DNA from: a virus
Direction: 5' to 3' (one strand)
DNA length: 64,000 nucleotides
IMG/VR virus record: IMGVR_UViG_3300042564_004221
Location: 1-64,000 of that record
Part shown: positions 1 through 64,000 of the stretch, one piece after another
How the letters are laid out: every line of letters begins with the position of its first letter
Numbering within the stretch: position 1 is the stretch's first letter
Program-made: the position numbers and the translations under genes
The notes under the pieces: model-generated
Database searches by the model: none
What the model saw: the letters and a program-made list of their open reading frames with translations, nothing else
What the model was told of the DNA's origin: nothing

Positions 1-262
1 TATCAATTACTTCTTTTTTTAATTTTAAACTATCTAATTGCGTTTGAAATGCCTTAATTTTTAAAGACAATTGTAAATTTTCTTTTTTTACCAATTCAAA
101 CTCTTCTTGAGTTTCTTGTTCTAAAAGGTCTCTGGTTTGTAATTCTACCAACTTAGATAATTTTGATTCTTTGTATTTAGTTGGTGTGTTTATCATACAA
201 GAATTCATAGTTGTAATTGAAAGTGTTAAGATTAACACTAATTTAAAATTTGTTTTTTTCAT
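1..262 (-). CDS. Putative lipoprotein with coiled coil (runs off the left edge)
   Basis: Manual translation from ATG at 262 gives MKKTNFKLVLILTLSITTMNSC-MINTPTKYKESKLSKLVELQTRDLL. This is a basic N-region, hydrophobic core and Cys22 (lipobox-like). Not in the ORF track. Confidence 0.55.
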   Translation of the reverse strand, partial: MKKTNFKLVLILTLSITTMNSCMINTPTKYKESKLSKLVELQTRDLLEQETQEEFELVKKENLQLSLKIKAFQTQLDSLKLKKEVID

Positions 263-269
263 TTTGTTT

Positions 270-446
270 TTATTTTTTTTTAATTGTTTTATTATTTTGT
301 CTCACCTCTTCTTCATCAATAAGTTGATTAAGTTCTTTTGTAACCCATTCTAAATTATTTTCTGATATTGGCATTTCTTTTAATTCCTCAAGCAAGTTGT
401 TTTTATTTTGTTCTGCTTCTTCTTTTGTCCATTTTTGATTTTCCAC
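270..446 (-). CDS. Small acidic hypothetical protein (58 aa, GTG start)
   Basis: Manual translation VENQKWTKEEAEQNKNNLLEELKEMP...; it fills the gap between two co-oriented genes. Confidence 0.4.
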   Translation of the reverse strand: MENQKWTKEEAEQNKNNLLEELKEMPISENNLEWVTKELNQLIDEEEVRQNNKTIKKK

Positions 447-458
447 GATTTGTATTTT

Positions 459-1214
459 TTAATTGTTTAATTTATTACTCAAATTTGACCCATTTAAATA
501 AACCGCTTGTTTATTTTCTTGGAGTCTTTGTATATCTTGAATCGTTTGTTCCAATTCTCTTATTTTTTTGTCTTTTTCCAACGTTTCTTGTCTAACTTTA
601 GCTAAAGTTGTTTGTAACGCATCTAACTTTGGTTTCAAAGAATTGTCGGTTGATTCCTTCTCTACAACCACTTCCACTATCTTTTCAACAGGTGGTCTAT
701 CTAGTTGTTTGTCTAGTTCTTGTCTAAGTTCATCTAGTTCTTGTTCCTTTTTAGACATTTTATCTTGGAAAATATTTTTCATTTCTATGGTTTTAGTGGA
801 AAATACTTGTAATTCACCATTACATTCTTGTAGTTTAGTGGAAAATACTTGTTTGTCAGATTCTAACTGTTGTATTTTTAACAACAGTTCATTCTCTTGT
901 GTGTTGTCACAAATATTGTCTAAATTTGTGACAGGAACTTCCTTGATTACTTCAACAATCTTTTCAACCTCAACGTACTCTATCTTAATAACCTCCTTTT
1001 CTTCGACTACAGGAACCTCAACATACTTGATGACCTCTTTGATTACCTCAACCTCTTTGGTTTCATTAGAACCATTTAATAACCCATACTTCTCAATCAT
1101 AAATCCTTCCAAATACGATTTCTTAACAATATCTTCAGGAATTAATTTATTTAATTCACAGTATTTTGTTAAATCTTGGTATTCTTTTGAGTTAAGGTCA
1201 AGAGTTATGTTCAT
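459..1214 (-). CDS. Hypothetical coiled-coil protein with VEVIKEV-type repeats
   Basis: 251-aa ORF with repeated (V/I)EV(I/V)KE(V/I) motifs and heptad-rich segments; its start overlaps the stop of the upstream gene. Confidence 0.75.
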   Translation of the reverse strand: MNITLDLNSKEYQDLTKYCELNKLIPEDIVKKSYLEGFMIEKYGLLNGSNETKEVEVIKEVIKYVEVPVVEEKEVIKIEYVEVEKIVEVIKEVPVTNLDNICDNTQENELLLKIQQLESDKQVFSTKLQECNGELQVFSTKTIEMKNIFQDKMSKKEQELDELRQELDKQLDRPPVEKIVEVVVEKESTDNSLKPKLDALQTTLAKVRQETLEKDKKIRELEQTIQDIQRLQENKQAVYLNGSNLSNKLNN

Positions 1215-1993
1215 TAGTAGTTAACCAGTTTTTCAGTTCCTTCAACCAAATTATCAATTGAGTTAATGTAGAATGAAAGGAATGGTTTGGGATTTGGTAA
1301 ATCAACAAAATCATATTCATCTTTTGCAATATCATAAACCCCATACCCATGTTTAGTAATCTTCTCTCCAAAGTTTTGTTGGACAGTTGAACCAATCATA
1401 TATGCTTTCTTTTTACCAGGGATATCAAACACTTGTCTTTTGTGGATATCACCACATAAAACTAAATCACATCCACTGAACTTATCTACATCAAAACCAT
1501 CTTCAAATTTGAATCCAATATCTGTATACAAACCTTGAATTGGTCCGTGAAATAATCCAATGTTCTTCTTATCTGATTTTTGAATGTCAGGTGGAAGATT
1601 GTGTTCCATTAAAGAATATACACACCAATTAACATTATCATCTTCATACACTCCACGATTCTTAAAATAACTGATATTCTCATTCTTTAATGAATCAATA
1701 ATCGGAGTAAGGGCATCCAACCTAGTATTGTTGTTTTCAAGGAAATCGTGGTTCCCGATAATAACAATGGTCTTGGCAATTTTAGCACATTCAGACAACA
1801 CCCAAGCAACGAATTCAACTAATTCTGGTGTCATTTGATTTTTTGAGTGAACCAAGTCCCCTGTAAACACAATACGGTCAGGTTGGAGTGTTGCCCATTC
1901 CTTCAATGCGGTCTCAAGGATTCCACGATATAAGTCGTGGTCTTTGAATAACCTGATATGTAAGTCAGAGAAATGAACTAATCTATTAATCAT
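1214..1993 (-). CDS. Metallophosphoesterase, SbcD/Mre11/T4 gp47-like recombination nuclease
   Basis: Motifs SDLH, TGDLVH, GNHD, LFHG and LCGDIH. Confidence 0.85.
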   Translation of the reverse strand: MINRLVHFSDLHIRLFKDHDLYRGILETALKEWATLQPDRIVFTGDLVHSKNQMTPELVEFVAWVLSECAKIAKTIVIIGNHDFLENNNTRLDALTPIIDSLKNENISYFKNRGVYEDDNVNWCVYSLMEHNLPPDIQKSDKKNIGLFHGPIQGLYTDIGFKFEDGFDVDKFSGCDLVLCGDIHKRQVFDIPGKKKAYMIGSTVQQNFGEKITKHGYGVYDIAKDEYDFVDLPNPKPFLSFYINSIDNLVEGTEKLVNY

Positions 1994-2225
1994 TTAATGT
2001 AATTTTTGGTGTTTCTTCCTCAAAAGGATTAAATCCTTTGTTTACGTGTCCGCATGAATCACATTTGTAAATTGGGAAAGGTACAATTGTATCTTCGGCT
2101 GAACCTGTTAATAGTTTTGATACTTTCTTAATGAAAATTACTTCTTTAAAATAAATGCTTTCACATTTTTCACATTTGATAGTTTCACTATCTCTTAAGT
2201 TAACTTTTGGTGTTAAATCGCTCAT
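1986..2225 (-). CDS. Small zinc-ribbon protein
   Basis: Two CxxC pairs (CEKC, CDSC) in 79 aa. Confidence 0.7.
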   Translation of the reverse strand: MSDLTPKVNLRDSETIKCEKCESIYFKEVIFIKKVSKLLTGSAEDTIVPFPIYKCDSCGHVNKGFNPFEEETPKITLND

Positions 2226-2256
2226 ATTTCTTTTTTATAAATTTAGTTAAATTAGG

Positions 2257-3099
2257 TTATTTTGTCAAATACTTTTTAACATTCATATCCATAATGATAT
2301 TCACAACATCTTGAGGAACTCTGTATTCTTCATACATCATATCTTCTTTTAGATGTGATATAACACATCCATACAATTTAATGTCTTCATACTTACTTCC
2401 CTCTAACATCTTCAACAACAACTTACCATAAAGAGGTAATTGAACGTAGTAGTGACCAAGTGCGGTATCATCGTAGTTTGTAAATGGTTTTAACATTTTC
2501 TTGGTATAACTGGTTGAAATAAAGTTCTTTGGCTTGTTTGTTTTATAGTCAGTTATAACAATTCCAAAATCATTTTTATCTCGGTTCATCATCAACCATA
2601 CTTTATCGGGAGCACCAGTATATCCCAATTCAGGATGACCCAAAACCATTTCCGTATCAAGTAATACCGCGCCCCTCTGTTCCATCAAATCAAGGTATTT
2701 CTTACCTGCAATAATCATATTATCACCTTTCATTATCTGAGTTAAATCACATTTGAATTCAGGTTGTCTTACCTCTTTATAGTTCCCATTTCTCTTAATG
2801 AGCTCGCTTTCTAATACAAAGTGAACCCGACTACCCATATTGGTTGAGTAATCACCAGCCGCTGCCCATTCTTCAATCAACTCTTGCTGACGTTGGGGGT
2901 CTCCACCCGCTTTTTTATACGCAGCTTCTTCAGTTGGGAACTCTGTATAGAATTTCTTTAATACTTTTGATACGGATGGATAATCTGTTCTTCCGTTCAT
3001 CGTATAAATGTGGTTTTCCTCTTCAAAGGATAAACCAAGTTCTGTTTGTTTTTGTGAAATAATCTCTCTTATTTCTTTTGCAACATCATTTAATCTCAT
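2257..3099 (-). CDS. PD-(D/E)XK family exonuclease (RecB/Cas4-like phage nuclease)
   Basis: Motifs PSVS, GSRVH, E..L, G.PD and DYKT, then Y..QL.LY. Start placed at MRLNDVAK; the ORF track extends it to 3114. Confidence 0.8.
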   Translation of the reverse strand: MRLNDVAKEIREIISQKQTELGLSFEEENHIYTMNGRTDYPSVSKVLKKFYTEFPTEEAAYKKAGGDPQRQQELIEEWAAAGDYSTNMGSRVHFVLESELIKRNGNYKEVRQPEFKCDLTQIMKGDNMIIAGKKYLDLMEQRGAVLLDTEMVLGHPELGYTGAPDKVWLMMNRDKNDFGIVITDYKTNKPKNFISTSYTKKMLKPFTNYDDTALGHYYVQLPLYGKLLLKMLEGSKYEDIKLYGCVISHLKEDMMYEEYRVPQDVVNIIMDMNVKKYLTK

Positions 3100-4000
3100 A
3101 ATAATATTCATCAATTTGTCCTTTCAAATCACAGATGTCTTTATCCATCGGCAATTTAATTATTTTTATTTTATTGTATAATACCCCGCCATTCAATTCG
3201 TGGTATAGTTTTAACCCATCCTTCCAAGCGTCGCCGTCTGTACATATAATCACATTACCTTTGGCGTTATTATATAGGGTTTCAAACAATAACTTACTCA
3301 TCTTCTTACCCAACATAACAATTGAATTGTCCAAGAAGAACCCGTCAAACGCTCCCTCAACCAAATAAACATCTCTACTCCAATCAATCAATCCCTCGTT
3401 GAATATGATTTCATCTTTTGGAACTGTCGGATTCTTATATTTTATCCTACCTTTTACCCACGACCTAGCAACAAAATAGTTTAAGGTTCCCTCTTTGTTA
3501 AATGAAGGAACAATAATTCTGTATGCAAAATCACCAGTTACGGTATAACCAATCTTATACTTCTTAATTAACTCATCGGTAATACTTCTTGATTGTAGGT
3601 ATCTATACGCTTCAATGTGTGGAATAAATCTTGGGTTGGAATCTTCAAAAGTCGTATAACCTTGGGGTAATTTTAATTTTGGTCTTTTGGCTTCTTCTTT
3701 TTTTAACTCCTCAGGTTTAATTAGATTATAAACTTTCTTTTGGGATTTGGTTGCGTGTTTATCAAACAACTTGCCAAGTGGTCCTTGTGTTCCAAGTGTT
3801 TCACCACAAGACCAACATTTGTAAACGTGTTTAGAGTAGTTAATCTCAAGGTTACCCTTACCATCACCTTTATCTAACCCTTTTTCTTCCGCACAGACAG
3901 GGCAGTCAAACGATATTTGACCTTTGGATTCATAGTGTTGTTTTTCGTGTCCTAAAACATCTCTAAGCAACTCTACTAAAACTTCTATCTCATCTGTCAT
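3086..4000 (-). CDS. dnaG: DNA primase
   Basis: N-terminal Zn-binding CPVC...CWSC, YLxxRxI, and TOPRIM motifs EGAFD and DGD. Confidence 0.85.
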   Translation of the reverse strand: MTDEIEVLVELLRDVLGHEKQHYESKGQISFDCPVCAEEKGLDKGDGKGNLEINYSKHVYKCWSCGETLGTQGPLGKLFDKHATKSQKKVYNLIKPEELKKEEAKRPKLKLPQGYTTFEDSNPRFIPHIEAYRYLQSRSITDELIKKYKIGYTVTGDFAYRIIVPSFNKEGTLNYFVARSWVKGRIKYKNPTVPKDEIIFNEGLIDWSRDVYLVEGAFDGFFLDNSIVMLGKKMSKLLFETLYNNAKGNVIICTDGDAWKDGLKLYHELNGGVLYNKIKIIKLPMDKDICDLKGQIDEYYYEIK

Positions 4001-4004
4001 AACT

Positions 4005-4012
4005 CAAATATA
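4005..4012 (-). promoter_or_regulatory. Bacteroidota-type -7 element TATATTTG upstream of primase
   Basis: Matches TAnnTTTG and ends 4 nt before the ATG at 4000. No well-spaced -33 TTTG. Confidence 0.45.
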
Positions 4013-4028
4013 ATAAAAAATAATCAAA

Positions 4029-4397
4029 TTATATCCAATTAATTTTTGTAATTTTTGAAGGGACGGTTATTTTAATGCCAAAGTAATTACAATGTGTTTT
4101 AATTTCATTAAAGAGACACATTTTAATAAATTTATTAATTCTAATTTTTGAAAAAGATTTTTGAGTATAAATTTCAGAGGTATACCATTTGTTTTCGTCA
4201 AGAGAACTGTATTTTGCTAACACCTCACCATTAAATTCTATATCAATTTCATCATGAAATTTATAATGTCTATAACGAGTAATTTTGAAGGAACCTTTTA
4301 TTTTTTTTGCACCAGAACTGATTTCAACTTCAGAGTATTTTTTTAAAATCTTGTTGATTGATTTTGTATTCTCATTTGTAATTACACTTCTTTCCAT
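4029..4397 (-). CDS. Hypothetical basic protein
   Basis: 122-aa ORF with its own promoter-like element. Confidence 0.65.
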   Translation of the reverse strand: MERSVITNENTKSINKILKKYSEVEISSGAKKIKGSFKITRYRHYKFHDEIDIEFNGEVLAKYSSLDENKWYTSEIYTQKSFSKIRINKFIKMCLFNEIKTHCNYFGIKITVPSKITKINWI

Positions 4398-4401
4398 ACC
4401 A

Positions 4402-4432
4402 CAAAGGTAAGGAAATATTTTGAATTACCAAA
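4402..4432 (-). promoter_or_regulatory. Bacteroidota primary-sigma promoter TTTG-N19-TACCTTTG
   Basis: TTTG at 4432-4429, 19-nt spacer, TACCTTTG at 4409-4402, ending 4 nt before the ATG at 4397. Confidence 0.6.
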
Positions 4433-5027
4433 TTTCTTTCATTTTCATAAAACCTAATGCACAGGCATATGCGTCAGTCATATCATAATTTTCTTTTTTG
4501 AGAGTATTGTTTTTGGTGTATTGCCACAGAATTTGTGGTTCCCTCTTTGCAACCAATTCCCAAATAATAACTTTCTTATCTGTGTCTTTTGGAAGTCCAC
4601 CAAATAAAACAAATTTTCCTTTATCGTTTTGTTGGACAAGGTTAGAAAAAGCAAATTTTCTTGAATTATAGGTCGAAATAAACTCAGGTACAATTCCAAG
4701 AATGTCGTAAACTTCTTTACAAACCAAAGTATTAAACCTCATTAAAGTACTAACGGTATAAATGTTATTTGAGTTTAACAATGGTTCTTCAATTACCACA
4801 TGAGTAATACCCATACTAACATACTCTTTAATTTTTTCTCTAAAGATAATACCCTTAAGAATAAGTTCTTCGATTTTATTCTCAACTGCTGGTTTAGGAG
4901 TTGGAGAAATATGGGTTAACTCTAATAATTCTTTTGTTTGAATATCGAATAGTGCCCATCCGATAGTTTTAGTTGATACATCAAGACCAAGTACTTTAGG
5001 TGATGTCCTATTAATTATTTTTGTCAT
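4425..5027 (-). CDS. RuvC-like Holliday junction resolvase
   Basis: RNase H-fold motifs LGLDVSTKTIGWA, VVIEEP and C-terminal DMTDAYA. Confidence 0.75.
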   Translation of the reverse strand: MTKIINRTSPKVLGLDVSTKTIGWALFDIQTKELLELTHISPTPKPAVENKIEELILKGIIFREKIKEYVSMGITHVVIEEPLLNSNNIYTVSTLMRFNTLVCKEVYDILGIVPEFISTYNSRKFAFSNLVQQNDKGKFVLFGGLPKDTDKKVIIWELVAKREPQILWQYTKNNTLKKENYDMTDAYACALGFMKMKEIW

Positions 5028-5030
5028 ATA

Positions 5031-7268
5031 TTAAAAATCTAACTTAACCACATACTGTTGAATACCTTGTCGTAATTCAGGCGATTGTAGCTTAGATATA
5101 ACAATAAGGTCTTTGTTGGAATTATAAAGACCAATTTCGGTAACATATGATGTTGTTCCTGAAGTCCAAGTAGGGTTTGAGGTGTTAGTAAACTGATTAC
5201 GTCCTAAATTTATTAAATATCTCATCTCATAAATGGTTGCCGTGATGTCAGTTTCCAAGTTACCATAGAAATAAAATTCATCTCCAAAATTCATTATCTC
5301 TGATTGTCCGTTTTCAGGTATATCAATATAATTTGCAAGATTGTATGTTACACCACTATTATTATATAAATCTGGTGTTATTTGGAATGTTGTTCCCGTA
5401 ATACCACTAACAGTTAAGTATCCATTGATTGTTGAACCTGAAATTTCATCTGTAACATCAATTTCAATCCAACCTGTTGGGCTTGGTTGTGTATCACCAG
5501 AAACCAATTGACATATTAATTTTAATGAATTTGCTGAATATCCACTAAGAGTTCCATCACCAAAACTACCATCTGATAAGAATGGGAATTCACCACCAAA
5601 TCTAACCGCCACGTTTTGTGTGTCTGTGGTACAACCTGTTGCAGGTCCTGCAATCACCGAATAGTAATTACAATGTAATGAATCTGTAAATCCCGTTGAA
5701 TCTAATCTGTATGTCACCCACATTTTTTGGACATCATTCGCCATTATACCTACAGCGTCTTGACCATTGGTAAAACAAGTATTTGGTGTTAATAATGAAA
5801 GTTTTGGTGCCGCCAAAGTCCAATTTCTGTTTGCTTTGTAAGACATTGCAGCAATTATTTCTTCATCGTCAATAACAACAATTTGTGAATCAGGGAAAAC
5901 TTTACCAATTCTGTTTAGTTTATTATTACTATCAGGATTTGTATCCCATAAGTGATAATATCTAATACCAGGGTCATTCATATCAACATTCTTTGTTGAT
6001 TTAATGTAATAAGGTTTACATAAATCATAGTTTCCTGGAGGGTCAATAAAGAATGTTTCACCAATAGTAGCACCCGTTGATTTATGCCACATTAATGTTG
6101 GCATTGTTAATTTGAAGTGTCTTGCTAAACCTGTATCATTTGTTGGATTTTGTGGGTCAAAAGGTGTTGTTGCAAACTTTTCACCATAGACGTGGTCAAT
6201 ATCTTGATTAGTATAGTGAATAATTCCAATAGCTTTTTGTTGTTTTGGTGGTAATATTATTTGTTCATCAAATGAGTTATAATAATAAACAAAACTATTG
6301 TCAGTCTGACCAGTTGGTTCTTGATAACCTAAGTATTCTTTAGTTCCAATGTACGATATAGAACCGTATTGGGTATAATCCTCATAACCACTACTGAAAA
6401 CTCCCGCAGGACTAACCGACCAAGGAATATTCATATTCCAAATTAAGGTATTCTCACGATTTGTAACATCACAAGGTGATTCAAAATTAAGAGTGTCGGT
6501 TTGCCAATAAGGTGCTGGTGTTATTGTATCATAAAGTTGGGTCATCCCTGAAGGATAAATTAAAACTCTTGCAGTACTTCCGCCAGGTGCAACTGTACTA
6601 TAACTAGGAACCGCTCTGTCTAATGTTAAAGTATAACTTGTTGTTCCTGTTGTTCCTGTTACAGGACTCATACTTTGAATTTTATAAGTTAAAATTGGGT
6701 ATGTTCCAAAATCACCACAACCACCGTTGGGGTCTAACAATATTGTAACAAAATCATTAATTGCTGGTGTACCTGTTGTTGCTGCACATACAGGACTATC
6801 TAAAGTTACAATTAAATTAGTTTGTCCTGATAATGTTGTCATATCAGTAACATAATTTGACGTTATTGTATATGCAGAACTTGTTTGTGCCGTCCAACTT
6901 CCTTGAGTCCCTCCTGTTGTAAAAAATCCTTTAACACCTGCGGAATTATAAACTGATTGGAATTGACTATCCATAAATGGAAGTCCATAAGTATTTCCCG
7001 CACCTCCTTGAACATAGTATGGGTATTTAATGTTTTGTTTATTTGAACGTGGTGTACCCGTGTCGTTTTGAGCGTTAAATGCTGGCATCAAAATATTATT
7101 ATCAGTTATATTATAACTTGCTGATGTAGGTACCGCATCATAAGTTACTTCACTATCACCTATTTGAAAATAAGCGATATTAAAATTTCCTTGTGAAATA
7201 TATCTTCTTCCAACATCAGTAAGTCTAGTGTTAATTAATCCTGATGTGTTTTTTATAATGTATGCCAT
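5031..7268 (-). CDS. Virion structural protein (tail-collar/fibre-anchoring type)
   Basis: N-terminal LTDVGRRYIS...AYFQIGD and C-terminal VTEIGLYN...LIVISKL..P resemble the tail-collar fibre domain. T/G/S-rich, with a TATTTATA motif upstream. Confidence 0.65.
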   Translation of the reverse strand: MAYIIKNTSGLINTRLTDVGRRYISQGNFNIAYFQIGDSEVTYDAVPTSASYNITDNNILMPAFNAQNDTGTPRSNKQNIKYPYYVQGGAGNTYGLPFMDSQFQSVYNSAGVKGFFTTGGTQGSWTAQTSSAYTITSNYVTDMTTLSGQTNLIVTLDSPVCAATTGTPAINDFVTILLDPNGGCGDFGTYPILTYKIQSMSPVTGTTGTTSYTLTLDRAVPSYSTVAPGGSTARVLIYPSGMTQLYDTITPAPYWQTDTLNFESPCDVTNRENTLIWNMNIPWSVSPAGVFSSGYEDYTQYGSISYIGTKEYLGYQEPTGQTDNSFVYYYNSFDEQIILPPKQQKAIGIIHYTNQDIDHVYGEKFATTPFDPQNPTNDTGLARHFKLTMPTLMWHKSTGATIGETFFIDPPGNYDLCKPYYIKSTKNVDMNDPGIRYYHLWDTNPDSNNKLNRIGKVFPDSQIVVIDDEEIIAAMSYKANRNWTLAAPKLSLLTPNTCFTNGQDAVGIMANDVQKMWVTYRLDSTGFTDSLHCNYYSVIAGPATGCTTDTQNVAVRFGGEFPFLSDGSFGDGTLSGYSANSLKLICQLVSGDTQPSPTGWIEIDVTDEISGSTINGYLTVSGITGTTFQITPDLYNNSGVTYNLANYIDIPENGQSEIMNFGDEFYFYGNLETDITATIYEMRYLINLGRNQFTNTSNPTWTSGTTSYVTEIGLYNSNKDLIVISKLQSPELRQGIQQYVVKLDF

Positions 7269-7272
7269 TTTT

Positions 7273-7280
7273 TATAAATA
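7273..7280 (-). promoter_or_regulatory. Putative phage late-promoter motif TATTTATA
   Basis: One of about 10 sense-strand copies directly upstream of gene starts. Confidence 0.55.
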
Positions 7281-7296
7281 TTGTTATTGTGTTTTA

Positions 7297-9072
7297 TTAT
7301 TGAGGATATGTAATACTATGGTAGAAAATTCCTCGTGTTGTTGGGTCATTGTCTACACTATTGCACACACCTCCATTAATTGTTGCTGCAAATGTGTTAA
7401 CAGTAAGACTTTGTTCTAGTTTAGTTGCACATCCATTTACGACAGTTCCATTATCAATCACCAAAATTGATGTTGACGTACCTGATATAACATCATTATA
7501 TCCAATTGTCATCTTATATGATTCACCTGACGATGTTATTCCCGATAAATATGTTGAACATCCCGCTCTAGGGTCATAAACTAATGCTGATGGTGGTGTT
7601 GTACTTGTTGGTGTAACCGTTGAACTATTTTTCTTAACAACTGTCGTTCCATTAATAGTTCCACTACCAGGAGTATAATATGCCTTATAATCGCCAGCAA
7701 TTAAAATAAACGATATCACAGTACCTACCGATAATGGAGGGTCTACATTAACTTTCCAAGTTGCTATTTGAGTTCCTGGTGAGGTATTAACAGTATTAAG
7801 TAAACTAACACCAATTGTATAACTTATAGGTCCACTTTGATTAGCAGATATTGATACATTGTTACTTACAGTATTATTTGTTGGTGTTGCAGAATCTTTA
7901 GTTATAACAGTATATGATGGTGACGCTCCTAATCCATTAAACACATTACTTGATTGGTATGTAATACCTCCATCAATTGAATATAGATAAGGTGAAACAC
8001 CAAAACTAGTTGTTAATATAATTGAACCATTATTTGATTCAGGACAAGTTTCGTTTTGTGCCGTTACCACTGATTTTAATGGTAAATATGGAGGACAAGT
8101 TCCTTGAGTCATTGAAATTTGTGCTGGTAGTCCTGGTCCATCCATTGACCACGCACTATCAGGAACATTTGATGTATTATAACTAACAGGTAAACCTGAA
8201 GTAAGTGTCCATCCTTGTATTTCCCATCTTGAAAAATCTACTGACCATTGAATGTCTAATTGATTCTCTTCATATGGTGTAGTCCAAGTTGGTCTACCAT
8301 TATAAGTACCATTTAACACAAATTGTGCTGGTCCATAACTTACACTTTGACCTCCGACACCTGAACCACCAACAAACACTAAACATAGATTTGGATAGGC
8401 AGGTGTTGCGGTTGGTGTTGGCGTTGGTGTAGTAGTTGTTGTTGGCGTTGGTGTTAACGGGAATAATCCGCAAACTGTAGTTGCGCTATAATCACCATAG
8501 TAATCAATCACAGTAACTTCATACGTTCCTCCACTTATATTAGTTAAAGTTTGATTTCTTTGACCTTTTGGCCAATAAAAAGAATAAGGAGCGGTTCCAC
8601 CTGTAACTAATACAGATAAACTACCATCAAGTGATGAAGCTGAGGTCGGAATAGTAATTGGATTACATATCAAACCCATTTCAAATAATGTAAATACTTC
8701 ACAGTCATTTTGAGATATAACAACAGGACTATTTGATGGTGTTTGGGTTGGAGTATGAGTTGGCGTTTGGGTTGGCGTATTTGTTGTGGTAGTTGTTGGT
8801 GTTATTGTTGTAGTTGGCGTTACAGTTGGCGTTGGAGTTGACGTTTTAGTCGGACAAACAGTAGTTGTTGGAACATTTAACTTTTGAATATTTCGATAAG
8901 GTCGTGTATAGTCCATTGAGACCGTTAGTTCCCTATTTCCAGTACCATTAATTAAATTACCACAACAATCATAATAAGTAAATCCTGTTGCCGTTGTAAC
9001 ACCCAGTCCACAAATAATTGGTGTTGCCGAAGGTGTTGCCGTAATGGTTGGTGTTGGAGTTGGTGTTGCCAT
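7297..9072 (-). CDS. Pro/Thr-repeat protein with SprB-like repeats (putative virion fibre or decoration protein)
   Basis: TPTPT tracts; GSLSVLVTGGTAPYSFYW...GTYEVTVID and ETCP...NGSI...PYLYSIDGG..YQ.SNVF.GL repeats. Confidence 0.7.
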   Translation of the reverse strand: MATPTPTPTITATPSATPIICGLGVTTATGFTYYDCCGNLINGTGNRELTVSMDYTRPYRNIQKLNVPTTTVCPTKTSTPTPTVTPTTTITPTTTTTNTPTQTPTHTPTQTPSNSPVVISQNDCEVFTLFEMGLICNPITIPTSASSLDGSLSVLVTGGTAPYSFYWPKGQRNQTLTNISGGTYEVTVIDYYGDYSATTVCGLFPLTPTPTTTTTPTPTPTATPAYPNLCLVFVGGSGVGGQSVSYGPAQFVLNGTYNGRPTWTTPYEENQLDIQWSVDFSRWEIQGWTLTSGLPVSYNTSNVPDSAWSMDGPGLPAQISMTQGTCPPYLPLKSVVTAQNETCPESNNGSIILTTSFGVSPYLYSIDGGITYQSSNVFNGLGASPSYTVITKDSATPTNNTVSNNVSISANQSGPISYTIGVSLLNTVNTSPGTQIATWKVNVDPPLSVGTVISFILIAGDYKAYYTPGSGTINGTTVVKKNSSTVTPTSTTPPSALVYDPRAGCSTYLSGITSSGESYKMTIGYNDVISGTSTSILVIDNGTVVNGCATKLEQSLTVNTFAATINGGVCNSVDNDPTTRGIFYHSITYPQ

Positions 9073-9121
9073 ATTTTAAATTCTTCTTATAAGTATAATA
9101 TTTTATAGTTTTTCATATCAA

Positions 9122-9769
9122 TTAAGGACATAATTGAAAACTCATTATATTACCACTTGTGTTTATTTGAACTACATAAAAATTAACCCCAAAACCCATT
9201 TTAAGATATTTATTTCCACCATTATATGGGTTATATAATGTACCACCCACCAATGTTTGGTAGATTGTTGCTCCGATAACAGGAACCAAGTTTGCCTGAC
9301 TTATATACGTATAATAATTAAGAATCGTAACTATGTCAGTACAAGTACTTGCAGAAGTAACCGATAAAGTATTACCAATTGCGTGATATGCGGCAACTGG
9401 TGTTGCCGTTGGTGTTGTAGTTAATGTCGGAGTTACAGTTGGTGTTACAGTTTTTGTAGGGGTAATAGTTGGTGTTTGGGTAACACTTGGTGTTATTGTT
9501 GGAGTTTGTGTTGGCGTGGGTGTTACTGTTTGTGTAGGACTATTGGTTGGAGTTGGCGTTATTTCAAGAGTGTATCCTATTTCACATCCTTGGTCATCAA
9601 TAATCTTAACCACAAAATCACCATAACCCAATGGGTCGGGTACTATAAATGAATATGGAAATGTTGTTGATGCTGTAACATAAATACAGCTAGCACTCAA
9701 AGAATTACAATAGTATATTTCTACGGGTGTGTTTGCGGTTATTGACGTTATGGTTACTAATTCACTCAT
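9122..9769 (-). CDS. Pro/Thr-linker protein with Cys-containing beta domains (putative virion protein)
   Basis: N-terminal domain resembles 9774..10001; central (TPT)n tract; ends in CP. Confidence 0.7.
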   Translation of the reverse strand: MSELVTITSITANTPVEIYYCNSLSASCIYVTASTTFPYSFIVPDPLGYGDFVVKIIDDQGCEIGYTLEITPTPTNSPTQTVTPTPTQTPTITPSVTQTPTITPTKTVTPTVTPTLTTTPTATPVAAYHAIGNTLSVTSASTCTDIVTILNYYTYISQANLVPVIGATIYQTLVGGTLYNPYNGGNKYLKMGFGVNFYVVQINTSGNIMSFQLCP

Positions 9770-9773
9770 ATTG

Positions 9774-10001
9774 TTATGGACAAGTCGTTACGGTTTCTTC
9801 ACCTGAAATTATGCATCCATTCGCATCAATCAATTTTAACATATAAGCACTTGATGTGTCATATGGGATTGGTATGTCAAAAATGTAAGGAGCGGAAGTG
9901 ATTGTTGTCATATAGAAACAACCTGAACCACCAGGTTGACATATATAAACGTCATATGGTGATTGTCCTGTAATACTGCTTATTGTTACTTGTACTGCCA
10001 T
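9774..10001 (-). CDS. Small stand-alone SprB-like beta-domain protein
   Basis: ITGQSPYDVY...KLIDANGC pattern; ends in CP. Confidence 0.65.
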   Translation of the reverse strand: MAVQVTISSITGQSPYDVYICQPGGSGCFYMTTITSAPYIFDIPIPYDTSSAYMLKLIDANGCIISGEETVTTCP

Positions 10002-10015
10002 TTATTTTATTAATA

Positions 10016-12190
10016 TTAAGGACATCCGTTTAATGTTAAAGTGTAATCAACACCCAAGACAGGTAGTGGAATAAATCCATCACCCCAAACAGGTTCAAAT
10101 GCGGAACTGTTAGGTAATGGAACTGTTGTATTAAGACATTTCCAATCACCTACAGCTGACAGTATAAGATTATTATTAGTACCAGGACATAAGTAATTAG
10201 GATTAATTGTGAATAGTATTGATGTGTCGTGACCTGTTGCAGTTGTTATATTTTCAATATAATATTCATAACATAATGGTGTTGTTACACAATCTTCACA
10301 GTTGTCGTAAACTGTATCAAACGCAGTTGCGAAGTAGTTTCCGCTATAATTAATTGGAAGGTAACCAACAGTTGGAATGTATGTAGTATTAAATTGTCCG
10401 ACATAAGTCCAACAAATTCCACTAGAATCTTTAAATGTTTGTCCAATAACAAGTGTTATTTGAGTTGGAATTGTTTGAATCACCTCAGTTGGTGTTATTT
10501 CTTGTTCAGGACAAGTTTGATATACATAAACATAATTAGGTGTTGGAGTCATAGTTGGAGTTTGAGTTGAAGTTTGAGTTGGAGTTTGAGTAGTTGTGGT
10601 GGTCGGTGTTGGTGTTACACTACTTGTTGGTGTTGGTGATAATCCTGGTGTTGGTGTTACCGTTGGAGTAGTAGTATTGGTAGGTGTTACCGTTGGAGTA
10701 GTAGTATTGGTAGGTGTTACCGTTGGTGTTACAGTTGGAGTGGTTGTACTAGTTTGTGTATTGGTTGGTGTCGGCGTTGGCGAACAATCTCCACAAGAAC
10801 CATATAAATTAACAACTTCAGTTACATATGAATTTGAAGATATATTTGCATCGTCTCTATCATAAGTTACACATACATAATTTCCGTTTATTATTGCAAG
10901 CATTGTTAAACCTATTGGTACAGGAATACCATCATAATTTAAATTATTGGCAACATAGTATTCTGTACCATCAGCACAAGATATTAACACTTTAACTGAA
11001 GTACAAGTGAATGTTTCATCTAACATCACAAACGATACTTGACCTTGAACATCACAAGTTTTTGTTAATGTTAAAGTTGGTGTAATTGAAGGTGTTGGTG
11101 TCGTATCATTATAACTACAGATACTAAAAGATACACCGACATTACATATAGGTGTTGGAGTAGGTGTTGGTGGTAATAAAGTTGCGGTAACATCAAAATT
11201 AACAACATCACAAGGAATGGTTGATGTCGGTGGTGTTGGCGTAGGTGGTATGTCACAATCAAAATACGCAACAAAATCAAATGTTACTGTATTAGTTATT
11301 GTTGGTGTAGGTGTTGGACATATTCCAACATTAAATAAATTTGCAGAGATGTCAGGACAATCAGTTTCACAAGGATATGAACCCTCAAGTAAACAAGTAC
11401 CACCTAAAGAAGTACTTAAACACCATCTGTCACCTGTATAATATATCGTTCCAAAATTAATACCATCACCCTCATAGTAATCTTTACCGTTATAAGTTGA
11501 TATTTTAGTATAATTTCCACTGTAACCTGAAAGTGACTGTAAATTTGTTCTTAAACAATAAACTGAAGGACATAATCCTGGCGTTGGTGTAACTGTTGGT
11601 GTTACTGTTGGTGTTACAGTATTTGTTGGTGTTATTGTTGGCGTTGGTGTTGGTGATGGGCAAATTCCACAGGTTGCACAATCCACGTATGGACCTGTAA
11701 ACACTCCACCTGAATTTATTACACCTGTTGCAGAATATGATAATACCGTAGCACAACCATCAAAAAGAGGACTAAAAATATTCCAAACTTCTCCAACGTT
11801 TAAAGTACCAGGCAAGTTTTCCCATCTAAATTGATTTGATGGATTACAACAATCTTGAAATAAATAGATATCGTAAGTTTCTGTCGGTGTAACTGTTGGC
11901 GTTGGAGTTAAGGTAGGTGTTGGCGATGGTGTTATTGCGGGTAACAATGAACAATTACCAAAATGTAATAATTGACAAGCAGCACAATCTTCAAACGTTG
12001 CAGTATAAACTATAGTTGTGTTTGTTACAGTTTGGGGTCCTGTTGGAACACCTAACCAACAAACATCATTCGCATCATAATAAACTGTTCCTACAACAAA
12101 CTGATTACCAGGTATTCCATTAATCGTAGGTGTCGTATCATATACGATATAGGCTGGGTTACTACAACACTGGATATAAAACGTGGTCAT
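10016..12190 (-). CDS. Cys-rich mucin-like Pro/Thr-repeat protein (putative virion protein)
   Basis: Several small Cys-rich modules ending in (Y/F)xDCxxC, separated by TPTPT linkers; ends in CP. Confidence 0.72.
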   Translation of the reverse strand: MTTFYIQCCSNPAYIVYDTTPTINGIPGNQFVVGTVYYDANDVCWLGVPTGPQTVTNTTIVYTATFEDCAACQLLHFGNCSLLPAITPSPTPTLTPTPTVTPTETYDIYLFQDCCNPSNQFRWENLPGTLNVGEVWNIFSPLFDGCATVLSYSATGVINSGGVFTGPYVDCATCGICPSPTPTPTITPTNTVTPTVTPTVTPTPGLCPSVYCLRTNLQSLSGYSGNYTKISTYNGKDYYEGDGINFGTIYYTGDRWCLSTSLGGTCLLEGSYPCETDCPDISANLFNVGICPTPTPTITNTVTFDFVAYFDCDIPPTPTPPTSTIPCDVVNFDVTATLLPPTPTPTPICNVGVSFSICSYNDTTPTPSITPTLTLTKTCDVQGQVSFVMLDETFTCTSVKVLISCADGTEYYVANNLNYDGIPVPIGLTMLAIINGNYVCVTYDRDDANISSNSYVTEVVNLYGSCGDCSPTPTPTNTQTSTTTPTVTPTVTPTNTTTPTVTPTNTTTPTVTPTPGLSPTPTSSVTPTPTTTTTQTPTQTSTQTPTMTPTPNYVYVYQTCPEQEITPTEVIQTIPTQITLVIGQTFKDSSGICWTYVGQFNTTYIPTVGYLPINYSGNYFATAFDTVYDNCEDCVTTPLCYEYYIENITTATGHDTSILFTINPNYLCPGTNNNLILSAVGDWKCLNTTVPLPNSSAFEPVWGDGFIPLPVLGVDYTLTLNGCP
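10653..10726. repeat. 30-bp tandem repeat (about 2.5 copies) encoding PTNTTTPTVT
   Basis: ggtgttaccgttggagtagtagtattggta is repeated exactly. Confidence 0.75.
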
Positions 12191-12210
12191 TTGTTATTAA
12201 ATAGTTTTTA

Positions 12211-12218
12211 TATAAATA
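12211..12218 (-). promoter_or_regulatory. Putative phage late-promoter motif TATTTATA
   Basis: 20 nt upstream of the ATG at 12190. Confidence 0.55.
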
Positions 12219-12289
12219 ACCTATTAGTCGGTTTTTATACAATATAAAAATAGAAATGTTAAAAGATAAATAAACACACCAATTAACTA

Positions 12290-12297
12290 TATTTATA
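12290..12297 (+). promoter_or_regulatory. Putative phage late-promoter motif TATTTATA (plus strand)
   Basis: 4 nt upstream of the ATG at 12302; the motif switches strand together with the gene. Confidence 0.5.
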
Positions 12298-12301
12298 TTA
12301 T

Positions 12302-12481
12302 ATGAAACTTCTTAAGACAATTGAGAGAATAATCCAAGAAGCTGAAGAGCAATATAATTCAGCATGTGAGAGTTGTGTTACCGTTGAGGAATTAGACAGA
12401 CTTGAAAAACATTACAAAGATTCCTTAAGGTTAATTAAATTATACAAATCAAAAGAGGAAAAAAAAGATAAGGAGGATTAA
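12302..12481 (+). CDS. Small helical hypothetical protein (59 aa)
   Basis: Manual translation MKLLKTIERIIQEAEEQYNSACESCVTVEELDRLEKHYKDSLRLIKLYKSKEEKKDKED*. Below the ORF-track cutoff, fills an intergenic gap and has an upstream TATTTATA. Confidence 0.65.
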   Translation: MKLLKTIERIIQEAEEQYNSACESCVTVEELDRLEKHYKDSLRLIKLYKSKEEKKDKED

Positions 12482-12488
12482 GAAATAT

Positions 12489-13340
12489 TTAATATATTAG
12501 TTTAACCGCCTCACAAATACCACCCTCTGAATATGTTTGGTACCCCCTATGATGTAACCATCCATAGATTTCATCTTTTTTATCTTGTGGTAGGTTATAA
12601 TCTTCAAAGATTATAAAGTTTGGTAAAGTTATTTTAGATTCATCAATACCCATAATTAGTTGAGCATCCAACCCTTCTACATCTAAATGCAACCAATCAA
12701 TGTGTCCATAACATTCGGTTAAAATTAAGTCCGTAATACTAATTGAATCTCTTTTTGTTGATTTTATTTCTTCGGTTTCCCAATGTCTAATAACATTTTC
12801 AACTATAGTATTCGTATATCCTGCTCCGCCTTCAAAAAATTCAACTTCACCACCATTCGGAGTGATTAAAGATTGGATTGGTTTAACTAAAGTATTATTC
12901 TTGTAGTTATTTTTTAATTTTTCATATTGTTTGTCTGAGGCTTCAATTAAAACCACACTACATTCTCTTTTTTGAACGATTGGTACCCACTCACCGAATT
13001 CGCCATCATGAGTTCCAATAACCAAACCTTTTGGAAATATCCCTTTAGATAATAGCCCCTTGTTATACATCCATAATGATTTATAAAAATGGTTTCCGTG
13101 TTCCATAACATCCCACGTTTTAACATAGACAATTCTACCATTTGAATCGGTTATTTCAACATCAAACATCTCTGTATTTGGATATGTTGCAAACCAATAA
13201 TCATTTAAGTCAATTGACCATTGTTCTTCACCACTTACGTGTTTTTTAATTTTTAATTTGAATGGTAAGTTTTTATTGTATTTACTAATATTACCAACAT
13301 CAACTCGTATACCTTCTGTATTATATGTTACCTTTATCAT
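12489..13340 (-). CDS. FkbM-family SAM-dependent methyltransferase with N-terminal beta domain
   Basis: IGTHDG, LIEAS, IDWLHLDVEGLD and IIFE motifs. Confidence 0.75.
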   Translation of the reverse strand: MIKVTYNTEGIRVDVGNISKYNKNLPFKLKIKKHVSGEEQWSIDLNDYWFATYPNTEMFDVEITDSNGRIVYVKTWDVMEHGNHFYKSLWMYNKGLLSKGIFPKGLVIGTHDGEFGEWVPIVQKRECSVVLIEASDKQYEKLKNNYKNNTLVKPIQSLITPNGGEVEFFEGGAGYTNTIVENVIRHWETEEIKSTKRDSISITDLILTECYGHIDWLHLDVEGLDAQLIMGIDESKITLPNFIIFEDYNLPQDKKDEIYGWLHHRGYQTYSEGGICEAVKLIY

Positions 13341-13884
13341 TTTTGTGTTTTTCTATAAAAAAGTTTATATCTTGACTCCAAAGTATCATCGCTTCTTCCT
13401 TGATTTTACTCTCTTCCCAATCCCACCAAGCAATGTCCAATAAATCTTTTATTTGTTGTTCCTCAAATCTATACTTTAAATGTTTCGATGGGTTTCCACC
13501 AACAACAGAATAAGGTTCGACATCTTTGGTTACTAAAGCACCTGCGGCAACAATCGCCCCGTGTCCAATCTTAACACCCGACATTATTGTTGATTTTGCA
13601 CCAATCCAAACATCATTTCCAATGGTAATATCACCCTTACAAGATGGATGTCCCATCTCCATATGAAGTTTTGCTACTTCAGGTGTGACTGGTCCCCACA
13701 ATTGAGAACTCGTTGTTATCCAATCAGACCTGTGGTTCGCATGTAAAAACAAATTACAATCCCTACCGATAGAACAATATTTTCCAACCTTAATTTTATA
13801 TTCATCACTCCAAGAAATTATATTGACATTTCGGTCAAAATATGTTCCCCTGTCAGCACTCCATAAATGTATATTTTCAATCAT
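13321..13884 (-). CDS. Hexapeptide-repeat O-acetyltransferase (CatB/Vat-like fold)
   Basis: VGKYCSIG, H(R)SDWITT, KGDITIGNDVWIG, GVKIGHGAIVAAG, VVGGNP and WWDW motifs. Confidence 0.85.
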   Translation of the reverse strand: MIENIHLWSADRGTYFDRNVNIISWSDEYKIKVGKYCSIGRDCNLFLHANHRSDWITTSSQLWGPVTPEVAKLHMEMGHPSCKGDITIGNDVWIGAKSTIMSGVKIGHGAIVAAGALVTKDVEPYSVVGGNPSKHLKYRFEEQQIKDLLDIAWWDWEESKIKEEAMILWSQDINFFIEKHKNDKGNI

Positions 13885-13897
13885 ACTTAAATTTAAT

Positions 13898-14521
13898 CTA
13901 TTGAAGTAAATTGTGTATCCATATTTTAGACAGATTAATTAATTCGTTAGTCATTTCGTGTCCTGAGTTCACGAAGATTGCAGTTATGTTATTGTTCTTG
14001 GTTTTTAAATGGAGATGACTTTTTTCCGCCCAATCATATGGAATAACAAAATCAGTCCTACCATTTATCATCAAGATAGGTGTATCGTTTAATTGATGAC
14101 TATCCAATTTAAATTCATAATAACCCAACAATGAAACAACACCTTTACATTTTATTTTGTTTTCAATACAAGAATGTAAGGCAACCGTCGCACCTTGTGA
14201 TACACCAATAAAGATGGGGTCATCTAATAATAGATATTTTTGTCTTGTTTCATCAATTATTGTTTTGATGTAGTCTGAACACATTTCAATATCATCTTCC
14301 TTTGAAAAGTTTTCAAGATGACATCCCAAGATATCAAACCAACCTCGTCCATCTTCACGTTCTGGTGTCCACTTACGAGGGCCTTTAATTGCTAAAATAA
14401 ATGAATTTTTTGGTAATATGTCTTTCAGGTATAATAATTCATTCTCATCCCACCCCAATTGGTGAAGTAATACAAAGAAAGGGATTTTAACTTCAGGTTC
14501 TAAAACTATGTTAGTATTCAT
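13898..14521 (-). CDS. Alpha/beta hydrolase (carboxylesterase/phospholipase type)
   Basis: GVSQG nucleophile elbow, G..DFVIP and GHE triad motifs, and GRGWFD. Confidence 0.8.
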   Translation of the reverse strand: MNTNIVLEPEVKIPFFVLLHQLGWDENELLYLKDILPKNSFILAIKGPRKWTPEREDGRGWFDILGCHLENFSKEDDIEMCSDYIKTIIDETRQKYLLLDDPIFIGVSQGATVALHSCIENKIKCKGVVSLLGYYEFKLDSHQLNDTPILMINGRTDFVIPYDWAEKSHLHLKTKNNNITAIFVNSGHEMTNELINLSKIWIHNLLQ

Positions 14522-16386
14522 TATTTAACTTCCAATATGTCATTAAAAATATATTTATTTGTATTCGTTTCGTAAATCTTAATCGAGTATTTGTTAGGTT
14601 CTAAAAACAAATTACTTACATAAAAATACCAATAACCATAAAAGTTTTGACCGCCTAATCTAAAAATTTCATTACCTTCTAAATCGCCAACAACAAAATC
14701 AACAATCTCCCCAACTTTCTTGGTTGTCATAAAAGAATTCTTTTCAAATACTAATGTTTGATTTGAGTAGGTAATAACAAACTCTTCACAATCAATAACA
14801 TTAACATTGTAGTTCCTCCTTATATTATCATAATGTTCCTGACTTTTAATTCCGTGAAAAAACAAAACTTCATTATGATTTTTAGGTAAAACAACTGATG
14901 ACGATATTTCAGTCATACTATAACTATAGTTTTCAAATATCCCCATATCAATGTCCGTCACTTCTTCTATATCCAATAGAGGTAATCCCTTAGTTAGATT
15001 GTATTTTGCTAAAACCGCATTTGCAGTATCTTCGTCGTGAAACAATAATATTCCTGGTTTAGTCCCTTTATACTTTTGGTATATTTCCATTTGTTCTTTA
15101 AAAAACCATTCTGACCTTGAATCAAAAATCATTACGTTTGTCTTTCTTCGTGGGAATATCTCAGTCGTAACACCCATTTCATTTTTTAGTATATGTAATG
15201 AACTGGTCCATTCCTCTCCTTCGATAATATTTGATAAATAAAATACATCGTGAATGTGTGAGTTAATTAGGGGATAGTTTTCTAACTCATTAAAGTATTG
15301 CTTAATATTGTCGGAATTAACGGTGAAGTAAATGTCCGAATCAATACAGACATATCTTTTATTTGGGAATGAATTTATTAAATCAACATTAATTAAAGGT
15401 TTTGAACTGATAATATTATTGTCCCTACCTCTACTATCTTTATCACCTTCAGGAATATCAATTCTTCTTACAATAAATTGCTCATTAGATAAATCATTTT
15501 TAGATAAACTATAATCATGATTAATTGAGTAGATAATACATTTTCTGTTTGAGTATTTTTTAATCGACTCTAATAAGTTTATAAAAAGTGTTTCATAATT
15601 TTTTGTAAAACTAACAACCCAATAAAAGTCATCTATAATTGATTTATCATAAGATGCCGTTATAAGATTTCCAACTTTTTTTAACCTCGTTTTATTCTTT
15701 CTATAAAAATGGTACAAAGCCCTTTCTTGATTGTTAATATAAACCTTACCCCCTGTCCAATATGCATCGTATGTGTTTTTACCTCCATTGTCTGTTTCAC
15801 AATTTATTGAATCGTAGATTAATCTAACATTACAGTTTTCAATTAAAATTTGACTCATCTCATGCTCATCAAATGCGGTAACATAATCAAAATCTAATAT
15901 CTCGATAAACCTATCAATACTCTTTCTGTATAATCTTCTATTCTCATAGGTATTTTTAATTATAACAAAAGGACCCGAAATTCTATTATGATGAACCTTA
16001 TCAGCAAATGAAATTACATCGTATTCTTCCGTATGAGGTATTACCCATTTTTGGAAATCACCAAATAATGTATCAATATCATAGAACCCAAAAAAATTAT
16101 ATTCAGTTAAATAGTCTTCAAATAACTCACCCAAACAAGATTTCAAATCACTAATTTTTTGTGAATTTTTGATTTTATATTCATAGTTCAACATCAATGA
16201 AACTTTTTCTTCAACCTCATCTTTTGTTATTGGTATGACTTTATAATTAGGAGAATCAAGTACCAATCCACTATCCGTGAAAATTAAAAAATCTATATTA
16301 AGATTTTTCGTGGTTTCATAATGAAACCAAAAATAGTCAGGTATTTTACCTAACCAAAGTTGCATTAATACTATTTTATTTTTCAC
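14521..16386 (-). CDS. Multi-domain glycosyltransferase-like protein (two GT-A-like domains)
   Basis: N-terminal domain W.GK.PDYF...KISDLK...FFGFYDIDTLFGD; second domain SKP...CIDSDIYF...HDEDTAN. Both have DxD motifs. Confidence 0.7.
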   Translation of the reverse strand: MKNKIVLMQLWLGKIPDYFWFHYETTKNLNIDFLIFTDSGLVLDSPNYKVIPITKDEVEEKVSLMLNYEYKIKNSQKISDLKSCLGELFEDYLTEYNFFGFYDIDTLFGDFQKWVIPHTEEYDVISFADKVHHNRISGPFVIIKNTYENRRLYRKSIDRFIEILDFDYVTAFDEHEMSQILIENCNVRLIYDSINCETDNGGKNTYDAYWTGGKVYINNQERALYHFYRKNKTRLKKVGNLITASYDKSIIDDFYWVVSFTKNYETLFINLLESIKKYSNRKCIIYSINHDYSLSKNDLSNEQFIVRRIDIPEGDKDSRGRDNNIISSKPLINVDLINSFPNKRYVCIDSDIYFTVNSDNIKQYFNELENYPLINSHIHDVFYLSNIIEGEEWTSSLHILKNEMGVTTEIFPRRKTNVMIFDSRSEWFFKEQMEIYQKYKGTKPGILLFHDEDTANAVLAKYNLTKGLPLLDIEEVTDIDMGIFENYSYSMTEISSSVVLPKNHNEVLFFHGIKSQEHYDNIRRNYNVNVIDCEEFVITYSNQTLVFEKNSFMTTKKVGEIVDFVVGDLEGNEIFRLGGQNFYGYWYFYVSNLFLEPNKYSIKIYETNTNKYIFNDILEVK

Positions 16387-17338
16387 CTAACAATAATTTG
16401 TTTTCCCAATAGTTTACAAAACCATCAACAGTTTTTTTATCAATTTTTTCAAGTTCAACTAAGTGGTCTTTAACCATACCTATAGTGTTATTTGCCCATT
16501 GAATATCATCCCATCCATAAGCGGTTCCAAACATTTGTATTGGATTGTTTAATCTATATTCTGTTGGTGTAATGTTTTTATTATACTCACCATCAACAGT
16601 TAAAGCATTACCTGTAAATTCATATTGTTGTCCAGGGTTTAATATAATTGACTTGGTTCCACATAATCCCGCAGCCAAAGTATAAAAACTTTTTTGGTCG
16701 TAAGTTAGAAAATATTCATATTTGTTTAATTCATCTCTTAAATAATCATAAGCTCCATTAACTTTCCAATTTGTTAAATCAATAGAATTTAAATTATCAA
16801 AAATATCTAAACCATTTGGTGGTGTATGTTTATGAATTATATGACAAAATCCTTTTCTCTTACTAAAATTTGTTTGATATAATTTATCAAAATTATAATC
16901 AAAAACCGTTAATGGTTTATGTTCCACTTTTCTAAAAGTTTTGAAATCACCATAATTAAAATACACATCATTAACACCATAATCATTTTCAATATCTTCT
17001 TGAGTATCATACAATATCCATCTTACAACATGCTCGGTATTAAATGGATTTCCTCTACCAATTTGTGGGTATATTGCAACGGTGTTAGATAGATTATAAT
17101 TAAAATATTCCCAATTATACCACTCAAGAAATCCTTCTTCTTTAATTAAAGTTGTTGGTATTACTTTTATATTTTCGTGTGGATATTCTGGTTCACAAAA
17201 AATATAAACATTATGACCTCTGTCGGCCAATTCATATGCTAATTTATGCATCGCAACTATTCCACCTGTTAACGCTCGTGAAAATGGAGTATAGATACCA
17301 ATCAAAAAATTTATTTTACCATTGTTTTCTAAATTCAT
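16376..17338 (-). CDS. Glycosyltransferase-like protein (GT-B type)
   Basis: TGGIVAMHKLAYEL..RGHNV, AIYPQI..GNPF...VVRWIL and YD..SF...AAGLCG motifs. Confidence 0.65.
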   Translation of the reverse strand: MNLENNGKINFLIGIYTPFSRALTGGIVAMHKLAYELADRGHNVYIFCEPEYPHENIKVIPTTLIKEEGFLEWYNWEYFNYNLSNTVAIYPQIGRGNPFNTEHVVRWILYDTQEDIENDYGVNDVYFNYGDFKTFRKVEHKPLTVFDYNFDKLYQTNFSKRKGFCHIIHKHTPPNGLDIFDNLNSIDLTNWKVNGAYDYLRDELNKYEYFLTYDQKSFYTLAAGLCGTKSIILNPGQQYEFTGNALTVDGEYNKNITPTEYRLNNPIQMFGTAYGWDDIQWANNTIGMVKDHLVELEKIDKKTVDGFVNYWENKLLLGEK

Positions 17339-17339
17339 A

Positions 17340-17924
17340 TTATTTTATTTTTTTTTTTACAGGAACTCCAACATAAATACCAGGTTCTTCTATATGTTTA
17401 ACTACTGCACTATTCATACCAATCGTAGACAAACTATGAATTGATAATTTTTCCCTTATTGATGAATTATTTCCCATATAAACTAAGTCATATATTCTTA
17501 CATTCCCTGATACGACTGCACCAGGCATTGCACTAAAATAATCACCTATTTCACAATCGTGTCCAATATGATTACCCCTATTCAATATCGCATGTTTACC
17601 AATTTTTATGTTGGTCGTTAGTATAGAATATGCCCCAATAAAACTTCCTTCACCAATTTCAACATCACCCATCAACAGAGCGGTTGGGTGAATGAAGGTA
17701 AAAAATTGAGTGTCTTTTGGTAATCTTTGAACAATATCATATCTGTCTCTTGAGTCCGCAACCGCAATCATTGCAATATGTTTTTTTGGGTCAAATAACG
17801 ATAATGGTAATACGTCTTCACTATGTTTAACATATTGGTCATCAACAAATCTATCCAATTTAACACCCATCTGAGCCATCACTTCTTTTGCGTGGCCACC
17901 ATTACCAATTAATACTTTTTTCAT
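17340..17924 (-). CDS. NeuD/PglD-family sugar N-/O-acetyltransferase
   Basis: IGNGGHAKEV, IHPTA, hexapeptide repeats, IGHDC and GVP. Confidence 0.88.
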   Translation of the reverse strand: MKKVLIGNGGHAKEVMAQMGVKLDRFVDDQYVKHSEDVLPLSLFDPKKHIAMIAVADSRDRYDIVQRLPKDTQFFTFIHPTALLMGDVEIGEGSFIGAYSILTTNIKIGKHAILNRGNHIGHDCEIGDYFSAMPGAVVSGNVRIYDLVYMGNNSSIREKLSIHSLSTIGMNSAVVKHIEEPGIYVGVPVKKKIK

Positions 17925-17928
17925 ATCT

Positions 17929-19299
17929 TTATTTTATAAACCACCAAGTGCCAAACCATTCTTTAGTTACATTTGGTGTATATCCGTGTTTATTACAAAA
18001 TTCATCAACCGCTGGGTTAACACCAAAAACTCCATTGTATATTGGAGTTCCGTCTAACATTGAAGTATAGATGTATTTGTCCTTTCTATTTGGAGCAAAG
18101 TTGGGGTCGTTATACCAATCCATATTAATATAATCGTGTCCTGAAAAAACACCACCTTTTTTTAACTTTGGAAACCACAGATTAATGTCCTCAACAACAA
18201 AATCGTATGCGTGGTTTGCATCAATAAAGATAAAATCTAACGATTCATCTTGGAACATATCAGCAGCAACTTCAGAGGTTGCTCTTACCATAATACCTCT
18301 ATCTTCAAGTCCTTTAATACTTTCCATAGTTTCTTGGTAAGCGTCAATATGGTCTTTATGATTACTAGCATCTTCGTATTCAACACCTAAGGGTCTCCAA
18401 ACATCCACCATATAGAGCGTTCCTCCCCAATTATTTAAAATGTTTTTGGAAAACTCTCCCTTAAACACACCAATCTCAACACCTTTACCATTTGGGATTA
18501 AATTATTTAAATCCCTAATTAAATCGTCTCTATGATTATACATAATATTTTTTTTGTAATCTTTTATTTTTTTTATTTTTGAATCTCCATTAAAAGTGTC
18601 CCCTATGAAATGACAGAATTTTCCATTCAAATTAATTTCATCGTTAAAATTTTCATCAACAATATAATAAAAATTTTTAAACGGAACAATTGTGTCAGTA
18701 TTTACTAAATTTTTTTTATTGAAGTAATGATTAATATATGGTTGTTCGGTAAATTGTCCTTCAGGATATACATCTCTTAAATTCAAAACATTCATAAAAT
18801 GTTCCCTTATTTTTGAACTATTTTTGAACATCATTAACCCGCTATTAAACGTATGTATCTTATTTTCTTTAAAAAAGGATATGTCTTCATTAGTGTAATT
18901 ACCTAAATTAAAAGGTTTTCTAAAATGATTTTCAAAGCTATAATCTTCAACAACCGCATATAATTTATCGTCTTCACACTCTTTAAAAATTACATCTAAT
19001 TTTAAATTTGCCCACACATCGGAATCCATATACATTAAATTGTCATAACCTAAAATATTTGCATCAAATATTCTTAATCTATTAAACGCGACATCATCTG
19101 TAGTTGTATTTTCCACCATATGGTAATATACATTTGGTCTTTCATAGTCTTTAAAGTTTTTTTCATAAAATTCTCTATCAGTAATGATGAGAACATCCTG
19201 ATTAGTATTATAAACATCTAACTTTAATACAGACAATTTTAACAATTCTGCATAAGAATCATTAAATCCAACCGAATAATATACCAAATTTTTACTCAT
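17929..19299 (-). CDS. Fusion of a GT8-like glycosyltransferase and a class I SAM methyltransferase
   Basis: N-terminal YMDSDV, FNSGLM, EQPYIN and HF.G; C-terminal VEIGVFKG, VDVW, DFIFIDANHAY and GG...GHDY. Confidence 0.8.
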   Translation of the reverse strand: MSKNLVYYSVGFNDSYAELLKLSVLKLDVYNTNQDVLIITDREFYEKNFKDYERPNVYYHMVENTTTDDVAFNRLRIFDANILGYDNLMYMDSDVWANLKLDVIFKECEDDKLYAVVEDYSFENHFRKPFNLGNYTNEDISFFKENKIHTFNSGLMMFKNSSKIREHFMNVLNLRDVYPEGQFTEQPYINHYFNKKNLVNTDTIVPFKNFYYIVDENFNDEINLNGKFCHFIGDTFNGDSKIKKIKDYKKNIMYNHRDDLIRDLNNLIPNGKGVEIGVFKGEFSKNILNNWGGTLYMVDVWRPLGVEYEDASNHKDHIDAYQETMESIKGLEDRGIMVRATSEVAADMFQDESLDFIFIDANHAYDFVVEDINLWFPKLKKGGVFSGHDYINMDWYNDPNFAPNRKDKYIYTSMLDGTPIYNGVFGVNPAVDEFCNKHGYTPNVTKEWFGTWWFIK

Positions 19300-19940
19300 C
19301 GCTTATATATCTCATATTTTGATAAATCAGGATATGGTAATTCCAAGTCCTCATTGTGTTTTTTGGTTCCATCTAAATTGTAGAATTGAGCCATCATTAA
19401 TAATCCTCTTGCAGATAACTCTGGCATCATATAAAAGTTCCAACCCAACATATCAAAATTATCATCGTGATAAGAACATTCCCTTCTTCCACTAAATCTG
19501 GCTCTTTTAAACCATAACATTGCTTGATAATCATCGGTTATGATTGCACCTCCTTTACTTAACTTTAATGTCTTATACGGACCTGTAAATGAAAGACACA
19601 TATGTGATTTTGGAATATACATATTGGCTGTAAATCTTAAAGCCGAGTCCCAAACATTACTTGGTGATAGTTGATATGCTCCTTTAATCTTATCACCTTC
19701 AACAGGTGTAAAATTAACCTTTAGTCCCGCATGAATAATCTCACAAGGTACAGATGGATATGTCTTGGATGGACAATCAATCTTTTTGTTTGTTAAACTC
19801 TTCTTTATATTTTTTTCGTAATACAACGCTAAAAATAGTGCATTACTCATATTATCTAATGCAACTGCATAGGGTGCTCCTGTATAATCACAAAGAGACT
19901 TTTCAAAATCTTCCGTTATTTTATGAACGCCTTGAGCCAT
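19296..19940 (-). CDS. DegT/DnrJ/EryC1/StrS-family PLP-dependent sugar aminotransferase (short form)
   Basis: FEKSLCDYTGAPYAVA...ALFLAL, WDSA, LSF...KTL...GGAIITDD and GWNFYM; only 214 aa. Confidence 0.78.
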   Translation of the reverse strand: MAQGVHKITEDFEKSLCDYTGAPYAVALDNMSNALFLALYYEKNIKKSLTNKKIDCPSKTYPSVPCEIIHAGLKVNFTPVEGDKIKGAYQLSPSNVWDSALRFTANMYIPKSHMCLSFTGPYKTLKLSKGGAIITDDYQAMLWFKRARFSGRRECSYHDDNFDMLGWNFYMMPELSARGLLMMAQFYNLDGTKKHNEDLELPYPDLSKYEIYKR

Positions 19941-19941
19941 A

Positions 19942-20631
19942 TTAATTTCTATTATCTATATAAACTATAATCTGTTCGTAGTAGTTAATAAAGTGTTCAT
20001 TCCATAAATCCCATTTAATATCAACACCATCCACAGAGAAAACCTCAATATTTGGGAACAATCTTAGGTATGTATCCCTGAAAATTCTAAACTTTTGTTT
20101 TTCTTCTTCACCACTTAAATGCCATTCACCAACAATTTTTCTAACATTTTCCTTAATCCAAAAAATATTCTTGTTGTTGAAAACACTATATTCACCGCCC
20201 TCACAATCGGTCTTAATAAAATCTATTTTAGTTATATTAAACTCCTCTCTAATATTATCAAAGGTTGTGGTTTGAGCCATTTTCATTCCATCCTCCACAC
20301 CGAATAAGTTAAGTTCAAAATAACCTTCAACATCACTAATACCTTTATTTATGATTCTAACAGGACCATCTTTAACATTTTTGGTTAATGTTTCAATTTC
20401 TTGATGGCTAGGTTCTATACAATAAACTTGTTTTGGATTTTTATTTAGAATAGAATAGGTAAATGGTCCAACACTTGAACCGAAATCAAATACAATATCA
20501 CCTTCTTCTACTTCGAAGAATCTTTCATAAGCTTTTTGAATGAAAATCTCTTCTATTATTTGACTTTTATGGTATTTCGAGGACTCTGAATCCCCTTCCA
20601 TCCAACCCCAATCAAAATTATCTAAATTCAT
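19942..20631 (-). CDS. FkbM-family SAM-dependent methyltransferase
   Basis: DIVFDFGSSVGPF, YCIEP, IDFIKTDCEGGEY and GEWH. ATG at 20631; the ORF track uses TTG at 20649. Confidence 0.82.
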   Translation of the reverse strand: MNLDNFDWGWMEGDSESSKYHKSQIIEEIFIQKAYERFFEVEEGDIVFDFGSSVGPFTYSILNKNPKQVYCIEPSHQEIETLTKNVKDGPVRIINKGISDVEGYFELNLFGVEDGMKMAQTTTFDNIREEFNITKIDFIKTDCEGGEYSVFNNKNIFWIKENVRKIVGEWHLSGEEEKQKFRIFRDTYLRLFPNIEVFSVDGVDIKWDLWNEHFINYYEQIIVYIDNRN

Positions 20632-20681
20632 ATCTTGAATAATAGACAAATTTTCTTATTTTTCAACTAAAACAAACATCT

Positions 20682-22964
20682 ATGTTAAAAATATTTGGAC
20701 ACGGGTCTTACATCGGAGATACAGGTTATAACCATCACACAAGGGATTTTTTCAGACATTTATCAAGTCACGCTCAAATTAAATTTAGAAATTTCACTGT
20801 CGGAAGCAGTTGGAATGGAATGAGTAGTGAACCTCACAATAAAGAGTATTATTTTAACAGCACTGACAGACAAATATTATACGAACAAGTCCTTTGGAAT
20901 AACGATGGAGGTAGGGATAATCATAAAATATATTCAAACTATTCTAAAGAATTTGTTCCCGATGTTAATATTGTTTTATGTGAAACAAACCATCACTTAT
21001 TTTATGATGAATATAATGGTCCAAAAATTGCATATAATGTTTGGGAATCAACCCTACAACCTCCACACTATTTTAACAAACTAAAAGAGTTTGACGAGAT
21101 GTGGGTTCCATCCAAATGGCAAAGGGATATGACAATTGCTCAAGGTTATGACCCAAATAAGATTAAGGTTGTTCCCGAAGGTGTTGATGTTAAAACTTTT
21201 TTCCCTGAAGAAACATCCCACGAATTAACCTCAGATGGAAGATTTAAATTCTTCTTGGCAGGTAGATGGGATTATAGAAAATCAATTAAAGAAATTATTG
21301 AAACATTCTTGAAAACTTTTGATAAAGATGAACCTGTTGACTTAATTGTTTCAATTGATAATCCGTTTTCGAATGACGGGTTAAACACAACAGAAGAAAG
21401 ATTGGAACACTATGGATTTACCGACGATAGAATCAAAATATTACATTTCCCACCAAGAGAAGATTACGTTAAGATATTAAAATCTTGTGATGCGTTTGTA
21501 TCTTGTGCAAGAGCTGAAGGTTGGAATTTACCTTTAATCGAAGCAATGGCATGTGGTACACCTTCCATTTATTCAAATTGTTCGGGTCAATTAGAGTTTG
21601 CCGAAGGTAAGGGTATTCCAGTTAAAATATCACACGAATTACCTGTTAGTGCCAGTTCATACAATCACTTCAATGATAATGTTGGAAACTATTACGAACC
21701 TGATTATAACGATTTGGGAAAACAAATGTGGGATGTGGTAACTAACTATCAATCGCACAAACAAAGAGCGTTAGAAGAGTCCGAAATCATTAGAAAAGAG
21801 TTTAGTTGGGAGCATATTGCCGAGATTGGAATTGAAACCCTAAATGATTTTATGGAAAGAAAACCTTGGCTAAACAAACCAAAGAAAGAAAATAGAGTTA
21901 TCGTCAGTTATTTGGACGGACCTAGAGTTGAGGTGTTGGGGGATGAAAATAAAGATTATCATATTGAATTTATCAATGGTGATACTGATGAAGTAATCCA
22001 CTCCCAAACCATATCAAACAATATGTGGGTTGCGGCAGGTAAGAAATACTACATACCTTGGATTATAAAAATCAATGGACATATCTATGATGTCTTTGAC
22101 TTAACAAATAAAACTGTCCTAATTTCATTAGAATCAAAATCTTTAGGTGATACAATTGCTTGGGTTCCATACGCAGTTGAACTCCAAAAGAAATACAATT
22201 GTAAGGTAATAGTTTCTACATTTATGAATGAACTATTCAAAGGATTGGAAGAATATAAAGATATTGAATTTATAAAACCTGGTCAATCTTGTGATTGTTA
22301 TGTAATTTATAGGATTGGTTGGTTTAGAAAGGACAACACTTGGACTGATTTTGACAGACAACCAAATCAACCTAACTTAATTCCCCTCCAACAAACCGCA
22401 ACCGATATTCTTGGACTTGAATTTAAAGAACTAAATTATGGGCTTAATTTTGTTAAAAAAGAACGTCCAATTAAGAAGGATTATGTTGTATTTGGACCTA
22501 GTGCAACTTCAGGTTGTAAAGAATGGGTTTACGCCAATTGGGTTTCCTTATCAAAGATGATTAAAGAACTTGGTTATGAAGTGGTTATATTAACAAAAGT
22601 TCCTTATAATATTGAGGGAGTGATTAATGTTTGGGGAGAACCTTTAGAGGTTGTTGCCAATTATTTAAAACACTCGGAAGCATTTATTGGTTTAGGTTCG
22701 GGTTTATCTTGGTTTAATTGGGCGTTGGGTAAACACACATTCATGATTAACGGATTTGCCGAACCAGGACACGAATTTACATCAAACTTAACAAGGATAT
22801 ACAACGACAATACTTGTATTTTTTGTTGGAATGATGAGGTATTTGTTTTTGATAGTGGTGATTGGGATTGGTGTCCTGTGTATAAAGGAACCAAAAAACA
22901 ACATATATGTCAAAAGTCTATTACACCATTACAAGTATTTAACCATCTTTTAACCAAAATATAA
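20682..22964 (+). CDS. GT4 glycosyltransferase fused to an Aah/TibC-family (autotransporter heptosyltransferase-like) protein glycosyltransferase
   Basis: N-half has WVPSKW, GRWDYRK and EGWNLPLIEAMACGTP. C-half has KKYYIPW, SLGDTIAW, FIGLGSGLSW and the four-Cys CIFCWND...WCP...C.KSITP motif. Confidence 0.85.
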   Translation: MLKIFGHGSYIGDTGYNHHTRDFFRHLSSHAQIKFRNFTVGSSWNGMSSEPHNKEYYFNSTDRQILYEQVLWNNDGGRDNHKIYSNYSKEFVPDVNIVLCETNHHLFYDEYNGPKIAYNVWESTLQPPHYFNKLKEFDEMWVPSKWQRDMTIAQGYDPNKIKVVPEGVDVKTFFPEETSHELTSDGRFKFFLAGRWDYRKSIKEIIETFLKTFDKDEPVDLIVSIDNPFSNDGLNTTEERLEHYGFTDDRIKILHFPPREDYVKILKSCDAFVSCARAEGWNLPLIEAMACGTPSIYSNCSGQLEFAEGKGIPVKISHELPVSASSYNHFNDNVGNYYEPDYNDLGKQMWDVVTNYQSHKQRALEESEIIRKEFSWEHIAEIGIETLNDFMERKPWLNKPKKENRVIVSYLDGPRVEVLGDENKDYHIEFINGDTDEVIHSQTISNNMWVAAGKKYYIPWIIKINGHIYDVFDLTNKTVLISLESKSLGDTIAWVPYAVELQKKYNCKVIVSTFMNELFKGLEEYKDIEFIKPGQSCDCYVIYRIGWFRKDNTWTDFDRQPNQPNLIPLQQTATDILGLEFKELNYGLNFVKKERPIKKDYVVFGPSATSGCKEWVYANWVSLSKMIKELGYEVVILTKVPYNIEGVINVWGEPLEVVANYLKHSEAFIGLGSGLSWFNWALGKHTFMINGFAEPGHEFTSNLTRIYNDNTCIFCWNDEVFVFDSGDWDWCPVYKGTKKQHICQKSITPLQVFNHLLTKI

Positions 22965-23842
22965 TGAACACAATTTTAATAATACTTAACTCAACTTCAT
23001 TGGGAGATACAATTGGCGTAATGCCGTGTATTGAAAAATTTATATCAAATACGACCGATAATGTCTTGGTTAAAACAAACCCAAGATACAATTCATTATT
23101 CACAAAATCTTATCCTATGGTTAAGTTCTTTGAGGAGGGAATGTTTTTTGACAAACAAATCTCATTAGATTATAACTTTAATCTACCCCTTCAAACAGGA
23201 TTTGCAAATCAACTTGGATTTATGGATTGGGAATATGTTCAACCTAAAGTTGATGTACCTGATAGTGAAAGACCAATAAAGGGGAAATATGTTACCATTA
23301 GTATCCACTCAACCTCTCAATTAAAATATTGGAATCACCCGTTAGGAATTAAAACTCAACCCTTATCACCAAATTGGAATGACCTTTGCGGGTTGTTAAG
23401 AAAAAATGGTTTAACTCCTGTTATTGTTGAAAGGGATGAAATGTTTGGTATTCCTCCATATCGAAATGGTATGCCAAACAAAGCAAATAAAAAAATAGAT
23501 TTATCTATTGATGAAACAATAAGATACATTCAACACTCCGAATTCTTTATTGGATTATCTTCAGGAATATCTTGGTTGGCACATGCAATGGATAAAAAAG
23601 TTGCAATGATTTCTAATTTCTCGGAAGATTGGCATGAGTTTGATTTGTCTTCTGAAAATTATAAAAGAATTACCAACAAATCAGTATGTAATGGATGTTG
23701 GAATAGAATAAATAAAGATTTTTCTTTTGATGCTGGTGATTGGTATTGGTGCCCAAAACATAGAGATACTGAACGCCAATTTGAATGCCATACATCAATA
23801 ACACCTGAAATGGTGTTTGATAACATTAAAGATTGGATTTAA
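22964..23842 (+). CDS. Second Aah/TibC-family (GT9-like) protein glycosyltransferase
   Basis: SLGDTIG, STSQLKYWN, FFIGLSSGISWLAHA and VCNGCWN...WCPKHRDTERQFECHTSITP. Confidence 0.85.
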   Translation: MNTILIILNSTSLGDTIGVMPCIEKFISNTTDNVLVKTNPRYNSLFTKSYPMVKFFEEGMFFDKQISLDYNFNLPLQTGFANQLGFMDWEYVQPKVDVPDSERPIKGKYVTISIHSTSQLKYWNHPLGIKTQPLSPNWNDLCGLLRKNGLTPVIVERDEMFGIPPYRNGMPNKANKKIDLSIDETIRYIQHSEFFIGLSSGISWLAHAMDKKVAMISNFSEDWHEFDLSSENYKRITNKSVCNGCWNRINKDFSFDAGDWYWCPKHRDTERQFECHTSITPEMVFDNIKDWI

Positions 23843-26800
23843 CTATTGAATAACCCTTAATTGATAAGAAAAATCAAGTTTTGATGAATTAGTATCATCT
23901 GAAACAACAACAAGAGCAACCGCTGCTTGGTATTGACACGAACTTGAGATTGAATATTGTTTTTCAAAATCAAAACAAACCATACCAGTTGCACTTATTG
24001 AAACACTATGCCCTGACTCAGAATCTCCAAAAAGTTGAATATAATCAACATCTGTACCTTGGCCGCCATTAGTAAATAAGTCACAATCGGCAATTAAAAT
24101 ATTGGCATATAGTTCGGCACTTGTATCGGTAAGATACCCATAAAAATAAGCGTTTCCACAAAGTCTAAATGTCAAGCTGGTTGTCCCATCTGCTATTACA
24201 ATTGGCGCAAAATTATGTAAGTGGTCTTTTGGCGCTGGCGTTGGAGCAACTAGTTCATCCCAAACACCACCATTCCAACCTTCGTTTGCGTTTCCATAAT
24301 AATAATCAGTAATCACTGGATTGGCAGAATCAGGAGTCACCATACTAGATATAGTTCCAGATGTTACCTGAACAACTGCGGTTACTTCTGCTGCTCCTGA
24401 TGTTCCTGAACTACCACTTGAACCAGCCGCTCCTGATGCTCCTGAAGAACCACTTGAACCTGAACTTCCGCTAGCACCTGACGAACCACTTGAACCAGCT
24501 GCTCCTGATGCTCCTGAAGAACCCGAACTACCATTAGTTCCTGAACTTCCACTTGAACCTGAACGTCCACTTGAACCCGAACTTCCTGAAGAACCACTTG
24601 AACCAGATGCTCCTGAACTTCCACTTGAACCCGAACTACCTGAAGAACCGCTTGAACCAGATGTTCCTGAAGAACCCGAAGAACCGCTAGTACCACTTGA
24701 ACCTGAGCTACCACTTGTTCCACTTGAACCCGAACTTCCGTTGGCTCCTGATGTTCCCGAAGAACCGCTTGAGCCAGATGTTCCACTTGAACCCGATGTT
24801 CCTGAACTTCCGCTAGTTCCCGAAGAACCTGAACGCCCACTTGAACCTGAGCTACCTGAAGAACCGCTAGTTCCACTTGAACCCGAAGAACCATTAGCTC
24901 CGCTCGTTCCCGAAGAACCAGAACTACCACTTGTTCCAGAACTACCTGAACTACCATTGGCACCGCTAGTTCCACTTGAACCTGAACTTCCGCTAGTCCC
25001 TGATGAACCAGATGTTCCGCTTGTTCCCGAAGAACCGCTTGAACCTGATGTTCCTGATGAACCAGAACTTCCATTTGCTCCACTCGTCCCTGAGCTACCT
25101 GAAGAACCAGATGTTCCTGACGAACCACTTGTTCCTGAAGAACCTGAACGTCCACTTGAACCAGACGAACCTGAGCTACCTGAAGAACCGCTTGAACCTG
25201 ATGTTCCTGATGAACCTGAACTACCATTAGCACCACTTGTTCCACTTGAGCCTGAAGAACCGCTAGTACCCGATGAACCTGAAGAACCGTTAATACCACT
25301 TGTTCCTGAACTGCCCGAAGAACCACTTGTTCCACTTGAGCCCGATGTCCCTGAACTTCCACTAGTCCCTGATGAACCCGAACGTCCACTTGAACCTGAT
25401 GAACCACTTGAACCAGATGTTCCTGATGAGCCAGAAGAACCACTTGTTCCGCTTGAACCTGAACTACCGTTAGCACCACTTGTTCCGCTTGAACCTGAAG
25501 AACCACTTGTTCCACTTGAACCCGAAGAACCATTGGCACCGCTTGTTCCCGAACTACCTGAAGAACCAGATGTTCCACTTGAACCTGAAGTTCCTGAGCT
25601 TCCGCTAGTACCTGAAGAACCTGAACGTCCGCTTGAACCAGATGAACCACTTGAACCTGAAGTTCCACTTGAACCCGAAGAACCACTTGAGCCAGAACTT
25701 CCACTTGTTCCCGAACTACCTGAAGAACCAGAAGTTCCTGATGAACCTGAAGAACCATTAGCACCGCTTGTTCCTGAACTACCCGAACTTCCACTTGTAC
25801 CCGATGAACCTGAGCTACCACTTGTACCTGAAGAACCGCTAGTTCCACTTGTTCCCGAACTACCTGAACTACCCGAAGAGCCACTTGTTCCCGAACTACC
25901 CGAACTACCATTAGCACCACTTGTTCCACTTGAACCTGAACTTCCGCTAGTCCCTGAAGAACCTGAACTTCCGCTTGTTCCTGAACTACCCGAAGAACCA
26001 CTAGTACCTGATGAACCTGAAGTTCCTGAACTTCCGCTAGTTCCTGATGAACCTGAACGTCCACTTGAACCACTTGAACCTGAGCTTCCGCTAACACCCG
26101 ATGAGCCGCTTGAGCCAGAACTTCCACTTGTTCCCGAACTACCTGAAGAACCACTTGAACCCGAACTACCACTTGTTCCTGAACTTCCAGAACTACCATT
26201 AGCACCACTTGTTCCTGATGAACCTGAACTACCACTTGTTCCACTTGAGCCCGAACTTCCATTGGCACCCGACGTTCCACTTGAACCCGAAGAACCGCTT
26301 GTTCCGCTTGAACCAGAAGTTCCTGAACTACCACTAGTTCCAGAAGAACCTGAACGTCCACTTGAGCCTGATGAGCCCGAACTACCTGAAGAACCTGAAG
26401 TTCCACTTGAGCCCGAAGAACCACTTGAACCCGATGTTCCTGACGAACCACTTGTTCCGCTTGAACCTGAACTACCATTGGCACCTGAAGTCCCTGAACT
26501 ACCACTCGAACCACTTGTTCCTGATGAACCTGAGCTACCATTGGCTCCACTTGTTCCCGAAGAACCTGAAGAACCGCTAGTACCCGATGAACCTGAAGAA
26601 CCGTTAATACCACTCGTTCCTGAACTGCCCGAAGAACCACTTGTTCCACTTGAGCCCGATGTCCCTGAACTTCCACTAGTCCCTGATGAACCCGAACGTC
26701 CACTTGAGCCTGATGAGCCCGAACTACCTGATGTTCCACTTGAGCCAGATGAACCTGAAGTTCCTGATGAACCTGAACTACCATTGACTCCACTTGTTCC

Positions 26801-29800
26801 TGATGAACCACTTGAACCAGATGTTCCCGAAGAACCTGAACTTCCACTTGTTCCTGATGAACCTGAACTTCCATTGACACCTGACGTTCCACTTGAACCT
26901 GAACTACCGCTAGTACCTGATGAACCTGAAGAACCACTTGTTCCACTTGAACCCGAAGAACCATTGGCACCGCTTGTTCCCGAACTACCTGAAGAACCAG
27001 ATGTTCCACTTGAACCTGAAGTTCCTGAGCTTCCGCTAGTACCTGAAGAACCTGAACGTCCACTAGAGCCCGAAGAACCGCTTGTTCCGCTTGAACCTGA
27101 GGTTCCACTTGTACCTGATGAACCCGAACTTCCACTTGTTCCACTTGAGCCACTTGTTCCACTTGAGCCTGATGAACCAGATGTTCCTGAGCTTCCGCTA
27201 GTTCCTGAAGAACCACTTGAACCTGATGTTCCACTTGAACCTGAACTACCATTGGCACCGCTTGTTCCTGAAGAACCACTTGACCCAGATGTTCCACTTG
27301 AACCCGAACTACCACTTGTTCCAGAACTACCCGAACTACCATTAACACCTGATGTTCCCGAAGAACCTGATGAACCGCTAGTTCCACTTGAACCTGAAGT
27401 TCCTGAGCTTCCGCTAGTTCCTGAAGAACCTGAACGTCCACTTGAACCTGAGCTACCTGAACTTCCACTAGAGCCCGAAGAACCACTTGTTCCACTTGAA
27501 CCTGAACTTCCATTGGTTCCGCTTGTTCCTGAAGAGCCCGAACTACCACTTGTTCCAGAAGAACCTGAACGTCCACTTGAGCCTGATGAACCTGAACTAC
27601 CTGAAGAACCAGATGTTCCCGAACTACCTGAGCTTCCACTTGAACCTGAGGTTCCTGATGAACCACTTGTACCTGAAGAACCTGAGCTACCATTAGCACC
27701 TGAAATTCCACTTGAACCGCTTGAACCAGATGTTCCCGAAGAACCTGAACTTCCACTAGTACCTGATGAACCAGAAGAACCACTTGTTCCACTTGAGCCC
27801 GAACTTCCACTAGTACCTGAAGAACCACTTGTTCCACTTGAGCCTGAAGTTCCTGAGCTTCCGCTAGTACCTGAAGAACCTGAACGTCCGCTTGAACCAG
27901 ATGAACCACTTGAACCCGAACTTCCACTTGTACCCGATGAACCTGAGCTACCACTTGTACCTGAAGAACCGCTAGTTCCACTTGTTCCCGAACTACCTGA
28001 ACTACCATTAGCACCTGAGGTTCCAGATGAACCACTTGAACCAGATGTTCCCGAAGAACCTGATGAACCGCTAGTTCCACTTGAACCTGAACTACCATTG
28101 GCACCTGACGTTCCACTTGAGCCTGAAGAACCGCTTGTTCCACTTGAGCCTGAAGTTCCTGAGCTTCCGCTAGTTCCTGAAGAACCTGAACGTCCACTTG
28201 AGCCTGATGAACCTGAACTACCTGAAGAACCAGATGTTCCTGACGAACCACTTGTTCCCGAACTACCCGAAGAACCACTTGTTCCTGAAGTTCCACTTGA
28301 ACCGCTTGAACCAGAAGTTCCTGAGCTTCCGCTAGTTCCTGAAGAACCTGAACGTCCACTTGAACCTGAGCTACCTGAACTTCCACTAGAGCCCGAAGAA
28401 CCGCTTGTTCCGCTTGAACCTGAGGTTCCACTTGTTCCACTTGAGCCTGATGTTCCACTTGAACCTGAACTACCATTGGCGCCGCTTGTTCCTGAAGAAC
28501 CACTTGACCCAGATGTTCCTGAAGAGCCCGAACTACCATTAGCTCCTGATGTTCCACTTGAGCCCGAAGAACCGCTTGTTCCACTTGAGCCTGAAGTTCC
28601 TGAGCTTCCGCTAGTTCCTGAAGAACCTGAACGTCCACTTGAACCTGAGCTACCTGAAGAACCGCTAGTACCACTCGAACCTGAACTACCACTTGTTCCT
28701 GAGCTACCTGAACTTCCATTGGCTCCGCTTGTTCCACTTGAGCCAGATGAACCTGAAGTTCCTGATGAACCTGAGCTACCATTGGCTCCACTTGTTCCCG
28801 AAGAACCTGAAGTTCCACTTGAACCCGAACTACCATTAGCTCCGCTTGTTCCTGATGAACCACTTGACCCTGATGTTCCACTAGTACCTGATGAACCCGA
28901 ACTTCCACTTGTTCCACTTGAGCCCGATGTCCCTGAACTTCCACTTGTTCCTGAAGAACCTGAACGTCCGCTTGAGCCTGAACTACCTGAAGAACCACTT
29001 GTTCCTGAACTACCTGAAGAACCATTGGCCCCGCTCGTTCCACTTGAGCCTGAACTTCCACTAGTTCCTGAACTACCCGAAGAACCACTTGACCCAGATG
29101 AACCTGAAGTTCCTGACGAACCTGAACTACCATTTACACCTGATGTTCCAGATGAACCACTTGAGCCCGAAGTTCCTGATGAGCCTGAACTACCATTAGC
29201 ACCACTTGTTCCGCTTGAACCAGATGAACCTGAAGTTCCTGAGCCACCCGAAGAACCACTTGTTCCTGAAGAACCTGAAGAACCATTGGCTCCTGAAGTC
29301 CCTGAACTACCTGAAGAACCAGATGTTCCACTTGAGCCTGAAGTTCCTGAGCTTCCGCTAGTACCTGATGAACCTGAACGTCCACTTGAACCTGATGAAC
29401 CACTTGAACCAGATGTTCCTGATGAGCCAGAAGAACCACTTGTTCCGCTTGAACCTGAACTACCGTTAGCACCACTTGTTCCGCTTGAACCTGAACTTCC
29501 ACTAGTACCTGAAGAACCACTTGTTCCTGATGAACCAGAACTTCCACTTGAACCTGCAGTCCCACTTGAGCCCGAAGAACCACTTGTTCCGCTTGAACCC
29601 GATGTTCCTGAACTTCCACTAGTTCCAGAAGAACCTGAACGTCCACTCGAACCAGAACTACCTGAACTTCCACTTGAACCCGAACTACCCGAACCTGATG
29701 TTCCTGAAGAACCACTTGAGCCAGATGTTCCTGAAGAACCACTTGAGCCTGAACTACCTGAACTTCCACTTGAACCGCTAGTTCCTGAAGAACCATCTCC

Positions 29801-32800
29801 ACCTGAAGCACCTTCTAAATTACTCTCCCAACTACAAAAAGTCCCTGTTCCACTTATTGATGTTACTTCTAATACTAATGCACCTGTTGAAGGATTATAA
29901 CTAACAACTTTACCTGTAAAATAATTCGTTACGCTATTTGCAATTAAAACGTTTTGTCCAATAGTATATGACAGTCCTGCCCCTACATTTAAACTAACAT
30001 TAAGACCGATAGTTAAACCACTTAAAGTTATACAGTCCGTAGACAATCCAGAATAATCAGAAGATGTTCCGCTAGTTCCTGAAGAACCACTTGAGCCAGA
30101 TGTTCCTGAAGAACCAGATGTTCCTGACGAACCACTTGAACCTGAGCTACCATTTGTTCCGCTAGAACCTGAAGAACCGCTCGTACCTGATGAACCTGAA
30201 CTACCATTAATACCTGATGTTCCTGAGCTACCACTTGAACCTGATGAACCTGATGAACCTGAACTTCCACTTGTTCCTGAAGAACCACTAGTTCCCGATG
30301 AACCACTTGAACCTGAAGTACCCGAGCTACCACTTGACCCTGATGTTCCAGAAGAACCTGAACTTCCACTTGTTCCTGAAGAACCACTTGAACCTGATGT
30401 TCCTGAACTACCTGAAGAACCGCTGGTTCCACTTGAGCCAGATGTTCCACTTGTTCCAGAACTACCTGAACTACCATTGGTACCACTTGAACCCGAACTT
30501 CCACTAGTTCCTGATGAACCCGAACTTCCACTAGTTCCTGATAAACCTGAACTACCTGAAGTTCCACTTGTTCCGCTTGAGCCTGAAGAACCAGATGTTC
30601 CTGAACTTCCGCTAGTACCTGATGAACCCGATGTTCCACTTGAGCCTGAACGTCCACTAGAACCTGAAGAGCCAGATGTTCCTGAAGAACCTGAGCTTCC
30701 ACTTGCTCCTGATGAACCACTTGAACCAGATGTTCCTGATGAACCTGAACTTCCATTAGCACCACTTGTTCCAGAACTACCCGAAGAACCTGAAGTTCCA
30801 CTTGAACCTGAAGAGCCAGAGGTTCCGCTTGAACCTGAACTACCATTGGCGCCGCTTGTTCCTGAAGAACCACTTGACCCAGATGTTCCTGAAGAGCCCG
30901 AACTACCACTTGTTCCAGAACTACCCGAACTACCATTAGCTCCTGATGTTCCTGACGAACCACTTGAACCTGAAGTTCCTGAACTTCCACTAGTACCTGA
31001 AGAACCTGAACGTCCGCTTGAACCAGATGAACCAGAACTACCTGAAGAACCGCTAGTTCCACTTGACCCTGAACTACCGCTAGTGCCTGATGACCCTGAA
31101 CTACCGCTAGTTCCACTTGACCCTGAACTTCCACTTGTTCCTGATGAACCTGAACTTCCATTAACACCACTTGTTCCACTTGAACCTGAACTTCCGCTAG
31201 TACCTGAAGAACCAGATGTTCCACTTGAGCCCGAACTACCATTAGCTCCTGATGTTCCCGAAGAACCACTTGACCCAGATGTTCCTGACGAACCACTTGT
31301 TCCGCTTGAACCAGATGTTCCTGACGAACCACTTGTTCCGCTTGAACCTGAACTACCATTCGCACCTGAGGTTCCACTAGTACCTGATGAACCTGAAGTT
31401 CCTGAACTACCACTAGTTCCAGAAGAACCTGAACGTCCACTTGAACCAGACGAACCACTTGAACCTGAACTACCACTCGAACCGCTTGTTCCTGATGAAC
31501 CAGAAGTTCCTGAAGAACCCGATGTTCCACTTGTTCCAGAACTACCTGAACTACCATTCGCACCTGAGGTTCCACTTGAGCCAGATGAACCTGAAGTTCC
31601 TGAGCTACCACTTGTACCTGAAGTTCCTGATGAACCTGAGCTACCATTGATTCCACTTGTTCCTGAACTACCCGAAGAACCGCTTGTTCCGTTTGTTCCG
31701 CTTGAACCAGATGTTCCTGAAGAACCTGAGGTTCCGCTAGTTCCTGAAGAACCTGAGGTTCCGCTAGTTCCTGATGAACCTGAACGTCCACTTGAACCAG
31801 AACTACCTGAAGAGCCAGATGTTCCTGATGAGCCAGAACTTCCACTTGTTCCCGATGAACCTGAACTACCACTAGTTCCTGATGAACCAGAACTTCCATT
31901 TGCTCCGCTTGAACCTGAAGTTCCTGAGCTACCACTCGTTCCTGAAGAACCGCTTGAACCAGATGTTCCGCTTGAACCCGAAGAACCATTAGCACCTGAT
32001 GTTCCCGAACTTCCACTTGAACCGCTAGTTCCTGAAGAACCCGAACTTCCATTAACACCACTTGTTCCACTTGAACCTGAACTACCGCTCGTACCCGAAG
32101 AACCTGAGCTACCTGAACCTGATGTTCCCGATGAGCCCGAACTTCCATTTGTTCCTGAAGAACCTGATGAACCGCTAGTTCCAGAACTACCTGAACTACC
32201 ATTAACACCACTTGTCCCACTTGAACCAGAACTACCGCTTGTGCCAGAAGAACCATCTCCTCCTGACGCTCCTTCTAAATTAGTTTCCCAATTACAAAAA
32301 GTTCCCGTTCCTGATATTGCGGTTACTTGTAAAACTAAAACACCTGTTGAAGGATTATAACTAATAACTTTACCTGTAAAATAATTACTTACACTATTTG
32401 CAACAAGTACACTTTGTCCTATTGTATAAGAAAGATTTGTACTTGCGGTTAAAGTAATATTTAACCCAACGGTTAATCCACTTAAAGTTATACAATCCGT
32501 AGATAATCCAGAATAATCAGAAGAGGTTCCGCTAGTTCCTGAAGAACCACTTGAACCTGAAGTTCCACTTGAGCCAGATGAACCTGAACTTCCATTAGTT
32601 CCGCTAGAGCCACTTGAACCAGAAGTTCCTGATGAACCACTTGAACCAGAGATTCCTGAAGAACCTGAGCTTCCGCTAGTTCCCGAAGAACCACTAGAAC
32701 CCGATGTTCCTGAACTACCACTTGTTCCTGATGAACCACTTGAACCCGATGTTCCCGAACTTCCTGAACTACCATTAACACCACTTGTTCCCGAAGAACC

Positions 32801-35077
32801 GCTTGAGCCAGAAGTTCCTGATGAACCTGAACTTCCACTTGTACCTGAAGAGCCACTTGAGCCTGAAGTTCCACTTGAGCCTGAAGAACCGCTTGTTCCA
32901 CTTGAACCTGAAGTTCCCGATGAACCTGAACTACCACTTATACCAGATGAACCTGAACTACCACTTATACCAGATGAACCTGAACTACCATTAGTCCCTG
33001 AAGAACCACTTGAACCAGATGTTCCTGAAGAGCCACTTGTTCCTGAAGAGCCACTTGTTCCTGACGAGCCACTTGTTCCTGATGAACCTGAAGAACCACT
33101 TGAGCCTGAACCTGATGTTCCAGATGAACCTGAACTTCCACTAGTTCCTGACGAACCACTTGAACCAGATGTCCCTGAACTACCACTTGAACCTGAGCTT
33201 CCACTTAAACCTGAACTACCGCTTGTCCCTGAACTACCCGAACTTCCGCTAGTTCCTGAAGAACCCGAACTGCCAGAACCTGATGTTCCTGATGAACCCG
33301 AACTTCCGCTAGTTCCTGAAGAACCACTTGTCCCTGAACTACCCGAACTTCCACTATTACCTGAAGAACCACTTGAACCTGATGTTCCCGAAGAACCTGA
33401 ACTTCCACTAGTACCCGAACTACCTGATGTTCCTGAACTTCCGCTAGTTCCTGATGAACCCGAACGACCGCTTGAGCCAGACGAACCTGAACTTCCACTA
33501 GTACCTGAAGAACCTGAACTTCCGCTAGTTCCTGATGAACCCGAAGTTCCTGATGAACCTGAGCTACCACCACTACCTGAACTTCCGCTAGTACCTGAAG
33601 AACCAGAGGTTCCTGATGAACCTGAACTTCCGTTAGTACCCGAACTACCTGATGTTCCGCTTGAACCACTTGTCCCTGAACTACCACTTGAACCTGATGT
33701 TCCAGATGAACCTGAACTTCCACCAGTCCCTGATGAACCACTTGAACCTGATGTTCCTGAACTTCCTGAACCAGATGTTCCCGAAGAACCTGAGCTACCT
33801 GAACCTGATGTTCCTGATGAACCCGAACTTCCACTTGTTCCTGAAGAACCACTTGAACCTGATGTTCCTGAAGAACCTGAACTACCCGAAGAACCATCTC
33901 CTCCTGAAGCTCCCTCCAAATTAGTATCCCAAGTACAAAAAGTACCTGTTCCTGATATTGCAGTTACTTGTAATACTAAAACACCCGTTAAAGGATTATA
34001 ACTAACAACTTGACCCGTGAAATAGTTAGTGACACTATTTGCAACAAGCACACTTTGTCCTATGGTATAAGAAAGTGAAAGTCCTACATTTAAGGTAGTA
34101 TTTAATCCAACTGTTAATCCGCTTAAAGTTATACAATCCGTAGATGAACCAGCATAATCGGGAGAAGTTCCACTTGTACCTGAACTACCACTTGAACCAC
34201 TTGAACCTGAAGAGCCACTTGAGCCCGAAGAGCCCGAGCTTCCACTTGAACCAGCATTTGTTGTAAATCCTGTTATTGTAACAACACCCCCATAGTTATT
34301 GACTAAGGTTAATGTTTCCGCAGAGCTACTAAACGTACCTCCTGTAATATATGTGTCGGTTAAACCTGTAATTGTTACGGTTCCACCTGTGGCATTATAA
34401 AGTTCTAAATTACCCGCATCATAATCCAAAGTACCACCTGTAACACCCGCCCCTGAACCTGATGTGATACCTGTGACTTGAATTACTGAACCTGTATTTG
34501 TAGTAAATAAAAGTGTATTACCCGAATAGGTTCCACCTGTAATAACAGGGTATGAACCATTAAAAATAATCCAATTTGAATCGTTTCTTGTTGCACCATT
34601 TTGACCTTCAATTGTTGAGCCAGTCCATGCGGTAATTAAATCAACACCTTGAGGTGTTGTTGACCTAACATTTGCACCATAATCACTAAAGATTACTGTA
34701 TTTGTTGCACCTGTCGCATTATCCCAAATGGTTTGATAATTGTCAATTTGAAATTGATAAAAAGTATTGCTCTCATACACATAAGCCAACATACCCAATC
34801 TTCTTCTACCTGTTGACCAATAGTCTGAGTTTAAAGTTAAGATATCAGGTGAATATCCAGCTCCCGTACCTTTAAAAAATTGAATAGGTATCGTTGAACC
34901 TGTTATAAAACCTGTTTGTCCTGAAAAGTTCCATACCAAGTCAGATAGGTTGGCAACCTCCATATAACCACCTGTATTAGATACAGAATAGGTTATACCA
35001 AAATTAGAAGTTGGTTCTAATGATAGTTGGAAACTTTGTCTCGACGCCGAGAGTGGATTATTATATGGAAAACTCAT
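23843..35077 (-). CDS. Giant Gly-Ser/Thr triplet-repeat (collagen-like) fibre protein, 3744 aa
   Basis: One open frame with a globular N-terminus, four (G-X-Y)n blocks, three copies of a ~90-aa inserted domain and a globular C-terminus. Start is coupled to the upstream gene by a TAATG overlap at 35075-35079. Confidence 0.85.
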   Translation of the reverse strand: MSFPYNNPLSASRQSFQLSLEPTSNFGITYSVSNTGGYMEVANLSDLVWNFSGQTGFITGSTIPIQFFKGTGAGYSPDILTLNSDYWSTGRRRLGMLAYVYESNTFYQFQIDNYQTIWDNATGATNTVIFSDYGANVRSTTPQGVDLITAWTGSTIEGQNGATRNDSNWIIFNGSYPVITGGTYSGNTLLFTTNTGSVIQVTGITSGSGAGVTGGTLDYDAGNLELYNATGGTVTITGLTDTYITGGTFSSSAETLTLVNNYGGVVTITGFTTNAGSSGSSGSSGSSGSSGSSGSSGSSGTSGTSPDYAGSSTDCITLSGLTVGLNTTLNVGLSLSYTIGQSVLVANSVTNYFTGQVVSYNPLTGVLVLQVTAISGTGTFCTWDTNLEGASGGDGSSGSSGSSGTSGSSGSSGTSGSSGSSGTSGSGSSGSSGTSGSGSSGTSGSSGSSGTGGSSGSSGTSGSSGSSGTSGSSGTSGSSGTNGSSGSSGTSGSSGTSGSSGSGGSSGSSGTSGSSGTSGSSGSSGTSGSSGSSGSSGRSGSSGTSGSSGTSGSSGTSGSSGSSGTSGSSGSSGNSGSSGSSGTSGSSGTSGSSGSSGTSGSGSSGSSGTSGSSGSSGTSGSSGLSGSSGSSGSSGTSGSSGSSGTSGSSGSSGTSGSGSSGSSGSSGTSGSSGTSGSSGTSGSSGTSGSSGSSGTNGSSGSSGISGSSGSSGISGSSGSSGTSGSSGTSGSSGSSGTSGSSGSSGTSGSSGSSGTSGSSGSSGTSGVNGSSGSSGTSGSSGSSGTSGSSGTSGSSGSSGTSGSSGSSGISGSSGSSGTSGSSGSSGTNGSSGSSGSSGTSGSSGSSGTSGTSSDYSGLSTDCITLSGLTVGLNITLTASTNLSYTIGQSVLVANSVSNYFTGKVISYNPSTGVLVLQVTAISGTGTFCNWETNLEGASGGDGSSGTSGSSGSSGTSGVNGSSGSSGTSGSSGSSGTNGSSGSSGTSGSGSSGSSGTSGSSGSSGTSGVNGSSGSSGTSGSSGSSGTSGANGSSGSSGTSGSSGSSGTSGSSGTSGSSGANGSSGSSGTSGSSGSSGTSGSSGSSGTSGSSGSSGSSGRSGSSGTSGTSGSSGTSGTSGSSGTSGSSGTNGTSGSSGSSGTSGINGSSGSSGTSGTSGSSGTSGSSGSSGTSGANGSSGSSGTSGTSGSSGTSGSSGTSGSSGSSGSSGSSGSSGRSGSSGTSGSSGTSGSSGTSGTSGANGSSGSSGTSGSSGTSGSSGTSGSSGTSGSSGSSGTSGANGSSGSSGTSGSSGTSGSSGSSGTSGVNGSSGSSGTSGSSGSSGTSGSSGSSGTSGSSGSSGTSGSSGSSGSSGSSGRSGSSGTSGSSGTSGSSGSSGTSGANGSSGSSGTSGSSGSSGTSGSSGSSGTSGANGSSGSSGTSGSSGSSGTSGSSGSSGTSGANGSSGSSGTSGSSGSSGASGSSGSSGTSGSSGSSGRSGSSGTSGSSGTSGSSGTSGSSGSSGTSGTSGSSGLSGTSGSSGSSGTSGSSGSSGTNGSSGSSGTSGTSGSSGTSGSSGSSGTSGSSGSSGTSGSSGSSGTSGSSGSSGTSGSSGSSGTSGSSGTSGSSGSSGSSGSSGSSGTSGINGSSGSSGTSGSSGSSGTNGSSGSSGSSGTSGSSGTSGSSGSSGTSGTSSDYSGLSTDCITLSGLTIGLNVSLNVGAGLSYTIGQNVLIANSVTNYFTGKVVSYNPSTGALVLEVTSISGTGTFCSWESNLEGASGGDGSSGTSGSSGSSGSSGSSGSSGTSGSSGSSGTSGSGSSGSSGSSGSSGSSGRSGSSGTSGSSGTSGSSGTSGSSGSSGTAGSSGSSGSSGTSGSSGTSGSSGSSGTSGANGSSGSSGTSGSSGSSGTSGSSGSSGSSGRSGSSGTSGSSGTSGSSGTSGSSGSSGTSGANGSSGSSGTSGSSGGSGTSGSSGSSGTSGANGSSGSSGTSGSSGSSGTSGVNGSSGSSGTSGSSGSSGSSGSSGTSGSSGSSGTSGANGSSGSSGTSGSSGSSGSSGRSGSSGTSGSSGTSGSSGTSGSSGSSGTSGTSGSSGSSGTSGANGSSGSSGTSGSSGTSGANGSSGSSGTSGSSGSSGTSGANGSSGSSGTSGSSGSSGTSGSSGSSGSSGRSGSSGTSGSSGTSGSSGTSGSSGSSGTSGANGSSGSSGTSGSSGSSGTSGANGSSGSSGTSGSSGTSGTSGSSGTSGSSGSSGSSGSSGSSGRSGSSGTSGSSGTSGSSGSSGTSGTSGSSGSSGTSGSSGTSGSSGSSGSSGSSGRSGSSGTSGSSGTSGSSGTSGSSGSSGTSGANGSSGSSGTSGSSGSSGTSGSSGSSGTSGANGSSGSSGTSGTSGSSGTSGSSGSSGTSGSSGSSGSSGSSGRSGSSGTSGSSGTSGSSGTSGSSGTSGSSGSSGTSGSSGSSGTSGSSGSSGTSGSSGSSGISGANGSSGSSGTSGSSGTSGSSGSSGSSGTSGSSGSSGSSGSSGRSGSSGTSGSSGSSGTSGTNGSSGSSGTSGSSGSSGSSGSSGSSGRSGSSGTSGSSGTSGSSGTSGSSGSSGTSGVNGSSGSSGTSGSSGSSGTSGSSGSSGTSGANGSSGSSGTSGSSGSSGTSGSSGTSGSSGSSGTSGSSGTSGSSGSSGTSGTSGSSGTSGSSGSSGRSGSSGTSGSSGTSGSSGTSGSSGSSGTSGANGSSGSSGTSGSSGSSGTSGSSGSSGTSGVNGSSGSSGTSGSSGSSGTSGSSGSSGTSGVNGSSGSSGTSGSSGSSGTSGSSGSSGSSGRSGSSGTSGSSGTSGSSGTSGSSGSSGTSGINGSSGSSGTSGSSGSSGTSGANGSSGSSGTSGSSGSSGTSGANGSSGSSGTSGSSGTSGSSGSSGSSGTSGSSGSSGSSGSSGRSGSSGTSGSSGTSGSSGTSGSSGSSGTSGANGSSGSSGTSGSSGSSGTSGANGSSGSSGTSGSSGSSGSSGSSGTSGSSGSSGSSGVSGSSGSSGSSGRSGSSGTSGSSGTSGSSGTSGSSGSSGTSGSSGSSGTSGSSGSSGTSGANGSSGSSGTSGSSGSSGSSGTSGTSGSSGTSGSSGSSGTSGSSGSSGTSGANGSSGSSGTSGSSGSSGTSGSSGSSGSSGSSGTSGSSGSSGSSGRSGSSGTSGSSGTSGSSGTSGSSGSSGTSGANGSSGSSGTSGSSGSSGTSGANGSSGSSGTSGSSGSSGTSGSSGSSGSSGRSGSSGTSGSSGTSGSSGTSGSSGSSGTSGINGSSGSSGTSGSSGSSGTSGANGSSGSSGTSGSSGSSGSSGSSGSSGRSGSSGTSGSSGTSGSSGSSGTSGANGSSGSSGTSGSSGSSGTSGTSGSSGTSGSSGSSGTSGANGSSGSSGTSGSSGSSGTSGANGSSGSSGTSGSSGSSGSSGRSGSSGTSGSSGTSGSSGTSGSSGSSGTSGANGSSGSSGTSGSSGSSGTSGSSGSSGTSGSSGSSGSSGSSGSSGASGSSGSSGSSGSSGRSGSSGSSGTNGSSGSSGASGAAGSSGSSGASGSSGSSGSSGASGAAGSSGSSGTSGAAEVTAVVQVTSGTISSMVTPDSANPVITDYYYGNANEGWNGGVWDELVAPTPAPKDHLHNFAPIVIADGTTSLTFRLCGNAYFYGYLTDTSAELYANILIADCDLFTNGGQGTDVDYIQLFGDSESGHSVSISATGMVCFDFEKQYSISSSCQYQAAVALVVVSDDTNSSKLDFSYQLRVIQ
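24390..34254. repeat. Degenerate 9-bp-period coding repeat (GSS/GTS/GAN/GRS triplets) in four blocks
   Basis: Continuous gaacc/cctga/ccactt pattern, interrupted at about 29805-30065, 32265-32526 and 33908-34166. Confidence 0.92.
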
Positions 35078-36105
35078 TATGCTACTGTATTACCTTTAAA
35101 GTAAATATTATCGTTGTCTATTATATAGAACGCTACGTCCGCAAATGTTGTATAAACTTTATAAGTGTTTGGCGGTATTGTTGTTCCTGTATATGTGAAC
35201 GAATTATTTCTTATTGTTGAATCTGTTATGACTGTACTCAACGTATTTGCAACTATACCAAAGTCAATCTGTGTTTGTTCTAATCCATTTGTGGCACTTA
35301 CTGGAATAACCCAAGTATACCAAGCAGCAACTCCAATACTTCCAGCTGGTACTTGGTGTGTTATAAAGTTATAAGCGGTAATTGCGTTTCCATAAGCGTC
35401 AAGACCTCCCGAAGTTTGTGGTACCACCTCAAGTTGTACCGCAGGGAATGTTCCACCCGTCCAACCTGAGAATGATACGTATTGGTTCATATCAATATTA
35501 AATTGAGTTGGGTTTATCGTATTAGGTATTGAAGAATTTGTGAATCCAAAGAATGTTCTTGAACTATCCAAATCATACAAGTATTGTCCGATACTTGTTG
35601 AACCTGTTTGAGGTTCAATAAATAAGTAAGCGAAATCAACTGATGGAGTCGATGACGGTGTAGGAGTTGGAGTTGGACTAGTACCAGGACCTTGTGTTGG
35701 AGTCGGAGTAACCGTTGGAGTAACTGTCGGCGTACGTGTATTTGTTGGAGTTACTGTCGGTGTACGTGTATTTGTTGGAGTTACTGTTGGTGTTCGTGTA
35801 TTTGTAGGTGTAATACTTGGAGTAACCGTATTAGTTGGAGTAATAGTTGGTGTTGGTGTTGGTGTTTTAGTTGGAGTTGGTGTAACACAAGCCAAGTTTA
35901 TCGTAACACCACTTAACATTTGTGTTTTTGTTTGAGCCGAATAATAGATTGTTTCATCCAAATAAACATTAAACGGACCAATGGCAGTTGAATTAGATGT
36001 TAACTTAACAAGATATGTAGAACACCCGCTTACGGTTACTTGCTGTTCTATCGCAGCATCACACCCCTCATAAATATTTGTAACGGTTATTACGTATGTT
36101 AACAT
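35077..36105 (-). CDS. Pro/Thr-linker virion-type protein
   Basis: Two beta-rich domains joined by about 80 aa of TPT repeats; translationally coupled to the giant fibre gene. Confidence 0.72.
35731..35810. repeat. 30-bp tandem repeat encoding [10 protein letters not shown]
   Basis: gtacgtgtatttgttggagttactgt(c/t)gg, about 2.5-3 copies. Confidence 0.7.
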
Positions 36106-36169
36106 CTAAAGTATTTTTCTAATAAATACCTTAACACATTGATTTTACCATAAAAATGGGGTTATTTAA

Positions 36170-36442
36170 TTAAACCTCCTCAACTATGATTTGAAATGCA
36201 CAACCATAGGTACATTCTAATATTTTAGTTGTTTCACAACCCTCAGAAGATACGACCTTTATCATTATTTCAGGTGCGGTGTCAAATATCTCAGGAATTG
36301 TTGAATTAAATGATTGTGAGGGGGGCACGGGACCAGGATTTATCGTACCAACTAATGTTTCATAATTACCAAAAATATTTGACACATAAACACTCATTGG
36401 ATAGGTACATCCCGATATTGCTTCTATTCTTACTTGTATCAT
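36170..36442 (-). CDS. Small stand-alone SprB-like beta-domain protein
   Basis: VRIEAISG..YP..VY...IP...IKVVSSEGC; similar to 9774..10001. Confidence 0.65.
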   Translation of the reverse strand: MIQVRIEAISGCTYPMSVYVSNIFGNYETLVGTINPGPVPPSQSFNSTIPEIFDTAPEIMIKVVSSEGCETTKILECTYGCAFQIIVEEV

Positions 36443-36452
36443 TATAAAAATA

Positions 36453-38795
36453 TTATGAAGGAGTCATAGTTGGAGTTGGAGTTTTAGTTGGAGTTACGGT
36501 AGGAGTTGCAGTTTTGGTTGGTGTAATGCTTGGTGTCACGGTATTTGTAGGTGTAATACTTGGAGTAACTGTATTAGTAGGAGTAACAGTTGGAGTAACT
36601 GTATTAGTAGGAGTTGTGGTTGGCGTAGGAGTTGTGGTTGGGGTAGGTGTTGGTAATTCACAAGATAAACACATTATATCATAAACAATCGTTAATTCAA
36701 CAACAATTTCTTGCCCATTTAATGTTGTGTCTCCAGCTCTAGTACTAACTTTTATTTGATTACTTACTGAATCGAAGGACACTCCCCCAACACCAGGAAC
36801 TGTTAACAATAAATCTTTAACCGTATCATAATATAAGTTATCGCTTGGTGCCGATACTAATGATGTGGATGTAAAGAAATTTTGACTTGTAGTTAAATTC
36901 AACGGGTTAACCGAAACCTTAACGCCAAATACCGCAGAAAGTAAATCACAATTTACTTTATCAATTGTTAAATCATTAAACCCTTCATTTAACATTTGAA
37001 GTAATCCATATTTTGTTTGTGATTGAATTGTAAATTGTTCACCACCCATCACATAGGTTTGATATGACACATTAAGAGCACTACAATCTATAATTGTACT
37101 TCTTGTTAAAATACAACCATCGTCAGCAACAACAGTTAAACTGTATGTCCCTGCGGTCAATCCTGTAACTTGAATTTGTTGTGGATTATTAGGAACATTG
37201 TCTGACCAATAAAATTCAAATGGTGGTGTTCCTGTTGAAATTAATGCGGTTAACAACCCATCGGAACCTTCTCCACAAGAAGTATTATATAATGAAAAAT
37301 CTAATGGTTCACTTGTGTCAACATAAACTTGTGTCGTTTGAGTACATCCTGTGGCATCGGTAACTGTTATAGTGTGTTGTCCCCAAGATACATTTGTAAA
37401 TGTAACTGCAGATAATGAAGTGTCAAAAATATCTTGAGTGGCATCTAATGAATAATAGTAAGGAGGTTGTCCACCATCACTTTTTGTAACTATAATTGTA
37501 CCATTAGCTTGATTACAAGTTGTTCCTGTAACCTCAGTTGAAATTGTGTATGTATCTGTCGCAAATAAACTGATTTCTTCTATAAACGAACATCCTGAGG
37601 CATCTTGAATCGCAACGCTATAAGTTCCTGTTGATAAATTATTAAATAATTGAGACGATTGTGAAGTTGCTATGTTAGAAGTATTTCCATTAGGATATAT
37701 TAAGGTGTATAAATATGGTGAAGTTCCTCCCGCTAAAGACACTAAAATAGAACCGTCGCTACTTGAGCATGTTGAACCCTGACTTGAGATTACTACTGAC
37801 GCAACACCTAACGGAGTTAATAAAGTTACACTAGCATTTAAAGTACAAAAAGCACAATCCGTAACTAAAAAGTTATAATTACCTGAAGATAATCCACTAA
37901 TTGTCCAAGATGTCGATTCTTGTATCGTAAAATTTCCTGTAGAGGCAGAATAATAATAAGGTGCCGTTCCACCTGTAATTTGTATTGTTATTGAACCGTC
38001 CGCGGCAAAACAAGATGGTTGAACCACAGTAAAGACTCCAAGTCCAATTGGGGAAACATCTGTTACTGTCGCACCTTGACTAGCAACACAACCAAAATTA
38101 TCAGTAACTTGAACTGAATAATTTCCAGCGGTTAACCCTGTAATAAGTGGAGTTGTTTGTCCATTACTCCATAAATAAGTAAATGGCTGTGTTCCTGTAA
38201 CACCTGTTATTCCAATTCTTCCCACAGGTGTACCACCACAACTTGAATTTGGTACCACTTGAATACCAAAACTAAGTGGTGTTGAATCCTCGATTATAAA
38301 ATTTTGACTTTCTCCTGAACATCCTCCCAAATCTTCAGCAGTCATATAATATGTTCCCGCAGTTAAACTACCAAAAATAACATTTGATGTGTTTGTAACT
38401 GCTGATGTGATATAACTTCCATTACCCGAATATAAATAAAAGTTTGTTGAGGAATAATCTGAAGTAGATGTTCCTGTCACTATACCGTTATCTAAACCGC
38501 AAGTGGTACTTTGAACATTTAAAATACTAACACAAATACCTGAAGATATTGGTATGTTAACATAGAATTGTTGGTTTGTTGGTAAGGTACTATCATTAAC
38601 TAAAACACCATACGTCCCCGCACTTAAAGATGTTCTAACAGATGGTAATATTGTTACAACATCTGAACCTAAATTTGGTACTTGCCAATCAATAGTATAT
38701 GGTGGAGTTCCTCCATACGCTAATATGGATGCACTCCCCGCCGATAGTGATAAACAATCACCTGTTATTGATATGGTATAATTAAATGCTGACAT
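36453..38795 (-). CDS. SprB-repeat protein with C-terminal Pro/Thr tail
   Basis: About 7 repeats of C....G.I...GGT.PY.Y.W......GL.AG.Y...V.D..GC. Confidence 0.78.
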   Translation of the reverse strand: MSAFNYTISITGDCLSLSAGSASILAYGGTPPYTIDWQVPNLGSDVVTILPSVRTSLSAGTYGVLVNDSTLPTNQQFYVNIPISSGICVSILNVQSTTCGLDNGIVTGTSTSDYSSTNFYLYSGNGSYITSAVTNTSNVIFGSLTAGTYYMTAEDLGGCSGESQNFIIEDSTPLSFGIQVVPNSSCGGTPVGRIGITGVTGTQPFTYLWSNGQTTPLITGLTAGNYSVQVTDNFGCVASQGATVTDVSPIGLGVFTVVQPSCFAADGSITIQITGGTAPYYYSASTGNFTIQESTSWTISGLSSGNYNFLVTDCAFCTLNASVTLLTPLGVASVVISSQGSTCSSSDGSILVSLAGGTSPYLYTLIYPNGNTSNIATSQSSQLFNNLSTGTYSVAIQDASGCSFIEEISLFATDTYTISTEVTGTTCNQANGTIIVTKSDGGQPPYYYSLDATQDIFDTSLSAVTFTNVSWGQHTITVTDATGCTQTTQVYVDTSEPLDFSLYNTSCGEGSDGLLTALISTGTPPFEFYWSDNVPNNPQQIQVTGLTAGTYSLTVVADDGCILTRSTIIDCSALNVSYQTYVMGGEQFTIQSQTKYGLLQMLNEGFNDLTIDKVNCDLLSAVFGVKVSVNPLNLTTSQNFFTSTSLVSAPSDNLYYDTVKDLLLTVPGVGGVSFDSVSNQIKVSTRAGDTTLNGQEIVVELTIVYDIMCLSCELPTPTPTTTPTPTTTPTNTVTPTVTPTNTVTPSITPTNTVTPSITPTKTATPTVTPTKTPTPTMTPS

Positions 38796-41779
38796 TATTC
38801 GGTACAGTTGATACTAATATTTATTCCTACGTTTAACAAAACAGTATCCGCAACATTTTGAGTTAAACAAGCCAAGTTAGATATAGTTAATGTATTACCA
38901 TTTTGGAAATATGTATACCCATAATTATATAATTGTGGTAAATAATTTTCTAAAGCATCATTCCATTGATTACTAGTTGGAACATCACTCATACCATAAC
39001 CAGTATAAAATAACTGATTAATAATTTCTTCACCACCAATAGTCAAATTTACATACCAATCAGTTCCTACTGAATTTTGACTACATTGACTTAGAGTTAA
39101 ACCACTTTGAGCTAACATATTGTTAATTCTATTAACAAGAATACTACTAAAATTTGATACGGTTATATCACCATTAAACCAAGGATATATGTTAAAAACT
39201 GCGGACTCACTGTTACAGGTATAATCAAATATATTTGATATAATATAACACGATTCAACGGGAACAGGTACAAATTGACATCCTCTTTGTCTTCTATAAA
39301 CAAATTTTTGTTTGTGGAAGATTGAGTTTTCTAATCTGACACCACCATTCCAAATTGTCGTTGCAGGAATCATTTGTTCCACCAACTTGGTCCAATATGG
39401 TCCAATACCATTAACATAATCTATTAATTTTTGATAGGTGTATTTGTTGTTCGGTAATCCTACAGTTTGTTCTGATTCGATATACTTCCAAAAGATTGAT
39501 TGTAATGTTGGATATCCTCCAGTTTTACCATCACTAATGTATTGTCTATTTCTTGTATTAATCATGTTTTCCCAAAACGTTTGAGAAAATTCAAAGAAAG
39601 TTTTTTTCTTTGGTTCAGGATTAATGTATGTCCAATCAACTCCACCAGGAACAGGATAACCGACAGTTAAACCTGATTCAGGAATTGGGTAATCGTATTG
39701 TCTTGATTGTTCCCAAACGTCATAAACAAGTCCTTGGGCGGGATTTAAAAATAAATCAATATTCTTAACGTTTAAAACTAGTTTTTCATTATCAACAAAA
39801 TAATAAGCATTGTAATCTCCTTGAGTTGAAACTCTAAGTTTGTCATCAGTTGATAACCAAGATTTATTATTATCAACTACTTTTTGTAGTTTAAATCCTT
39901 CATTCATATACGGAAAATCTCTATATCTGTTAAGATAAGTTTGACCATATGTAAAAGGAGTTAATTGAGTTTGGATATCATAATTTTGTCCTGTATAAAC
40001 ATTACCTGTTAATTGTACCTCATCAGGACTTCTATGTTGTGGTGTTGTTTCATACCAACCCGCACCTATTTGGAAGAAGTATGTTTCAGTATTTACAGGT
40101 GCCTTAGGGTAACCTTCAGCGTCCATCGGATAATCTTCTAATCTAATACTAACATCTTGATAAGTCGCGGTTGATGTAAACGCGCTATATATTCGTCCCT
40201 TAATTTTATATGTATCACCAGGTAAATAACTTGGAACTCTATCCTCATAAGTACCTCCTGATATTTGAGCCCATTGGGTATAGAATTGGTCAAGGTTAAT
40301 TTTTTGGTCTGCCAAGTAAATGTGTTCATTATATTCAATTAATGAATCAGGTGCCCCGATTAATCTTAATAAGAACTCAATGGACCTTCTTGTTCCTTTT
40401 GATTTAAAAAGATAAGAAGCATTAAGAATTAAGTTTCTATAGTAAGCATAATTTAATTCTGTTGGTGTAAGAGCCCTTGCATATCCAGGATATGTAGGAG
40501 TTGATGTATTACCAAAAACAGAACTTAAGAAATCTTCATTGGTTATTGGTGAAAAGTTTGACGACCATCCTAAAGTCCTTGCCAAGTTAACCAACAATTC
40601 AGATGGTATATCATTTGAAGGGTTATAGTTAACCGAATTCATATACGCCAATCCATCAATAAATTGTTTTATTTGGTCAAAACTTCTACCATAGATTTGG
40701 AATATTTTTTCAACTTTTTGACCCAAAGTATCAAACTCTTTCAACGAATCTGTTACTAAAAATCTTGAAATTAAATTTGTTTTAAACGAATCTAAATTAA
40801 CTGAAATTTCTTGAATTTGTTCCAAATAAGCATCAAACAAAAATGAACTAATATCTAAATTCCAAGGACCTTGTTTTGGCCAAGTAACTCGTTTATATTC
40901 GGTATATGTTTGACCATATTCATTTTGTTGTGGAACTTGAAATATTGCAGTATATTCGGGTCTAACTAATCTATTAAGTAAAAATTGCTCAATTTCGTCA
41001 AACGATTCTTGGAATATCTTATCAACAATAAAGTCATTTGGTCTGATTTGATAATCGTCATTAATTGTTGTTGCAGTTGTACCAAATGGTGCTCCTGAAA
41101 CATAAAATTGAACATAACCTGAAGATAAAGTATTTGAAGGTGAAAAAGAAACTACCTTAAAAATATCATCATTAATACTAACACAATAATCTAAGTATGT
41201 GTTGTATAAATTTCTATATGGTGATACGGTGATTTCTCTAATTGACAAGTTAGTTGCCGCACTAATTGAATAATCAATATCAAACGGATTATTTATCCTA
41301 TCAACATTTACTTTAAAGTAAGTTTCGTCATTTTGAGCGTCGTATACTATGTCGTATGCGGTATTACCTGTTACATAATCATCATTATTAAACACAACAT
41401 CTAAGGATGCTGGAAAATAATTAACAATTTTAGTGATGGACACGCTAAATCTTTTAGAAAGAGAGCCATACATTGAAAAGTTAAGGACCTGAGAAATATC
41501 ATAGTTAGGGTAAACCCTAAATTGGGTGGCAAGAATTCTTCTACTCTCAATCAAATCATCAATACCCATCATTTCTAATGACATTGGTTCAGAGAACGCA
41601 CCAACATTAAAAGTTCTGTTTACCTTTTCTGTTACACCAGTTGTAAATTCAAAATTACCTTGCGTAAGTCCTCCACCCTCAACAGTTTGTAATCCTACAA
41701 TATTGTCAGAGAAGGTACCCGCACCATTACCTGGTCTTGGAGGGTAAAAGTATTTAGTATTTTTGGTTTCTACCGCCAT
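38795..41779 (-). CDS. Baseplate wedge / tail protein I-like structural protein
   Basis: IPSELL..LARTLGW and YLFKSKGTRRSIEFLLRLIG resemble the P2 gpI/T4 gp7-like signature; located in the baseplate operon. Confidence 0.6.
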   Translation of the reverse strand: MAVETKNTKYFYPPRPGNGAGTFSDNIVGLQTVEGGGLTQGNFEFTTGVTEKVNRTFNVGAFSEPMSLEMMGIDDLIESRRILATQFRVYPNYDISQVLNFSMYGSLSKRFSVSITKIVNYFPASLDVVFNNDDYVTGNTAYDIVYDAQNDETYFKVNVDRINNPFDIDYSISAATNLSIREITVSPYRNLYNTYLDYCVSINDDIFKVVSFSPSNTLSSGYVQFYVSGAPFGTTATTINDDYQIRPNDFIVDKIFQESFDEIEQFLLNRLVRPEYTAIFQVPQQNEYGQTYTEYKRVTWPKQGPWNLDISSFLFDAYLEQIQEISVNLDSFKTNLISRFLVTDSLKEFDTLGQKVEKIFQIYGRSFDQIKQFIDGLAYMNSVNYNPSNDIPSELLVNLARTLGWSSNFSPITNEDFLSSVFGNTSTPTYPGYARALTPTELNYAYYRNLILNASYLFKSKGTRRSIEFLLRLIGAPDSLIEYNEHIYLADQKINLDQFYTQWAQISGGTYEDRVPSYLPGDTYKIKGRIYSAFTSTATYQDVSIRLEDYPMDAEGYPKAPVNTETYFFQIGAGWYETTPQHRSPDEVQLTGNVYTGQNYDIQTQLTPFTYGQTYLNRYRDFPYMNEGFKLQKVVDNNKSWLSTDDKLRVSTQGDYNAYYFVDNEKLVLNVKNIDLFLNPAQGLVYDVWEQSRQYDYPIPESGLTVGYPVPGGVDWTYINPEPKKKTFFEFSQTFWENMINTRNRQYISDGKTGGYPTLQSIFWKYIESEQTVGLPNNKYTYQKLIDYVNGIGPYWTKLVEQMIPATTIWNGGVRLENSIFHKQKFVYRRQRGCQFVPVPVESCYIISNIFDYTCNSESAVFNIYPWFNGDITVSNFSSILVNRINNMLAQSGLTLSQCSQNSVGTDWYVNLTIGGEEIINQLFYTGYGMSDVPTSNQWNDALENYLPQLYNYGYTYFQNGNTLTISNLACLTQNVADTVLLNVGINISINCTE

Positions 41780-42687
41780 TAGGTTGTTATTGTTGTAAAG
41801 TTTTTACTAAAATCAATGTTATTTCCTCTACTTTGTCTAACCTCATATAATAGAGCATTAAATTGGTCTCTGATTTCATATAGGTTGTATTGTCTATAGA
41901 TGTTATTTTGAGTATCGTAAATTGTATAGATACCGTCATCAATAGATTTTGTTTGATTACCATAAAGAGCAATTGCAAGAGATGATACATCATATTCAAC
42001 CATTTCTATTTCTAAAGTAACAGGATTAAAAAACGTATTACTGATTATAATATTTTGATTTGGTTGACCAATAAATGGAGTCGCATTTGGCTTATTTGTT
42101 GGTGAAGACGAAGGTGATAAAGTTAAGAATATTAAATTTGAATTACCGTCAACATATCTATATCTTATTGATTTTTGAGTTGTGTTTACTTCATTACTTA
42201 CAACAGGTTCACAAAAGAAAGACGATGTAACTACCCTAAAAAAGTTAGGTATTTTTGACCCATCAGGATTTAAATACTCAATTCTAAAACCAACTAATCC
42301 TTGAGGGACAAATTTATTTTGAAATTGTACTGGTACATTAGTTATATCAATTATAATACCTTTAACATTTGGTAATGCACTTAACACACCGCAATCAGTA
42401 ATTTTGGTTCTGATTTGAGCGGGTCTCAAATATAAAGTATAGATACCAAGAGCGTTGAACTGTTGTGCAGGTAGTGTTAAATTATATAATCCACCAATAA
42501 TCTCAACGTTCGCATTTCCACCTGTCTCAGTGTTATTGAAATAAGGTTTTAATATTGTTTGTGCGTCAAGTTCTGTTAGAATAAAGTTATCCGTAACATC
42601 TCTTGATGCTGTGTAGTTCATTATTATCTGAACATCTTCAGGACTAACGTCCGAAGGTCTTATTGTTCCATATGAGCCGATTGCCAT
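41779..42687 (-). CDS. Putative virion structural protein
   Basis: 302-aa beta-rich ORF with upstream TATTTATA, coupled to the downstream gene. Confidence 0.6.
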   Translation of the reverse strand: MAIGSYGTIRPSDVSPEDVQIIMNYTASRDVTDNFILTELDAQTILKPYFNNTETGGNANVEIIGGLYNLTLPAQQFNALGIYTLYLRPAQIRTKITDCGVLSALPNVKGIIIDITNVPVQFQNKFVPQGLVGFRIEYLNPDGSKIPNFFRVVTSSFFCEPVVSNEVNTTQKSIRYRYVDGNSNLIFLTLSPSSSPTNKPNATPFIGQPNQNIIISNTFFNPVTLEIEMVEYDVSSLAIALYGNQTKSIDDGIYTIYDTQNNIYRQYNLYEIRDQFNALLYEVRQSRGNNIDFSKNFTTITT

Positions 42688-42699
42688 TTGTTTTTATTT

Positions 42700-42707
42700 T
42701 ATAAATA
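42700..42707 (-). promoter_or_regulatory. Putative phage late-promoter motif TATTTATA
   Basis: 12 nt upstream of the ATG at 42687. Confidence 0.55.
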
Positions 42708-42709
42708 GT

Positions 42710-43819
42710 TTAGTTCTTTTTTTCAACGTTAAAAAATCCATATCCGTAATTAATCATATCACCAAGATTATCAACTTCACCCAATCTTTGTATTCTTTCG
42801 TAGGCTGAGTTTTTACCTCTCTCAACATAAATGTTCGTTTGTACTTGTGCCTGGTCAATAACTTTAAGTAATGCTTCATCTTTTGTGATTGGCGTTTGAG
42901 TTAAATTATTTTGAGTAAATCCTGAAGATTGTTCAAAAAATAAAGTTATTCCTGTTATATAATCATAATAATTTACGTCATTAATTGTATATGCCGTGAA
43001 AATTGGATTCATGTCAGTAATCGCTCCCCATATTCTTCCGTTTTTAATTACAGGTACTCCTACCACATATTTTACAGAACCATACAACGCCAAATCAGTG
43101 ACACTTGATTTTGTTATTCCTGATATAGTATAAGGTACCGTAACATAATTAAAAGATGTTTGAGCGGAAACTTCATTAACCGCATCACCTGAGAATATAT
43201 AGTCGTAACTTACGGGTGTTTTAACCCAATTACCTCCCGAAGGAATAAAAAATGCTTCGCCATTAGGGTTGTTTATAACAACATTCGAATAAGGTGTTGT
43301 AATCGTCTTTGTAACTCTTGTAACACCCCAAGGATTTGTTTGCTCTAACGAAATATTATAAGTTCTGTTTGCAACAGGATATGTATGACTTAATGAATTT
43401 GGTACGTAAGTAGTAATTGTTTGTTTTGGAGAACCATCACCCCAATCCACTTTATATGCTGACAAATCAAGGAATTTTTGAAATTCACTCGATGTGTTAT
43501 AAATGTTATAAGTATATGGGTTTGATGTGGTCGATGAAAATATGAAATTAGCAACAACATCCTTCTGTAATACTGCACCATCAAATGGACTATAGTATCC
43601 AACATCAATTGCGGTTTGTCTGATTAATATTGGAATGGTTAAACCTGTTAACAATGAGGTTCCGTTAGGACCTGATGTCACTACCTCAGTCATCGCAGAG
43701 TAAACCCCTACCGTTTGTCCTGAATAAGTCGAACTAACATCTTGTCCTTGTAAATTAACCGTAAAGATATCCCCTTTAATTGTTTGGGGTGATATTATAA
43801 TATTATAAAAATCTTCCAT
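42710..43819 (-). CDS. Putative structural protein with a PKD-like domain
   Basis: YKVDWGDGS....SHTY motif. Confidence 0.6.
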   Translation of the reverse strand: MEDFYNIIISPQTIKGDIFTVNLQGQDVSSTYSGQTVGVYSAMTEVVTSGPNGTSLLTGLTIPILIRQTAIDVGYYSPFDGAVLQKDVVANFIFSSTTSNPYTYNIYNTSSEFQKFLDLSAYKVDWGDGSPKQTITTYVPNSLSHTYPVANRTYNISLEQTNPWGVTRVTKTITTPYSNVVINNPNGEAFFIPSGGNWVKTPVSYDYIFSGDAVNEVSAQTSFNYVTVPYTISGITKSSVTDLALYGSVKYVVGVPVIKNGRIWGAITDMNPIFTAYTINDVNYYDYITGITLFFEQSSGFTQNNLTQTPITKDEALLKVIDQAQVQTNIYVERGKNSAYERIQRLGEVDNLGDMINYGYGFFNVEKKN

Positions 43820-44667
43820 TATTTTGGATTAACGTATTCATACCATTTTATGGGTACCGTTACCCCAGCCCTTTGATTAAGACCATTTTGACTATAAGCA
43901 TTCTGATACGGGTTCATATTAAACACTTGGTAGTTGTGTTTCTCGTAATCCAACTTAACTCTATAATAGAAACATTTTGTATTATCAAAAGTGTATTTAT
44001 CTCCTATTAATGACGATTGTGGTATATTCATCATTTTAACAAAATAACCTTTTTTAGCATCATAGAATTTAGCCGCCATAAAGAATGTGTCAATGTCCAA
44101 GAAATTTCTTTTCTTTAACCAATAAACAAAGAATCCTTCTTTATCCCCAACATAATCCAATACAAAATAAGGTTTTTTAATCTTAACAGGTGTTCGTTGC
44201 ATTAACGCGTCCATTGTTAAACCCTGTTGTGTCGGGATTATAATTGTTATGTAGTTTTTTTGTCTTTTTTCGTCCACATTGTCGTAGAAATCCAATTTGA
44301 AAAATGAATTAGAAAAGTTGTTTGTGTAATAATAAATCTCATCAGTTGTGAAACCTTCCATTTGATAGTTACACCCCCAACTTGTTGATGCACTTAAAGA
44401 ACCTCCCGAATAAAAATTAAATTCATATTGGATGTCTGTAATTTCATCATATTGATGTGTTGCAGTATTAAAGAATGTATATGGAGCATTTGGAAATCTA
44501 TCAACTTCAAAATCTCCACCAATTCCAACAACTTGTTCTATGATGTTTGCCTCATATTCTTCAATACTTTGGTCCAATCCCAAGTAATCCCAAGTTAATT
44601 GTACGGGTATTGTTATTTCTCTGTCAACAAACCCTTCTTGTCTTATTTGTATCTTATTCACATCCAT
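43819..44667 (-). CDS. Hypothetical protein (structural module)
   Basis: 282-aa ORF overlapping both neighbours in the operon. Confidence 0.65.
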   Translation of the reverse strand: MDVNKIQIRQEGFVDREITIPVQLTWDYLGLDQSIEEYEANIIEQVVGIGGDFEVDRFPNAPYTFFNTATHQYDEITDIQYEFNFYSGGSLSASTSWGCNYQMEGFTTDEIYYYTNNFSNSFFKLDFYDNVDEKRQKNYITIIIPTQQGLTMDALMQRTPVKIKKPYFVLDYVGDKEGFFVYWLKKRNFLDIDTFFMAAKFYDAKKGYFVKMMNIPQSSLIGDKYTFDNTKCFYYRVKLDYEKHNYQVFNMNPYQNAYSQNGLNQRAGVTVPIKWYEYVNPK

Positions 44668-46339
44668 CTATTAAAGGTTTTACAGGGTAACTAACTCCAA
44701 GTAATGCAGAGTTATAGTTTATTCCTTCAGGGATTAATCTAAATTGAACTTCCTTAAATGGGTATTGAGCCCTATTAAGAAATGGATAATCTACACCCCT
44801 GTCCAAATTATCAATAAACCCATAACTGTATATATCTCTCCATCTGAATTGTTGGTCAGAATTTGAGAAATAAGAGTAAGCAGGTACATTATCCACAAAT
44901 TGAATATCTCCTGTCTCAATGTAGTCAGAGAATACTCTAACTGTCATTGATGTGTGGGGCTCATAATAAAAACCAGGTGCGTTCGTATCTGAAGTTGAAG
45001 TTGTTTGGAAAATATCTTGATTATATTTTATCTTTTGATAATAAGGTGCCACAACTCTTTCTGTTTGGTCGTAGTCATTCCACTCACAAAAATCACCGTC
45101 AATAGTATCACCCGACATTAGATTTTGGTTATAATAAAATGTTTTGGAAGACAATGTATATGCCGATGTTTTGATATTTGTATTTGATTTTAAATTAGTA
45201 CCATCCCACCAATAATTTGCAGTACTAGTTAAATTAAACTCCCAACCTTGTTTTAACCCAATACCATTGTTTGGTTTGTTGAAGTATCCTGTATAACCCT
45301 TATTGATTATGGTTAAAAACAATTCGCTAACAGGTCTTTTTTGGTTATCAATTACATCATTAAGATTTAAATCATAATTCACCGTAATGTTATAAGAATT
45401 ACTACTTGTTTTTTGAGAAACTCTTGAAACTCTGTTGGGTGTAATTGAACTAAATTCAAATTGTCTTTCTTCAGGAAATACATTTTTTTCAAACGCATTT
45501 TTTGTCATAATACAATCTTCAAGATTTGTTATAATCTTATGTTCTCTGACGTAGTATTTTGACGTAGTTTCTAAAATATTATCAGGATTGGTAACTCTTT
45601 TGAAAGTACCTGTCACATTATTTGCAAAAGTTGCCCCAGAATAACCAACATTAAAAAGGTTAAAAATATAGACATCACTACCAAAATTATCATTACCTAA
45701 TGAATAAACTTGGAATAACTTAATATTGTTATAATTAATCGACAATTCGACATATTCTCCCACAGATAAACCGTGTGGTGATATACATTGGAAACTTATA
45801 ACATTGTTTCCGTTTTGAACATTATTTTTAATGTAAAATGGAATTCCTTGATTTGCATACCAAGTTAAACTTGTACCATTTAATGTATATGATAATTGTT
45901 TATCGTAATTGTTTTTATGAGGATAACTAACGTAATAAGTCCAATTGTATGTGTAAGCGCTTTTGGCTCGATAAGTAATGTGTTGGTCACTTACATCGGG
46001 TCTATAAAAATCAAATTCATAGTATTGTGGAAACCCTTTCCATATCTTATTATCCATTGACGCTATTTGGTCTGCATAATATAACGTGTTTACAAATGGA
46101 GTATAATTAGTAGTTCCAGTATAGGTATTGGCATAAAAATAATTAACCTTAAATGTTGGTCTAAAAATGTTGTTTAACTGTCTTTCATCATCGTAGATTT
46201 GAGCTAAACTAATACTTTGACTTCTATCATATTCGGTAATTTGTTGACTTTGTTGTTCTAAAGACAATGAAATTTCTTGGTCAACCGCTGGTGCTGACTT
46301 ATACTCTAAACCACTTGGTATAATTGTATATTTATTCAC
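44654..46339 (-). CDS. Hypothetical protein (structural module)
   Basis: 561-aa Y/N/T-rich ORF overlapping both neighbours. Confidence 0.65.
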   Translation of the reverse strand: MNKYTIIPSGLEYKSAPAVDQEISLSLEQQSQQITEYDRSQSISLAQIYDDERQLNNIFRPTFKVNYFYANTYTGTTNYTPFVNTLYYADQIASMDNKIWKGFPQYYEFDFYRPDVSDQHITYRAKSAYTYNWTYYVSYPHKNNYDKQLSYTLNGTSLTWYANQGIPFYIKNNVQNGNNVISFQCISPHGLSVGEYVELSINYNNIKLFQVYSLGNDNFGSDVYIFNLFNVGYSGATFANNVTGTFKRVTNPDNILETTSKYYVREHKIITNLEDCIMTKNAFEKNVFPEERQFEFSSITPNRVSRVSQKTSSNSYNITVNYDLNLNDVIDNQKRPVSELFLTIINKGYTGYFNKPNNGIGLKQGWEFNLTSTANYWWDGTNLKSNTNIKTSAYTLSSKTFYYNQNLMSGDTIDGDFCEWNDYDQTERVVAPYYQKIKYNQDIFQTTSTSDTNAPGFYYEPHTSMTVRVFSDYIETGDIQFVDNVPAYSYFSNSDQQFRWRDIYSYGFIDNLDRGVDYPFLNRAQYPFKEVQFRLIPEGINYNSALLGVSYPVKPLIDGCE

Positions 46340-49300
46340 TTATTGAGTATTTTGTTTTGAATTTATCTAACGCACTTTCACCTTTCATAATACCAAAATA
46401 AAATTGGAATGGAGCTCCAACAATAAATTTAGCAGATTTTGTACCTGTTGCACTATACTTACCTGTTACAGGGTCAACACTAAAGATATACCCTCTTTTA
46501 TTTAAATCATCTTTATCGGGACTTGTACTTAAGTTTTCACTTATAAAATAACTTGGTGTTGCTCCAGGTATTTCAGTTCTATCCAATGACTGGTATTTTT
46601 TACCCTGAACAATATCCGCTTCCTCTGTTGCCCAACTATTATATTGACTACCAAATATTGTATTATTAGTAACACCAGTATTTAACCCCCATTGATAGAA
46701 CGGCACAACTTGTGATTTAATACCATATGGATACGGGTAGTATCCAACATCATTATTACCTCTAAAATTAATTCTTCCTGGTGTTAAAAAATCTTTAGTT
46801 TGTAAATTTTGTGTTGTTGATGAGAACCACACAGCCATAACAGGGTTATCTGCGGTACCTAAAATACTTGTTGGGGGTGATGAGTCATAATATTCGGGTG
46901 AGAAATTAATATTCCCAATTTCACTATTAATTGACAATAACTGAGCAAAATCACCATCGACTCTTCTAAGAGCAAAATCACTTTTACGTCCAGGTCTTGA
47001 GAATAATTGGTTAACTGAGTTATCACCTACCGATAAAATCTGTGCAAGAAAACTTTCATCCGTTATTCTTGATATTACAAATAGGTTTACAAGGTCTGAA
47101 GTATCTCCATAACTTGTAGAATCAATGTCAGGGATAATATATGCTCTTGTTGAGGGGTCAAATGAAAGTTCCGAATAAAAACTATCTTTATATCCTAAAT
47201 TTGCAATTGTGGTGGGGAACATTAAATTAACCTTGTTAACTGATGTTGGTTCATTTGTTCTTCTACCAACAAATTTACTATCAGACATACGATATGGACT
47301 ACTTCTGTAATAAAAATTAGTTGTCTTATCATCAAAATAGGATAAGTGATTGCAGAATATTGGTGTTTTTGGTTTGTTTTGTTTATCATAAAAAGTGTCA
47401 ACCTGTAATGGAAACATATATAGGGAACCATTAACCCAATTATTTGTAAATGTTTGAGATAATACTCCTCTACATAAAGCATAAAAGAATCTAAATCTAT
47501 AACTCCATTCTAAAAAGTTTTTTAAGTCCTTACCTAAATCTAATAGTGGTTTGTTCACAAACACATAACAACCTAATTCAATGTTATCGGAATCCGAACA
47601 TCCAGGTTTAATCCCAAAATCTTTTCCAAACCCAGTGTAACATTTTAATCCAACCATTTTTTCACAACTAAAACTTTCTAACACAGTTTCTGCGTTTGGT
47701 AAACCCTCAAGTTCTGCGGTAACAATAGAAGCCCCTGTACTGGCACCGTTAACCGATACATTAGTACCATCCTCACTTAATAGATAAGTTTGAAATCCAA
47801 GATTTTGTTGTAGTAACGGTTGAGAAGCGGAACCGTCTTGGAAATAATCTGATGATGGTAATCTATCAGTCCTCATAACATTAAGAGTTTTAGTACTAAT
47901 AGTCATACCCGTTTTAGTTGGTAATGAGGGCGTGTAAGAATAATCAGTTGGGAAAATATCAGAATAGTAGCTTGAACTTCCGTCCCTATTTTTTGGTGCA
48001 AGGTCAAAATTAATATAAACACCGTTCCCTGATAAATCTTCAGATGAGTCATAGTAAGCATTTCCCGTTCCTTGAGCCGCTTGGTTAGCTCCTTGTGATA
48101 CTAAACATTTAACCCCGCCAAGAGTAGTTGTAGTAAAATATGTTGAGCTAGGAAGATTACCATCCAAAACACCATAATACCTAACAGCGTTGGTTGAAAA
48201 TGCGGAAAATTGTAATCCAGGAATTTGAGAATTATTAATACCCGCCTCAAAAAAGTGAGATGGTGTGAATATAGCACTTTGACCTGATTGGAAGTTTTGT
48301 ACAGATATACCACCAGATGGTACAATTTGAATTGGTGTATTAATCCTTGTTGATGCCGTAAAAGTAACATCACTATTAGTTGTAAATCCAAATAACGCTC
48401 CAACGCCGTATTCATTATTATATAATGGTGAATATGGGTCTACACCTCTTTGTAATATTGTTACATATTGATTGTCAAAATTTTCAAAACAATTTTTATA
48501 AGGCACTGAGTTTGATAACGTTTTGGTAACAGATAATAATGTTTCTTTATAATTTAAAGTAACCAAAATATTACCATCTAATATACTTGGGAATGTCTCA
48601 GTGCCTGGACTTGGATTAGTAAGATTAAAATATTCTGTTATGGTAAGTGCCGTTAATACTTGGAAATACTCGATATCTAAAGGATATTTATACCTTTGGC
48701 ATGTTGGGCCAAGATTGGTTACAGTATACACTGCGGTTCCTCCTGTGGTTGATATGTCAATACAATCATTATCAACTATTGTATGTGAACCTGTAGTAAT
48801 ATATGTTAATGTTTTTGTTTCACCAAAACAAGTATTGTAAGTTGTCGTACCAGTACTTATAATATTTATGGTTAAACTAGCAACACATTGAGATTCTCCA
48901 TCTCCAACTGAACCACCATTTAACCTATATGATTGTGTTAGTTGAGTATGTTGTCCATTAGATATTGATGTACTAGCGCCGCTCACTGTAATTGTACCTC
49001 CTGTTGGTAACAGTGCTTTTCCTTGTATCCCCCTAACCACTCCTGCAAATTTAGTTTCACCTGTCCATAGATAATTAACATCCTGACTAAGTGTAGGACT
49101 AACAAATGTTAATAATTGACCTGCCTCATATTTTTCACTATAAACAACTGTTAAGGTATTATCTGTATGTTTTTTACCAATATTAGAAGAGTAATCAAAA
49201 GTAACATCAATCTGATTAACCCCATCAAAATATTTTTTACGAGTGTTAAATACGTTAATTCTTTCACTTAAAGTTAACCCTGAAGTATAAGCCCATATGC

Positions 49301-51461
49301 GTCTAAAAGAACCATCTGCACTATATATCTTAGATTTTGTAGATTTAAAAGTACTCCTATTATTTATTGGATTATTTCTACTTCCTACCGCCTCACTAAC
49401 TGCGGTTGTTGCAACAGTTTTACTATCTCTATTCTCTTCTTCTTTATCTGCACCTGTTTTATTAAAGTCACCACCAAAATTAAAAGTATCAAATAATTTT
49501 TGAGAATACTTACCACTATCACTAAATTGAGTTATTGTAGAACTTGCTGGTGATGAAATACCATCTTCAACCGTCTCTTCAGGTGTACATTCACAAGCTT
49601 GACAATCAGGATAAGTCATCATAGATAATTTAAATCTTCCAAATTTTTGTTTCACTATTTTCTTAAAATTAAGAATTAATAATGTTGCTCCAGTCCCGTA
49701 TAATAAAGTTTGTGCAATAAAACCCGCAATCATACCTGCGGTCGCACCAAAAACTGCGGTACCTGCAATCGCACCTGCTGTTAAATATCCATAATTAACT
49801 GCGTTATATGTAAAATTTAAAATTAAATATGCTAAAATTAATACCGCAAAATTATTCCATAAAAACACAAGAAAATGATATGCTATTAACAATATTGGTC
49901 CAACTATTGACAGTATTTGAAATACAATTGAAAATAAAAAGAAGATAAAATCAAAATTTCTAAATCCTTCGTTTACAGGAAATTTATTAATTGTTGAATC
50001 ACAATCTTGACTGTCAATTTCTTTAATACCTACAAATCTACCTCTAGCACCTTTTTTATATTCATCAATTAATAATGATGGAGTATATACTTTATTAAAA
50101 TCAAACTGATAAAAAGTATCATCACAGTTAATTACTTCATTTAATCTATTATAATATTCATTTCCAGATGTTTTACTAAATCCGTCTGTATATCCACTCC
50201 AAGCCAATCCAAAATAATACGAACTTGATAATTGGTTCTTAGCGGTTGCATTCCCTTTCAATGGGTCATCTGAAGAATTTGCCCAACCATATTCTTTAAC
50301 ATTTGGTAATAGATAATAAGGTCGTCTTGTTTGCTGAGTTAAGGTTGCAGGTTGTTGCCATTTAACCTTAAATCTATACTTGGACTTAGTTGGGATACCA
50401 ATAGTTGGGTCATAAGAAATTACTCTGTCACCAAATTCATTTGTTATATAATAATCCAAATTCATTGGTAGTTCGGTTAACCATGTACCTGAACCATCAA
50501 TAATATTACCCGACTGTTCTAATTGATATTGTTCTAACACTGGATTACCTTCATCATCTTGGTAGATTGTTTGTCGTATTGCTAATATTTGCCCAGGTCC
50601 TGTTGTTAATTGACATAGGTTACCCATATTATCACGAGGTTTACAACCCCTCCTTACTCTAAAGGAATCTTCAGTTGAATATATTGAACCCATGAAAGTT
50701 GCCGTAGGTTGTATATCAACATTTGCACTATCTCTTAAATCAAAATCAACACGATTGATGGCAATATCACATAATTCAGGGTCACCCCAAAGCGGAGAAA
50801 CTTCTAAATTCTTAACAACATTAATAATCTGTGGTAACGAATTCAAATCATTAGAACTTCTAAATCTATTTCCTGCAACTTGAGTTTCTGTTGCAAGTCC
50901 CATTCTAATTAAATCTTGTGGAGTTAATGAAAACTCACCAATATCTGATAAGTCAACATCCATAACTAAAGTGTGGTCACCTTGTGGTACCCCCATTATC
51001 ATATAGTCACCACTATCGTTTGTCTTTACAGTAAACTTATAGTATTTGTCGTATATTTCTACTGCGGTCGCTCCTGTTAGATTGTCTAATCTTGTTGGTA
51101 ATGTGCCTGTTGCCGCGTGAGCTGAATATGATTGTTCGTAAGGAAGTAAATTATATCTAAACCCATCTTCATTTTTATCATTTGGTGATTTGTATGGATA
51201 GATACTTGAAATTATTGGGTTTGATTCATCAATAGAACTTATTGGTATGAAGATTGAAACTCTTGCATTTGGTAATCCAAATCCGTTGTTTGCTGTAACT
51301 CTTCCTACAACCACACCATACTGTGCACAACTTTTAATATACACATCCTCTTGTTGAATCTTTAATGATAAAATCTCTAAAAATTCATACTCTTGGTCTA
51401 GTTGGATATTAATGGTTTTATTAATACCTAATTCTGTTCTTATTCTATACGATTGACCCAT
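46332..51461 (-). CDS. Large baseplate-associated protein with an internal hydrophobic segment
   Basis: 1709 aa. N-terminal VVGRV....G..LPNARVSI / TNDSGDYMI.GVP.G (carboxypeptidase-regulatory-like beta sandwich); about 100 hydrophobic residues near aa 500-600. Confidence 0.65.
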   Translation of the reverse strand: MGQSYRIRTELGINKTINIQLDQEYEFLEILSLKIQQEDVYIKSCAQYGVVVGRVTANNGFGLPNARVSIFIPISSIDESNPIISSIYPYKSPNDKNEDGFRYNLLPYEQSYSAHAATGTLPTRLDNLTGATAVEIYDKYYKFTVKTNDSGDYMIMGVPQGDHTLVMDVDLSDIGEFSLTPQDLIRMGLATETQVAGNRFRSSNDLNSLPQIINVVKNLEVSPLWGDPELCDIAINRVDFDLRDSANVDIQPTATFMGSIYSTEDSFRVRRGCKPRDNMGNLCQLTTGPGQILAIRQTIYQDDEGNPVLEQYQLEQSGNIIDGSGTWLTELPMNLDYYITNEFGDRVISYDPTIGIPTKSKYRFKVKWQQPATLTQQTRRPYYLLPNVKEYGWANSSDDPLKGNATAKNQLSSSYYFGLAWSGYTDGFSKTSGNEYYNRLNEVINCDDTFYQFDFNKVYTPSLLIDEYKKGARGRFVGIKEIDSQDCDSTINKFPVNEGFRNFDFIFFLFSIVFQILSIVGPILLIAYHFLVFLWNNFAVLILAYLILNFTYNAVNYGYLTAGAIAGTAVFGATAGMIAGFIAQTLLYGTGATLLILNFKKIVKQKFGRFKLSMMTYPDCQACECTPEETVEDGISSPASSTITQFSDSGKYSQKLFDTFNFGGDFNKTGADKEEENRDSKTVATTAVSEAVGSRNNPINNRSTFKSTKSKIYSADGSFRRIWAYTSGLTLSERINVFNTRKKYFDGVNQIDVTFDYSSNIGKKHTDNTLTVVYSEKYEAGQLLTFVSPTLSQDVNYLWTGETKFAGVVRGIQGKALLPTGGTITVSGASTSISNGQHTQLTQSYRLNGGSVGDGESQCVASLTINIISTGTTTYNTCFGETKTLTYITTGSHTIVDNDCIDISTTGGTAVYTVTNLGPTCQRYKYPLDIEYFQVLTALTITEYFNLTNPSPGTETFPSILDGNILVTLNYKETLLSVTKTLSNSVPYKNCFENFDNQYVTILQRGVDPYSPLYNNEYGVGALFGFTTNSDVTFTASTRINTPIQIVPSGGISVQNFQSGQSAIFTPSHFFEAGINNSQIPGLQFSAFSTNAVRYYGVLDGNLPSSTYFTTTTLGGVKCLVSQGANQAAQGTGNAYYDSSEDLSGNGVYINFDLAPKNRDGSSSYYSDIFPTDYSYTPSLPTKTGMTISTKTLNVMRTDRLPSSDYFQDGSASQPLLQQNLGFQTYLLSEDGTNVSVNGASTGASIVTAELEGLPNAETVLESFSCEKMVGLKCYTGFGKDFGIKPGCSDSDNIELGCYVFVNKPLLDLGKDLKNFLEWSYRFRFFYALCRGVLSQTFTNNWVNGSLYMFPLQVDTFYDKQNKPKTPIFCNHLSYFDDKTTNFYYRSSPYRMSDSKFVGRRTNEPTSVNKVNLMFPTTIANLGYKDSFYSELSFDPSTRAYIIPDIDSTSYGDTSDLVNLFVISRITDESFLAQILSVGDNSVNQLFSRPGRKSDFALRRVDGDFAQLLSINSEIGNINFSPEYYDSSPPTSILGTADNPVMAVWFSSTTQNLQTKDFLTPGRINFRGNNDVGYYPYPYGIKSQVVPFYQWGLNTGVTNNTIFGSQYNSWATEEADIVQGKKYQSLDRTEIPGATPSYFISENLSTSPDKDDLNKRGYIFSVDPVTGKYSATGTKSAKFIVGAPFQFYFGIMKGESALDKFKTKYSISE

Positions 51462-51476
51462 CAGTTTCCTTTAGTT

Positions 51477-51484
51477 TATAAATA
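51477..51484 (-). promoter_or_regulatory. Putative phage late-promoter motif TATTTATA
   Basis: 15 nt upstream of the ATG at 51461. Confidence 0.55.
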
Positions 51485-51552
51485 GTTTATGTGGAATTTT
51501 TAAAGTATCCACACCATTAAATAATAACCTAAAGAAAAATAAAATAAACTTG

Positions 51553-53391
51553 TTATGAAAAAGTAATAGATTGGAAATTCTTAACCGAAACTCTGATATC
51601 CTTATTTGGGTATCTAATCTGATAAACTTGCGATGGTTGAGCAAAGATGGTATCATCAACAGGTCCAATTAATTTTGTTTCAGGGTTTGAATATGTCATC
51701 GATGTTTCTGCAGACGAATATTGTCCACCAACTTCATTAAACGTATCAATATTAGACACCGTTAACACACCATTTGTATTTTGTATTAAACTTCTAATTT
51801 CAGATAGATAAACATTTTGTCCTAATTGTCTTGTTTGAGGATTCAAGTATGCAGATACTTTATCAACAACACTTGAGATTACTTGTCCTGAATTCTGAGC
51901 AGAATCTAATACAATTGAAATGTCCATACTTAAGTCAATAACTTCAGCACTGAAGATTGAAATATAATCATTCATCATTCTATAGTTAGACAAATAATTT
52001 GCAATGTTCTGTTTTAACGTGTTTGAAACTATGTTAGTTAATTTACCTGAAGTATCATAAGATAATATTTGAATTAGAATTTTGTTGTCATTTTCAGTGA
52101 TTGAAACTTTAGCAGGTGCTCCAAACTGAGCTGGCATGTTTCTAATTAATGATTCATAATCCTGAACAGTAACCGCTCTTTTTTGTGCTGCAAAGTTGAA
52201 TGAAACATAGTTTCTAATTTCTTCTAAGGAAGGAATACCCGCACCACCAACCGCAGCGGTTACGTTAACACATCTTAATGAATTAACAACCGCAGAGTTT
52301 GTTGTCTCTGATGGTCCATTAACAAAGAATGAAACAGTACCAAGGGAATTAATTACATTTGTTCCTAAGTTTGTTGCCAAACCACCACCAACTCTATATT
52401 GGATAAAGAGTGTTGAGTTTGGAGTTAATGTTGAACCTAATGAAAGGTTATTTGAATATTTTTGTAAATCTAATGTAGTACCTAAAGTTGTGAATTGATT
52501 TAATTGGTCTTGAGCGGTATTTGTACCTCCACCGAATGTCATCTTCTTAAATCCTTCAGGTGTATATTCAGTTATAAATCTAGTTTGTGTTTGAATGTAT
52601 TTACCAACTTTAATACCAGGTTGGTCCGAAACTTTAGTTGGGTCTTCAATAAAAACTCTGTCCTCTGCCAATGCATCAACCTCATACCATTTATTGTCTA
52701 ACCCTAAAAATTCAGAAACTGATGGAGTGTTTGTATAATTCGTACCATTCTTTAATAAGACACTTGTAATACCTAAAACATTTTTTTCAGGTAAAAATAA
52801 CTCAAAGAAAGGTTTAACATCGTTAGCATTAATTACTTTTTTGAAAACTTTGGTAATACCATTAACAACAAGTTCTCGTTTTGTAATAGTATAATTAATT
52901 AATATGTTATTCGCATTAAAATTTGGAATCTTTAGTCTATTTGGGAATCCTTGAGAATTGTATGGTGAGGCAAAATCAATGTCATATACATTCTCAAATA
53001 CGATACCAGCTCCGACAACTTGTGAACCTCTCGATAAGGTACCAAGATATCTTTCATCTTCTTTATCACCAAACGCAGGAACTGTAATTGAAAAATCAAC
53101 TAAAGATACTGATGGTCTTTGACCTGGTAACTTTAATCCATAAGTTCTGGCTATATTATATATTGATGACCTTTGTTGTGCATATTGTAATACAGTTTCC
53201 TGAATACTTCTATCAATATTGTAGTGTAGATTATCCGCAACCGCAGCATTTAAATCAAGGAATACCGAGAATACTGAAGCATCATTAAAATCTTGAATTA
53301 ACTCAGGATAATAAGTTTTGGCGTAGTTTAAGAGTTCAGTTCTTATTGACTGATAATCTCTGGTTGTATATGATATTCTATTATTTGCCAT
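51553..53391 (-). CDS. Baseplate wedge subunit (T4 gp6 / baseplate J-like)
   Basis: YTTRDYQSIR.EL, DFNDAS, A..RSSI..IA...G, YRVGGG...N and Q.RAVT..DY motifs; follows the gp25-like gene. Confidence 0.85.
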   Translation of the reverse strand: MANNRISYTTRDYQSIRTELLNYAKTYYPELIQDFNDASVFSVFLDLNAAVADNLHYNIDRSIQETVLQYAQQRSSIYNIARTYGLKLPGQRPSVSLVDFSITVPAFGDKEDERYLGTLSRGSQVVGAGIVFENVYDIDFASPYNSQGFPNRLKIPNFNANNILINYTITKRELVVNGITKVFKKVINANDVKPFFELFLPEKNVLGITSVLLKNGTNYTNTPSVSEFLGLDNKWYEVDALAEDRVFIEDPTKVSDQPGIKVGKYIQTQTRFITEYTPEGFKKMTFGGGTNTAQDQLNQFTTLGTTLDLQKYSNNLSLGSTLTPNSTLFIQYRVGGGLATNLGTNVINSLGTVSFFVNGPSETTNSAVVNSLRCVNVTAAVGGAGIPSLEEIRNYVSFNFAAQKRAVTVQDYESLIRNMPAQFGAPAKVSITENDNKILIQILSYDTSGKLTNIVSNTLKQNIANYLSNYRMMNDYISIFSAEVIDLSMDISIVLDSAQNSGQVISSVVDKVSAYLNPQTRQLGQNVYLSEIRSLIQNTNGVLTVSNIDTFNEVGGQYSSAETSMTYSNPETKLIGPVDDTIFAQPSQVYQIRYPNKDIRVSVKNFQSITFS

Positions 53392-53396
53392 TTATA

Positions 53397-53867
53397 TTAA
53401 ATATTAATAATTATAAAATCACTTTGACCAAAGGTTGAACCATTGGTTGAGTAATCTAATCTTATTTTTGCTGTGTATTCGGAGGTTCCTTTACCAGGAA
53501 ATCTATAAATTGAAGATTGGTTTGTTCCCGCAGTATTTTGTCCTGTTGCTATATCCGCCTCTTCTTGTGGGTCTGCAGGAGTTATACTCAAACTATTAAC
53601 TAACAAGTTTGGCATAAAGTTCTCAATAGCATCTCTAATGTCAGATTCAATTGCATTAAAAGTTAATCCGTCAAAAGGTTCAAAAAGGAATTCGTATAAT
53701 CTTGTACCAAATTGTGGTAAAAAATATCTCGAACCTTTTCTTGTTAATAACAAATGAATTAAATCCGCTTTAATTTCTTGAGCTTGAAATTCTGTTAATT
53801 CTAAGTAATCCCCTCTTCTTGAATCTCTGAAGGGAAAATTAATACCGTATGTAGTTCCATTAGCCAT
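53397..53867 (-). CDS. Baseplate wedge protein, gp25/GpW-like
   Basis: GINFPF, IKADLIHLLLTRKGSRYFLPQFGTRLYEFLFEP and I..AI..F.P. ATG at 53867; the track uses TTG at 53873. Confidence 0.88.
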   Translation of the reverse strand: MANGTTYGINFPFRDSRRGDYLELTEFQAQEIKADLIHLLLTRKGSRYFLPQFGTRLYEFLFEPFDGLTFNAIESDIRDAIENFMPNLLVNSLSITPADPQEEADIATGQNTAGTNQSSIYRFPGKGTSEYTAKIRLDYSTNGSTFGQSDFIIINI

Positions 53868-54081
53868 TACCAATAAATATAGTAGTATTTCCTTTTATGT
53901 GAACTGGAGTATATGGACAATTTTTACATCCATTCCCGCAACAACTACCTCTCTTAATATGGTATGACTCAGTCATAACTACTTTACCATCTTCAAAATA
54001 AAAATCAGTTGGTTCATGATTACTTGCCATAATTTTTTTAACACGTTCTTGGTTAATCCAATCTTCAGTATTTTTTATCAT
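53860..54081 (-). CDS. Small Cys-rich protein (DUF5522-like)
   Basis: G..V.T..YH.KRGSCCGNGCKNCPY motif. Confidence 0.72.
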   Translation of the reverse strand: MIKNTEDWINQERVKKIMASNHEPTDFYFEDGKVVMTESYHIKRGSCCGNGCKNCPYTPVHIKGNTTIFIGNG

Positions 54082-54088
54082 AGTATTA

Positions 54089-54096
54089 TATAAATA
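54089..54096 (-). promoter_or_regulatory. Putative phage late-promoter motif TATTTATA
   Basis: 7 nt upstream of the ATG at 54081, directly after the nrdJ terminator. Confidence 0.55.
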
Positions 54097-54126
54097 AAAA
54101 AGGAATATGTGTTTTTTACATATTCC
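54096..54126 (-). terminator. Rho-independent terminator after nrdJ
   Basis: 9-bp stem GGAATATGT/ACATATTCC (54102-54110, 54118-54126) followed by a T6 run on the minus strand. Confidence 0.75.
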
Positions 54127-54151
54127 CTTAATTATTAAGATTTATTTTTAA

Positions 54152-56011
54152 TTATTTGATTTCGCACGCTCCACCTGAACAAGCCAACTCACCACTTAAA
54201 TCAGTTTCGTCAGTTAGTTCAACAACTTTTGACAAATCAATTGAGTGAAGTTTTGAGAATAATCTTTCAAATTCTTCTTTAGTACAATCGGTAAAAGGTG
54301 CTTGAACGTAACTTCCGTTATCATATGGAAGTACAGATAGTCCATTATAAAAATCTCTGTTATCCCAAAACCACTCGCCAGCTAAATCCCAATCTTCAGG
54401 TTTTAAACTAATTGTTGCAGATACGTTATGACTATTTGAACCACTTCTGTGTCCAGGTTTAACCCATTCTTGTGTAATTTTTTTAACACGCTCTAATAAT
54501 TGGAATGGACTTTCAGTTCTTAAAATTGCCCCCTCAGGTGCTTTTTGTGGTACCGAAATAACCGCTGTATCGTGTGGACGGAAAAATTCATCCTCAACTA
54601 ATTCAGGGTGATTGTTTAATAAATAACTGTAAATTGATTCGTTTTTACCTACACGGATTCTACGGATGTAATAATCGTTGTGCCAAGCGTGAATACCTGA
54701 TGAAGTTCCTAAAGTTAATGAGGTTGTTCCTGCAGGTTTTACAGTTGTTGTACGAGCCGATTTATTAATACCAATTATCTCAGCAACTCTTGAATTTTCT
54801 TCTTTAACAACTTTCGCAGCTTCTTTCATATCATAACCCAAGACAACACCTGAACCAATACCTGTCATAGATACACCGATTAAAGCGTCTTTCTCAGTTG
54901 TTCTTTTCCAAATATCACGAAGGTAATGGAAGTTAGTATAACCCGCCTGTAATGTTCCGATGAACGCTGCCGCTTTAACACGAGCGTTTAAATCTTCTTG
55001 TGAATCAATGTCAGAAACATTTACCTCACATAAGTTACAGAATTGATTTGGTCTTAATGCGATTTCACAACAAGGGTTTGTTCCCCAATCTTTATCGTTA
55101 GTGAAATAGATACCAGGTTCACCTGCTCCTGAAGCCTCAACACGTTTCCATAAATCCATAAAGAAATCTTTAGTGATTTTATGTCTAACCAATGCCGCTG
55201 AGTTGTTTGCTCTACCTCTTTGTGGATTTTGTTCCCACCATGCTCCTGACTTACAAGAAATCATCTCTTGGTCATCTGCACTGAATAATGAAATAAGTGC
55301 CGCTCTACGAATACCACCTGCTAACACCGCATCTGCAATATGACAAACCATATCGTGAACTTCAATCGGGGTTAATTTATCATCATCCTCTTTTGAATCC
55401 AACATAGTGGTTAACTTATAGATACAATCTTTCAATGGTTGAGGACCTGGTGCTTTACCACCTGAAGTTACAAGTTGAGCTCCTTTTGGTCTAATGTCTG
55501 AATAATCAAACACAATTGTTGATGACGCTTTACCGAAGTAAGATTTCATTAATACTTTAATTGCGTCTGCCCATCCTTCAATAGAGTCACCGATTAAAAA
55601 TCTTGTGGTATATTTTGGATTTGGTTTTCTAATTTCAGGTAATTTTTCTACGTGATGTTTTTGAACTGAATAACCAACACCTGTTCCTCCTAATAGTAAG
55701 AACATTGACTCAGAGAATGCATCCAAGTGGTCGATAGGTAGATAAGCACAATTGTAGATTCTGTTTGGAGAAATTTCAATTGGTTTACCACCAAATTGCA
55801 TTGACCTCATTGAGGGTAATACTTTTTTATCATATACCATTTTGTATACTTCTGTAATCTCATCTTTCAATGATGGGTATTTTTTAATATGCATGTTCAT
55901 ATTACGGGTTACCAATTCTTCCCACGTTTCGCGTCTGTTTAATTCTGGTACGAACTTAGCGTACTTCATATAAACTGTTAAATCTGACAATATCTGTTGT
56001 GATGCGTCCAT
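54152..56011 (-). CDS. nrdJ: Class II (adenosylcobalamin-dependent) ribonucleotide reductase
   Basis: LPSMR, YNCA, LGGTGVG, GGIRRAALI, TNPCCEI, FCNL, TTVKPAGT and C-terminal ACSGGACEI; no beta subunit nearby. Confidence 0.88.
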   Translation of the reverse strand: MDASQQILSDLTVYMKYAKFVPELNRRETWEELVTRNMNMHIKKYPSLKDEITEVYKMVYDKKVLPSMRSMQFGGKPIEISPNRIYNCAYLPIDHLDAFSESMFLLLGGTGVGYSVQKHHVEKLPEIRKPNPKYTTRFLIGDSIEGWADAIKVLMKSYFGKASSTIVFDYSDIRPKGAQLVTSGGKAPGPQPLKDCIYKLTTMLDSKEDDDKLTPIEVHDMVCHIADAVLAGGIRRAALISLFSADDQEMISCKSGAWWEQNPQRGRANNSAALVRHKITKDFFMDLWKRVEASGAGEPGIYFTNDKDWGTNPCCEIALRPNQFCNLCEVNVSDIDSQEDLNARVKAAAFIGTLQAGYTNFHYLRDIWKRTTEKDALIGVSMTGIGSGVVLGYDMKEAAKVVKEENSRVAEIIGINKSARTTTVKPAGTTSLTLGTSSGIHAWHNDYYIRRIRVGKNESIYSYLLNNHPELVEDEFFRPHDTAVISVPQKAPEGAILRTESPFQLLERVKKITQEWVKPGHRSGSNSHNVSATISLKPEDWDLAGEWFWDNRDFYNGLSVLPYDNGSYVQAPFTDCTKEEFERLFSKLHSIDLSKVVELTDETDLSGELACSGGACEIK

Positions 56012-56038
56012 AATTTTTTCTTCTTTGTTTATTTAATT

Positions 56039-57421
56039 TTATATTGTTGTTTTATTATCTTCTCTTTGTTTTCTCTTCTCTAATAGTTCTTTAACCCTAT
56101 CTCTTTTTCTCTCTTCTTGTTGTTCTTCAAATCCTAAGAATGTTACAGATGACTCTGTGTCTATCTCAAGTAATTCGTTGTTAAACTTACAATTTTCAAA
56201 TACCACACCATCTTTACCGATACGTGATTTTGTGATTGCTATTGTTGCCAAGTTCATTTCTTTCTGTTGTAATGTCTTAGCCACTGTAATGATAACGTGT
56301 CCTACTTGTGCCTTTTTAATTGAACCTCCCATTTGGTCTGTGGTTACAACCTCAGAAGAGATTGATGACCTGTTACCTTGTGTTGCTGTCCAACCAACTA
56401 ATGATAGTTCGTGACACATCGCCTCAAAACCTCTCATCACCGAACCCTCAGCCTTCCACTCATCCTTACTTGAACTTTCAGGAACCACACAATCTATGTA
56501 ATCCAAAAGAACCAAGTCAATTTTAGTACCATCAGCAATCATTTTTCTAATTTGATTTTTGATTTGACTCATAGTTACAGTATCTGATGGAAGTTTCTTA
56601 AGAATTAATTCATTCTTCATTGTTTCCTTAATCTCAGTAATTTTGCCCATCACCGCTTCTTTGTTTTGAACCAAGTTATCTGGTTCAATACCAGTCCAAA
56701 GTGTGAAGTGTTTACGTTGTATAATCTTTGGATTGTCCTCAAAAAAGATTTGAAGAACATTGTATCCAAGATTAAATGCCGTGTTTGCTATCTTAGTTAA
56801 GATTGTTGTTTTACCAACTCCAGTGGGTGCTAAGATAACACCAATTTCTCCCTTTGCCAAACCACCTTTTAATAATCTGTCAATTCCTGCGATTCCAATT
56901 GGAATTGGGTGTCTAAAGTCCTCATCAAGAACTGTATCTAAGTTGGAGAATATGTCTGTTGTTCCTGTATCTCTCTCCCCAACTTGTAATGCTTCTCGAA
57001 CAAGTCCTTCAACCTTATCGTAAGATTCGAAATCCCCTTCAGTTATAATCTTTTGTGCTTTATCCATAGCCTTTTGAAGTTCTTGTTGTTTACAGAACTT
57101 CAAAGCCTTTTCCTGAACGAACTGAGTTCCTTCAAATGGTGCGTCTTTAATTTGTTTAATGGTGTCAAGAACGATTTTAGCAACCAATTCTTGTGAGATT
57201 TCAGACTTTACAATCTGTTCAAGGGTGTCAAAGTTAGGTGTAGATTGATACTTCGAGTGATACTCCTTTGTCATCTGTAAGATGATTTTAAAATACTTAT
57301 TGTCAAAATAAACACTCTCAATAACATCCATAATTGATGTTGAAAATTCTTTGTCGACAATAAGTTGGTTTAAAAGTTGTATCTGAAATGTGTTCCCTAA
57401 GTAATCAAAATTTTTATTCAT
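56039..57421 (-). CDS. dnaB: Replicative DNA helicase (DnaB / T4 gp41-like)
   Basis: Walker A APTGVGKT, LLDYID, WTATQGNR and KSRIG. Confidence 0.85.
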   Translation of the reverse strand: MNKNFDYLGNTFQIQLLNQLIVDKEFSTSIMDVIESVYFDNKYFKIILQMTKEYHSKYQSTPNFDTLEQIVKSEISQELVAKIVLDTIKQIKDAPFEGTQFVQEKALKFCKQQELQKAMDKAQKIITEGDFESYDKVEGLVREALQVGERDTGTTDIFSNLDTVLDEDFRHPIPIGIAGIDRLLKGGLAKGEIGVILAPTGVGKTTILTKIANTAFNLGYNVLQIFFEDNPKIIQRKHFTLWTGIEPDNLVQNKEAVMGKITEIKETMKNELILKKLPSDTVTMSQIKNQIRKMIADGTKIDLVLLDYIDCVVPESSSKDEWKAEGSVMRGFEAMCHELSLVGWTATQGNRSSISSEVVTTDQMGGSIKKAQVGHVIITVAKTLQQKEMNLATIAITKSRIGKDGVVFENCKFNNELLEIDTESSVTFLGFEEQQEERKRDRVKELLEKRKQREDNKTTI

Positions 57422-57459
57422 AAATCGTTTTTGTAGTCCCTTGTTTTATTAAATATAAC

Positions 57460-57909
57460 TTAGTTCAACTCAAATCCCAAATATTCAAAACTTAATTCTT
57501 CCTCGGAAAAAATGTCAGTTAAATCTCTCAAAACATCTTTCAAAAATGGTCGTACATCAACGGTATAACGAACTTTGGGTGGATATAATTTTCCATCAAA
57601 ATATCTATGACAAATTGTCTGCTCTCCAATTCTGATGTGAATATTGAAGTGTTCGCTACCTTCAGTGAATGATGTCTCCATTAGGGTTGGGTCGTTCATA
57701 ATCGCGTCTTGGTTATCTGACATATAGATAACGGTTTTCATCTTAAGATGATGTTGGAGTTGCTCCTTTAGTTGTTTAATGTAGTAGTACAACTCTAACG
57801 AGTTTTTTGCGTTTGGGTTGAATCCTCTAACATTAAAAAACCTTTGAACTACGATGTTGTCATTCAACGTAAGTAAGAATTCCATTTTGGTACTGTCTTG
57901 CTCTCTCAT
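57460..57909 (-). CDS. Hypothetical phage protein
   Basis: Start placed at MREQDSTK (57909), 2 nt after the upstream stop. The track's extension to 57981 overlaps the upstream gene. Confidence 0.7.
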   Translation of the reverse strand: MREQDSTKMEFLLTLNDNIVVQRFFNVRGFNPNAKNSLELYYYIKQLKEQLQHHLKMKTVIYMSDNQDAIMNDPTLMETSFTEGSEHFNIHIRIGEQTICHRYFDGKLYPPKVRYTVDVRPFLKDVLRDLTDIFSEEELSFEYLGFELN

Positions 57910-57911
57910 AT

Positions 57912-58910
57912 TTATTTTTTGTTTGTATTTCTTTTTTCTTTTCTTGTTAATTTTAGGAATGGTGTTAGGAAACTTACCCAAGCATCATCGTTCTTGGGTA
58001 GATACTTAAAGAGACCATCCTCCATCATCATTCTCATTAAGTTTTTGTAACCCCTATCGGTGGGGTCTATTGTATCGTTTAATATCTGTGTTACTAACTC
58101 TTTTCCTTCTTCGGTTATTAACGGATTAGATAGGTCAACAATCTTCTTATTTGTACTATAGAACTCTTCACCAAGTATAGACAATTTCGTCTTACCTGTC
58201 AAAATATTATTTAAAACTTTAATAGGTTTTTTTTGTGGAATTTTTCCTGCGATATCCAATAATTCTTCGATAGTGCAAGGTTTCTCCTGAACTTGGGGGA
58301 AATATTTAACCAATGTTTTTTCACCAAGTCCCTCAATACCAATAATATTATCTCCTTTATCACCTGTGAATACCTTTGTTAATAACACATTGTAATGTGG
58401 AATTTTAACTTTGTTAATAACGATGTTATCTCCGTTTTTAAAGTATTCTTTTGTGTTTGGTGCATAGATGGTTACATTATCCGAGATAAGCTGTGTAAGG
58501 TCCTTATCTGCGGAAAATATGATGATTTTTTCATCGACCGCAATCTTGCAATAATGCGCAATCAAATCATCCGCCTCATTATTCGCCATTTCAACTTGAC
58601 GAACAAATATTTCTTCCAAATATTGTTTAACTCTTGATTGTTGATACAAATATGATTCATACTTGTATTCGTTCATATCCAATGTTCGGTTTGCCTTATA
58701 CTGTGGATATAAACTTTTTCTAACGGATGAATTAGAATCACCGTCCCAAAATACCACTACCTTATCGTGGTTGTGTTCTTCAAGGAATTTGCGGAGTATA
58801 TTCACAAAGTGAAATACTCCACCCACATGAGCTCCGTCGTTATACACGTCTTTGGCTCCGTGGAATCCTATCTTGAATAAGTTGTTTCCGTCAACTAATA
58901 ATGTTTTAAT
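57912..58910 (-). CDS. 5'-3' exonuclease / flap endonuclease (T4 RNase H / PolI N-domain-like)
   Basis: LLVDGNNL (upstream of the track start at 58847), VVFWDG, YPQYKANR, EADDLIA, SADKDL.QL and GDKGDNI.GI.GLGEKT. The probable start is ATT at 58910. Confidence 0.85.
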   Translation of the reverse strand: MKTLLVDGNNLFKIGFHGAKDVYNDGAHVGGVFHFVNILRKFLEEHNHDKVVVFWDGDSNSSVRKSLYPQYKANRTLDMNEYKYESYLYQQSRVKQYLEEIFVRQVEMANNEADDLIAHYCKIAVDEKIIIFSADKDLTQLISDNVTIYAPNTKEYFKNGDNIVINKVKIPHYNVLLTKVFTGDKGDNIIGIEGLGEKTLVKYFPQVQEKPCTIEELLDIAGKIPQKKPIKVLNNILTGKTKLSILGEEFYSTNKKIVDLSNPLITEEGKELVTQILNDTIDPTDRGYKNLMRMMMEDGLFKYLPKNDDAWVSFLTPFLKLTRKEKRNTNKK

Positions 58911-58940
58911 GTCTCTTGTGTTTTATAGTGTGAATACTTC

Positions 58941-59945
58941 TCAATCCTCTTTCTCTTCTTTCAATTCAAAATCTAAAGATGCAATACCAAGAATATCTTT
59001 CCAATAGTCAGCATGTTCTTTTTTATAAGCCTCAATAGATATCTTTTCTTCTGCAGCTTCTTTACCCGCCAAGAACCCGTGTGGTGTTACAATTATCTTA
59101 CCATCTTCATAACCCAATCCATTAATGTGATTCTTCATCACAGAAATTTTAGTTCTAATTGCAAATTTAACACTTCTTTTGTCTTTTGTTGCAGTAATTT
59201 TGTTAGTTCCTGCACCTTTTTGGTTACCGAATAAGAATACCAAAGATGAGTTTAACCAAATTGCCTCACCACCTTTAGCTTTAATCTTAGGTTGTCCAAA
59301 TGGATTATCAGGTAATTCAACCCAAGGTTGGTTGACAATAACCAAAGTGTTTTCGTATTTTGAATCTGATTTACGAGAACCTGAAATACGTTGGTTGATA
59401 CCCATACCAATTTTGTCTGCCAATACAGATGCGTTGTGTTGCTTTCCACCTTTACCATCAAATGTCATCTTACAAGGAACTGAACCAACAGAATCCCATA
59501 AGAACAATAAACTATAATCCAACTCACCTTTTTCTTGCGCATCTAACAAACTATTAATATAGTCGGTGATTTGCTCAATATAATTGAAGTTGTTATTAAA
59601 GATGTAGAATCCGTCCCAATCAACTTCTCCTGTTGCTTCATCAACAACTTCTTCACAGTCAAAACCCATAAGTTTTGCGTGTTCAAAAGACCATTTTTGT
59701 TCAGTAATAATGAACACAGGTAGAATACCTTTCTTTTGAGCATCAACCGCAGATTTAACCAATGCGGTAGTTTTTCCTGTATCTGAGTGACCCAAGAACA
59801 TATTTAAATGTCCAATCGCAGGACCAGGTACTCCAACCGCATCTAAGAAATCAGGACCTAAGTCAAAAAATCTTTGGGGTTTGTATTTTGCTGAGGTAGA
59901 GAATTTTTTCTTTACCAAGCTGAAATCATTTTTTTTAATTGCCAT
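58941..59945 (-). CDS. recA: RecA/UvsX-like recombinase
   Basis: Walker A GHSDTGKT, WDSVGS, VIVNQ, KGGEA and KNHI. Confidence 0.85.
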   Translation of the reverse strand: MAIKKNDFSLVKKKFSTSAKYKPQRFFDLGPDFLDAVGVPGPAIGHLNMFLGHSDTGKTTALVKSAVDAQKKGILPVFIITEQKWSFEHAKLMGFDCEEVVDEATGEVDWDGFYIFNNNFNYIEQITDYINSLLDAQEKGELDYSLLFLWDSVGSVPCKMTFDGKGGKQHNASVLADKIGMGINQRISGSRKSDSKYENTLVIVNQPWVELPDNPFGQPKIKAKGGEAIWLNSSLVFLFGNQKGAGTNKITATKDKRSVKFAIRTKISVMKNHINGLGYEDGKIIVTPHGFLAGKEAAEEKISIEAYKKEHADYWKDILGIASLDFELKEEKED

Positions 59946-59959
59946 ATTTTTTTTTAGTT

Positions 59960-60004
59960 AAAAAGAAAAAGCTTGGACACTTTACCTAAGTGAATGTCCA
60001 AGCT
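59960..60004 (-). terminator. Rho-independent terminator between ssb and recA
   Basis: Stem AGCTTGGACA (59970-59979) / TGTCCAAGCT (59995-60004) followed by TTTTCTTTTT on the minus strand. Confidence 0.7.
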
Positions 60005-60014
60005 CATTATATAA

Positions 60015-60875
60015 TTAGAACGGTAAGTCAGAGTCAACTTCATCATTTGCCTGAGAGTCAACAATATCTATTTTAGTTTCAGATTTTTTAGACCCACCCA
60101 TTGAAGTTGTTGATTCAGTGTCATTACCATATACATAACCACCCTTATCATTATCCCATTTTGGAGTTTCTCCACGAGCGATAGCCTCAAGATAATCAAC
60201 AGGTTTTTTAGAATAAACATCTAACCAAGTTAATTCATCTTCAACCCAAGCTTTAGACTGAGCAGCTTCTGCGTGTACAGGACCTTGGTCTTCATACATA
60301 ATTGTAGACACACTTGTGTAATCTTTACCTGCGTTTGTTTTAGATTTTGTTAACTCAATGATTAAGTCACGTCCTTTTTCAGGGTCGGTAACATCACCTT
60401 TGTTTCTCCAAATTGGAATGATTTTATCTAAGATACCATCATTCTTATAATTGTGTTTGAATCTCCAAAACTTCGGACCATCTTCTTCGTGGTCTCTGTC
60501 AATAACCTTAACAATATAAAACTTACGAGATTTATATTGTTTAGCCAATTCTTTGTCTGACTCTTTGCCAGTTGACATCAATTCTTCATAAACCTCATTT
60601 AATGGAGAACGCTCGTTGTCATTCTTTGCTGGGTCATAGAATTTTTGCCATTGTCCACCTACTTGAATTTCGTGGTACCATGCTTCTTTAAATGGTGAAG
60701 AACCATCTTGTGTTGGTAGGATACGTATTTTACGTTGTCCTGATTTCTCTTTGTCTCCAAGGATACAAGCGAAATACTTTTTCATTCTTTCGTCTTGCGA
60801 CATTTTGCTTTGGGCCCCGCCCCCTTGTTGTGCTTTTTCGTACTGTGCCAATACGGCGTCTAATGAACTCATCAT
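60015..60875 (-). CDS. Single-stranded DNA-binding protein (T4 gp32-like)
   Basis: IRILP....SPF....H, FYIVKVIDR, D.TDPEKGRDL and acidic C-terminal DSDLPF. Confidence 0.8.
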   Translation of the reverse strand: MMSSLDAVLAQYEKAQQGGGAQSKMSQDERMKKYFACILGDKEKSGQRKIRILPTQDGSSPFKEAWYHEIQVGGQWQKFYDPAKNDNERSPLNEVYEELMSTGKESDKELAKQYKSRKFYIVKVIDRDHEEDGPKFWRFKHNYKNDGILDKIIPIWRNKGDVTDPEKGRDLIIELTKSKTNAGKDYTSVSTIMYEDQGPVHAEAAQSKAWVEDELTWLDVYSKKPVDYLEAIARGETPKWDNDKGGYVYGNDTESTTSMGGSKKSETKIDIVDSQANDEVDSDLPF

Positions 60876-60912
60876 ATTTTATTTAAATTTTAATTTGTTG
60901 GTTTGTTGTATA

Positions 60913-60941
60913 ATTATAATCTAGTTTTGGGTGTTTGTCAA
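60913..60941 (-). promoter_or_regulatory. Perfect sigma70-type promoter TTGACA-N17-TATAAT upstream of ssb
   Basis: TTGACA at 60941-60936, 17-nt spacer, TATAAT at 60918-60913. Confidence 0.65.
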
Positions 60942-60942
60942 A

Positions 60943-60969
60943 TAAAAAAACCACCTTTTTAGGGTGGTT
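60943..60969 (-). terminator. Rho-independent terminator upstream of the ssb promoter
   Basis: Minus strand reads AACCACCC-TAAAA-AGGTGGTT followed by a T run. Confidence 0.72.
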
Positions 60970-60991
60970 CTTATTAATATGTTAAATAATA

Positions 60992-61654
60992 TTATTTATA
61001 TCTTAACTCATCTTTTTGTCCACTTCCTTGGAAGGAGCCCTTGATATCGTTAACATTTATGTCAGTCACATCCTGTGGAGTTAAAACATAATCATTTTTT
61101 CCCGTCTTTTCCATCTCATCTTTTTTATCATCAAAAAATTGTGATAATTTTTGATTAAATGGATATGAATCATAGCTTCTTAACTCTAATTTTTCTTGAG
61201 GTGTTTTCTCTCTATACTTTTCAATCTTGTTTTCAAGAGCGTTAAGTTTGTTCATAATAGCATCCATCTCACCTAATCTTGATTCCAATTTAGTCAATTG
61301 TCCAAATAAGTTATCAAAATAATCATCTTGTTTTTTCTCAATATTTTTTTGAGAATCTACCAATTCAGTAATGTCTAATTCTTCAGAACCACTTTCAGTA
61401 CCACCTTCTTCAGATTTTCCGTCATCATCAATCTTTTCAACATCAGGGTCATTATCAACATCTATTGGTGTTGGTGCTCCGCCTGGTGCTGGAGGTGGTG
61501 GTGGGGTTGCTAATGCATCTGCAGGGGGTGGCGGGGGTGCTGCTCCTTCTTCAGGGGCCAACGCAGCCAAGTCATCACCAGCCTGTTCTCTGATATAATT
61601 ATTGATACTTTTGTATCTTTGAATTTCACTTAATATTTTTTTATCTAAACTCAT
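60992..61654 (-). CDS. Acidic Pro-rich coiled-coil protein (possible head-associated or scaffold-like protein)
   Basis: 220 aa with poly-Pro tracts, an acidic linker and a coiled coil. Confidence 0.65.
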   Translation of the reverse strand: MSLDKKILSEIQRYKSINNYIREQAGDDLAALAPEEGAAPPPPPADALATPPPPPAPGGAPTPIDVDNDPDVEKIDDDGKSEEGGTESGSEELDITELVDSQKNIEKKQDDYFDNLFGQLTKLESRLGEMDAIMNKLNALENKIEKYREKTPQEKLELRSYDSYPFNQKLSQFFDDKKDEMEKTGKNDYVLTPQDVTDINVNDIKGSFQGSGQKDELRYK

Positions 61655-61658
61655 TGTA

Positions 61659-61883
61659 TTATCCGTTTAATAATTGTTTAATTCCTCTAGATGTTTCTAC
61701 TCTAACTTTTCTATTGGCAGTTGTTTGTTGACCAGCTCTTTCGATAAGACCGTCTCTTTCTCTTACAGTATAACAATCTCCAGTATCTAAATCACAAACT
61801 TGTTTAGTTCCGTCTCCGTTGTCTTCTTCTGAAAATCTAACTGATTTTCCAAGATAGTTATCTAATGTTGTTTTTAAGCTCAT
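61659..61883 (-). CDS. Small hypothetical protein
   Basis: 74-aa ORF with a CDLDTGDC motif and upstream TATTTATA. Confidence 0.65.
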   Translation of the reverse strand: MSLKTTLDNYLGKSVRFSEEDNGDGTKQVCDLDTGDCYTVRERDGLIERAGQQTTANRKVRVETSRGIKQLLNG

Positions 61884-61896
61884 AAAAATCTTTTTA

Positions 61897-61904
61897 TATA
61901 AATA
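61897..61904 (-). promoter_or_regulatory. Putative phage late-promoter motif TATTTATA
   Basis: 13 nt upstream of the ATG at 61883. Confidence 0.55.
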
Positions 61905-61939
61905 TACGATTTAAGTGAATGTTATTCCTAATTACTAAA

Positions 61940-64000
61940 TTATATAAATTTAAAATTAAAAGTTTGTGGTACGTTTTGCGGGTTTAAAGTTTTATTTGTA
62001 GGAACTGCGGTAACTATAAATTGAATATCGACCGTTTGACCATCTTTAAGAAAATTGGTTTTAAATTCAGGAACTGGATTATTAATTAATATATCGGCAA
62101 CATCGTTACGGGTTATTGTGAATACGTTACCAGAAACATAATTTGAGATTACTAACGGTACACTTCTATTTATTGTTTCTCTTCTAACATTATTTACAAT
62201 AGAAGTATCAAAAACCGCAACAATCATATCAACATTTTGTTCTAATGTCCAAGTATTAAGTGCAGCCGCTTGAGGATTCACACTAACAGTTAATTTACCA
62301 GTTAAATCTCTTATTAATATTTCTGTTTCTCCTATTAACGTAACAGGTCCTGTTTGTTGTGGTTGAGTATTTGTGTTTTTTGAGTTTTTTGGTACAGGTG
62401 TTACTTGTGCTGGGTCATAGGTGAAAAGGGTCACACTTCTTCCAATTCCATTTACTCCACTAACAATTATAAGATTTTTTTGAGCATTAGTTAATCCATT
62501 ATTAGTATATGGAACAACGACATTTAAGTTAGTTGAACTATTAACAGTTATGCCAGTAGTTGTCAATACGTTATTAATTGTAATTCCTGTGATATTTTCA
62601 AAATCCACACCCGTTATTGTTAATATTGTACCACTCACACCTGTTAATGGTGATATGGTTAATATCCTTGGAGGTAAACAATTTGATGATTGATTAACCG
62701 TATTTAATTGTTGTTGAATTGTTTGACTATTTCTCGTAGTTTGAGTTTTTAATTGCCCTGCAGAATCTACGTTTAACCCCGCATCTCCCGCAGACTTAAA
62801 TCCTTTATCAAACGTTGATTGTAATTTAGTATATTCACTAATGTGTGAGTCAAAATAATCTTCACTAACATTAGAAACAGGCCAATAACACACATAATAT
62901 TTAGTAAGGCCTAATCCTGTTGTCGTATTATATACTCTATCAACATTTGAAGATAATTTTGAAATCATAAAATCAAAGAATTTTCCTATGTTATCAAAAT
63001 TGGCAACAGGTTGTGATGTAGGTTTATCAGTTGAATTTGATATATTTACACAAGAGTATTTTTTATTACTAAAATAATTACTATTTGTCCCATAATCTGT
63101 GGTTAGTGTTATATTCGCGTAGTTATTGTTATAACCATAGAATTTACCAGTATTAAATGTCTTAGCGTAACATATTAAATAAATAAGAACTTGTAATTGT
63201 GGATTAAGTGTTTTCTTTTGAAGTTCAGTAACAAATTCAGTTTGATTTATACTTGTCGTTACCGATGATTGAGCATCTCCCCAAGTTTCATAAGCAACCG
63301 CTAAATTACTACTACAAGAATTTTGTGCGGCTGCGGTACTATCACCAACCTGACTAACGTATTTAGATTTATTAACATTAGTAATTGCCTTGGCAGTTAC
63401 AGAATCTTTTCTATTTTTAATAATTGCCTCTACTTTAGTTAATAAATTTTGATTTATACTTTGTAAAAAACTATCAATTGATGGTAAGTTATAAATACCT
63501 TGTCTAACACCACCAAATGTTGTTTGGAATGAACCAGGAGTAATGACATGACTAACATCAGTAATAAAATAAGGCCCATTAAACATCGGAACGTGTCTAA
63601 GATTAAAATACATTGTTGGCTGTAATAAAGCATTACCCAAACAACTAACTTGACAAGTATAACTTCTTTGTTTGTATAAATTATATAAACTTACGTTTTG
63701 AGTTGCAACATTTCTACCGTTAGCTTGGTCAACCATATTTAATTGTGTCTGAATTGTCTCTGAAGTAGCCTTACCACTTTCCATTCCAACTTGGAATGAA
63801 TAGAACACTCCTTGGTTTCTATTTCCAATATCAACATTAAAACCAACACATTTATTTGAAACCGCCCAATCTTTTTTAGTCGTTTGGTCTTCAATTAATG
63901 GGTTATCAGACGCTCTTCTTAATTCAAATGCATCATCTCTAAATCTTGAATTTCCTTTTGGTAAATCTAAATGTGTGGATGGTTGTCCCACATAAAAACA
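61940..64000 (-). CDS. C-terminal part of a large tail/baseplate-hub-like protein with an IPT/TIG domain (start lies beyond the window)
   Basis: The frame stays open to the window edge. LGNA..QP..YF.L......G.YFITDVSH.I....FQT.F.G.R is hub-like, and P.I..ISP..G..GT..TITG..F is an IPT motif. Confidence 0.65.
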   Translation of the reverse strand, partial: CFYVGQPSTHLDLPKGNSRFRDDAFELRRASDNPLIEDQTTKKDWAVSNKCVGFNVDIGNRNQGVFYSFQVGMESGKATSETIQTQLNMVDQANGRNVATQNVSLYNLYKQRSYTCQVSCLGNALLQPTMYFNLRHVPMFNGPYFITDVSHVITPGSFQTTFGGVRQGIYNLPSIDSFLQSINQNLLTKVEAIIKNRKDSVTAKAITNVNKSKYVSQVGDSTAAAQNSCSSNLAVAYETWGDAQSSVTTSINQTEFVTELQKKTLNPQLQVLIYLICYAKTFNTGKFYGYNNNYANITLTTDYGTNSNYFSNKKYSCVNISNSTDKPTSQPVANFDNIGKFFDFMISKLSSNVDRVYNTTTGLGLTKYYVCYWPVSNVSEDYFDSHISEYTKLQSTFDKGFKSAGDAGLNVDSAGQLKTQTTRNSQTIQQQLNTVNQSSNCLPPRILTISPLTGVSGTILTITGVDFENITGITINNVLTTTGITVNSSTNLNVVVPYTNNGLTNAQKNLIIVSGVNGIGRSVTLFTYDPAQVTPVPKNSKNTNTQPQQTGPVTLIGETEILIRDLTGKLTVSVNPQAAALNTWTLEQNVDMIVAVFDTSIVNNVRRETINRSVPLVISNYVSGNVFTITRNDVADILINNPVPEFKTNFLKDGQTVDIQFIVTAVPTNKTLNPQNVPQTFNFKFI

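Follow-up and report, generated by a model that had tools for sequence, protein, structure and literature searches.

Does a phage that carries sugar-transfer and sugar-tailoring genes beside the gene for a giant serine-rich protein use them to sugar-coat its own virion? This question is raised by a locus in a 64,000-nucleotide stretch of DNA (referred to here as the window) from a large uncultured lake phage. The window is best explained as part of a jumbo myovirus with a genome of about 300 kb, encountered repeatedly in lake water. A sequence-only reading had described a glycan island inside the tail/baseplate module, flanked by Pro/Thr-rich proteins and abutting a giant Ser/Thr-rich protein. 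The island (12489-23842) indeed comprises 11 ORFs, recognized by family matches as sugar-transfer and tailoring genes, and its giant neighbour (23843-35077) encodes 3744 amino acids, of which 2042 are Ser or Thr. Similarly, Pro/Thr-rich linkers of 33-93 residues each are present in five flanking proteins (7297-12190 and 35077-38795). The location inside a tail/baseplate module was correct for the right side of the island, where a gp6-like gene (51553-53391) and a gp25-like gene (53397-53873) are found, but not for the left flank, where replication-type and unknown genes lie beyond position 7268. The island is placed among late structural genes. The features of the locus, with the evidence for each in brackets, are:

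7297-9072, minus strand: Pro/Thr-linker protein with SprB repeats (linker and SprB matches)
9122-9769, minus strand: Pro/Thr-linker protein (linker)
10016-12190, minus strand: Pro/Thr-linker protein (linker)
12489-13340, minus strand: FkbM methyltransferase (family match)
13321-13884, minus strand: hexapeptide-repeat O-acetyltransferase, Vat/CatB-like (family match)
13898-14521, minus strand: alpha/beta-hydrolase, carboxylesterase-type (PF02230, E 1e-18; absent from G002)
14521-16386, minus strand: DUF6625 protein, 621 aa (PF20330, E 2e-29; 51% identical homologue in G002)
16376-17338, minus strand: 320-aa protein (52% identical homologue in L003)
17340-17924, minus strand: NeuD/PglD/VioB-type sugar N-acetyltransferase (TIGR03570, 161.6 bits, cut-off 160.8)
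17929-19299, minus strand: fusion of GT8 and Methyltransf_24 (family match)
19296-19940, minus strand: short DegT/PseC-like protein, 214 aa (PF01041, only profile positions 26-97 of 360)
19942-20649, minus strand: FkbM methyltransferase (family match)
20682-22964, plus strand: fusion of GT4 (aa about 90-390) and a full-length TibC-like BAHT (aa 405-755), 760 aa
22964-23842, plus strand: BAHT-2, 292 aa, TibC/Aah-type without the N-terminal beta-barrel
23843-35077, minus strand: collagen-like fibre gene, 3744 aa (PF01391, 1229.9 bits)
23846-24370, minus strand: fibre C-terminus, globular domain of about 175 aa (homologue in L040 at 58% identity)
29792-30076, minus strand: insert copy 3 (81% identical to copy 1)
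32252-32536, minus strand: insert copy 2 (84% identical to copy 1)
33893-34177, minus strand: insert copy 1, small beta-barrel (AF2 model, pLDDT 84, 18-sequence alignment)
34223-35077, minus strand: fibre N-terminus, domain spanning aa 1-285, presumed virion-attachment end
35077-36105, minus strand: Pro/Thr-tract protein (linker)
36453-38795, minus strand: Pro/Thr-tract protein with five SprB repeats (74-aa C-terminal PT tail)

The term mucin-like would misdescribe the giant protein, which is a strict, proline-free Gly-X-Y collagen-like fibre. It comprises an N-terminal globular domain, four Gly-[S/T]-S blocks, three beta-barrel inserts of 83-95 aa and a C-terminal globular domain, and the overall composition amounts to 44% S, 29% G and 11% T. 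The Gly-X-Y register extends over 3027 residues with a longest run of 1764 residues, compared to the minimum of 6 uninterrupted triplets asked of a collagen-like repeat, and Gly is found at every third residue along the fibre with interruptions of six 2-residue breaks. At the X position S (0.61), T (0.30) and A (0.05) are found, and the Y position is occupied by S (0.93) or N (0.06). Regarding residues that stabilize collagens, the fibre has no Pro at all and charged residues are nearly nil, so that neither Pro/Hyp nor Lys-Glu/Asp salt bridges are available; no experimental precedent was found for a triple helix of (GSS)n that lacks both proline and charge. Pfam gave no match to the N-terminal or the C-terminal domain. 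The N-terminal domain has counterparts of 73-84% identity in three viral contigs, and in the ESM Atlas it comes closest to clusters of viral PF01391 collagen proteins (score 0.94), which is taken as a lead only. When the model of insert copy 1 was compared to the PDB, no confident match was obtained. The C-terminal domain, for which single-sequence AF2 gave a pLDDT of 31, possibly functions in trimerisation or receptor binding. Homologues of the fibre end domains occur in L007, L040 and L126-128, and in the relative L218 the end of the collagen gene resembles, by eye only, a tail-fibre intramolecular-chaperone domain.

Both genes that are convergent with the fibre gene encode proteins previously named Aah/TibC homologues, and matches to PDB 4RAP and TIGR04414 as well as conserved residues identify them as true members of the BAHT (bacterial autotransporter heptosyltransferase) family, which is characterised by heptosyl transfer to serines of the adjacently encoded protein and by assembly into dodecamers. 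The 760-aa protein aligns with TibC residues 23-380 (4RAP, E 4.6e-40) and reaches 224.5 bits with TIGR04414, above the cut-off of 200. It possesses the N-terminal beta-barrel, as indicated by a PF21129 match (E 7.5e-5) and by the alignment starting at TibC residue 23, and orthologues of this GT4-BAHT protein, 55-85% identical, are present in 41 viral loci. BAHT-2, whose stop codon adjoins that of the fibre gene, aligns with residues 106-379 of 4RAP (E 6e-27) and, lacking the barrel, scores 186.8 bits with TIGR04414 and so misses the cut-off of 200. In TibC, Asp-110 is the catalytic base, Thr-226 and Lys-230 are ligands of the beta-phosphate, Trp-305 contacts the sugar, and Arg-286 contacts adenine N1, which means specificity for an ADP-activated donor (PMC4358343). 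Asp-110, Thr-226, Lys-230 and Trp-305 are invariant in both window enzymes and in all 44 viral BAHTs, and so are, in the 44 viral BAHTs, all four iron-finger cysteines (Cys-339/342/358/370). In contrast, the position of Arg-286 is Val in the 760-aa protein, Thr in BAHT-2 and V, I, T, S or L, never Arg, in the 44 viral BAHTs, whereas Arg is kept in 69 of 80 bacterial BAHT loci. The equivalent of P300 is Gly in the 760-aa protein and Ser in BAHT-2. Arg/Cys-type BAHTs form one clade (support 0.964) and all viral enzymes fall outside it. Since Arg-286 is replaced in every phage enzyme, the donor is probably not ADP-heptose or is bound differently. Also, the heptose pathway gene GmhA was not found in five related phage genomes and, together with the loss of Arg-286, this suggests that the chemistry of phage BAHTs may differ from that of the family prototype.

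If BAHTs act on the fibre, both should be found together in other genomes, and the proposed co-occurrence of Aah/TibC homologues with (GSS/GTS)n genes was confirmed in numerous lineages of phages, whether the search began with the enzyme or with the repeat, and is specific to one enzyme subfamily. Collagen-like ORFs were detected in 17 of the 41 viral BAHT loci and in 15 of the 18 whose flank measures 12 kb or more, compared to none of 80 sheath-centred control loci (1.02 Mb) from the same clade, although many loci are related and such pairing counts are therefore not independent events. Gly-X-Y genes at a distance of up to 5.3 kb from a BAHT gene were all of the Ser/Thr-type. Only one GSS-type gene each is present in G002 (317 kb, complete), G001 (295 kb) and G003 (191 kb), located 1.8-10 kb from the BAHT genes. 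For the reverse test, 14 large contigs were chosen by the GSS DNA pattern alone, and BAHT was encountered in 11 of them, among these all five with a completeness of at least 90%; the three contigs that show no BAHT are all incomplete. Neither BAHT nor a GSS gene is present in G016 and G019, two complete relatives. Adjacency is not universal, as the BAHT of G026 is 40 kb away from the repeat, going by the first repeat matches listed for that contig. GSS genes are also found beside BAHTs that are 29-41% identical to the window enzymes (L176, L198 and L206), and the same gene pair was seen in the cultured Microcystis phage Mel-JY01 as well as in two contigs of bacterial MAGs. Across the 80 BAHT loci from bacteria, long GSS-type collagen genes, with 819 and 522-567 repeat residues, were found only beside the non-Arg BAHTs of L338 and L398, and the Arg-type locus L351 has a short GSS stretch of 63 residues. 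In syntenic phages with collagen genes of the Pro/Lys-type, the slot after the collagen gene is taken by a fusion of GT4, GT25 and 2OG-oxygenase (seen in L016, L018, L153 and L218), for which chemistry of the collagen hydroxylase/glycosyltransferase type is predicted. No published description of the pairing of BAHT with a GSS fibre was found.

As the pairing recurs in many phages, this phage probably sugar-coats its own fibre. With moderate confidence we propose that the BAHTs glycosylate the serine-collagen fibre and that the island extends and tailors the glycan; gene content, family membership, residue conservation and genomic co-occurrence are the basis from which we infer the fibre as acceptor, the assembly of the glycan and all functions. 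The product of 23843-35077 would be a trimeric collagen-like virion fibre with about 1000 Gly-[Ser/Thr]-Ser triplets. The BAHTs (20682-22964 and 22964-23842) would be soluble cytoplasmic enzymes which most likely attach the initial sugar to fibre-chain serines while still in the cytoplasm, either ahead of trimerisation or in its course. Known BAHTs O-glycosylate serines of an adjacently encoded repetitive protein in the cytoplasm, and TibC modifies Ser but not Thr (PMC4358343), in agreement with a fibre in which Ser makes up 93% of Y positions. Next, the glycan would be extended by the GT4 part of the fusion and by GT8, possibly together with the DUF6625 protein and the 320-aa protein, the last of which gave no Pfam or NCBIfam match. 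Tailoring would fall to the FkbM methyltransferases, the Methyltransf_24 domain, both acetyltransferases and the esterase, and the alpha/beta-hydrolase (13898-14521) is possibly a glycan de-O-acetylase. Homologues of the FkbM gene at 19942-20649 adjoin BAHT in L005, L008, L015 and L206, and the DegT-like gene is the most conserved one of the island (88-93% identical in L003 and L005). The glycan would coat the fibre and may replace hydroxyproline in helix stabilisation, by analogy with BclA and with galactosyl-threonine collagen peptides; galactosylation turns (Gly-Pro-Thr)10 from a coil into a triple helix (PMC11923368). Stability, protease protection, adhesion and host-surface mimicry, the roles put forward at first, would be conceivable functions of such a coat.

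Alternatively, the island might glycosylate other virion proteins (Pro/Thr-linker, SprB-repeat, sheath or baseplate proteins), and the collagen-like gene would be a mere neighbour in a variable fibre module. Pro/Thr-linker proteins flank the island here and in the closest relatives (L007, L040 and G002), the GT4-BAHT gene is located immediately upstream of the sheath gene in more distant relatives, and the several GT domains of the island could serve different acceptors. However, the suggestion that the (TPT)n proteins belong to the same enzyme-substrate set as the BAHTs was not supported, with Pro/Thr-linker ORFs in 2 of the 41 BAHT loci, or about 1 per 100 kb. They track another cluster, being present in 55 of 72 loci centred on GT60 (PF11397) at 12.2 per 100 kb, with 145 such ORFs in the 72 GT60 loci versus 0 in 80 control loci, which reflects conserved synteny in one clade as the GT60 loci are close relatives. 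The contig itself has a GT60/GT25/HtrL cluster at 93.8-98.3 kb, 70 kb off, in which the GT60 gene (97082-98347; PF11397, E 5e-59) lies beyond the window. The Pro/Thr-linker proteins at 7297-12190 are therefore probably not BAHT substrates, and it is more likely that such proteins are served by the separate GT60/GT25/HtrL cluster. Also, BAHT tracks GSS genes across lineages of differing synteny, the pair is found in MAG contigs without a nearby sheath gene, and among at least 591 contigs with sheath the closest 80 have no BAHT nearby. We consider it unlikely, then, that the island acts on these other virion proteins.

The enzymes might also act on phage DNA or on the host rather than on the virion; in the host, for example, surface proteins, LPS or capsule could be altered so as to exclude superinfection or mask receptors. 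Phage glycosyltransferases are best known for glucosylating DNA and converting O-antigens (reviewed in PMC12619734), and enzymes of the FkbM, GT4, GT8 and PglD types commonly belong to polysaccharide loci. A host or DNA target is nevertheless quite improbable, given that every characterised BAHT is a protein serine O-glycosyltransferase (PMC4358343), that no transmembrane segments were predicted in any island enzyme, that family searches revealed no flippase, polymerase, ligase or initiating phosphoglycosyltransferase in the island, and that the island sits amid late structural genes; moreover, such targets would not account for the specific link with GSS genes. Finally, the giant ORF might be a mis-assembled or hypervariable DNA repeat instead of a real 3744-aa protein, with enzyme genes that are unrelated to it. 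Its longest exact internal repeat is 141 nt, assemblies of relatives stop within the homologous fibre gene, and in none of four other lake metagenomes does a contig extend across the repeat, the length of which could be mis-assembled. Against such an artefact, 23843-35077 is the sole stop-free frame of six across 11.2 kb, the Gly periodicity is broken only by its six short interruptions, and serine is encoded by both codon families (AGY 35%, TCN 65%). The N-terminal, C-terminal and insert domains have conserved counterparts in other phages, and the unique parts of the fibre are matched exactly by contigs of the 4 other lake metagenomes, independent samples all. Among RNA runs, none was found to contain the region. 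That the fibre is an artefact thus seems hardly credible.

Glycosylation of the phage's own serine-collagen fibre, the explanation we prefer, has likenesses to several known systems. In mycobacteriophages, phage-encoded glycosyltransferases by structural genes O-glycosylate virion proteins, but there the sugars are attached to C-terminal tails of the capsid and tail-tube subunits, the enzymes belong to other families and no collagen-like fibre is known to take part (Freeman et al. 2023, cited in PMC12619734). Mucin-type O-glycosylation, with GT60 initiators and Pro/Thr tracts, is matched by the GT60 cluster of the contig, outside the window. The Mimivirus protein L230 is a lysyl hydroxylase/glucosyltransferase. 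In Mimivirus, whose fibril glycosylation is virus-encoded (PMC9614988), collagen-like proteins and modifying enzymes are both encoded by the virus, with acetyl- and methyl-tailoring of amino sugars. This eukaryotic giant virus, however, modifies hydroxylysine and is not known to have BAHT or Ser-type collagen. Its logic of hydroxylase plus glycosyltransferase is mirrored by the four fusions of GT4, GT25 and 2OG-oxygenase. BclA is a collagen-like glycoprotein of the exosporium nap of Bacillus anthracis/cereus and reportedly carries O-linked oligosaccharides including methylated and acylated sugars (Daubenspeck et al. 2004, cited in PMC11923368). It shares with the proposed phage system the Gly-X-Y repeat with a hydroxy amino acid at Y, the formation of surface filaments and dedicated sugar genes close by, but it belongs to a bacterial spore, is mostly Gly-Pro-Thr, short (tens of triplets) and glycosylated at Thr by unrelated transferases. 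TibC reads a folded beta-helix, that of an autotransporter passenger, via its iron finger, whereas the candidate acceptor in the phage is a Gly-X-Ser collagen-like fibre, and as an acceptor such a Gly-X-Y chain differs greatly from that passenger. The E. coli systems TibC-TibA and Aah-AIDA-I (BAHT; TIGR04414; PDB 4RAP/4RB4; PMC4358343) employ the same enzyme family as the phage (E 4.6e-40), the catalytic Asp, the Thr/Lys phosphate ligands, the Trp and the four iron-finger Cys are kept in the phage BAHTs, and in both cases the enzyme gene adjoins a gene for a long, repetitive, serine-rich protein. In contrast to TibC and Aah, all 44 viral enzymes have Arg-286 replaced and fall outside the Arg-type autotransporter clade, and the phage copies, one fused to GT4 and one barrel-less, are accompanied by methyl- and acetyltransferases.

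The two plus-strand enzymes assigned to the TibC/Aah-type glycosyltransferase family (BAHT) and the giant protein that they abut are encoded as follows:
20682-22964, plus strand: GT4-fused BAHT, 760 aa
22964-23842, plus strand: second BAHT, 292 aa
23843-35077, minus strand: giant protein, 3744 aa

The giant protein is predicted to be a collagen-like fibre, matching PF01391 with 1229.9 bits. Ser and Thr together make up 2042 of its residues, and Gly occupies every third position across 3027 residues, with a longest unbroken run of 1764 residues and only six 2-residue breaks and three 83-residue inserts. The X position holds Ser (61%), Thr (30%) or Ala (5%), the Y position Ser (93%) or Asn (6%), and the repeats are free of proline and nearly uncharged. 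With the usual collagen rise of 0.286 nm per residue, their length would come to about 0.87 micrometre, a value that relies on an assembly not confirmed across the repeats. The three inserts are 81-84% identical copies of a domain also present inside many other Gly-Ser-Ser proteins; an AF2 model made from 18 sequences gave a small beta-barrel (pLDDT 84), a Foldseek search of the PDB returned only weak matches to ATPase N-terminal barrels (E ~1e-2), and the modelled fold is treated as a generic beta-barrel. Pfam searches with the N- and C-terminal domains gave no matches, and a single-sequence AF2 model of the C-terminal domain was unusable (pLDDT 31).

The 48% GC of the fibre gene was considered as a mark of horizontal transfer and rejected, as Gly and Ser codon content accounts for it. 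Summed contig depth over 24368-34174 reached thousands, against 5-50 on the flanks, in four lake metagenomes; these are multi-mapping sums and not copy numbers, and the samples are therefore rich in Gly-Ser-Ser-type repeats from many organisms. The assemblies of the large contigs G001, G002 and G034 and of 100-180 kb relatives (G009, G013, G015 and G020) start or stop inside a Gly-Ser-Ser gene, so that assembly breaks systematically at the repeat, and those 'linear' contigs that are rated complete probably represent circularly permuted genomes cut at this point. At 23842/23843 the stop of the plus-strand BAHT and that of the minus-strand fibre gene abut with zero intergenic bases, and convergent transcripts must therefore overlap or terminate within the partner gene. 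A perfect tandem (Gly-Ser-Thr)n DNA repeat at G033:C1:138480-138649, in a 210-kb viral contig without BAHT, is of a different kind, being exact and having Thr at the Y position.

Comparison with TibC (PDB 4RAP) aligned the 760-aa protein with residues 23-380 (E 4.6e-40), above the curated TIGR04414 cut-off, and the 292-aa protein, which lacks the N-terminal barrel, with residues 106-379 (E 6e-27). The two share 31% identity, and both are true TibC/Aah relatives. In TibC, Asp-110 acts as catalytic base, the beta-phosphate is contacted by Thr-226 and Lys-230, Trp-305 contacts heptose O4, Pro-300 determines stereoselectivity, Cys-339/342/358/370 form the iron finger, and Arg-286 contacts adenine N1, which explains the use of ADP-sugars (PMC4358343). 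Among 44 non-identical viral BAHTs all of these key residues are invariant except Pro-300, replaced by Ser or Gly, and Arg-286, which is never Arg and instead Val, Ile, Thr, Ser or Leu; the replacement of Arg-286 is the one consistent difference between TibC and the phage enzymes. The invariance means that the catalytic machinery is intact, but does not fix the donor nucleotide-sugar. No GmhA, which catalyses the first step of heptose synthesis, turned up in five related phage genomes, and the search for a phage-encoded ADP-heptose pathway gave only one weak cytidylyltransferase-like match each in G002 and in Microcystis phage Mel-JY01.

The sequence-only reading had proposed examining whether BAHTs co-occur across phages with (GSS)n and (TPT)n genes; for the (GSS)n genes, which are Gly-[Ser/Thr]-Ser collagen-like genes, co-occurrence was found from both search directions. 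An IMG/VR scan for orthologues of the GT4-BAHT gave 41 loci, in which an open reading frame with at least 60 repeat residues was counted as collagen-like. Such frames were present in 17 of the 41 loci, in 15 of the 18 where the flank reached at least 12 kb, and in none of 80 sheath-centred control loci of the same clade (1.02 Mb). All Gly-X-Y genes within 5.3 kb of a BAHT were of the Ser/Thr type. For the apparent exceptions L003/L004 and L023, the GSS gene lay just beyond the fetched flank; L016-L018 are short contigs, and synteny with locus L153 suggests that their GSS gene would lie beyond the contig end. In the 317-kb contig G002 the sole Ser/Thr-type Gly-X-Y gene spans the contig ends and begins 1.8 kb from the BAHT pair, in G001 every GSS pattern match falls at a contig end, some 10 kb away from BAHT, and in G003, another large contig, matches lie 3.5 kb from BAHT.

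The reverse search, with a degenerate DNA pattern of seven Gly-[S/T]-[S/T] triplets, yielded at least 120 viral stretches. Five short stored chunks with the repeat also held a BAHT, two more had a related GT4 at the chunk edge, and the chunk enzymes included ones just 29-41% identical to those of the window. When large parent contigs were searched whole, BAHT was found in 11 of 14 (E 1e-81 or better); each of the five contigs with a completeness rating of 90% or more had it, and these five include a 548-kb genome. Among the matches listed, BAHT and repeat lay 0.3 kb, about 5 kb, 7 kb and 40 kb apart, the last (contig G026) possibly overstated as it uses the first pattern places only. The complete relatives G016 and G019 carry neither BAHT nor repeat. 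Large contigs picked by sheath or GT60 had the GSS pattern in 6 of 15 cases; its listed positions were at or near a contig end, and the missing BAHT there therefore says little. Many loci are related, so that these counts are not independent events, and the argument is carried by recurrence across differing synteny, at low enzyme identity and from both search directions.

Bacterial BAHT loci (n = 80) had Arg-286 in 69 cases, Cys in six and another non-Arg residue in five. Long GSS-type genes were found in bacteria only beside two of these last five, in a Bacteroides MAG (L338) and an Ignavibacteriaceae MAG (L398), with 819 and 522-567 repeat residues; a Bordetella locus of the Arg type (L351) had a short Ser/Thr Gly-X-Y stretch of 63 residues on the opposite strand. 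In a maximum-likelihood tree the Arg/Cys-type BAHTs formed one clade (support 0.964), outside of which fell all viral BAHTs and four of the five non-Arg MAG enzymes, the fifth (L340, Chloroflexota) being sister to this clade.

The same gene pair occurs in a cultured phage, which makes the hypothesis directly testable. Mel-JY01 (PP395634) encodes at 4750-8430 a 1226-aa FkbM+GT4+BAHT fusion that is 45.5% identical to the window enzyme, and about 1.7 kb upstream an open reading frame of 1016 codons (2-3049, plus strand), inside which the record begins, encodes a Gly-[Thr/Ser]-Ser collagen-like protein (PF01391, 220.6 bits). The repeat part of this frame is unannotated on the plus strand in the record; the annotated CDS 739-2298 on the opposite strand is a shadow frame, so that the annotation places the collagen gene on the wrong strand.

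The window covers the beginning of a 99,789-bp IMG/VR virus record of about 32% completeness (CheckV), and includes two baseplate genes:
51553-53391: gp6-like baseplate wedge
53397-53873: gp25-like wedge

A ribonucleotide reductase, a DnaB-type helicase and a gp32-like protein were also among the phage genes found, and farther on the contig encodes tail sheath, tail tube, baseplate hub and a family-B DNA polymerase. The virus is a jumbo myovirus, because the collinear relative G002 measures 317,259 bp and is rated complete. Even the closest isolates are remote, with about 27% identity in the wedge protein for both Flavobacterium phage immuto and Mel-JY01. Two neighbouring proteins carry SprB repeats, which are only a hint at a Bacteroidota host. 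Bacteroidota jumbo phages with four core glycosyltransferase groups, their substrates not named, were described in the 'moraphage' paper (PMC12619734). The BAHT region recurs near word-for-word in about 19 further lake-water metagenome studies, the expression look-up listed no RNA dataset containing it, and a PHROGs search left neighbour genes mostly without match. The open reading frame crossing the window end (61940-64000) runs on to contig position 69199, giving a 2419-aa protein followed by one of 1680 aa; neither has a family match, and both are kept in G002.

All the elements from which the sequence-only reading was built, namely the 11-gene island (12489-23842), its Pro/Thr-linker flanks (7297-12190 and 35077-38795) and the Ser/Thr-rich 3744-aa frame, were found where it had placed them. 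The island comprises nine minus-strand and two plus-strand frames. Family searches assigned two FkbM methyltransferases, a Vat/CatB-like O-acetyltransferase, an alpha/beta-hydrolase esterase, a NeuD/PglD-type N-acetyltransferase, a DUF6625 protein, a GT8+Methyltransf_24 fusion, a truncated DegT-like protein, the GT4+TibC-like fusion and the second TibC-like protein, and gave no match for a 320-aa protein. The DegT-like protein (19296-19940, 214 aa) matches only the N-terminal quarter of DegT/PseC aminotransferases, and its gene is the most conserved of the island, with 88-93% identity in loci L003 and L005 as opposed to 50-75% for its neighbours. Membrane-helix-type hydrophobic segments are absent from every island enzyme, and the family searches revealed no flippase, polymerase, ligase or initiating phosphoglycosyltransferase in the island, which looks like a cytoplasmic pathway modifying its acceptor directly and not an undecaprenyl-linked one.

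On balance, the collagen-like fibre probably receives O-linked sugars on its serines from the BAHT enzymes; with less assurance, the other island enzymes may extend and methylate or acetylate the fibre glycan. That the enzymes instead target the host or DNA seems quite improbable to us, given the recurrence of BAHTs near Ser/Thr-type repeats. An artefactual giant frame would fit the finding that no contig in four independent lake metagenomes spans the repeats, where thousands of multi-mapping pieces and joints are uninformative on length. The same metagenomes match the unique fibre parts exactly, the N-terminal domain shares 73-84% identity with three other viral contigs and the C-terminal domain 58% with locus L040. 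The gene looks real: the other five frames all contain stops, and Ser is drawn from both codon families, so that selection acts at the protein level rather than on a repeat in the DNA; an artefact is the least probable explanation.

Acceptors might also be other virion proteins, such as the five proteins flanking the island, with Pro/Thr-rich linkers of 33-93 residues. The sequence-only reading had placed these (TPT)n proteins in the same system as the BAHTs, a part that was not supported, as PT-linker frames occurred in only 2 of 41 BAHT loci, both closest relatives, and accompany GT60 loci instead. In 72 GT60-centred loci there were 145 such frames (12.2 per 100 kb, versus 0 in the sheath controls), within 10 kb of the GT60 gene and on one side of it, and in G002 four PT-linker proteins directly follow the GT60 cluster. 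As the GT60 loci are close relatives (60-91% identity), this is conserved synteny in one clade and not independent evidence. The genes concerned lie outside the window on its full contig (G000):
93799-98347 (L045:9799-14347): second glycosyltransferase cluster, with an HtrL-like protein of 558 aa, a 296-aa protein of no family, GT25 and GT60
97082-98347: the GT60 gene (PF11397, E 5e-59)

For the PT-linker proteins this cluster is a candidate system of mucin-type O-glycosylation, and other virion proteins as BAHT acceptors appear improbable. O-glycosylation of fibre serines would carry the BAHT family, so far known from proteobacterial autotransporter adhesins alone, over to viruses and to an entirely different acceptor fold, and give a function to a very abundant class of aquatic-phage proteins. 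By analogy with (Gly-Pro-Thr)10, which passes from coil to triple helix on galactosylation (PMC11923368), the glycan may plausibly stabilise a triple helix in serine collagen. We found no published description of phage BAHTs or serine-type phage collagens in a literature of incomplete coverage, and searches on heptosyltransferase with collagen-like phage proteins, TibC in bacteriophage, 'Gly-Ser-Ser' collagen and Mel-JY01 gave nothing relevant. That viruses can encode the glycosylation of virion proteins, and also that of collagen-like proteins, is already known.

Other collagen types in these phages have other enzymes beside them. The slot of the GT4-BAHT immediately upstream of the sheath, tube and hub genes is occupied in locus L218 by an 820-aa GT4+GT25+2OG-Fe(II) oxygenase fusion, and the adjoining collagen-like protein mixes Gly-Ser-Ser blocks with Gly-X-Lys and Gly-Pro-X blocks. 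Homologous fusions directly follow Pro/Ile/Gln/Lys-type collagen genes in L016, L017, L018 and L153, where GT4-BAHT is also present; the fusion-bearing phages are related through tail-module synteny. Positions of the fusions are:
L218:5063-7522
L016:4314-6683
L018:3589-5919
L153:3352-5736

It thus seems that every collagen type is accompanied by a modifying enzyme of its own, which makes the assignment of BAHT to serine collagen more credible. More tentatively, and with doubts that outweigh our expectation, this may be a new collagen: a proline-free, uncharged Gly-Ser/Thr-Ser triple helix of up to ~0.9 micrometre whose folding and stability would depend on dense serine O-glycosylation by a virus-specific TibC/Aah branch, sugars replacing hydroxyproline, with related phages using a hydroxylase + GT25 fusion in the same slot for Pro/Lys collagens. 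If true, a natural glycosylation-stabilised collagen would be of biomaterials interest, and a near-micrometre sugar-coated fibre would alter ideas of how jumbo phages find their hosts. In animal and Mimivirus collagen, lysine is hydroxylated and glycosylated by enzymes of the GT25 and 2OG oxygenase types, and the phage GT4+GT25+2OG fusions resemble this lysyl hydroxylase/glycosyltransferase logic.

Follow-up and report, generated by a model that had tools for sequence, protein, structure and literature searches.

Two TibC-type glycosyltransferases beside a giant Gly-Ser/Thr-Ser fibre gene in a phage: a candidate system for virion O-glycosylation

Related glycosylation systems and the phage locus

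The closest described relatives of the enzymes considered here are TibC and Aah/AAH of E. coli, which are bacterial autotransporter heptosyltransferases (BAHTs; PDB 4RAP/4RB4; eLife 2014, PMC4358343). The phage enzymes share their fold and family (TM 0.85-0.88, 28-33% identity), as well as the catalytic Asp, the Thr/Lys pair, the Trp and the four-Cys finger, and the N-terminal barrel of TibC appears to recur in the phage fusion protein. As in the TibC/Aah systems, the immediate neighbour of the genes is a very large gene for a Ser-rich surface fibre. The carrier of the known systems, however, is proteobacterial and the neighbour a beta-helical autotransporter, whereas here the carrier is a phage and the neighbour a Gly-Ser/Thr-Ser collagen-like fibre. 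The phage also differs from TibC in having two paralogous BAHT domains, one of them fused to a GT4, with the thumb lost in one domain and the barrel in the other, and with TibC Arg286 replaced by Val or Thr. The GT9 enzymes WaaC and WaaF share the GT-B fold, and a phage protein gives a weak Pfam Glyco_transf_9 match, but they are far more distant (TM 0.5-0.6, 9-11% identity), have neither iron finger nor barrel, and act on a lipid acceptor.

On the acceptor side, the nearest parallel is BclA and other Bacillus/Clostridioides exosporium glycoproteins, whose hydroxyl-rich collagen-like Gly-X-Y repeats are O-glycosylated, as we predict for the phage fibre (PMC8968730). The BclA-type glycan is thought to aid hydration and stability (PMC8968730). 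The BclA repeats, however, contain Pro (GPT), run for tens to hundreds of residues and are served by non-BAHT enzymes, whereas the phage repeat is free of Pro and runs for about 1000 triplets. Phage glycosyltransferases that act on the phage's own structural proteins, as we propose here, have a precedent in mycobacteriophage virion O-glycosylation (Freeman et al. 2023, in PMC12619734), but in the account cited there capsid and tail-tube subunits are modified on their C-terminal tails, by enzymes of other glycosyltransferase families. Giant viruses such as Mimivirus likewise encode their own glycosylation, independent of the host and with amino-sugar tailoring genes, and it acts on surface fibrils, but these are viruses of eukaryotes, with different enzymes, and with collagen modified on hydroxylysine (PMC9614988, PMC8968730). 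We found no paper on phage use of the BAHT family beside a Gly-Ser fibre.

The window analysed here is a 64,000-nucleotide stretch of a 99.8-kb IMG/VR viral record. An earlier note on this DNA had read it as a phage in which two TibC/Aah-family enzymes with shared motifs, one of them fused to a GT4, form the only large plus-strand genes and abut a fibre gene stop to stop. The ORF map and the searches described below bear out this description in each of its parts. The phage origin of the window is supported by its place in a viral record that encodes a baseplate wedge protein and a ribonucleotide reductase. The features discussed are as follows.

12489 to 20649, minus strand, divergent from the pair: glycan-tailoring island (Pfam and PHROGs matches)
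20682 to 22964, plus strand: P0001 gene, fusion of GT4, beta-barrel and BAHT, 760 aa (ORF, Pfam, TIGR04414)
20682 to 21866, plus strand: GT4 domain of P0001, aa 1-395, retaining GT-B type (PF00534, E-x7-E motif)
21882 to 22130, plus strand: TibC-type N-terminal beta-barrel of P0001, aa 401-483 (TibC_1st match, alignment, model)
22131 to 22961, plus strand: BAHT catalytic domain of P0001, aa 484-760 (alignments)
22964 to 23842, plus strand: P0002 gene, BAHT without a barrel, 292 aa (TIGR04414, TibC match, AlphaFold model)
23843 to 35077, minus strand: 3744-aa fibre gene, probable acceptor (translation, composition)

The two genes of the pair meet in the sequence TAATG, where the TAA of P0001 and the ATG of P0002 overlap by one base, and the TAA of P0002 (23840-23842) immediately adjoins the stop of the fibre gene. 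The remaining credible genes of the window are all on the minus strand; further plus-strand ORFs are antisense frames within the repeat gene or overlap minus-strand genes. A scan of 20300-24300 for sigma-70 promoters and terminators gave fewer sites than shuffled sequences did. The island on the other side of the pair encodes two FkbM methyltransferases, a DegT-like protein, a GT8 plus methyltransferase protein, a DUF6625 protein, an esterase, and two hexapeptide acetyltransferases, one of them PglD-like. Several of its genes are kept beside the BAHT pair in related contigs. BLASTP and the barrel profile gave no support for a TibC barrel in the other island enzymes.

Domain architecture and conserved sites of the two enzymes

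P0001 and P0002 are true BAHT homologues, with a similarity far beyond chance. Against TIGR04414, which has a cut-off of 200 bits, P0001 scores 224.5 bits (E 2e-66, model positions 15-370). The score of P0002, 186.8 bits (E 5.8e-55), lies under the cut-off because its barrel is absent and only model positions 84-372 are matched; the short paralogue of a complete relative (G001) scores 197.2 bits. The top PDB sequence match of P0002 is TibC (E 6e-27), and with its AlphaFold model (pLDDT 95.3) as query Foldseek returned TibC at TM 0.85-0.88 (E about 1e-22) and WaaC/WaaF at TM 0.5-0.6 (E about 1e-8). With profile and structure searches both run, the best structural match is TibC, which has the Cys motif, and not an LPS heptosyltransferase.

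The motifs SLGD, FIGLxSGxSW and CxxCW...WCP...C..SITP are present in both proteins; in TibC they contain Asp110, which is catalytic, Trp305 and the four Cys that bind iron. The corresponding residues are D490, T609, K613, W677 and C712/C715/C731/C743 in P0001, and D15, T117, K121, W204 and C242/C245/C263/C275 in P0002. The four Cys of each align with Cys339/342/358/370 of the TibC iron finger, and both phage BAHT domains keep this putative finger. TibC D110, T226, K230, W305 and the four Cys are retained in essentially all of 145 phage sequences, and the catalytic Asp, Thr/Lys and Trp are also conserved in essentially all cellular sequences aligned. The adenine-contacting Arg286 is found in 66 of 73 cellular BAHTs, as against none of 133 short paralogues and none of 8 fusion domains (0/141); its position is occupied by V658 in P0001 and T185 in P0002, and one phage standalone BAHT has kept it. 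The phage sequences form a clade apart from the 73 cellular sequences (support 1.0). BAHT fusions to GT4 or methyltransferases occur in several lineages, and a scan of cellular contigs gave matches almost only in Pseudomonadota.

The Pfam matches of P0001 are Glycos_transf_1, GT4-conflict, TibC_1st and Glyco_transf_9. Its N-terminal half is a GT4 domain, with PF00534 (Glycos_transf_1) at residues 183-306 scoring 52.1 bits (cut-off 26.4, E 7.5e-14) and PF20706 scoring 37.6 bits (cut-off 26). Both Glu of the motif E279-x7-E287 are invariant among 10 fusions. A PDB sequence search with this domain gave weak matches to MshA, sucrose-phosphate synthase and BshA, and Foldseek, from a mediocre model, gave MshA, HepE, PimA and PglA; in tblastn searches, Streptomyces and Rhodococcus phage glycosyltransferases were matched by the GT4 half only. 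The putative barrel is indicated by PF21129 (TibC_1st) at residues 412-464 with 23.1 bits (E 7.5e-5), under the gathering score of 27, by an alignment that covers 78 of the 97 residues of the flattened TibC barrel (TibC 1-97), and by seven to eight strands modelled within residues 405-483. In the catalytic domain the beta-hairpin thumb (TibC Phe265/Val266), through which TibC dimers are joined into the dodecamer, is deleted by 9 residues, a deletion common to all 8 fusion domains. The full-length model of P0001 is poor (pLDDT 67.5), with domain packing and the iron finger unreadable, and TibC is still its top fold match. At 70% identity or more, 120 full-length metagenomic clusters were found.

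P0002 has no barrel, since its sequence opens with the first catalytic-domain strand. At the site of the thumb it has a segment of the same length with a different conserved sequence (Pro-Tyr at 265/266), which is modelled as isolated bridges. The losses in the two proteins are thus complementary, the BAHT domain of P0001 having the barrel but not the thumb, and P0002 the thumb-length segment but not the barrel. There are 1505 metagenomic relatives of P0002, and a search of representatives gave 1094 clusters at 50% identity, a count that takes in the whole family, cellular BAHTs included; its nearest atlas clusters are 97-100% viral.

Of the 22 loci for which upstream sequence is available, 17 have the BAHT pair in tandem, related jumbo-phage contigs among them. 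In G003 and G007, two genomes where the pair is non-adjacent, a second long BAHT is encoded at another site. Two BAHT domains are also found within single proteins: P0259 consists of GT4, BAHT and BAHT, and P0249 of a barrel, a long-type and a short-type BAHT. The two BAHT domains probably act together, either with two specificities or as one heteromeric complex.

The fibre gene and its association with the enzymes

The 3744-aa product of the neighbouring gene contains 1007 Gly-X-Y triplets in which X is Ser in 61% and Thr in 30% and Y is Ser in 93%. With 1641 Ser and 401 Thr it carries about 2000 hydroxyls per chain, and its repeats are free of Pro. The gene is the last of a minus-strand run in which SprB-repeat proteins and the baseplate wedge are also encoded. 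The protein is homologous to the fibre of G001, a complete relative, in its N-terminal domain and an internal module, and its C-terminal domain, used as query, found no IMG/VR relative.

Canonical BAHT genes adjoin the genes of their substrates, as aah does aidA, and proteobacterial relatives lie beside large autotransporter-like genes. An autotransporter with beta-helical repeats is absent beside the phage pair, where the neighbour is the Gly-X-Y fibre. Of 13 phage loci where a GT4-BAHT fusion is adjacent, 9 have a collagen-like Gly-[S/T]-[S/T] ORF no more than 10 kb away (0-9 kb), as against none of 9 loci that lack the fusion (hypergeometric p about 0.001, uncorrected for kinship); these counts overstate independence because the loci are phylogenetically related. 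Among the positive loci are the cultured Microcystis phage Mel-JY01, whose unannotated fibre, encoded at the ends of record PP395634, is 1.7 kb away, and the 735-kb phage LR756501, with the fibre 3.7 kb away; the non-repeat domains of both are without similarity to the 3744-aa fibre. Among the 80 best cellular BAHT loci, such an ORF turned up only once, in a doubtful case. Because Gly-Ser/Thr-Ser genes recur near GT4-BAHT fusions while the fibres are otherwise unrelated, the 3744-aa fibre is, on its gene neighbourhood, the probable acceptor of P0001 and P0002. A Gly-Ser/Thr fibre was not found within the available flanks of the other 4 of the 13 fusion loci, nor in any of the loci with the short paralogue only, and other or additional acceptors are therefore possible.

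Proposed mechanism, alternative readings and significance

We propose that the phage encodes a system that O-glycosylates its own virion fibre in the cytoplasm, a reading to which we give a probability of about 0.6. The two adjacent genes supply three glycosyltransferase domains, a GT4 and two diverged BAHTs of the GT9-like GT-B fold. Late in infection, the BAHT domains would take a sugar from a nucleotide-sugar donor and attach it to Ser/Thr hydroxyls in the fibre's Gly-Ser/Thr-Ser triplets, with D490 or D15 (TibC Asp110) as the base and the Thr/Lys pair gripping the beta-phosphate. The fused GT4, together with the GT8, DUF6625, methyl- and acetyltransferases of the island, would afterwards lengthen and modify the glycan, giving a collagen-like fibre without proline that is heavily glycosylated and perhaps stabilised by its glycans. 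We infer that the BAHT primes Ser and the GT4 extends, the reverse order being possible. Barrel and thumb both build the TibC dodecamer, and neither phage domain has the full set; the barrel is essential for TibC activity (PMC4358343). A further point against the proposal is that TibC acts on a folded beta-helix and not on a collagen-like chain.

The enzymes could instead glycosylate other virion proteins, such as SprB-repeat proteins, Ser/Thr-rich tail proteins or capsid and tube subunits, with the Gly-Ser-Ser fibre a mere neighbour. The four fusion loci that have no fibre within their flanks would suit such a reading, as would the BAHT-pair loci without a nearby fibre, where structural-looking ORFs of 30-44% Gly+Ser+Thr lie downstream, and phage precedent exists for capsid and tail-tube glycosylation in the work cited in PMC12619734. 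The association of fibre and BAHT in three lineages whose fibres are alike only in their repeats, and the number of hydroxyls that each chain provides, nevertheless make it rather unlikely. That the cluster alters polysaccharide or LPS on the host surface, perhaps so as to block superinfection, we consider very unlikely. It is the default interpretation in the literature, where Iyer et al. 2021 took glycosyltransferase clusters of jumbo phages to be systems for modifying capsular polysaccharide (PMC7824862), and the BAHT fold is GT9-like, as in LPS heptosyltransferases. However, the phage enzymes agree far better with the protein-glycosylating BAHT branch, iron finger and barrel included, than with the LPS enzymes, the pair lies inside a baseplate/fibre module adjoining the Ser-rich fibre, and a non-exhaustive look through the window turned up no genes for membrane-associated export or polymerisation of polysaccharide. 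Within a fibre-directed system the roles could also be divided otherwise, with the GT4 adding the first sugar to Ser and the BAHTs extending it, or with one BAHT as a non-catalytic scaffold. Nothing in the sequence fixes the order of action, the short paralogue is without the barrel that TibC requires, and proteins with several BAHT domains are known (P0259, P0249). GtfA, a GT4 enzyme, adds the first sugar to Ser of serine-rich repeat adhesins, but the 50 best fold matches of the P0001 GT4 domain point to no specific resemblance to GtfA. Every catalytic residue checked is kept in both BAHT domains, and direct transfer to Ser residues of proteins is the only activity characterised for the BAHT family (PMC4358343), so that this division of roles seems distinctly unlikely.

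The donor sugar is a separate matter. The earlier note had observed that the window is without ADP-heptose synthesis genes and had suggested a donor new for the family. The observation extends to the rest of the 99.8-kb record, in the whole of which no gmhA, neither HldE domain and no HldD was found, a result still compatible with supply by the host. The suggestion has gained one concrete hint, the loss of Arg286 in the phage clades, and has not displaced ADP-heptose. In TibC, Arg286 contacts adenine N1 and is the basis of ADP-sugar specificity, and the R286A mutation abolishes or largely diminishes activity (PMC4358343). That P0001 and P0002 are ordinary ADP-heptose-dependent heptosyltransferases drawing on the host pool, with nothing new in the donor, is a serious possibility, though one we lean against. 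All the residues that contact the beta-phosphate and sugar O4 (T226, K230, W305) are conserved, the phage standalone BAHT mentioned above retains Arg286, and in a 3.9 Å structure the contact of Arg286 with adenine was described as weak (PMC4358343). On the other side stand the near-complete split of Arg286 between cellular and phage enzymes, the effect of R286A, and the failure to find gmhA or HldE domain II (the adenylyltransferase) in two complete relatives, two fragments and Mel-JY01. The host of Mel-JY01 is a cyanobacterium, and cyanobacterial LPS is generally without heptose. As to other donors, the nucleotide-sugar genes vary from phage to phage: G001 has four SDR genes, G002 has two NTP_transferase proteins, and a cytidylyltransferase-like match, a weak one, was seen in G001 and Mel-JY01; we found no CMP-sugar synthetase, and no donor-making gene conserved across the relatives searched. 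A bolder form of the fibre glycosylation proposal, which we regard as doubtful, is that the phage BAHT branch has changed both substrates, with a donor other than ADP-heptose and a complex of long and short BAHTs acting on Gly-Ser/Thr-Ser to give a glycan-stabilised proline-free fibre near micron length; such an enzyme would amount to a glycosyltransferase for Gly-Ser linkers.

So far the BAHT family has been known solely for modifying the autotransporters of proteobacteria, a role linked to virulence. If our proposal is true, the phage branch with its Gly-Ser/Thr-Ser fibres would represent a second class of BAHT substrate and a new kind of virion glycosylation. Since Mel-JY01 is cultured and carries the same fusion and an unannotated Gly-Ser/Thr fibre, the question is directly testable. 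Enzymes that O-glycosylate Gly-Ser would be useful as tools because Gly-Ser repeats are standard linkers in protein engineering. Glycosylation of this kind could also explain the stability or function of proline-free, charge-free Gly-X-Y chains of about 1000 triplets.

Family membership of the paired enzymes

The window is the opening 64 kb of a 99.8-kb IMG/VR viral record. CheckV put the completeness of this record at 32%, so the genome of the whole phage probably measures about 300 kb. Two open reading frames lie between minus-strand blocks:

20682-22964, plus strand, gene of P0001 (760 aa)
22964-23842, plus strand, gene of P0002 (292 aa)

The P0001 stop and the P0002 start have one base in common (TAATG), and the P0002 stop adjoins that of the convergent gene for the 3744-aa collagen-like fibre (23843-35077) with a spacer of zero at 23842/23843, as the earlier note had described. 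The motifs that it listed were all found in both proteins.

P0001 begins with a GT4 domain (Glycos_transf_1, E 7.5e-14; GT4-conflict, 37.6 bits) in which an E279-x7-E287 motif is invariant. Its residues 409-755 match TIGR04414, the NCBIfam model 'autotransporter strand-loop-strand O-heptosyltransferase', with 224.5 bits, which exceeds the cut-off of 200 bits, and a sub-threshold match to the TibC_1st barrel (residues 412-464) is placed after the GT4 domain and before the catalytic domain. P0002 scored 186.8 bits over model positions 84 to 372; its first residue is the start of the catalytic domain and it has no barrel. TibC was the sole real match of P0002 in a PDB sequence search (E 6e-27). 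The AlphaFold model of P0002, made from 42 input sequences, had a pLDDT of 95.3, and its top PDB fold matches were TibC chains (TM 0.85-0.88, E ~1e-22). The full-length model of P0001 was poor (pLDDT 67.5), with TibC still ranked first, followed by GT4 enzymes such as MshA. Both the HMM and the structure search thus agree with the proposed membership of the TibC/Aah family, or bacterial autotransporter heptosyltransferases (BAHT). The LPS heptosyltransferases WaaC and WaaF, the competing assignment, came far lower against the P0002 model (TM 0.5-0.6, E ~1e-8), and this lead of TibC argues against them. A ~75-aa beta module common to the BAHT barrel, an FkbM enzyme and the 621-aa DUF6625 protein (21894-22105, 13101-13340 and 14521-14775) was unsupported, P0001 being the only match in the window by BLASTP and a ten-barrel profile.

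P0002 has 1505 relatives in a collection of 5.8 billion proteins; the best 120 show 57-100% identity and a uniform length of about 292 aa. Full-length clusters sharing ≥70% identity with P0001 number at least 120, and contigs of 130-323 kb carry several of them. A representative library gave 1094 clusters at E ≤0.001 and 274 at E ≤1e-30, and the closest ESM Atlas clusters are 97-100% viral. The best 80 bacterial relatives (one genome per species) are at most 35% identical and nearly all from Pseudomonadota; large autotransporter-like genes adjoin the BAHT gene in six of six inspected. In an unrooted FastTree of 133 sequences, from which the direction of transfer is not readable, all 73 cellular sequences are split from all phage sequences (support 1.0), and the short, barrel-less paralogues of the P0002 type (48/48) and the fusion domains (8/8) each form one clade (support 1.0). 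Among GenBank phage records only four carry BAHT, that of the Microcystis phage Mel-JY01 and three assemblies of huge phages. The same fold is present in two viral models in BFVD, one auto-named 'Glycosyltransferase Aah/TibC', and annotation pipelines have already given such proteins TibC/Aah-derived names. A 'Chloroflexota bacterium' MAG (PAAV01000055.1, 5448-8882) encodes a 1144-aa protein with a C-terminal BAHT without Arg286; its 161-kb contig (31% GC) may be phage or mis-binned rather than carry a Chloroflexota gene. As far as sequence can tell, the system is real and widespread: a known enzyme family occurs here in a new variant and a new setting. The observation in the earlier note stands, and its interpretation is supported in part.

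The fibre as candidate acceptor

The fibre contains 1007 Gly-X-Y triplets in nine runs, with no Pro within the repeats; position X is occupied by Ser (610) or Thr (304) and position Y by Ser (937), and the whole chain has 1641 Ser and 401 Thr. The protein also has an N-terminal domain (275 aa), three modules of 83 aa each and a C-terminal domain (181 aa). Its gene closes a minus-strand run holding SprB-repeat proteins and a baseplate wedge gene. Base 35077 of its start codon (35075-35077) is also the end of the upstream 342-aa ORF (35077-36105), which suggests translational coupling to this tail/baseplate run.

A complete 317-kb relative (IMGVR_UViG_3300032242_003291) has a homologous fibre 1.8 kb from its BAHT pair, convergent as in the window and split over the contig ends (1-4073 and 314955-317258). 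L022/L023 (18999-20891), from contigs rated complete or near-complete, likewise have contig ends within a collagen-like repeat gene; the assemblies thus break off in the repeats of the fibre. Mel-JY01 has a 1226-aa GT4-insert-barrel-BAHT fusion and, 1.7 kb away, an ORF of at least 1016 aa that contains 202 Gly-[S/T]-[S/T]-type triplets; the 735-kb phage LR756501 has a 738-aa GT4-BAHT fusion and, at a distance of 3.7 kb, a 695-aa protein with like triplets. No similarity was found between the non-repeat parts of these two triplet proteins and the window fibre; it is the repeat, and not one fibre family, that accompanies the enzyme. The Mel-JY01 fibre ORF (PP395634.1, 1-3052) is already open at base 1 and is not annotated as a single gene; the annotation there has a 177-aa hypothetical protein (2519-3052) and, on the opposite strand, a probably spurious CDS (739-2298). 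At the other end (last 2.3 kb) a frame of 771 aa is still open where the record stops and, if the genome is circularly permuted, may be the N-terminal part of the fibre gene.

A Gly-[S/T]-[S/T] ORF within 10 kb was found at 9 of 13 distinct loci with an adjacent GT4-BAHT fusion versus 0 of 9 without (hypergeometric p ~0.001, uncorrected for relatedness), and near cellular BAHT at one doubtful locus in 80. Canonical BAHT genes adjoin the genes of their own substrates. Given these counts, this siting and the recurrence of the repeat in Mel-JY01 and LR756501, the fibre is the likeliest candidate acceptor.

Pairing of the domains and the sugar donor

Among the 22 IMG/VR loci with upstream sequence available, 17 have a tandem pair, long (barrel-bearing) then short and mostly overlapping; the long partner is in some loci a standalone barrel and BAHT without GT4. 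The short gene is solitary in two genomes (G003 and the complete 84.7-kb phage G007), with a second long BAHT 35-46 kb off. Three metagenomic proteins join several BAHT domains in one chain: P0259 (946 aa; GT4, BAHT, BAHT), P0244 (924 aa; three BAHT domains) and P0249 (1032 aa), whose order of barrel, long-type BAHT and short-type BAHT is that of the window genes. By this Rosetta-stone evidence the joined domains would work in one pathway or complex, and we infer a physical heteromer of the long and short forms. In another relative (L029, 7705-10004) the GT4-BAHT fusion is broken into ORFs of 250 and 473 aa, as might result from a frameshift, from decay to a pseudogene or from misassembly.

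In TibC, Asp110 is the catalytic base, Thr226 and Lys230 are on the beta-phosphate, Trp305 is on heptose O4, Cys339/342/358/370 hold iron, and the dodecamer elements are a beta-hairpin thumb (Phe265/Val266) and the barrel (residues 1-97); contact of Arg286 with adenine N1 was given as the reason for ADP-sugar use (PMC4358343). We aligned 73 cellular BAHTs (69 genomic and 4 plasmid-borne, among them Aah beside AIDA-I), 133 phage short paralogues, 8 fusion domains and 4 other phage forms. Asp110, Thr/Ser226, Lys230, Trp305 and the four Cys are retained almost without exception. Arg286 is present in 66/73 cellular BAHTs; the 133 short paralogues all lack it (Thr, Ser, Val or Leu instead), as do the 8 fusion domains (Val in each). 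The fusion domain has a 9-residue deletion at the thumb site, and the short paralogue lacks the barrel and retains a thumb-length segment of other yet conserved sequence; the two domains thus appear complementary for the TibC oligomerisation elements.

The absence of ADP-heptose genes that the earlier note saw in the window extends to the whole 99.8-kb record, where gmhA, HldE (either domain) and HldD were not found; gmhA and the HldE adenylyltransferase domain are also absent from two complete relatives and Mel-JY01. Together with the loss of Arg286, whose R286A substitution abolished or largely diminished TibC activity (PMC4358343), this points, short of proof, to some donor other than ADP-heptose; against the proposal, the Arg-adenine bond was called weak in the 3.9 A structure (PMC4358343). 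Other sugar-nucleotide genes differ from phage to phage. The 317-kb relative has four adjacent SDR epimerase/dehydratase genes (83714-88143), which form a cluster of the deoxy-sugar type and are distant from the BAHT pair; no genes of this kind were found in the window's own 99.8-kb record.

Tailoring island and significance

Divergent from the BAHT pair is an 8-kb island encoding:

two FkbM methyltransferases
a 214-aa DegT-like protein (19296-19940, minus strand)
a GT8 and methyltransferase protein
a PglD-like and a second hexapeptide acetyltransferase
a DUF6625 protein
an esterase

Parts of it accompany the BAHT pairs of relatives, and elsewhere among phages BAHT occurs in fusions with methyltransferases in addition to those with GT4. 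The simplest reading would be a cytoplasmic assembly line in which the BAHT domains may start a glycan on Ser/Thr and the GT4 and island enzymes may extend and tailor it. The DegT-like protein matches only positions 26-97 of a 360-position aminotransferase profile; its length is conserved in relatives (76-93% identity), and it may not be a complete aminotransferase. In the stretch 20621-20681, the 235-aa FkbM-type methyltransferase ORF has a listed start at TTG 20649, and relatives align only from residue 7-10; ATG 20631 (minus strand) is more likely the start, in which case this ORF and the BAHT fusion gene would diverge from an AT-rich intergenic stretch of ~50 nt.

Full-text literature searches found no paper on phage BAHT. 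Glycosyltransferase clusters of jumbo phages have been interpreted as modifying the host capsule (PMC7824862), and for aquatic 'moraphages' no specific function was assigned to four core groups of glycosyltransferases (PMC12619734). The closest functional analogue of the putatively glycosylated fibre is BclA, which is glycosylated and collagen-like (PMC8968730). What the window adds is a conserved barrel-less second paralogue that is fused to the long form elsewhere, an apparently complementary loss of thumb and barrel between the two domains, the clade-wide loss of Arg286, the lack of ADP-heptose genes in complete relatives, and, in Mel-JY01, a cultured test system.

Follow-up and report, generated by a model that had tools for sequence, protein, structure and literature searches.

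A stable collagen helix is held to need imino acids, charge pairs or Thr/Gln hydration, and serine is a weak triple-helix former in host-guest peptide work. BclA, which forms the exosporium nap of Bacillus anthracis and B. cereus, has a collagen region of fewer than about 100 triplets. To our knowledge, the TibC-type family of protein serine-glycosyltransferases is so far known only from bacterial adhesins. The known enzymes of this family, TibC and Aah, are serine O-glycosyltransferases that act in the cytoplasm, where they hyperglycosylate the serines of long, repetitive substrates (PMC4358343). The collagen region of BclA is O-glycosylated according to work cited in PMC8968730. Among phages, the collagens of E. 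coli O157 prophages are a published example (PMC3368898), and a 2022 review still called bacteriophage collagens very short. Mycobacteriophages decorate their own virion proteins by means of phage-encoded glycosyltransferases (Freeman et al. 2023, as cited in PMC12619734), and Mimivirus, on the accounts given in PMC8968730 and PMC9614988, encodes collagen as well as glycosylation machinery that includes amino-sugar tailoring genes.

The locus described here lies in a window of 64,000 nucleotides (the whole stretch of viral DNA that was analysed), which comes from a T4-like phage that has not been cultured and is probably a jumbo phage. Its features are listed in Table 1. The fibre gene is a single open reading frame. 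Long open reading frames in other frames, for example 24382-29133 (-) and 24741-29900 (+), were rejected as by-products of the repeat, and the reported frame was chosen because it is the only one that joins homologous N- and C-terminal domains.

Table 1. Coordinates of the fibre gene, its parts and the neighbouring genes in the window.
Feature	Position	Strand	Remarks
Sugar-tailoring cassette	12489..20649	-	gene annotations in the text
GT4 glycosyltransferase fused to a complete TibC/Aah-type domain	20682..22964	+	760 aa; Pfam GT4 families, TibC_1st, GT9
TibC/Aah-like protein O-glycosyltransferase paralogue	22964..23842	+	292 aa; lacks the N-terminal beta-barrel
Giant fibre gene	23843..35077	-	3744 aa, 1007 Gly-X-Y triplets; PF01391 153.8 bits
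C-terminal globular tip, aa 3564-3744	23843..24388	-	predicted receptor-binding end
Stalk segment D	24389..29812	-	602 triplets including a 588-triplet run, ~517 nm
Insert 3, beta-barrel node	29813..30061	-	from alignment with other copies
Stalk segment C	30062..32272	-	245 triplets, ~210 nm
Insert 2, beta-barrel node	32273..32521	-	copy folded by AF2
Stalk segment B	32522..33913	-	150 triplets, ~129 nm; short one-residue-deletion breaks
Insert 1, ~85-aa beta-barrel node	33914..34162	-	from alignment with other copies
Stalk segment A	34163..34252	-	10 triplets, ~9 nm
N-terminal adaptor domain, aa 1-275	34253..35077	-	globular part, then three ~28-aa 'TGGTY...ITG' repeats
up342 partner	35077..36105	-	342 aa, Thr/Pro-rich linker; TAATG overlap with fibre gene
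Upstream structural module: orf90, 780-aa SprB-repeat protein, 994-aa protein	36170..41779	-	from synteny; SprB from Pfam
Baseplate genes: gp6-like Baseplate_J and gp25-like wedge protein	51553..53873	-	mark the tail module

The original prediction of about 1000 Gly-X-Ser triplets, with Ser or Thr at most X positions and Ser at nearly every Y position, is borne out by our count, which covers runs of at least four triplets. X is occupied mainly by Ser (610), Thr (304), Ala (46) and Arg (23), and Y by Ser (937, or 93%) and Asn (56). The repeat had also been described as free of proline and almost free of charge, and indeed all 17 prolines of the protein sit in globular parts and charged residues occupy 26 of the 2014 X and Y positions (1.3%). 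The stalk lacks the usual stabilisers of collagen (Pro/Hyp in X or Y, abundant charged or Gln/Thr residues), and Ser dominates both positions. Glycine had been noted at every third residue over some 3000 aa; it is kept in all 1007 triplets, but the tract is broken by three globular inserts of about 85 aa and by a few short breaks, each consisting of one triplet minus one residue (context GTS-GS-GSS). The longest uninterrupted run extends over 588 triplets (aa 1800-3563). The periodicity cannot be the result of chance, for none of the 1007 triplets has its Gly substituted, whereas X accepts nine different residues and Y five. The long run of segment D consists of 18 super-repeats, each about 30 triplets long and opening with GRS, and Asn recurs at Y in the stalk, commonly 7-10 triplets apart. 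If each residue contributes 0.286 nm, segments A to D measure 8.6, 129, 210 and 517 nm and sum to 864 nm, which agrees with the predicted 0.85-0.9 micrometre and holds if the stalk is triple-helical. The assignment to the collagen type likewise stands: a 301-aa sample of the stalk matches Pfam Collagen far above the gathering threshold of 27.2 bits, the stalk matches PHROG 'collagen like minor tail' families, and the combination of stalk and inserts is common to canonical collagen-like proteins and trimeric S74-tipped fibres.

What does not survive is the implied uniqueness of the protein. The Ser/Thr stalk chemistry is shared by 71 of the 79 viral loci found with a stalk, and complete genes of relatives with 797-940 triplets are present on independent contigs. 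A separate class of Gly-X-Gln stalks, with at least 1101 triplets, is also common in viral metagenomes; these giants are Pro-poor and uncharged. Literature searches returned no paper that joins heptosyltransferase, phage and collagen-like, and nothing relevant on proline-free or serine-rich phage collagens; no characterised precedent was found for a helix that lacks imino acids and has 1.3% charged residues. The fibre is thus a real, extreme member of a recurrent and unpublished class.

The N-terminal adaptor domain has at least 477 homologues, which are fused to many different distal parts, and none of the best 120 of them carries Gly-X-Y. Its identity is 73-84% in the loci L113-L115 and 36% in the 317-kb phage G003, and one relative of the domain (P0066) carries Peptidase_S74. 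The domain has no match in Pfam or PHROG, a PDB sequence search and the ESM Atlas gave nothing usable, and tblastn against 50,697 phage records gave no match; its AF2 model (pLDDT 60, pTM 0.34) is too poor for a fold search. The C-terminal tip shares 58% identity with its counterpart in the G002 orthologue, a homologue that was reached via its TibC-like gene, as a pattern scan of IMG/VR with the tip returned no relative. Searches of Pfam, PHROG, PDB and ESM Atlas with the tip gave no match, and no C-terminal S74 domain was recognised by Pfam.

Insert 2 was modelled by AF2 as a beta-barrel with a pLDDT of 92. The insert family comprises 1793 representative clusters, and a count of at least 10 Gly-X-Y triplets is reached by 115 of its top 150 representatives; most of the collagen-like hosts of the domain are canonical and Pro-rich. 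Judged from its occurrence in sequences, the insert beta-barrel is a collagen-associated domain. A Foldseek search with insert 2 gave no match at E <= 0.001. Its best structural neighbours by VIA-align are in-line phage baseplate or fibre domains, with a baseplate protein of phage JBD30 at the top; the Z of 7.7 lies in a possibly generic range and is consistent with such a role. A related stalk of at least 427 triplets (G006) terminates in a Peptidase_S74 intramolecular chaperone (52.8 bits), and the tail of another stalk (L109) resembles that of G006 as judged by eye. The collagen association of the insert and the trimer-specific Peptidase_S74 chaperones at the ends of related stalks favour a trimeric collagen-like fibre.

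By gene order, the fibre gene sits in a phage structural module, which also contains the gp25 and gp6 baseplate genes. The gene is translationally coupled to up342 through the TAATG overlap, and L113, L115, L043 and G003 also have up342 directly ahead of their fibre genes. Further upstream, the 994-aa protein is syntenic and up to 79% identical in L035, L037, L051, L087, L091 and L113-L115, and orf90 and the SprB-repeat protein are also syntenic in G003. This syntenic block, from the 994-aa protein to up342, ends at a hypervariable fibre slot that holds 58 triplets in the close relative L114 as against 1007 here.

On the other side of the fibre gene lie the two TibC-like genes and the tailoring cassette, in which we annotated FkbM methyltransferases, a DegT-like fragment, a GT8 and methyltransferase protein, two hexapeptide acyltransferases, a DUF6625 protein and an esterase. 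The fusion protein scores 224.5 bits against TIGR04414, above the equivalog cut-off of 200, and matches TibC in the PDB (4rap) with E = 4.6e-40; the shorter paralogue scores 186.8 bits, below the cut-off. Alignments using the TibC numbering of PMC4358343 reveal that the catalytic Asp110 and the iron-finger cysteines (Cys339, Cys342, Cys358 and Cys370) are kept in both paralogues. Both also retain three of the four sugar-binding residues (Thr226, Lys230 and Trp305), whereas the fourth, Arg286, is replaced by Val in the fusion and by Thr in the paralogue. Pro300 is not conserved either, and the loss of Arg286 and Pro300 makes the donor sugar uncertain. The heptose-pathway genes gmhA and rfaE domain I were not found on the contig, which is 32% complete.

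The shorter TibC-like gene is convergent with the fibre gene, such that their stop codons abut, and the convergent arrangement is also found in G002 and G003. A TibC-like gene is present within 10 kb of 17 of the 71 Ser/Thr stalk loci and of none of the 80 control collagen loci (Fisher p = 8.5e-7, an optimistic value as the loci are not phylogenetically independent and include the near-duplicates L056/L057 and L083/L100). The controls are loci of the P0261 collagen, which replaced the N-domain loci because just three of those were returned, too few for a comparison. By this distribution of genes, the pairing of TibC-like genes with Ser-rich stalks is specific. The original prediction had suggested glycosylation as the stabiliser of the helix, and that part of it gains strong genomic support from the two adjoining enzymes and from the pairing. 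Conversely, 54 of the 71 Ser-stalk loci have no TibC-like gene in their flanks and most TibC-like loci have no stalk inside 10 kb, so that the enzymes could act on other targets. The stalk record L001 has no TibC-like gene, but its completeness is 15% and it breaks off within the fibre gene. Only four TibC-like genes were found among phage records, at 32-35% identity, and one of these phages, Microcystis phage Mel-JY01, has no collagen gene annotated nearby. No autotransporter is present among the annotated genes of the window, in which the fibre is the only massively Ser-rich protein near the enzymes.

From these features we infer a trimer, a triple helix, glycosylation and its acceptor, a location on the virion and a role in host capture, and we hold the chances to be about even that the protein is a homotrimeric virion fibre made of an adaptor, a glycosylated triple-helical stalk and a receptor-binding tip. 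The N-terminal adaptor would attach the fibre to the virion, and the gene order makes the baseplate or tail the likeliest site. The stalk would be a collagen-type triple helix of Gly-Ser/Thr-Ser triplets, split by three in-line beta-barrel nodes that probably nucleate the three chains and keep them in register, and the C-terminal globular domain would serve as the receptor-binding tip. Because the helix would have to hold without Pro and with almost no charge, the exposed Ser and Thr hydroxyls of the stalk are probably O-glycosylated in the host cytoplasm. The two adjoining TibC/Aah-type transferases are the likely enzymes, and the fused GT4, together with the tailoring cassette nearby, might elaborate the glycan. 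Such a glycan sheath would stabilise, stiffen and protect the helix. The boldest form of this model, in which a triple helix of nearly 1 micrometre, Pro-free and essentially uncharged, depends for its folding or stability on dense TibC-type O-glycosylation of Ser and Thr and acts as a glycan-sheathed capture line, is a tentative proposal that we consider possible but doubtful.

It could be argued that the repeat was inflated or joined chimerically in assembly, and that the true gene is much shorter or split. The contigs of all close relatives break within the repeat, the orthologue of L114 is short, and the exact fibre protein is absent from the clustered protein collection, where no independent full-length copy was found. 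Against this, every 151-mer of the gene is unique and no exact internal repeat exceeds 141 nt, a single open frame of 11.2 kb connects N- and C-terminal domains that both have homologues, and large stalk genes are complete on independent contigs; we therefore regard an artefact as very improbable. The coding DNA of identical 27-aa stalk peptides is on average 73.6% identical; the expected values are 64.4% for randomly chosen synonymous codons and 100% for newly made copies. On this scale the copies have covered about 74% of the distance to synonymous saturation, and the repeat is old and under selection. This bears on another reading, namely that the stalk is a glycosylated but non-helical tether, either one mucin-like, intrinsically extended chain or three independent chains that meet only at the nodes, which dense O-glycosylation would keep stretched without a triple helix. 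A composition like that of O-glycosylated linkers, with no Pro and almost no charge, the protein O-glycosyltransferases beside the gene and the Thr/Pro linker of the coupled up342 all fit such a tether. However, a mucin-like tract needs no Gly at the third position, and yet Gly is kept in every triplet despite the synonymous divergence. The presence of the insert domain in canonical Pro-rich collagens and the S74 trimer chaperones on related stalks also speak for a trimer, and we judge the tether rather unlikely.

A triple helix might also form without any sugar, the trimer being held by Ser/Thr hydration networks, by its great length and by the nodes, while the TibC-like enzymes modify something else, for example other virion proteins or the host envelope. 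The Gly-X-Gln giants have no TibC-like neighbour (0/80 loci), from which it follows that sugar is not needed for Pro-free giants generally, and the many Ser-stalk loci without a TibC-like gene point the same way. The enrichment of that gene specifically beside Ser stalks, its abutting, convergent position conserved in the closest relatives and the known action of the family on serines of repetitive substrates in the cytoplasm argue for modification of the stalk; the unglycosylated helix is unlikely in our view, if a little less so than the tether. Polyglycine-II bundles, too, have Gly in each third place between small polar residues; in such a fold, short antiparallel PPII helices would pack compactly as a sheet or bundle, and the protein would measure far less than 0.86 micrometre. 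The repeat and the spacing of Asn at Y would suit such a bundle. But known polyglycine-II proteins, such as the snow-flea antifreeze protein and the gp38 adhesin tips of T4-like phages, have short PPII segments with regular turns and are rich in Gly-Gly, whereas in the stalk 588 triplets follow one another with no regularly placed turn or loop, Gly is almost absent from X and Y, and Gly-Gly pairs are missing. As the same inserts occur in ordinary Pro-rich collagens and the stalk scores as Pfam Collagen, a bundle is the least probable reading of all.

If the glycan-sheathed triple-helical fibre is correct, it would mean that collagen can be stabilised in a new way, that a TibC-family enzyme has for the first time a substrate other than an autotransporter, and that the phage bears one of the longest appendages of any tailed phage, which enlarges its capture radius in dilute water. 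Phage fibres may then be several times the length of the particle, and the glycosylation of virion fibres may be widespread in aquatic phages. A slot that varies from 58 to 1007 triplets between close relatives may tune encounter rate and host range, and the stalk repeat explains why many large-phage contigs terminate at the fibre locus. The natural stalk of about 1000 Gly/Ser/Thr triplets, found in dozens of phages, is tied in the genome to a Ser-glycosyltransferase family, and the role of glycosylation in triple-helix stability is therefore directly testable. It might also be of use to materials science, as a source of long, proline-free collagen designs that do not depend on hydroxylation.

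Among the known systems, Mimivirus differs in being a eukaryotic giant virus that uses a hydroxylysine route with a bifunctional hydroxylase/glycosyltransferase, and its enzymes and stalk chemistry are unrelated. In mycobacteriophages, on the account cited in PMC12619734, other enzyme families add the glycans, and they do so on C-terminal extensions of the capsid and tail-tube subunits; as described there, the system has no collagen-type acceptor and no TibC-type enzyme, unlike the present locus. BclA resembles the proposed fibre in being a collagen-like filament with an N-terminal anchor, a C-terminal globular trimer and a hydroxy amino acid at Y. However, it is a bacterial, Pro-rich Gly-Pro-Thr protein whose glycosyltransferases are not of the TibC type, whereas the phage fibre is phage-encoded and has Ser/Thr at X, Ser at Y, no Pro and a far greater number of triplets. 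The phage enzymes are true relatives of those in the TibC-TibA and Aah-AIDA-I systems (BAHT; TIGR04414; PDB 4RAP, 4RB4), with the catalytic Asp, three of the four sugar-binding residues and the iron-finger Cys4 kept. In those systems the acceptor is the passenger beta-helix of an autotransporter, while here the putative acceptor is a collagen-type repeat with no autotransporter; moreover, a GT4 domain is joined to one phage copy, and the N-terminal barrel is missing from the other. The Gly-X-Y stalk is shared with collagen-like tail fibres and minor tail proteins of phages and prophages, such as those of the E. coli O157 prophages, in which non-collagen trimer domains flank it. The published ones are short and typically rich in Pro or in Thr/Gln, whereas the stalk described here is Pro-free, has about 93% Ser at Y and is 10-50 times longer.

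The giant fibre protein is best read as a trimeric collagen-like virion fibre whose stalk Ser/Thr residues would be O-glycosylated by neighbouring enzymes. Direct counting gives 1007 Gly-X-Y triplets, so that Gly does recur at every third residue as the original prediction held for about 3000 aa, but the tract is interrupted by three inserts and by short breaks. The longest unbroken run is 588 triplets, and the long run consists of 18 super-repeats, which are about 30 triplets long and begin with Gly-Arg-Ser; the few breaks in the 150-triplet segment are triplets missing one residue. The predicted composition was borne out: X is mostly Ser or Thr (Ser 610, Thr 304, Ala 46, Arg 23), Y is almost always Ser (937) and occasionally Asn (56), Pro is absent from both positions, and only 26 of the 2014 X/Y residues are charged. 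The four segments, computed at 0.286 nm per residue, sum to a predicted stalk of 864 nm, within the 0.85-0.9 micrometre first estimated. A 301-aa stalk sample scores 153.8 bits against Pfam Collagen (cut-off 27.2) and matches many PHROG 'collagen-like tail fibre' families.

Features of the fibre and its surroundings, and fibre genes on other contigs (window positions unless a locus or aa is named)
Feature	Position	Strand	Size	Remarks
Fibre gene	23843-35077	-	3744 aa	single ORF
N-domain	aa 1-275			N-terminal globular part
First stalk segment			10 triplets, 8.6 nm	N-domain to insert 1
Second stalk segment			150 triplets, 129 nm	insert 1 to insert 2
Third stalk segment			245 triplets, 210 nm	insert 2 to insert 3
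Fourth stalk segment			602 triplets, 517 nm	insert 3 to C-domain
C-domain	aa 3564-3744			C-terminal globular part
Inserts	29813-34162	-		Cys near start and end
TibC/Aah-like gene			292 aa	convergent with fibre gene; TIGR04414, 186.8 bits (equivalog cut-off 200)
GT4 + full TibC-type domain fusion			760 aa	convergent with fibre gene; 224.5 bits (equivalog cut-off 200)
DegT/PseC-like aminotransferase ORF	19296-19940	-	214 aa	N-terminal quarter of family model only
Upstream gene	35077-36105	-	342 aa	~90-aa Thr/Pro-rich linker (TPTPT...)
SprB-type repeat protein	36453-38795	-	780 aa	conserved, structural; weak phrog_15511 match
Further protein	10016-12190	-		weak phrog_15511 match
L035			3352 aa, 882 triplets	complete gene, independent viral contig
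L060	4175-15301		3709 aa, 940 triplets	complete gene, independent viral contig
L040			2666 aa, 797 triplets	complete gene, independent viral contig; one run of 641
L075	3701-12730		3010 aa, 756 triplets	complete gene, independent viral contig
G003 gene halves	L030:3-4082; L031:14959-17259			opposite contig ends

In the proposed architecture, the N-terminus would be the adaptor of the fibre, beta-barrel nodes would lie in line along the stalk and the C-terminus would be the receptor-binding tip. The N-domain has at least 477 homologues; the proteins concerned are 483-2000 aa long, are encoded on contigs that reach about 320 kb and carry distal parts as varied as DUF285, Peptidase_S74, PF26696 and a beta-propeller, with no Gly-X-Y tract among the best 120 of them. 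The N-domain behaves like a widespread virion adaptor onto which different fibres can be swapped. The quality of its AF2 model was too low for use. A profile built from five insert copies matches 1793 representative clusters. At least 10 Gly-X-Y triplets are present in 115 of the top 150, mostly as ordinary Pro-rich Gly-Pro-Thr/Gln tracts (13 are Pro-free Gly-Ser/Thr-Ser), so the insert is a general collagen-associated domain. It is modelled as a small closed beta-barrel (pLDDT 92), and the structures closest to it are in-line domains of phage baseplate/fibre proteins (Z up to 7.7), a likeness that is suggestive, not diagnostic. The Cys pair of the window inserts and of the related locus L001 (C13 and C79 in the alignment of close copies) is present in all five close copies, is not kept across the wider family and may act as a disulfide staple where helix and node meet. 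The sole relative found for the C-domain is the tip of the orthologue in viral record G002 (58% identity).

Two TibC/Aah-like genes are convergent with the fibre gene, with abutting stop codons, and their products would O-glycosylate the stalk Ser/Thr. The 760-aa fusion matches PDB 4RAP with E = 4.6e-40. Numbered as in TibC (Yao et al. 2014, PMC4358343), the catalytic Asp110, Thr226, Lys230, Trp305 and the four iron-finger cysteines are conserved in the two paralogues. Neither retains Arg286, and in place of Pro300 one paralogue has Gly and its partner Ser, which makes the donor sugar uncertain. Past these genes is a cassette that comprises methyltransferases, acyltransferases, GT8, DUF6625 and a DegT-like fragment; the DegT/PseC-like ORF may be truncated, split or repurposed.

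A Pro-poor Gly-Ser/Thr-Ser tract lies within 10 kb of a TibC-like gene in 6 of the 28 viral loci that carry such a gene, and the two closest show the convergent arrangement of the window. Conversely, 71 of 79 stalk-retrieved loci have Pro-free stalks rich in Ser/Thr; a TibC-like gene occurs in the flanks of 17 of these 71, usually convergent and just downstream of the stalk gene (gaps down to 34 nt). No such gene was found in the flanks of the 80 loci of the control set, for which a different collagen-like protein with the same insert served as query. The Fisher p of 8.5e-7 is optimistic, since phylogenetic independence is lacking among the loci, some of which are near-duplicates.

Among the closest relatives, only the window's copy is complete, and it is the largest Ser-class example among those examined. 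Assembly systematically breaks at the repeat: the gene is cut by the contig end in G002, G003, G006, L001 and L113. L001 shares the stalk and the insert (83% identical) and differs at the N-terminus. In G003, a 317-kb record rated 100% complete whose N-domain is 36% identical, the fibre gene has at least 329 + 152 triplets and appears to wrap round from one end of the linear contig to the other. In G006, at least 427 unbroken triplets are followed by a Peptidase_S74 chaperone (52.8 bits), a hallmark of obligately trimeric fibres. The fibre slot is hypervariable: on the 190-kb contig of L114, where the N-domain is 73% identical, the fibre is 545 aa long and has just 48 + 10 triplets. L060 and L075 form a Ser-stalk sub-class in which Gly is swapped in roughly every seventh or eighth triplet (ATS, RTS, NTS, NLS), giving hundreds of evenly spaced one-residue interruptions.

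Four main rival explanations were weighed. The length of the gene might be an assembly artefact; the exact 3744-aa protein has no second copy on record in the clustered protein collection. However, the stalk DNA is no clean tandem array: Tandem Repeats Finder units match at only 60-80%, no exact internal repeat exceeds 141 nt and all 151-mers of the gene are unique. Where identical 27-aa peptides recur at separate positions, their coding DNA is on average 73.6% identical, against 64.4% for random synonymous codons and 100% for fresh duplicates; synonymous divergence between the copies has thus reached about three quarters of saturation, with the protein repeat retained. Because the repeat DNA has diverged and complete genes of similar size occur on independent contigs, a gross artefact is unlikely.

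The stalk might instead be a glycosylated but non-helical tether, or a polyglycine-II bundle. A trimeric helix is nevertheless the best reading, as suggested by comparative evidence: Gly fully conserved under synonymous turnover, the collagen-associated insert and the S74-tipped relatives. It is also possible that the helix carries no sugar and that the TibC-like enzymes act elsewhere. The control loci reveal a second giant, Pro-poor, uncharged class with Gly-(Leu/Thr/Ile)-Gln stalks of at least 1101 triplets and unbroken runs of 714-782 (L191, L167, L131, L118 and other control loci), and none of these has a TibC-like neighbour among the control loci. Pro-free, near-micron collagen-type stalks are therefore a general feature of environmental phages, while the TibC-type enzyme is, as far as these loci indicate, a trait specific to the Ser class. 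For the window, stalk glycosylation is the best reading, given enzyme identity and specific co-occurrence. We infer a position on the virion and a role as capture line; the encounter radius grows with a longer flexible fibre.

Judged by its genes, the source virus is a T4-like myovirus. Its 99.8-kb contig (32% complete by CheckV) encodes a gp25-like wedge protein, gp6-like Baseplate_J, gp41-like helicase and gp32, together with class II ribonucleotide reductase, RNase H and a weakly RecA/UvsX-like protein; no tRNA genes were found on it. By gp6, the nearest deposited phages are only about 27% identical (Flavobacterium phage immuto, Microcystis phage Mel-JY01 and an uncultured 484-kb phage). 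A conserved structural block closes with the fibre gene; it also comprises a 994-aa protein (identity in relatives up to 79%), the 780-aa protein with SprB repeats, orf90 and a protein of 342 aa. The gene for this last protein, kept immediately upstream in relatives, overlaps the fibre start codon as TAATG, and the linker it encodes is a plausible candidate for further O-glycosylation. SprB-type repeats are known from Bacteroidota gliding adhesins and may hint at such a host. GATC and CCGG, two common restriction/methylation targets, are totally avoided on the contig (G000:C1:1-99789), although about 310 and 81 sites would be expected from its base composition. TCC is unused among the 1641 Ser codons of the fibre gene, against a share of 4.2% in the remaining genes. 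As TCC + GGN gives CCGG, avoidance of CCGG accounts for the absence of TCC at stalk Y positions and leaves that at the 611 X-position Ser codons unexplained.

Phage fibres of collagen-like type are already known. No paper was found linking TibC-type enzymes, phages and collagen-like proteins. One published precedent for phage virion glycosylation, in mycobacteriophages (Freeman et al. 2023), is cited in PMC12619734, and phage collagens were treated as very short in a 2022 review (PMC8968730).
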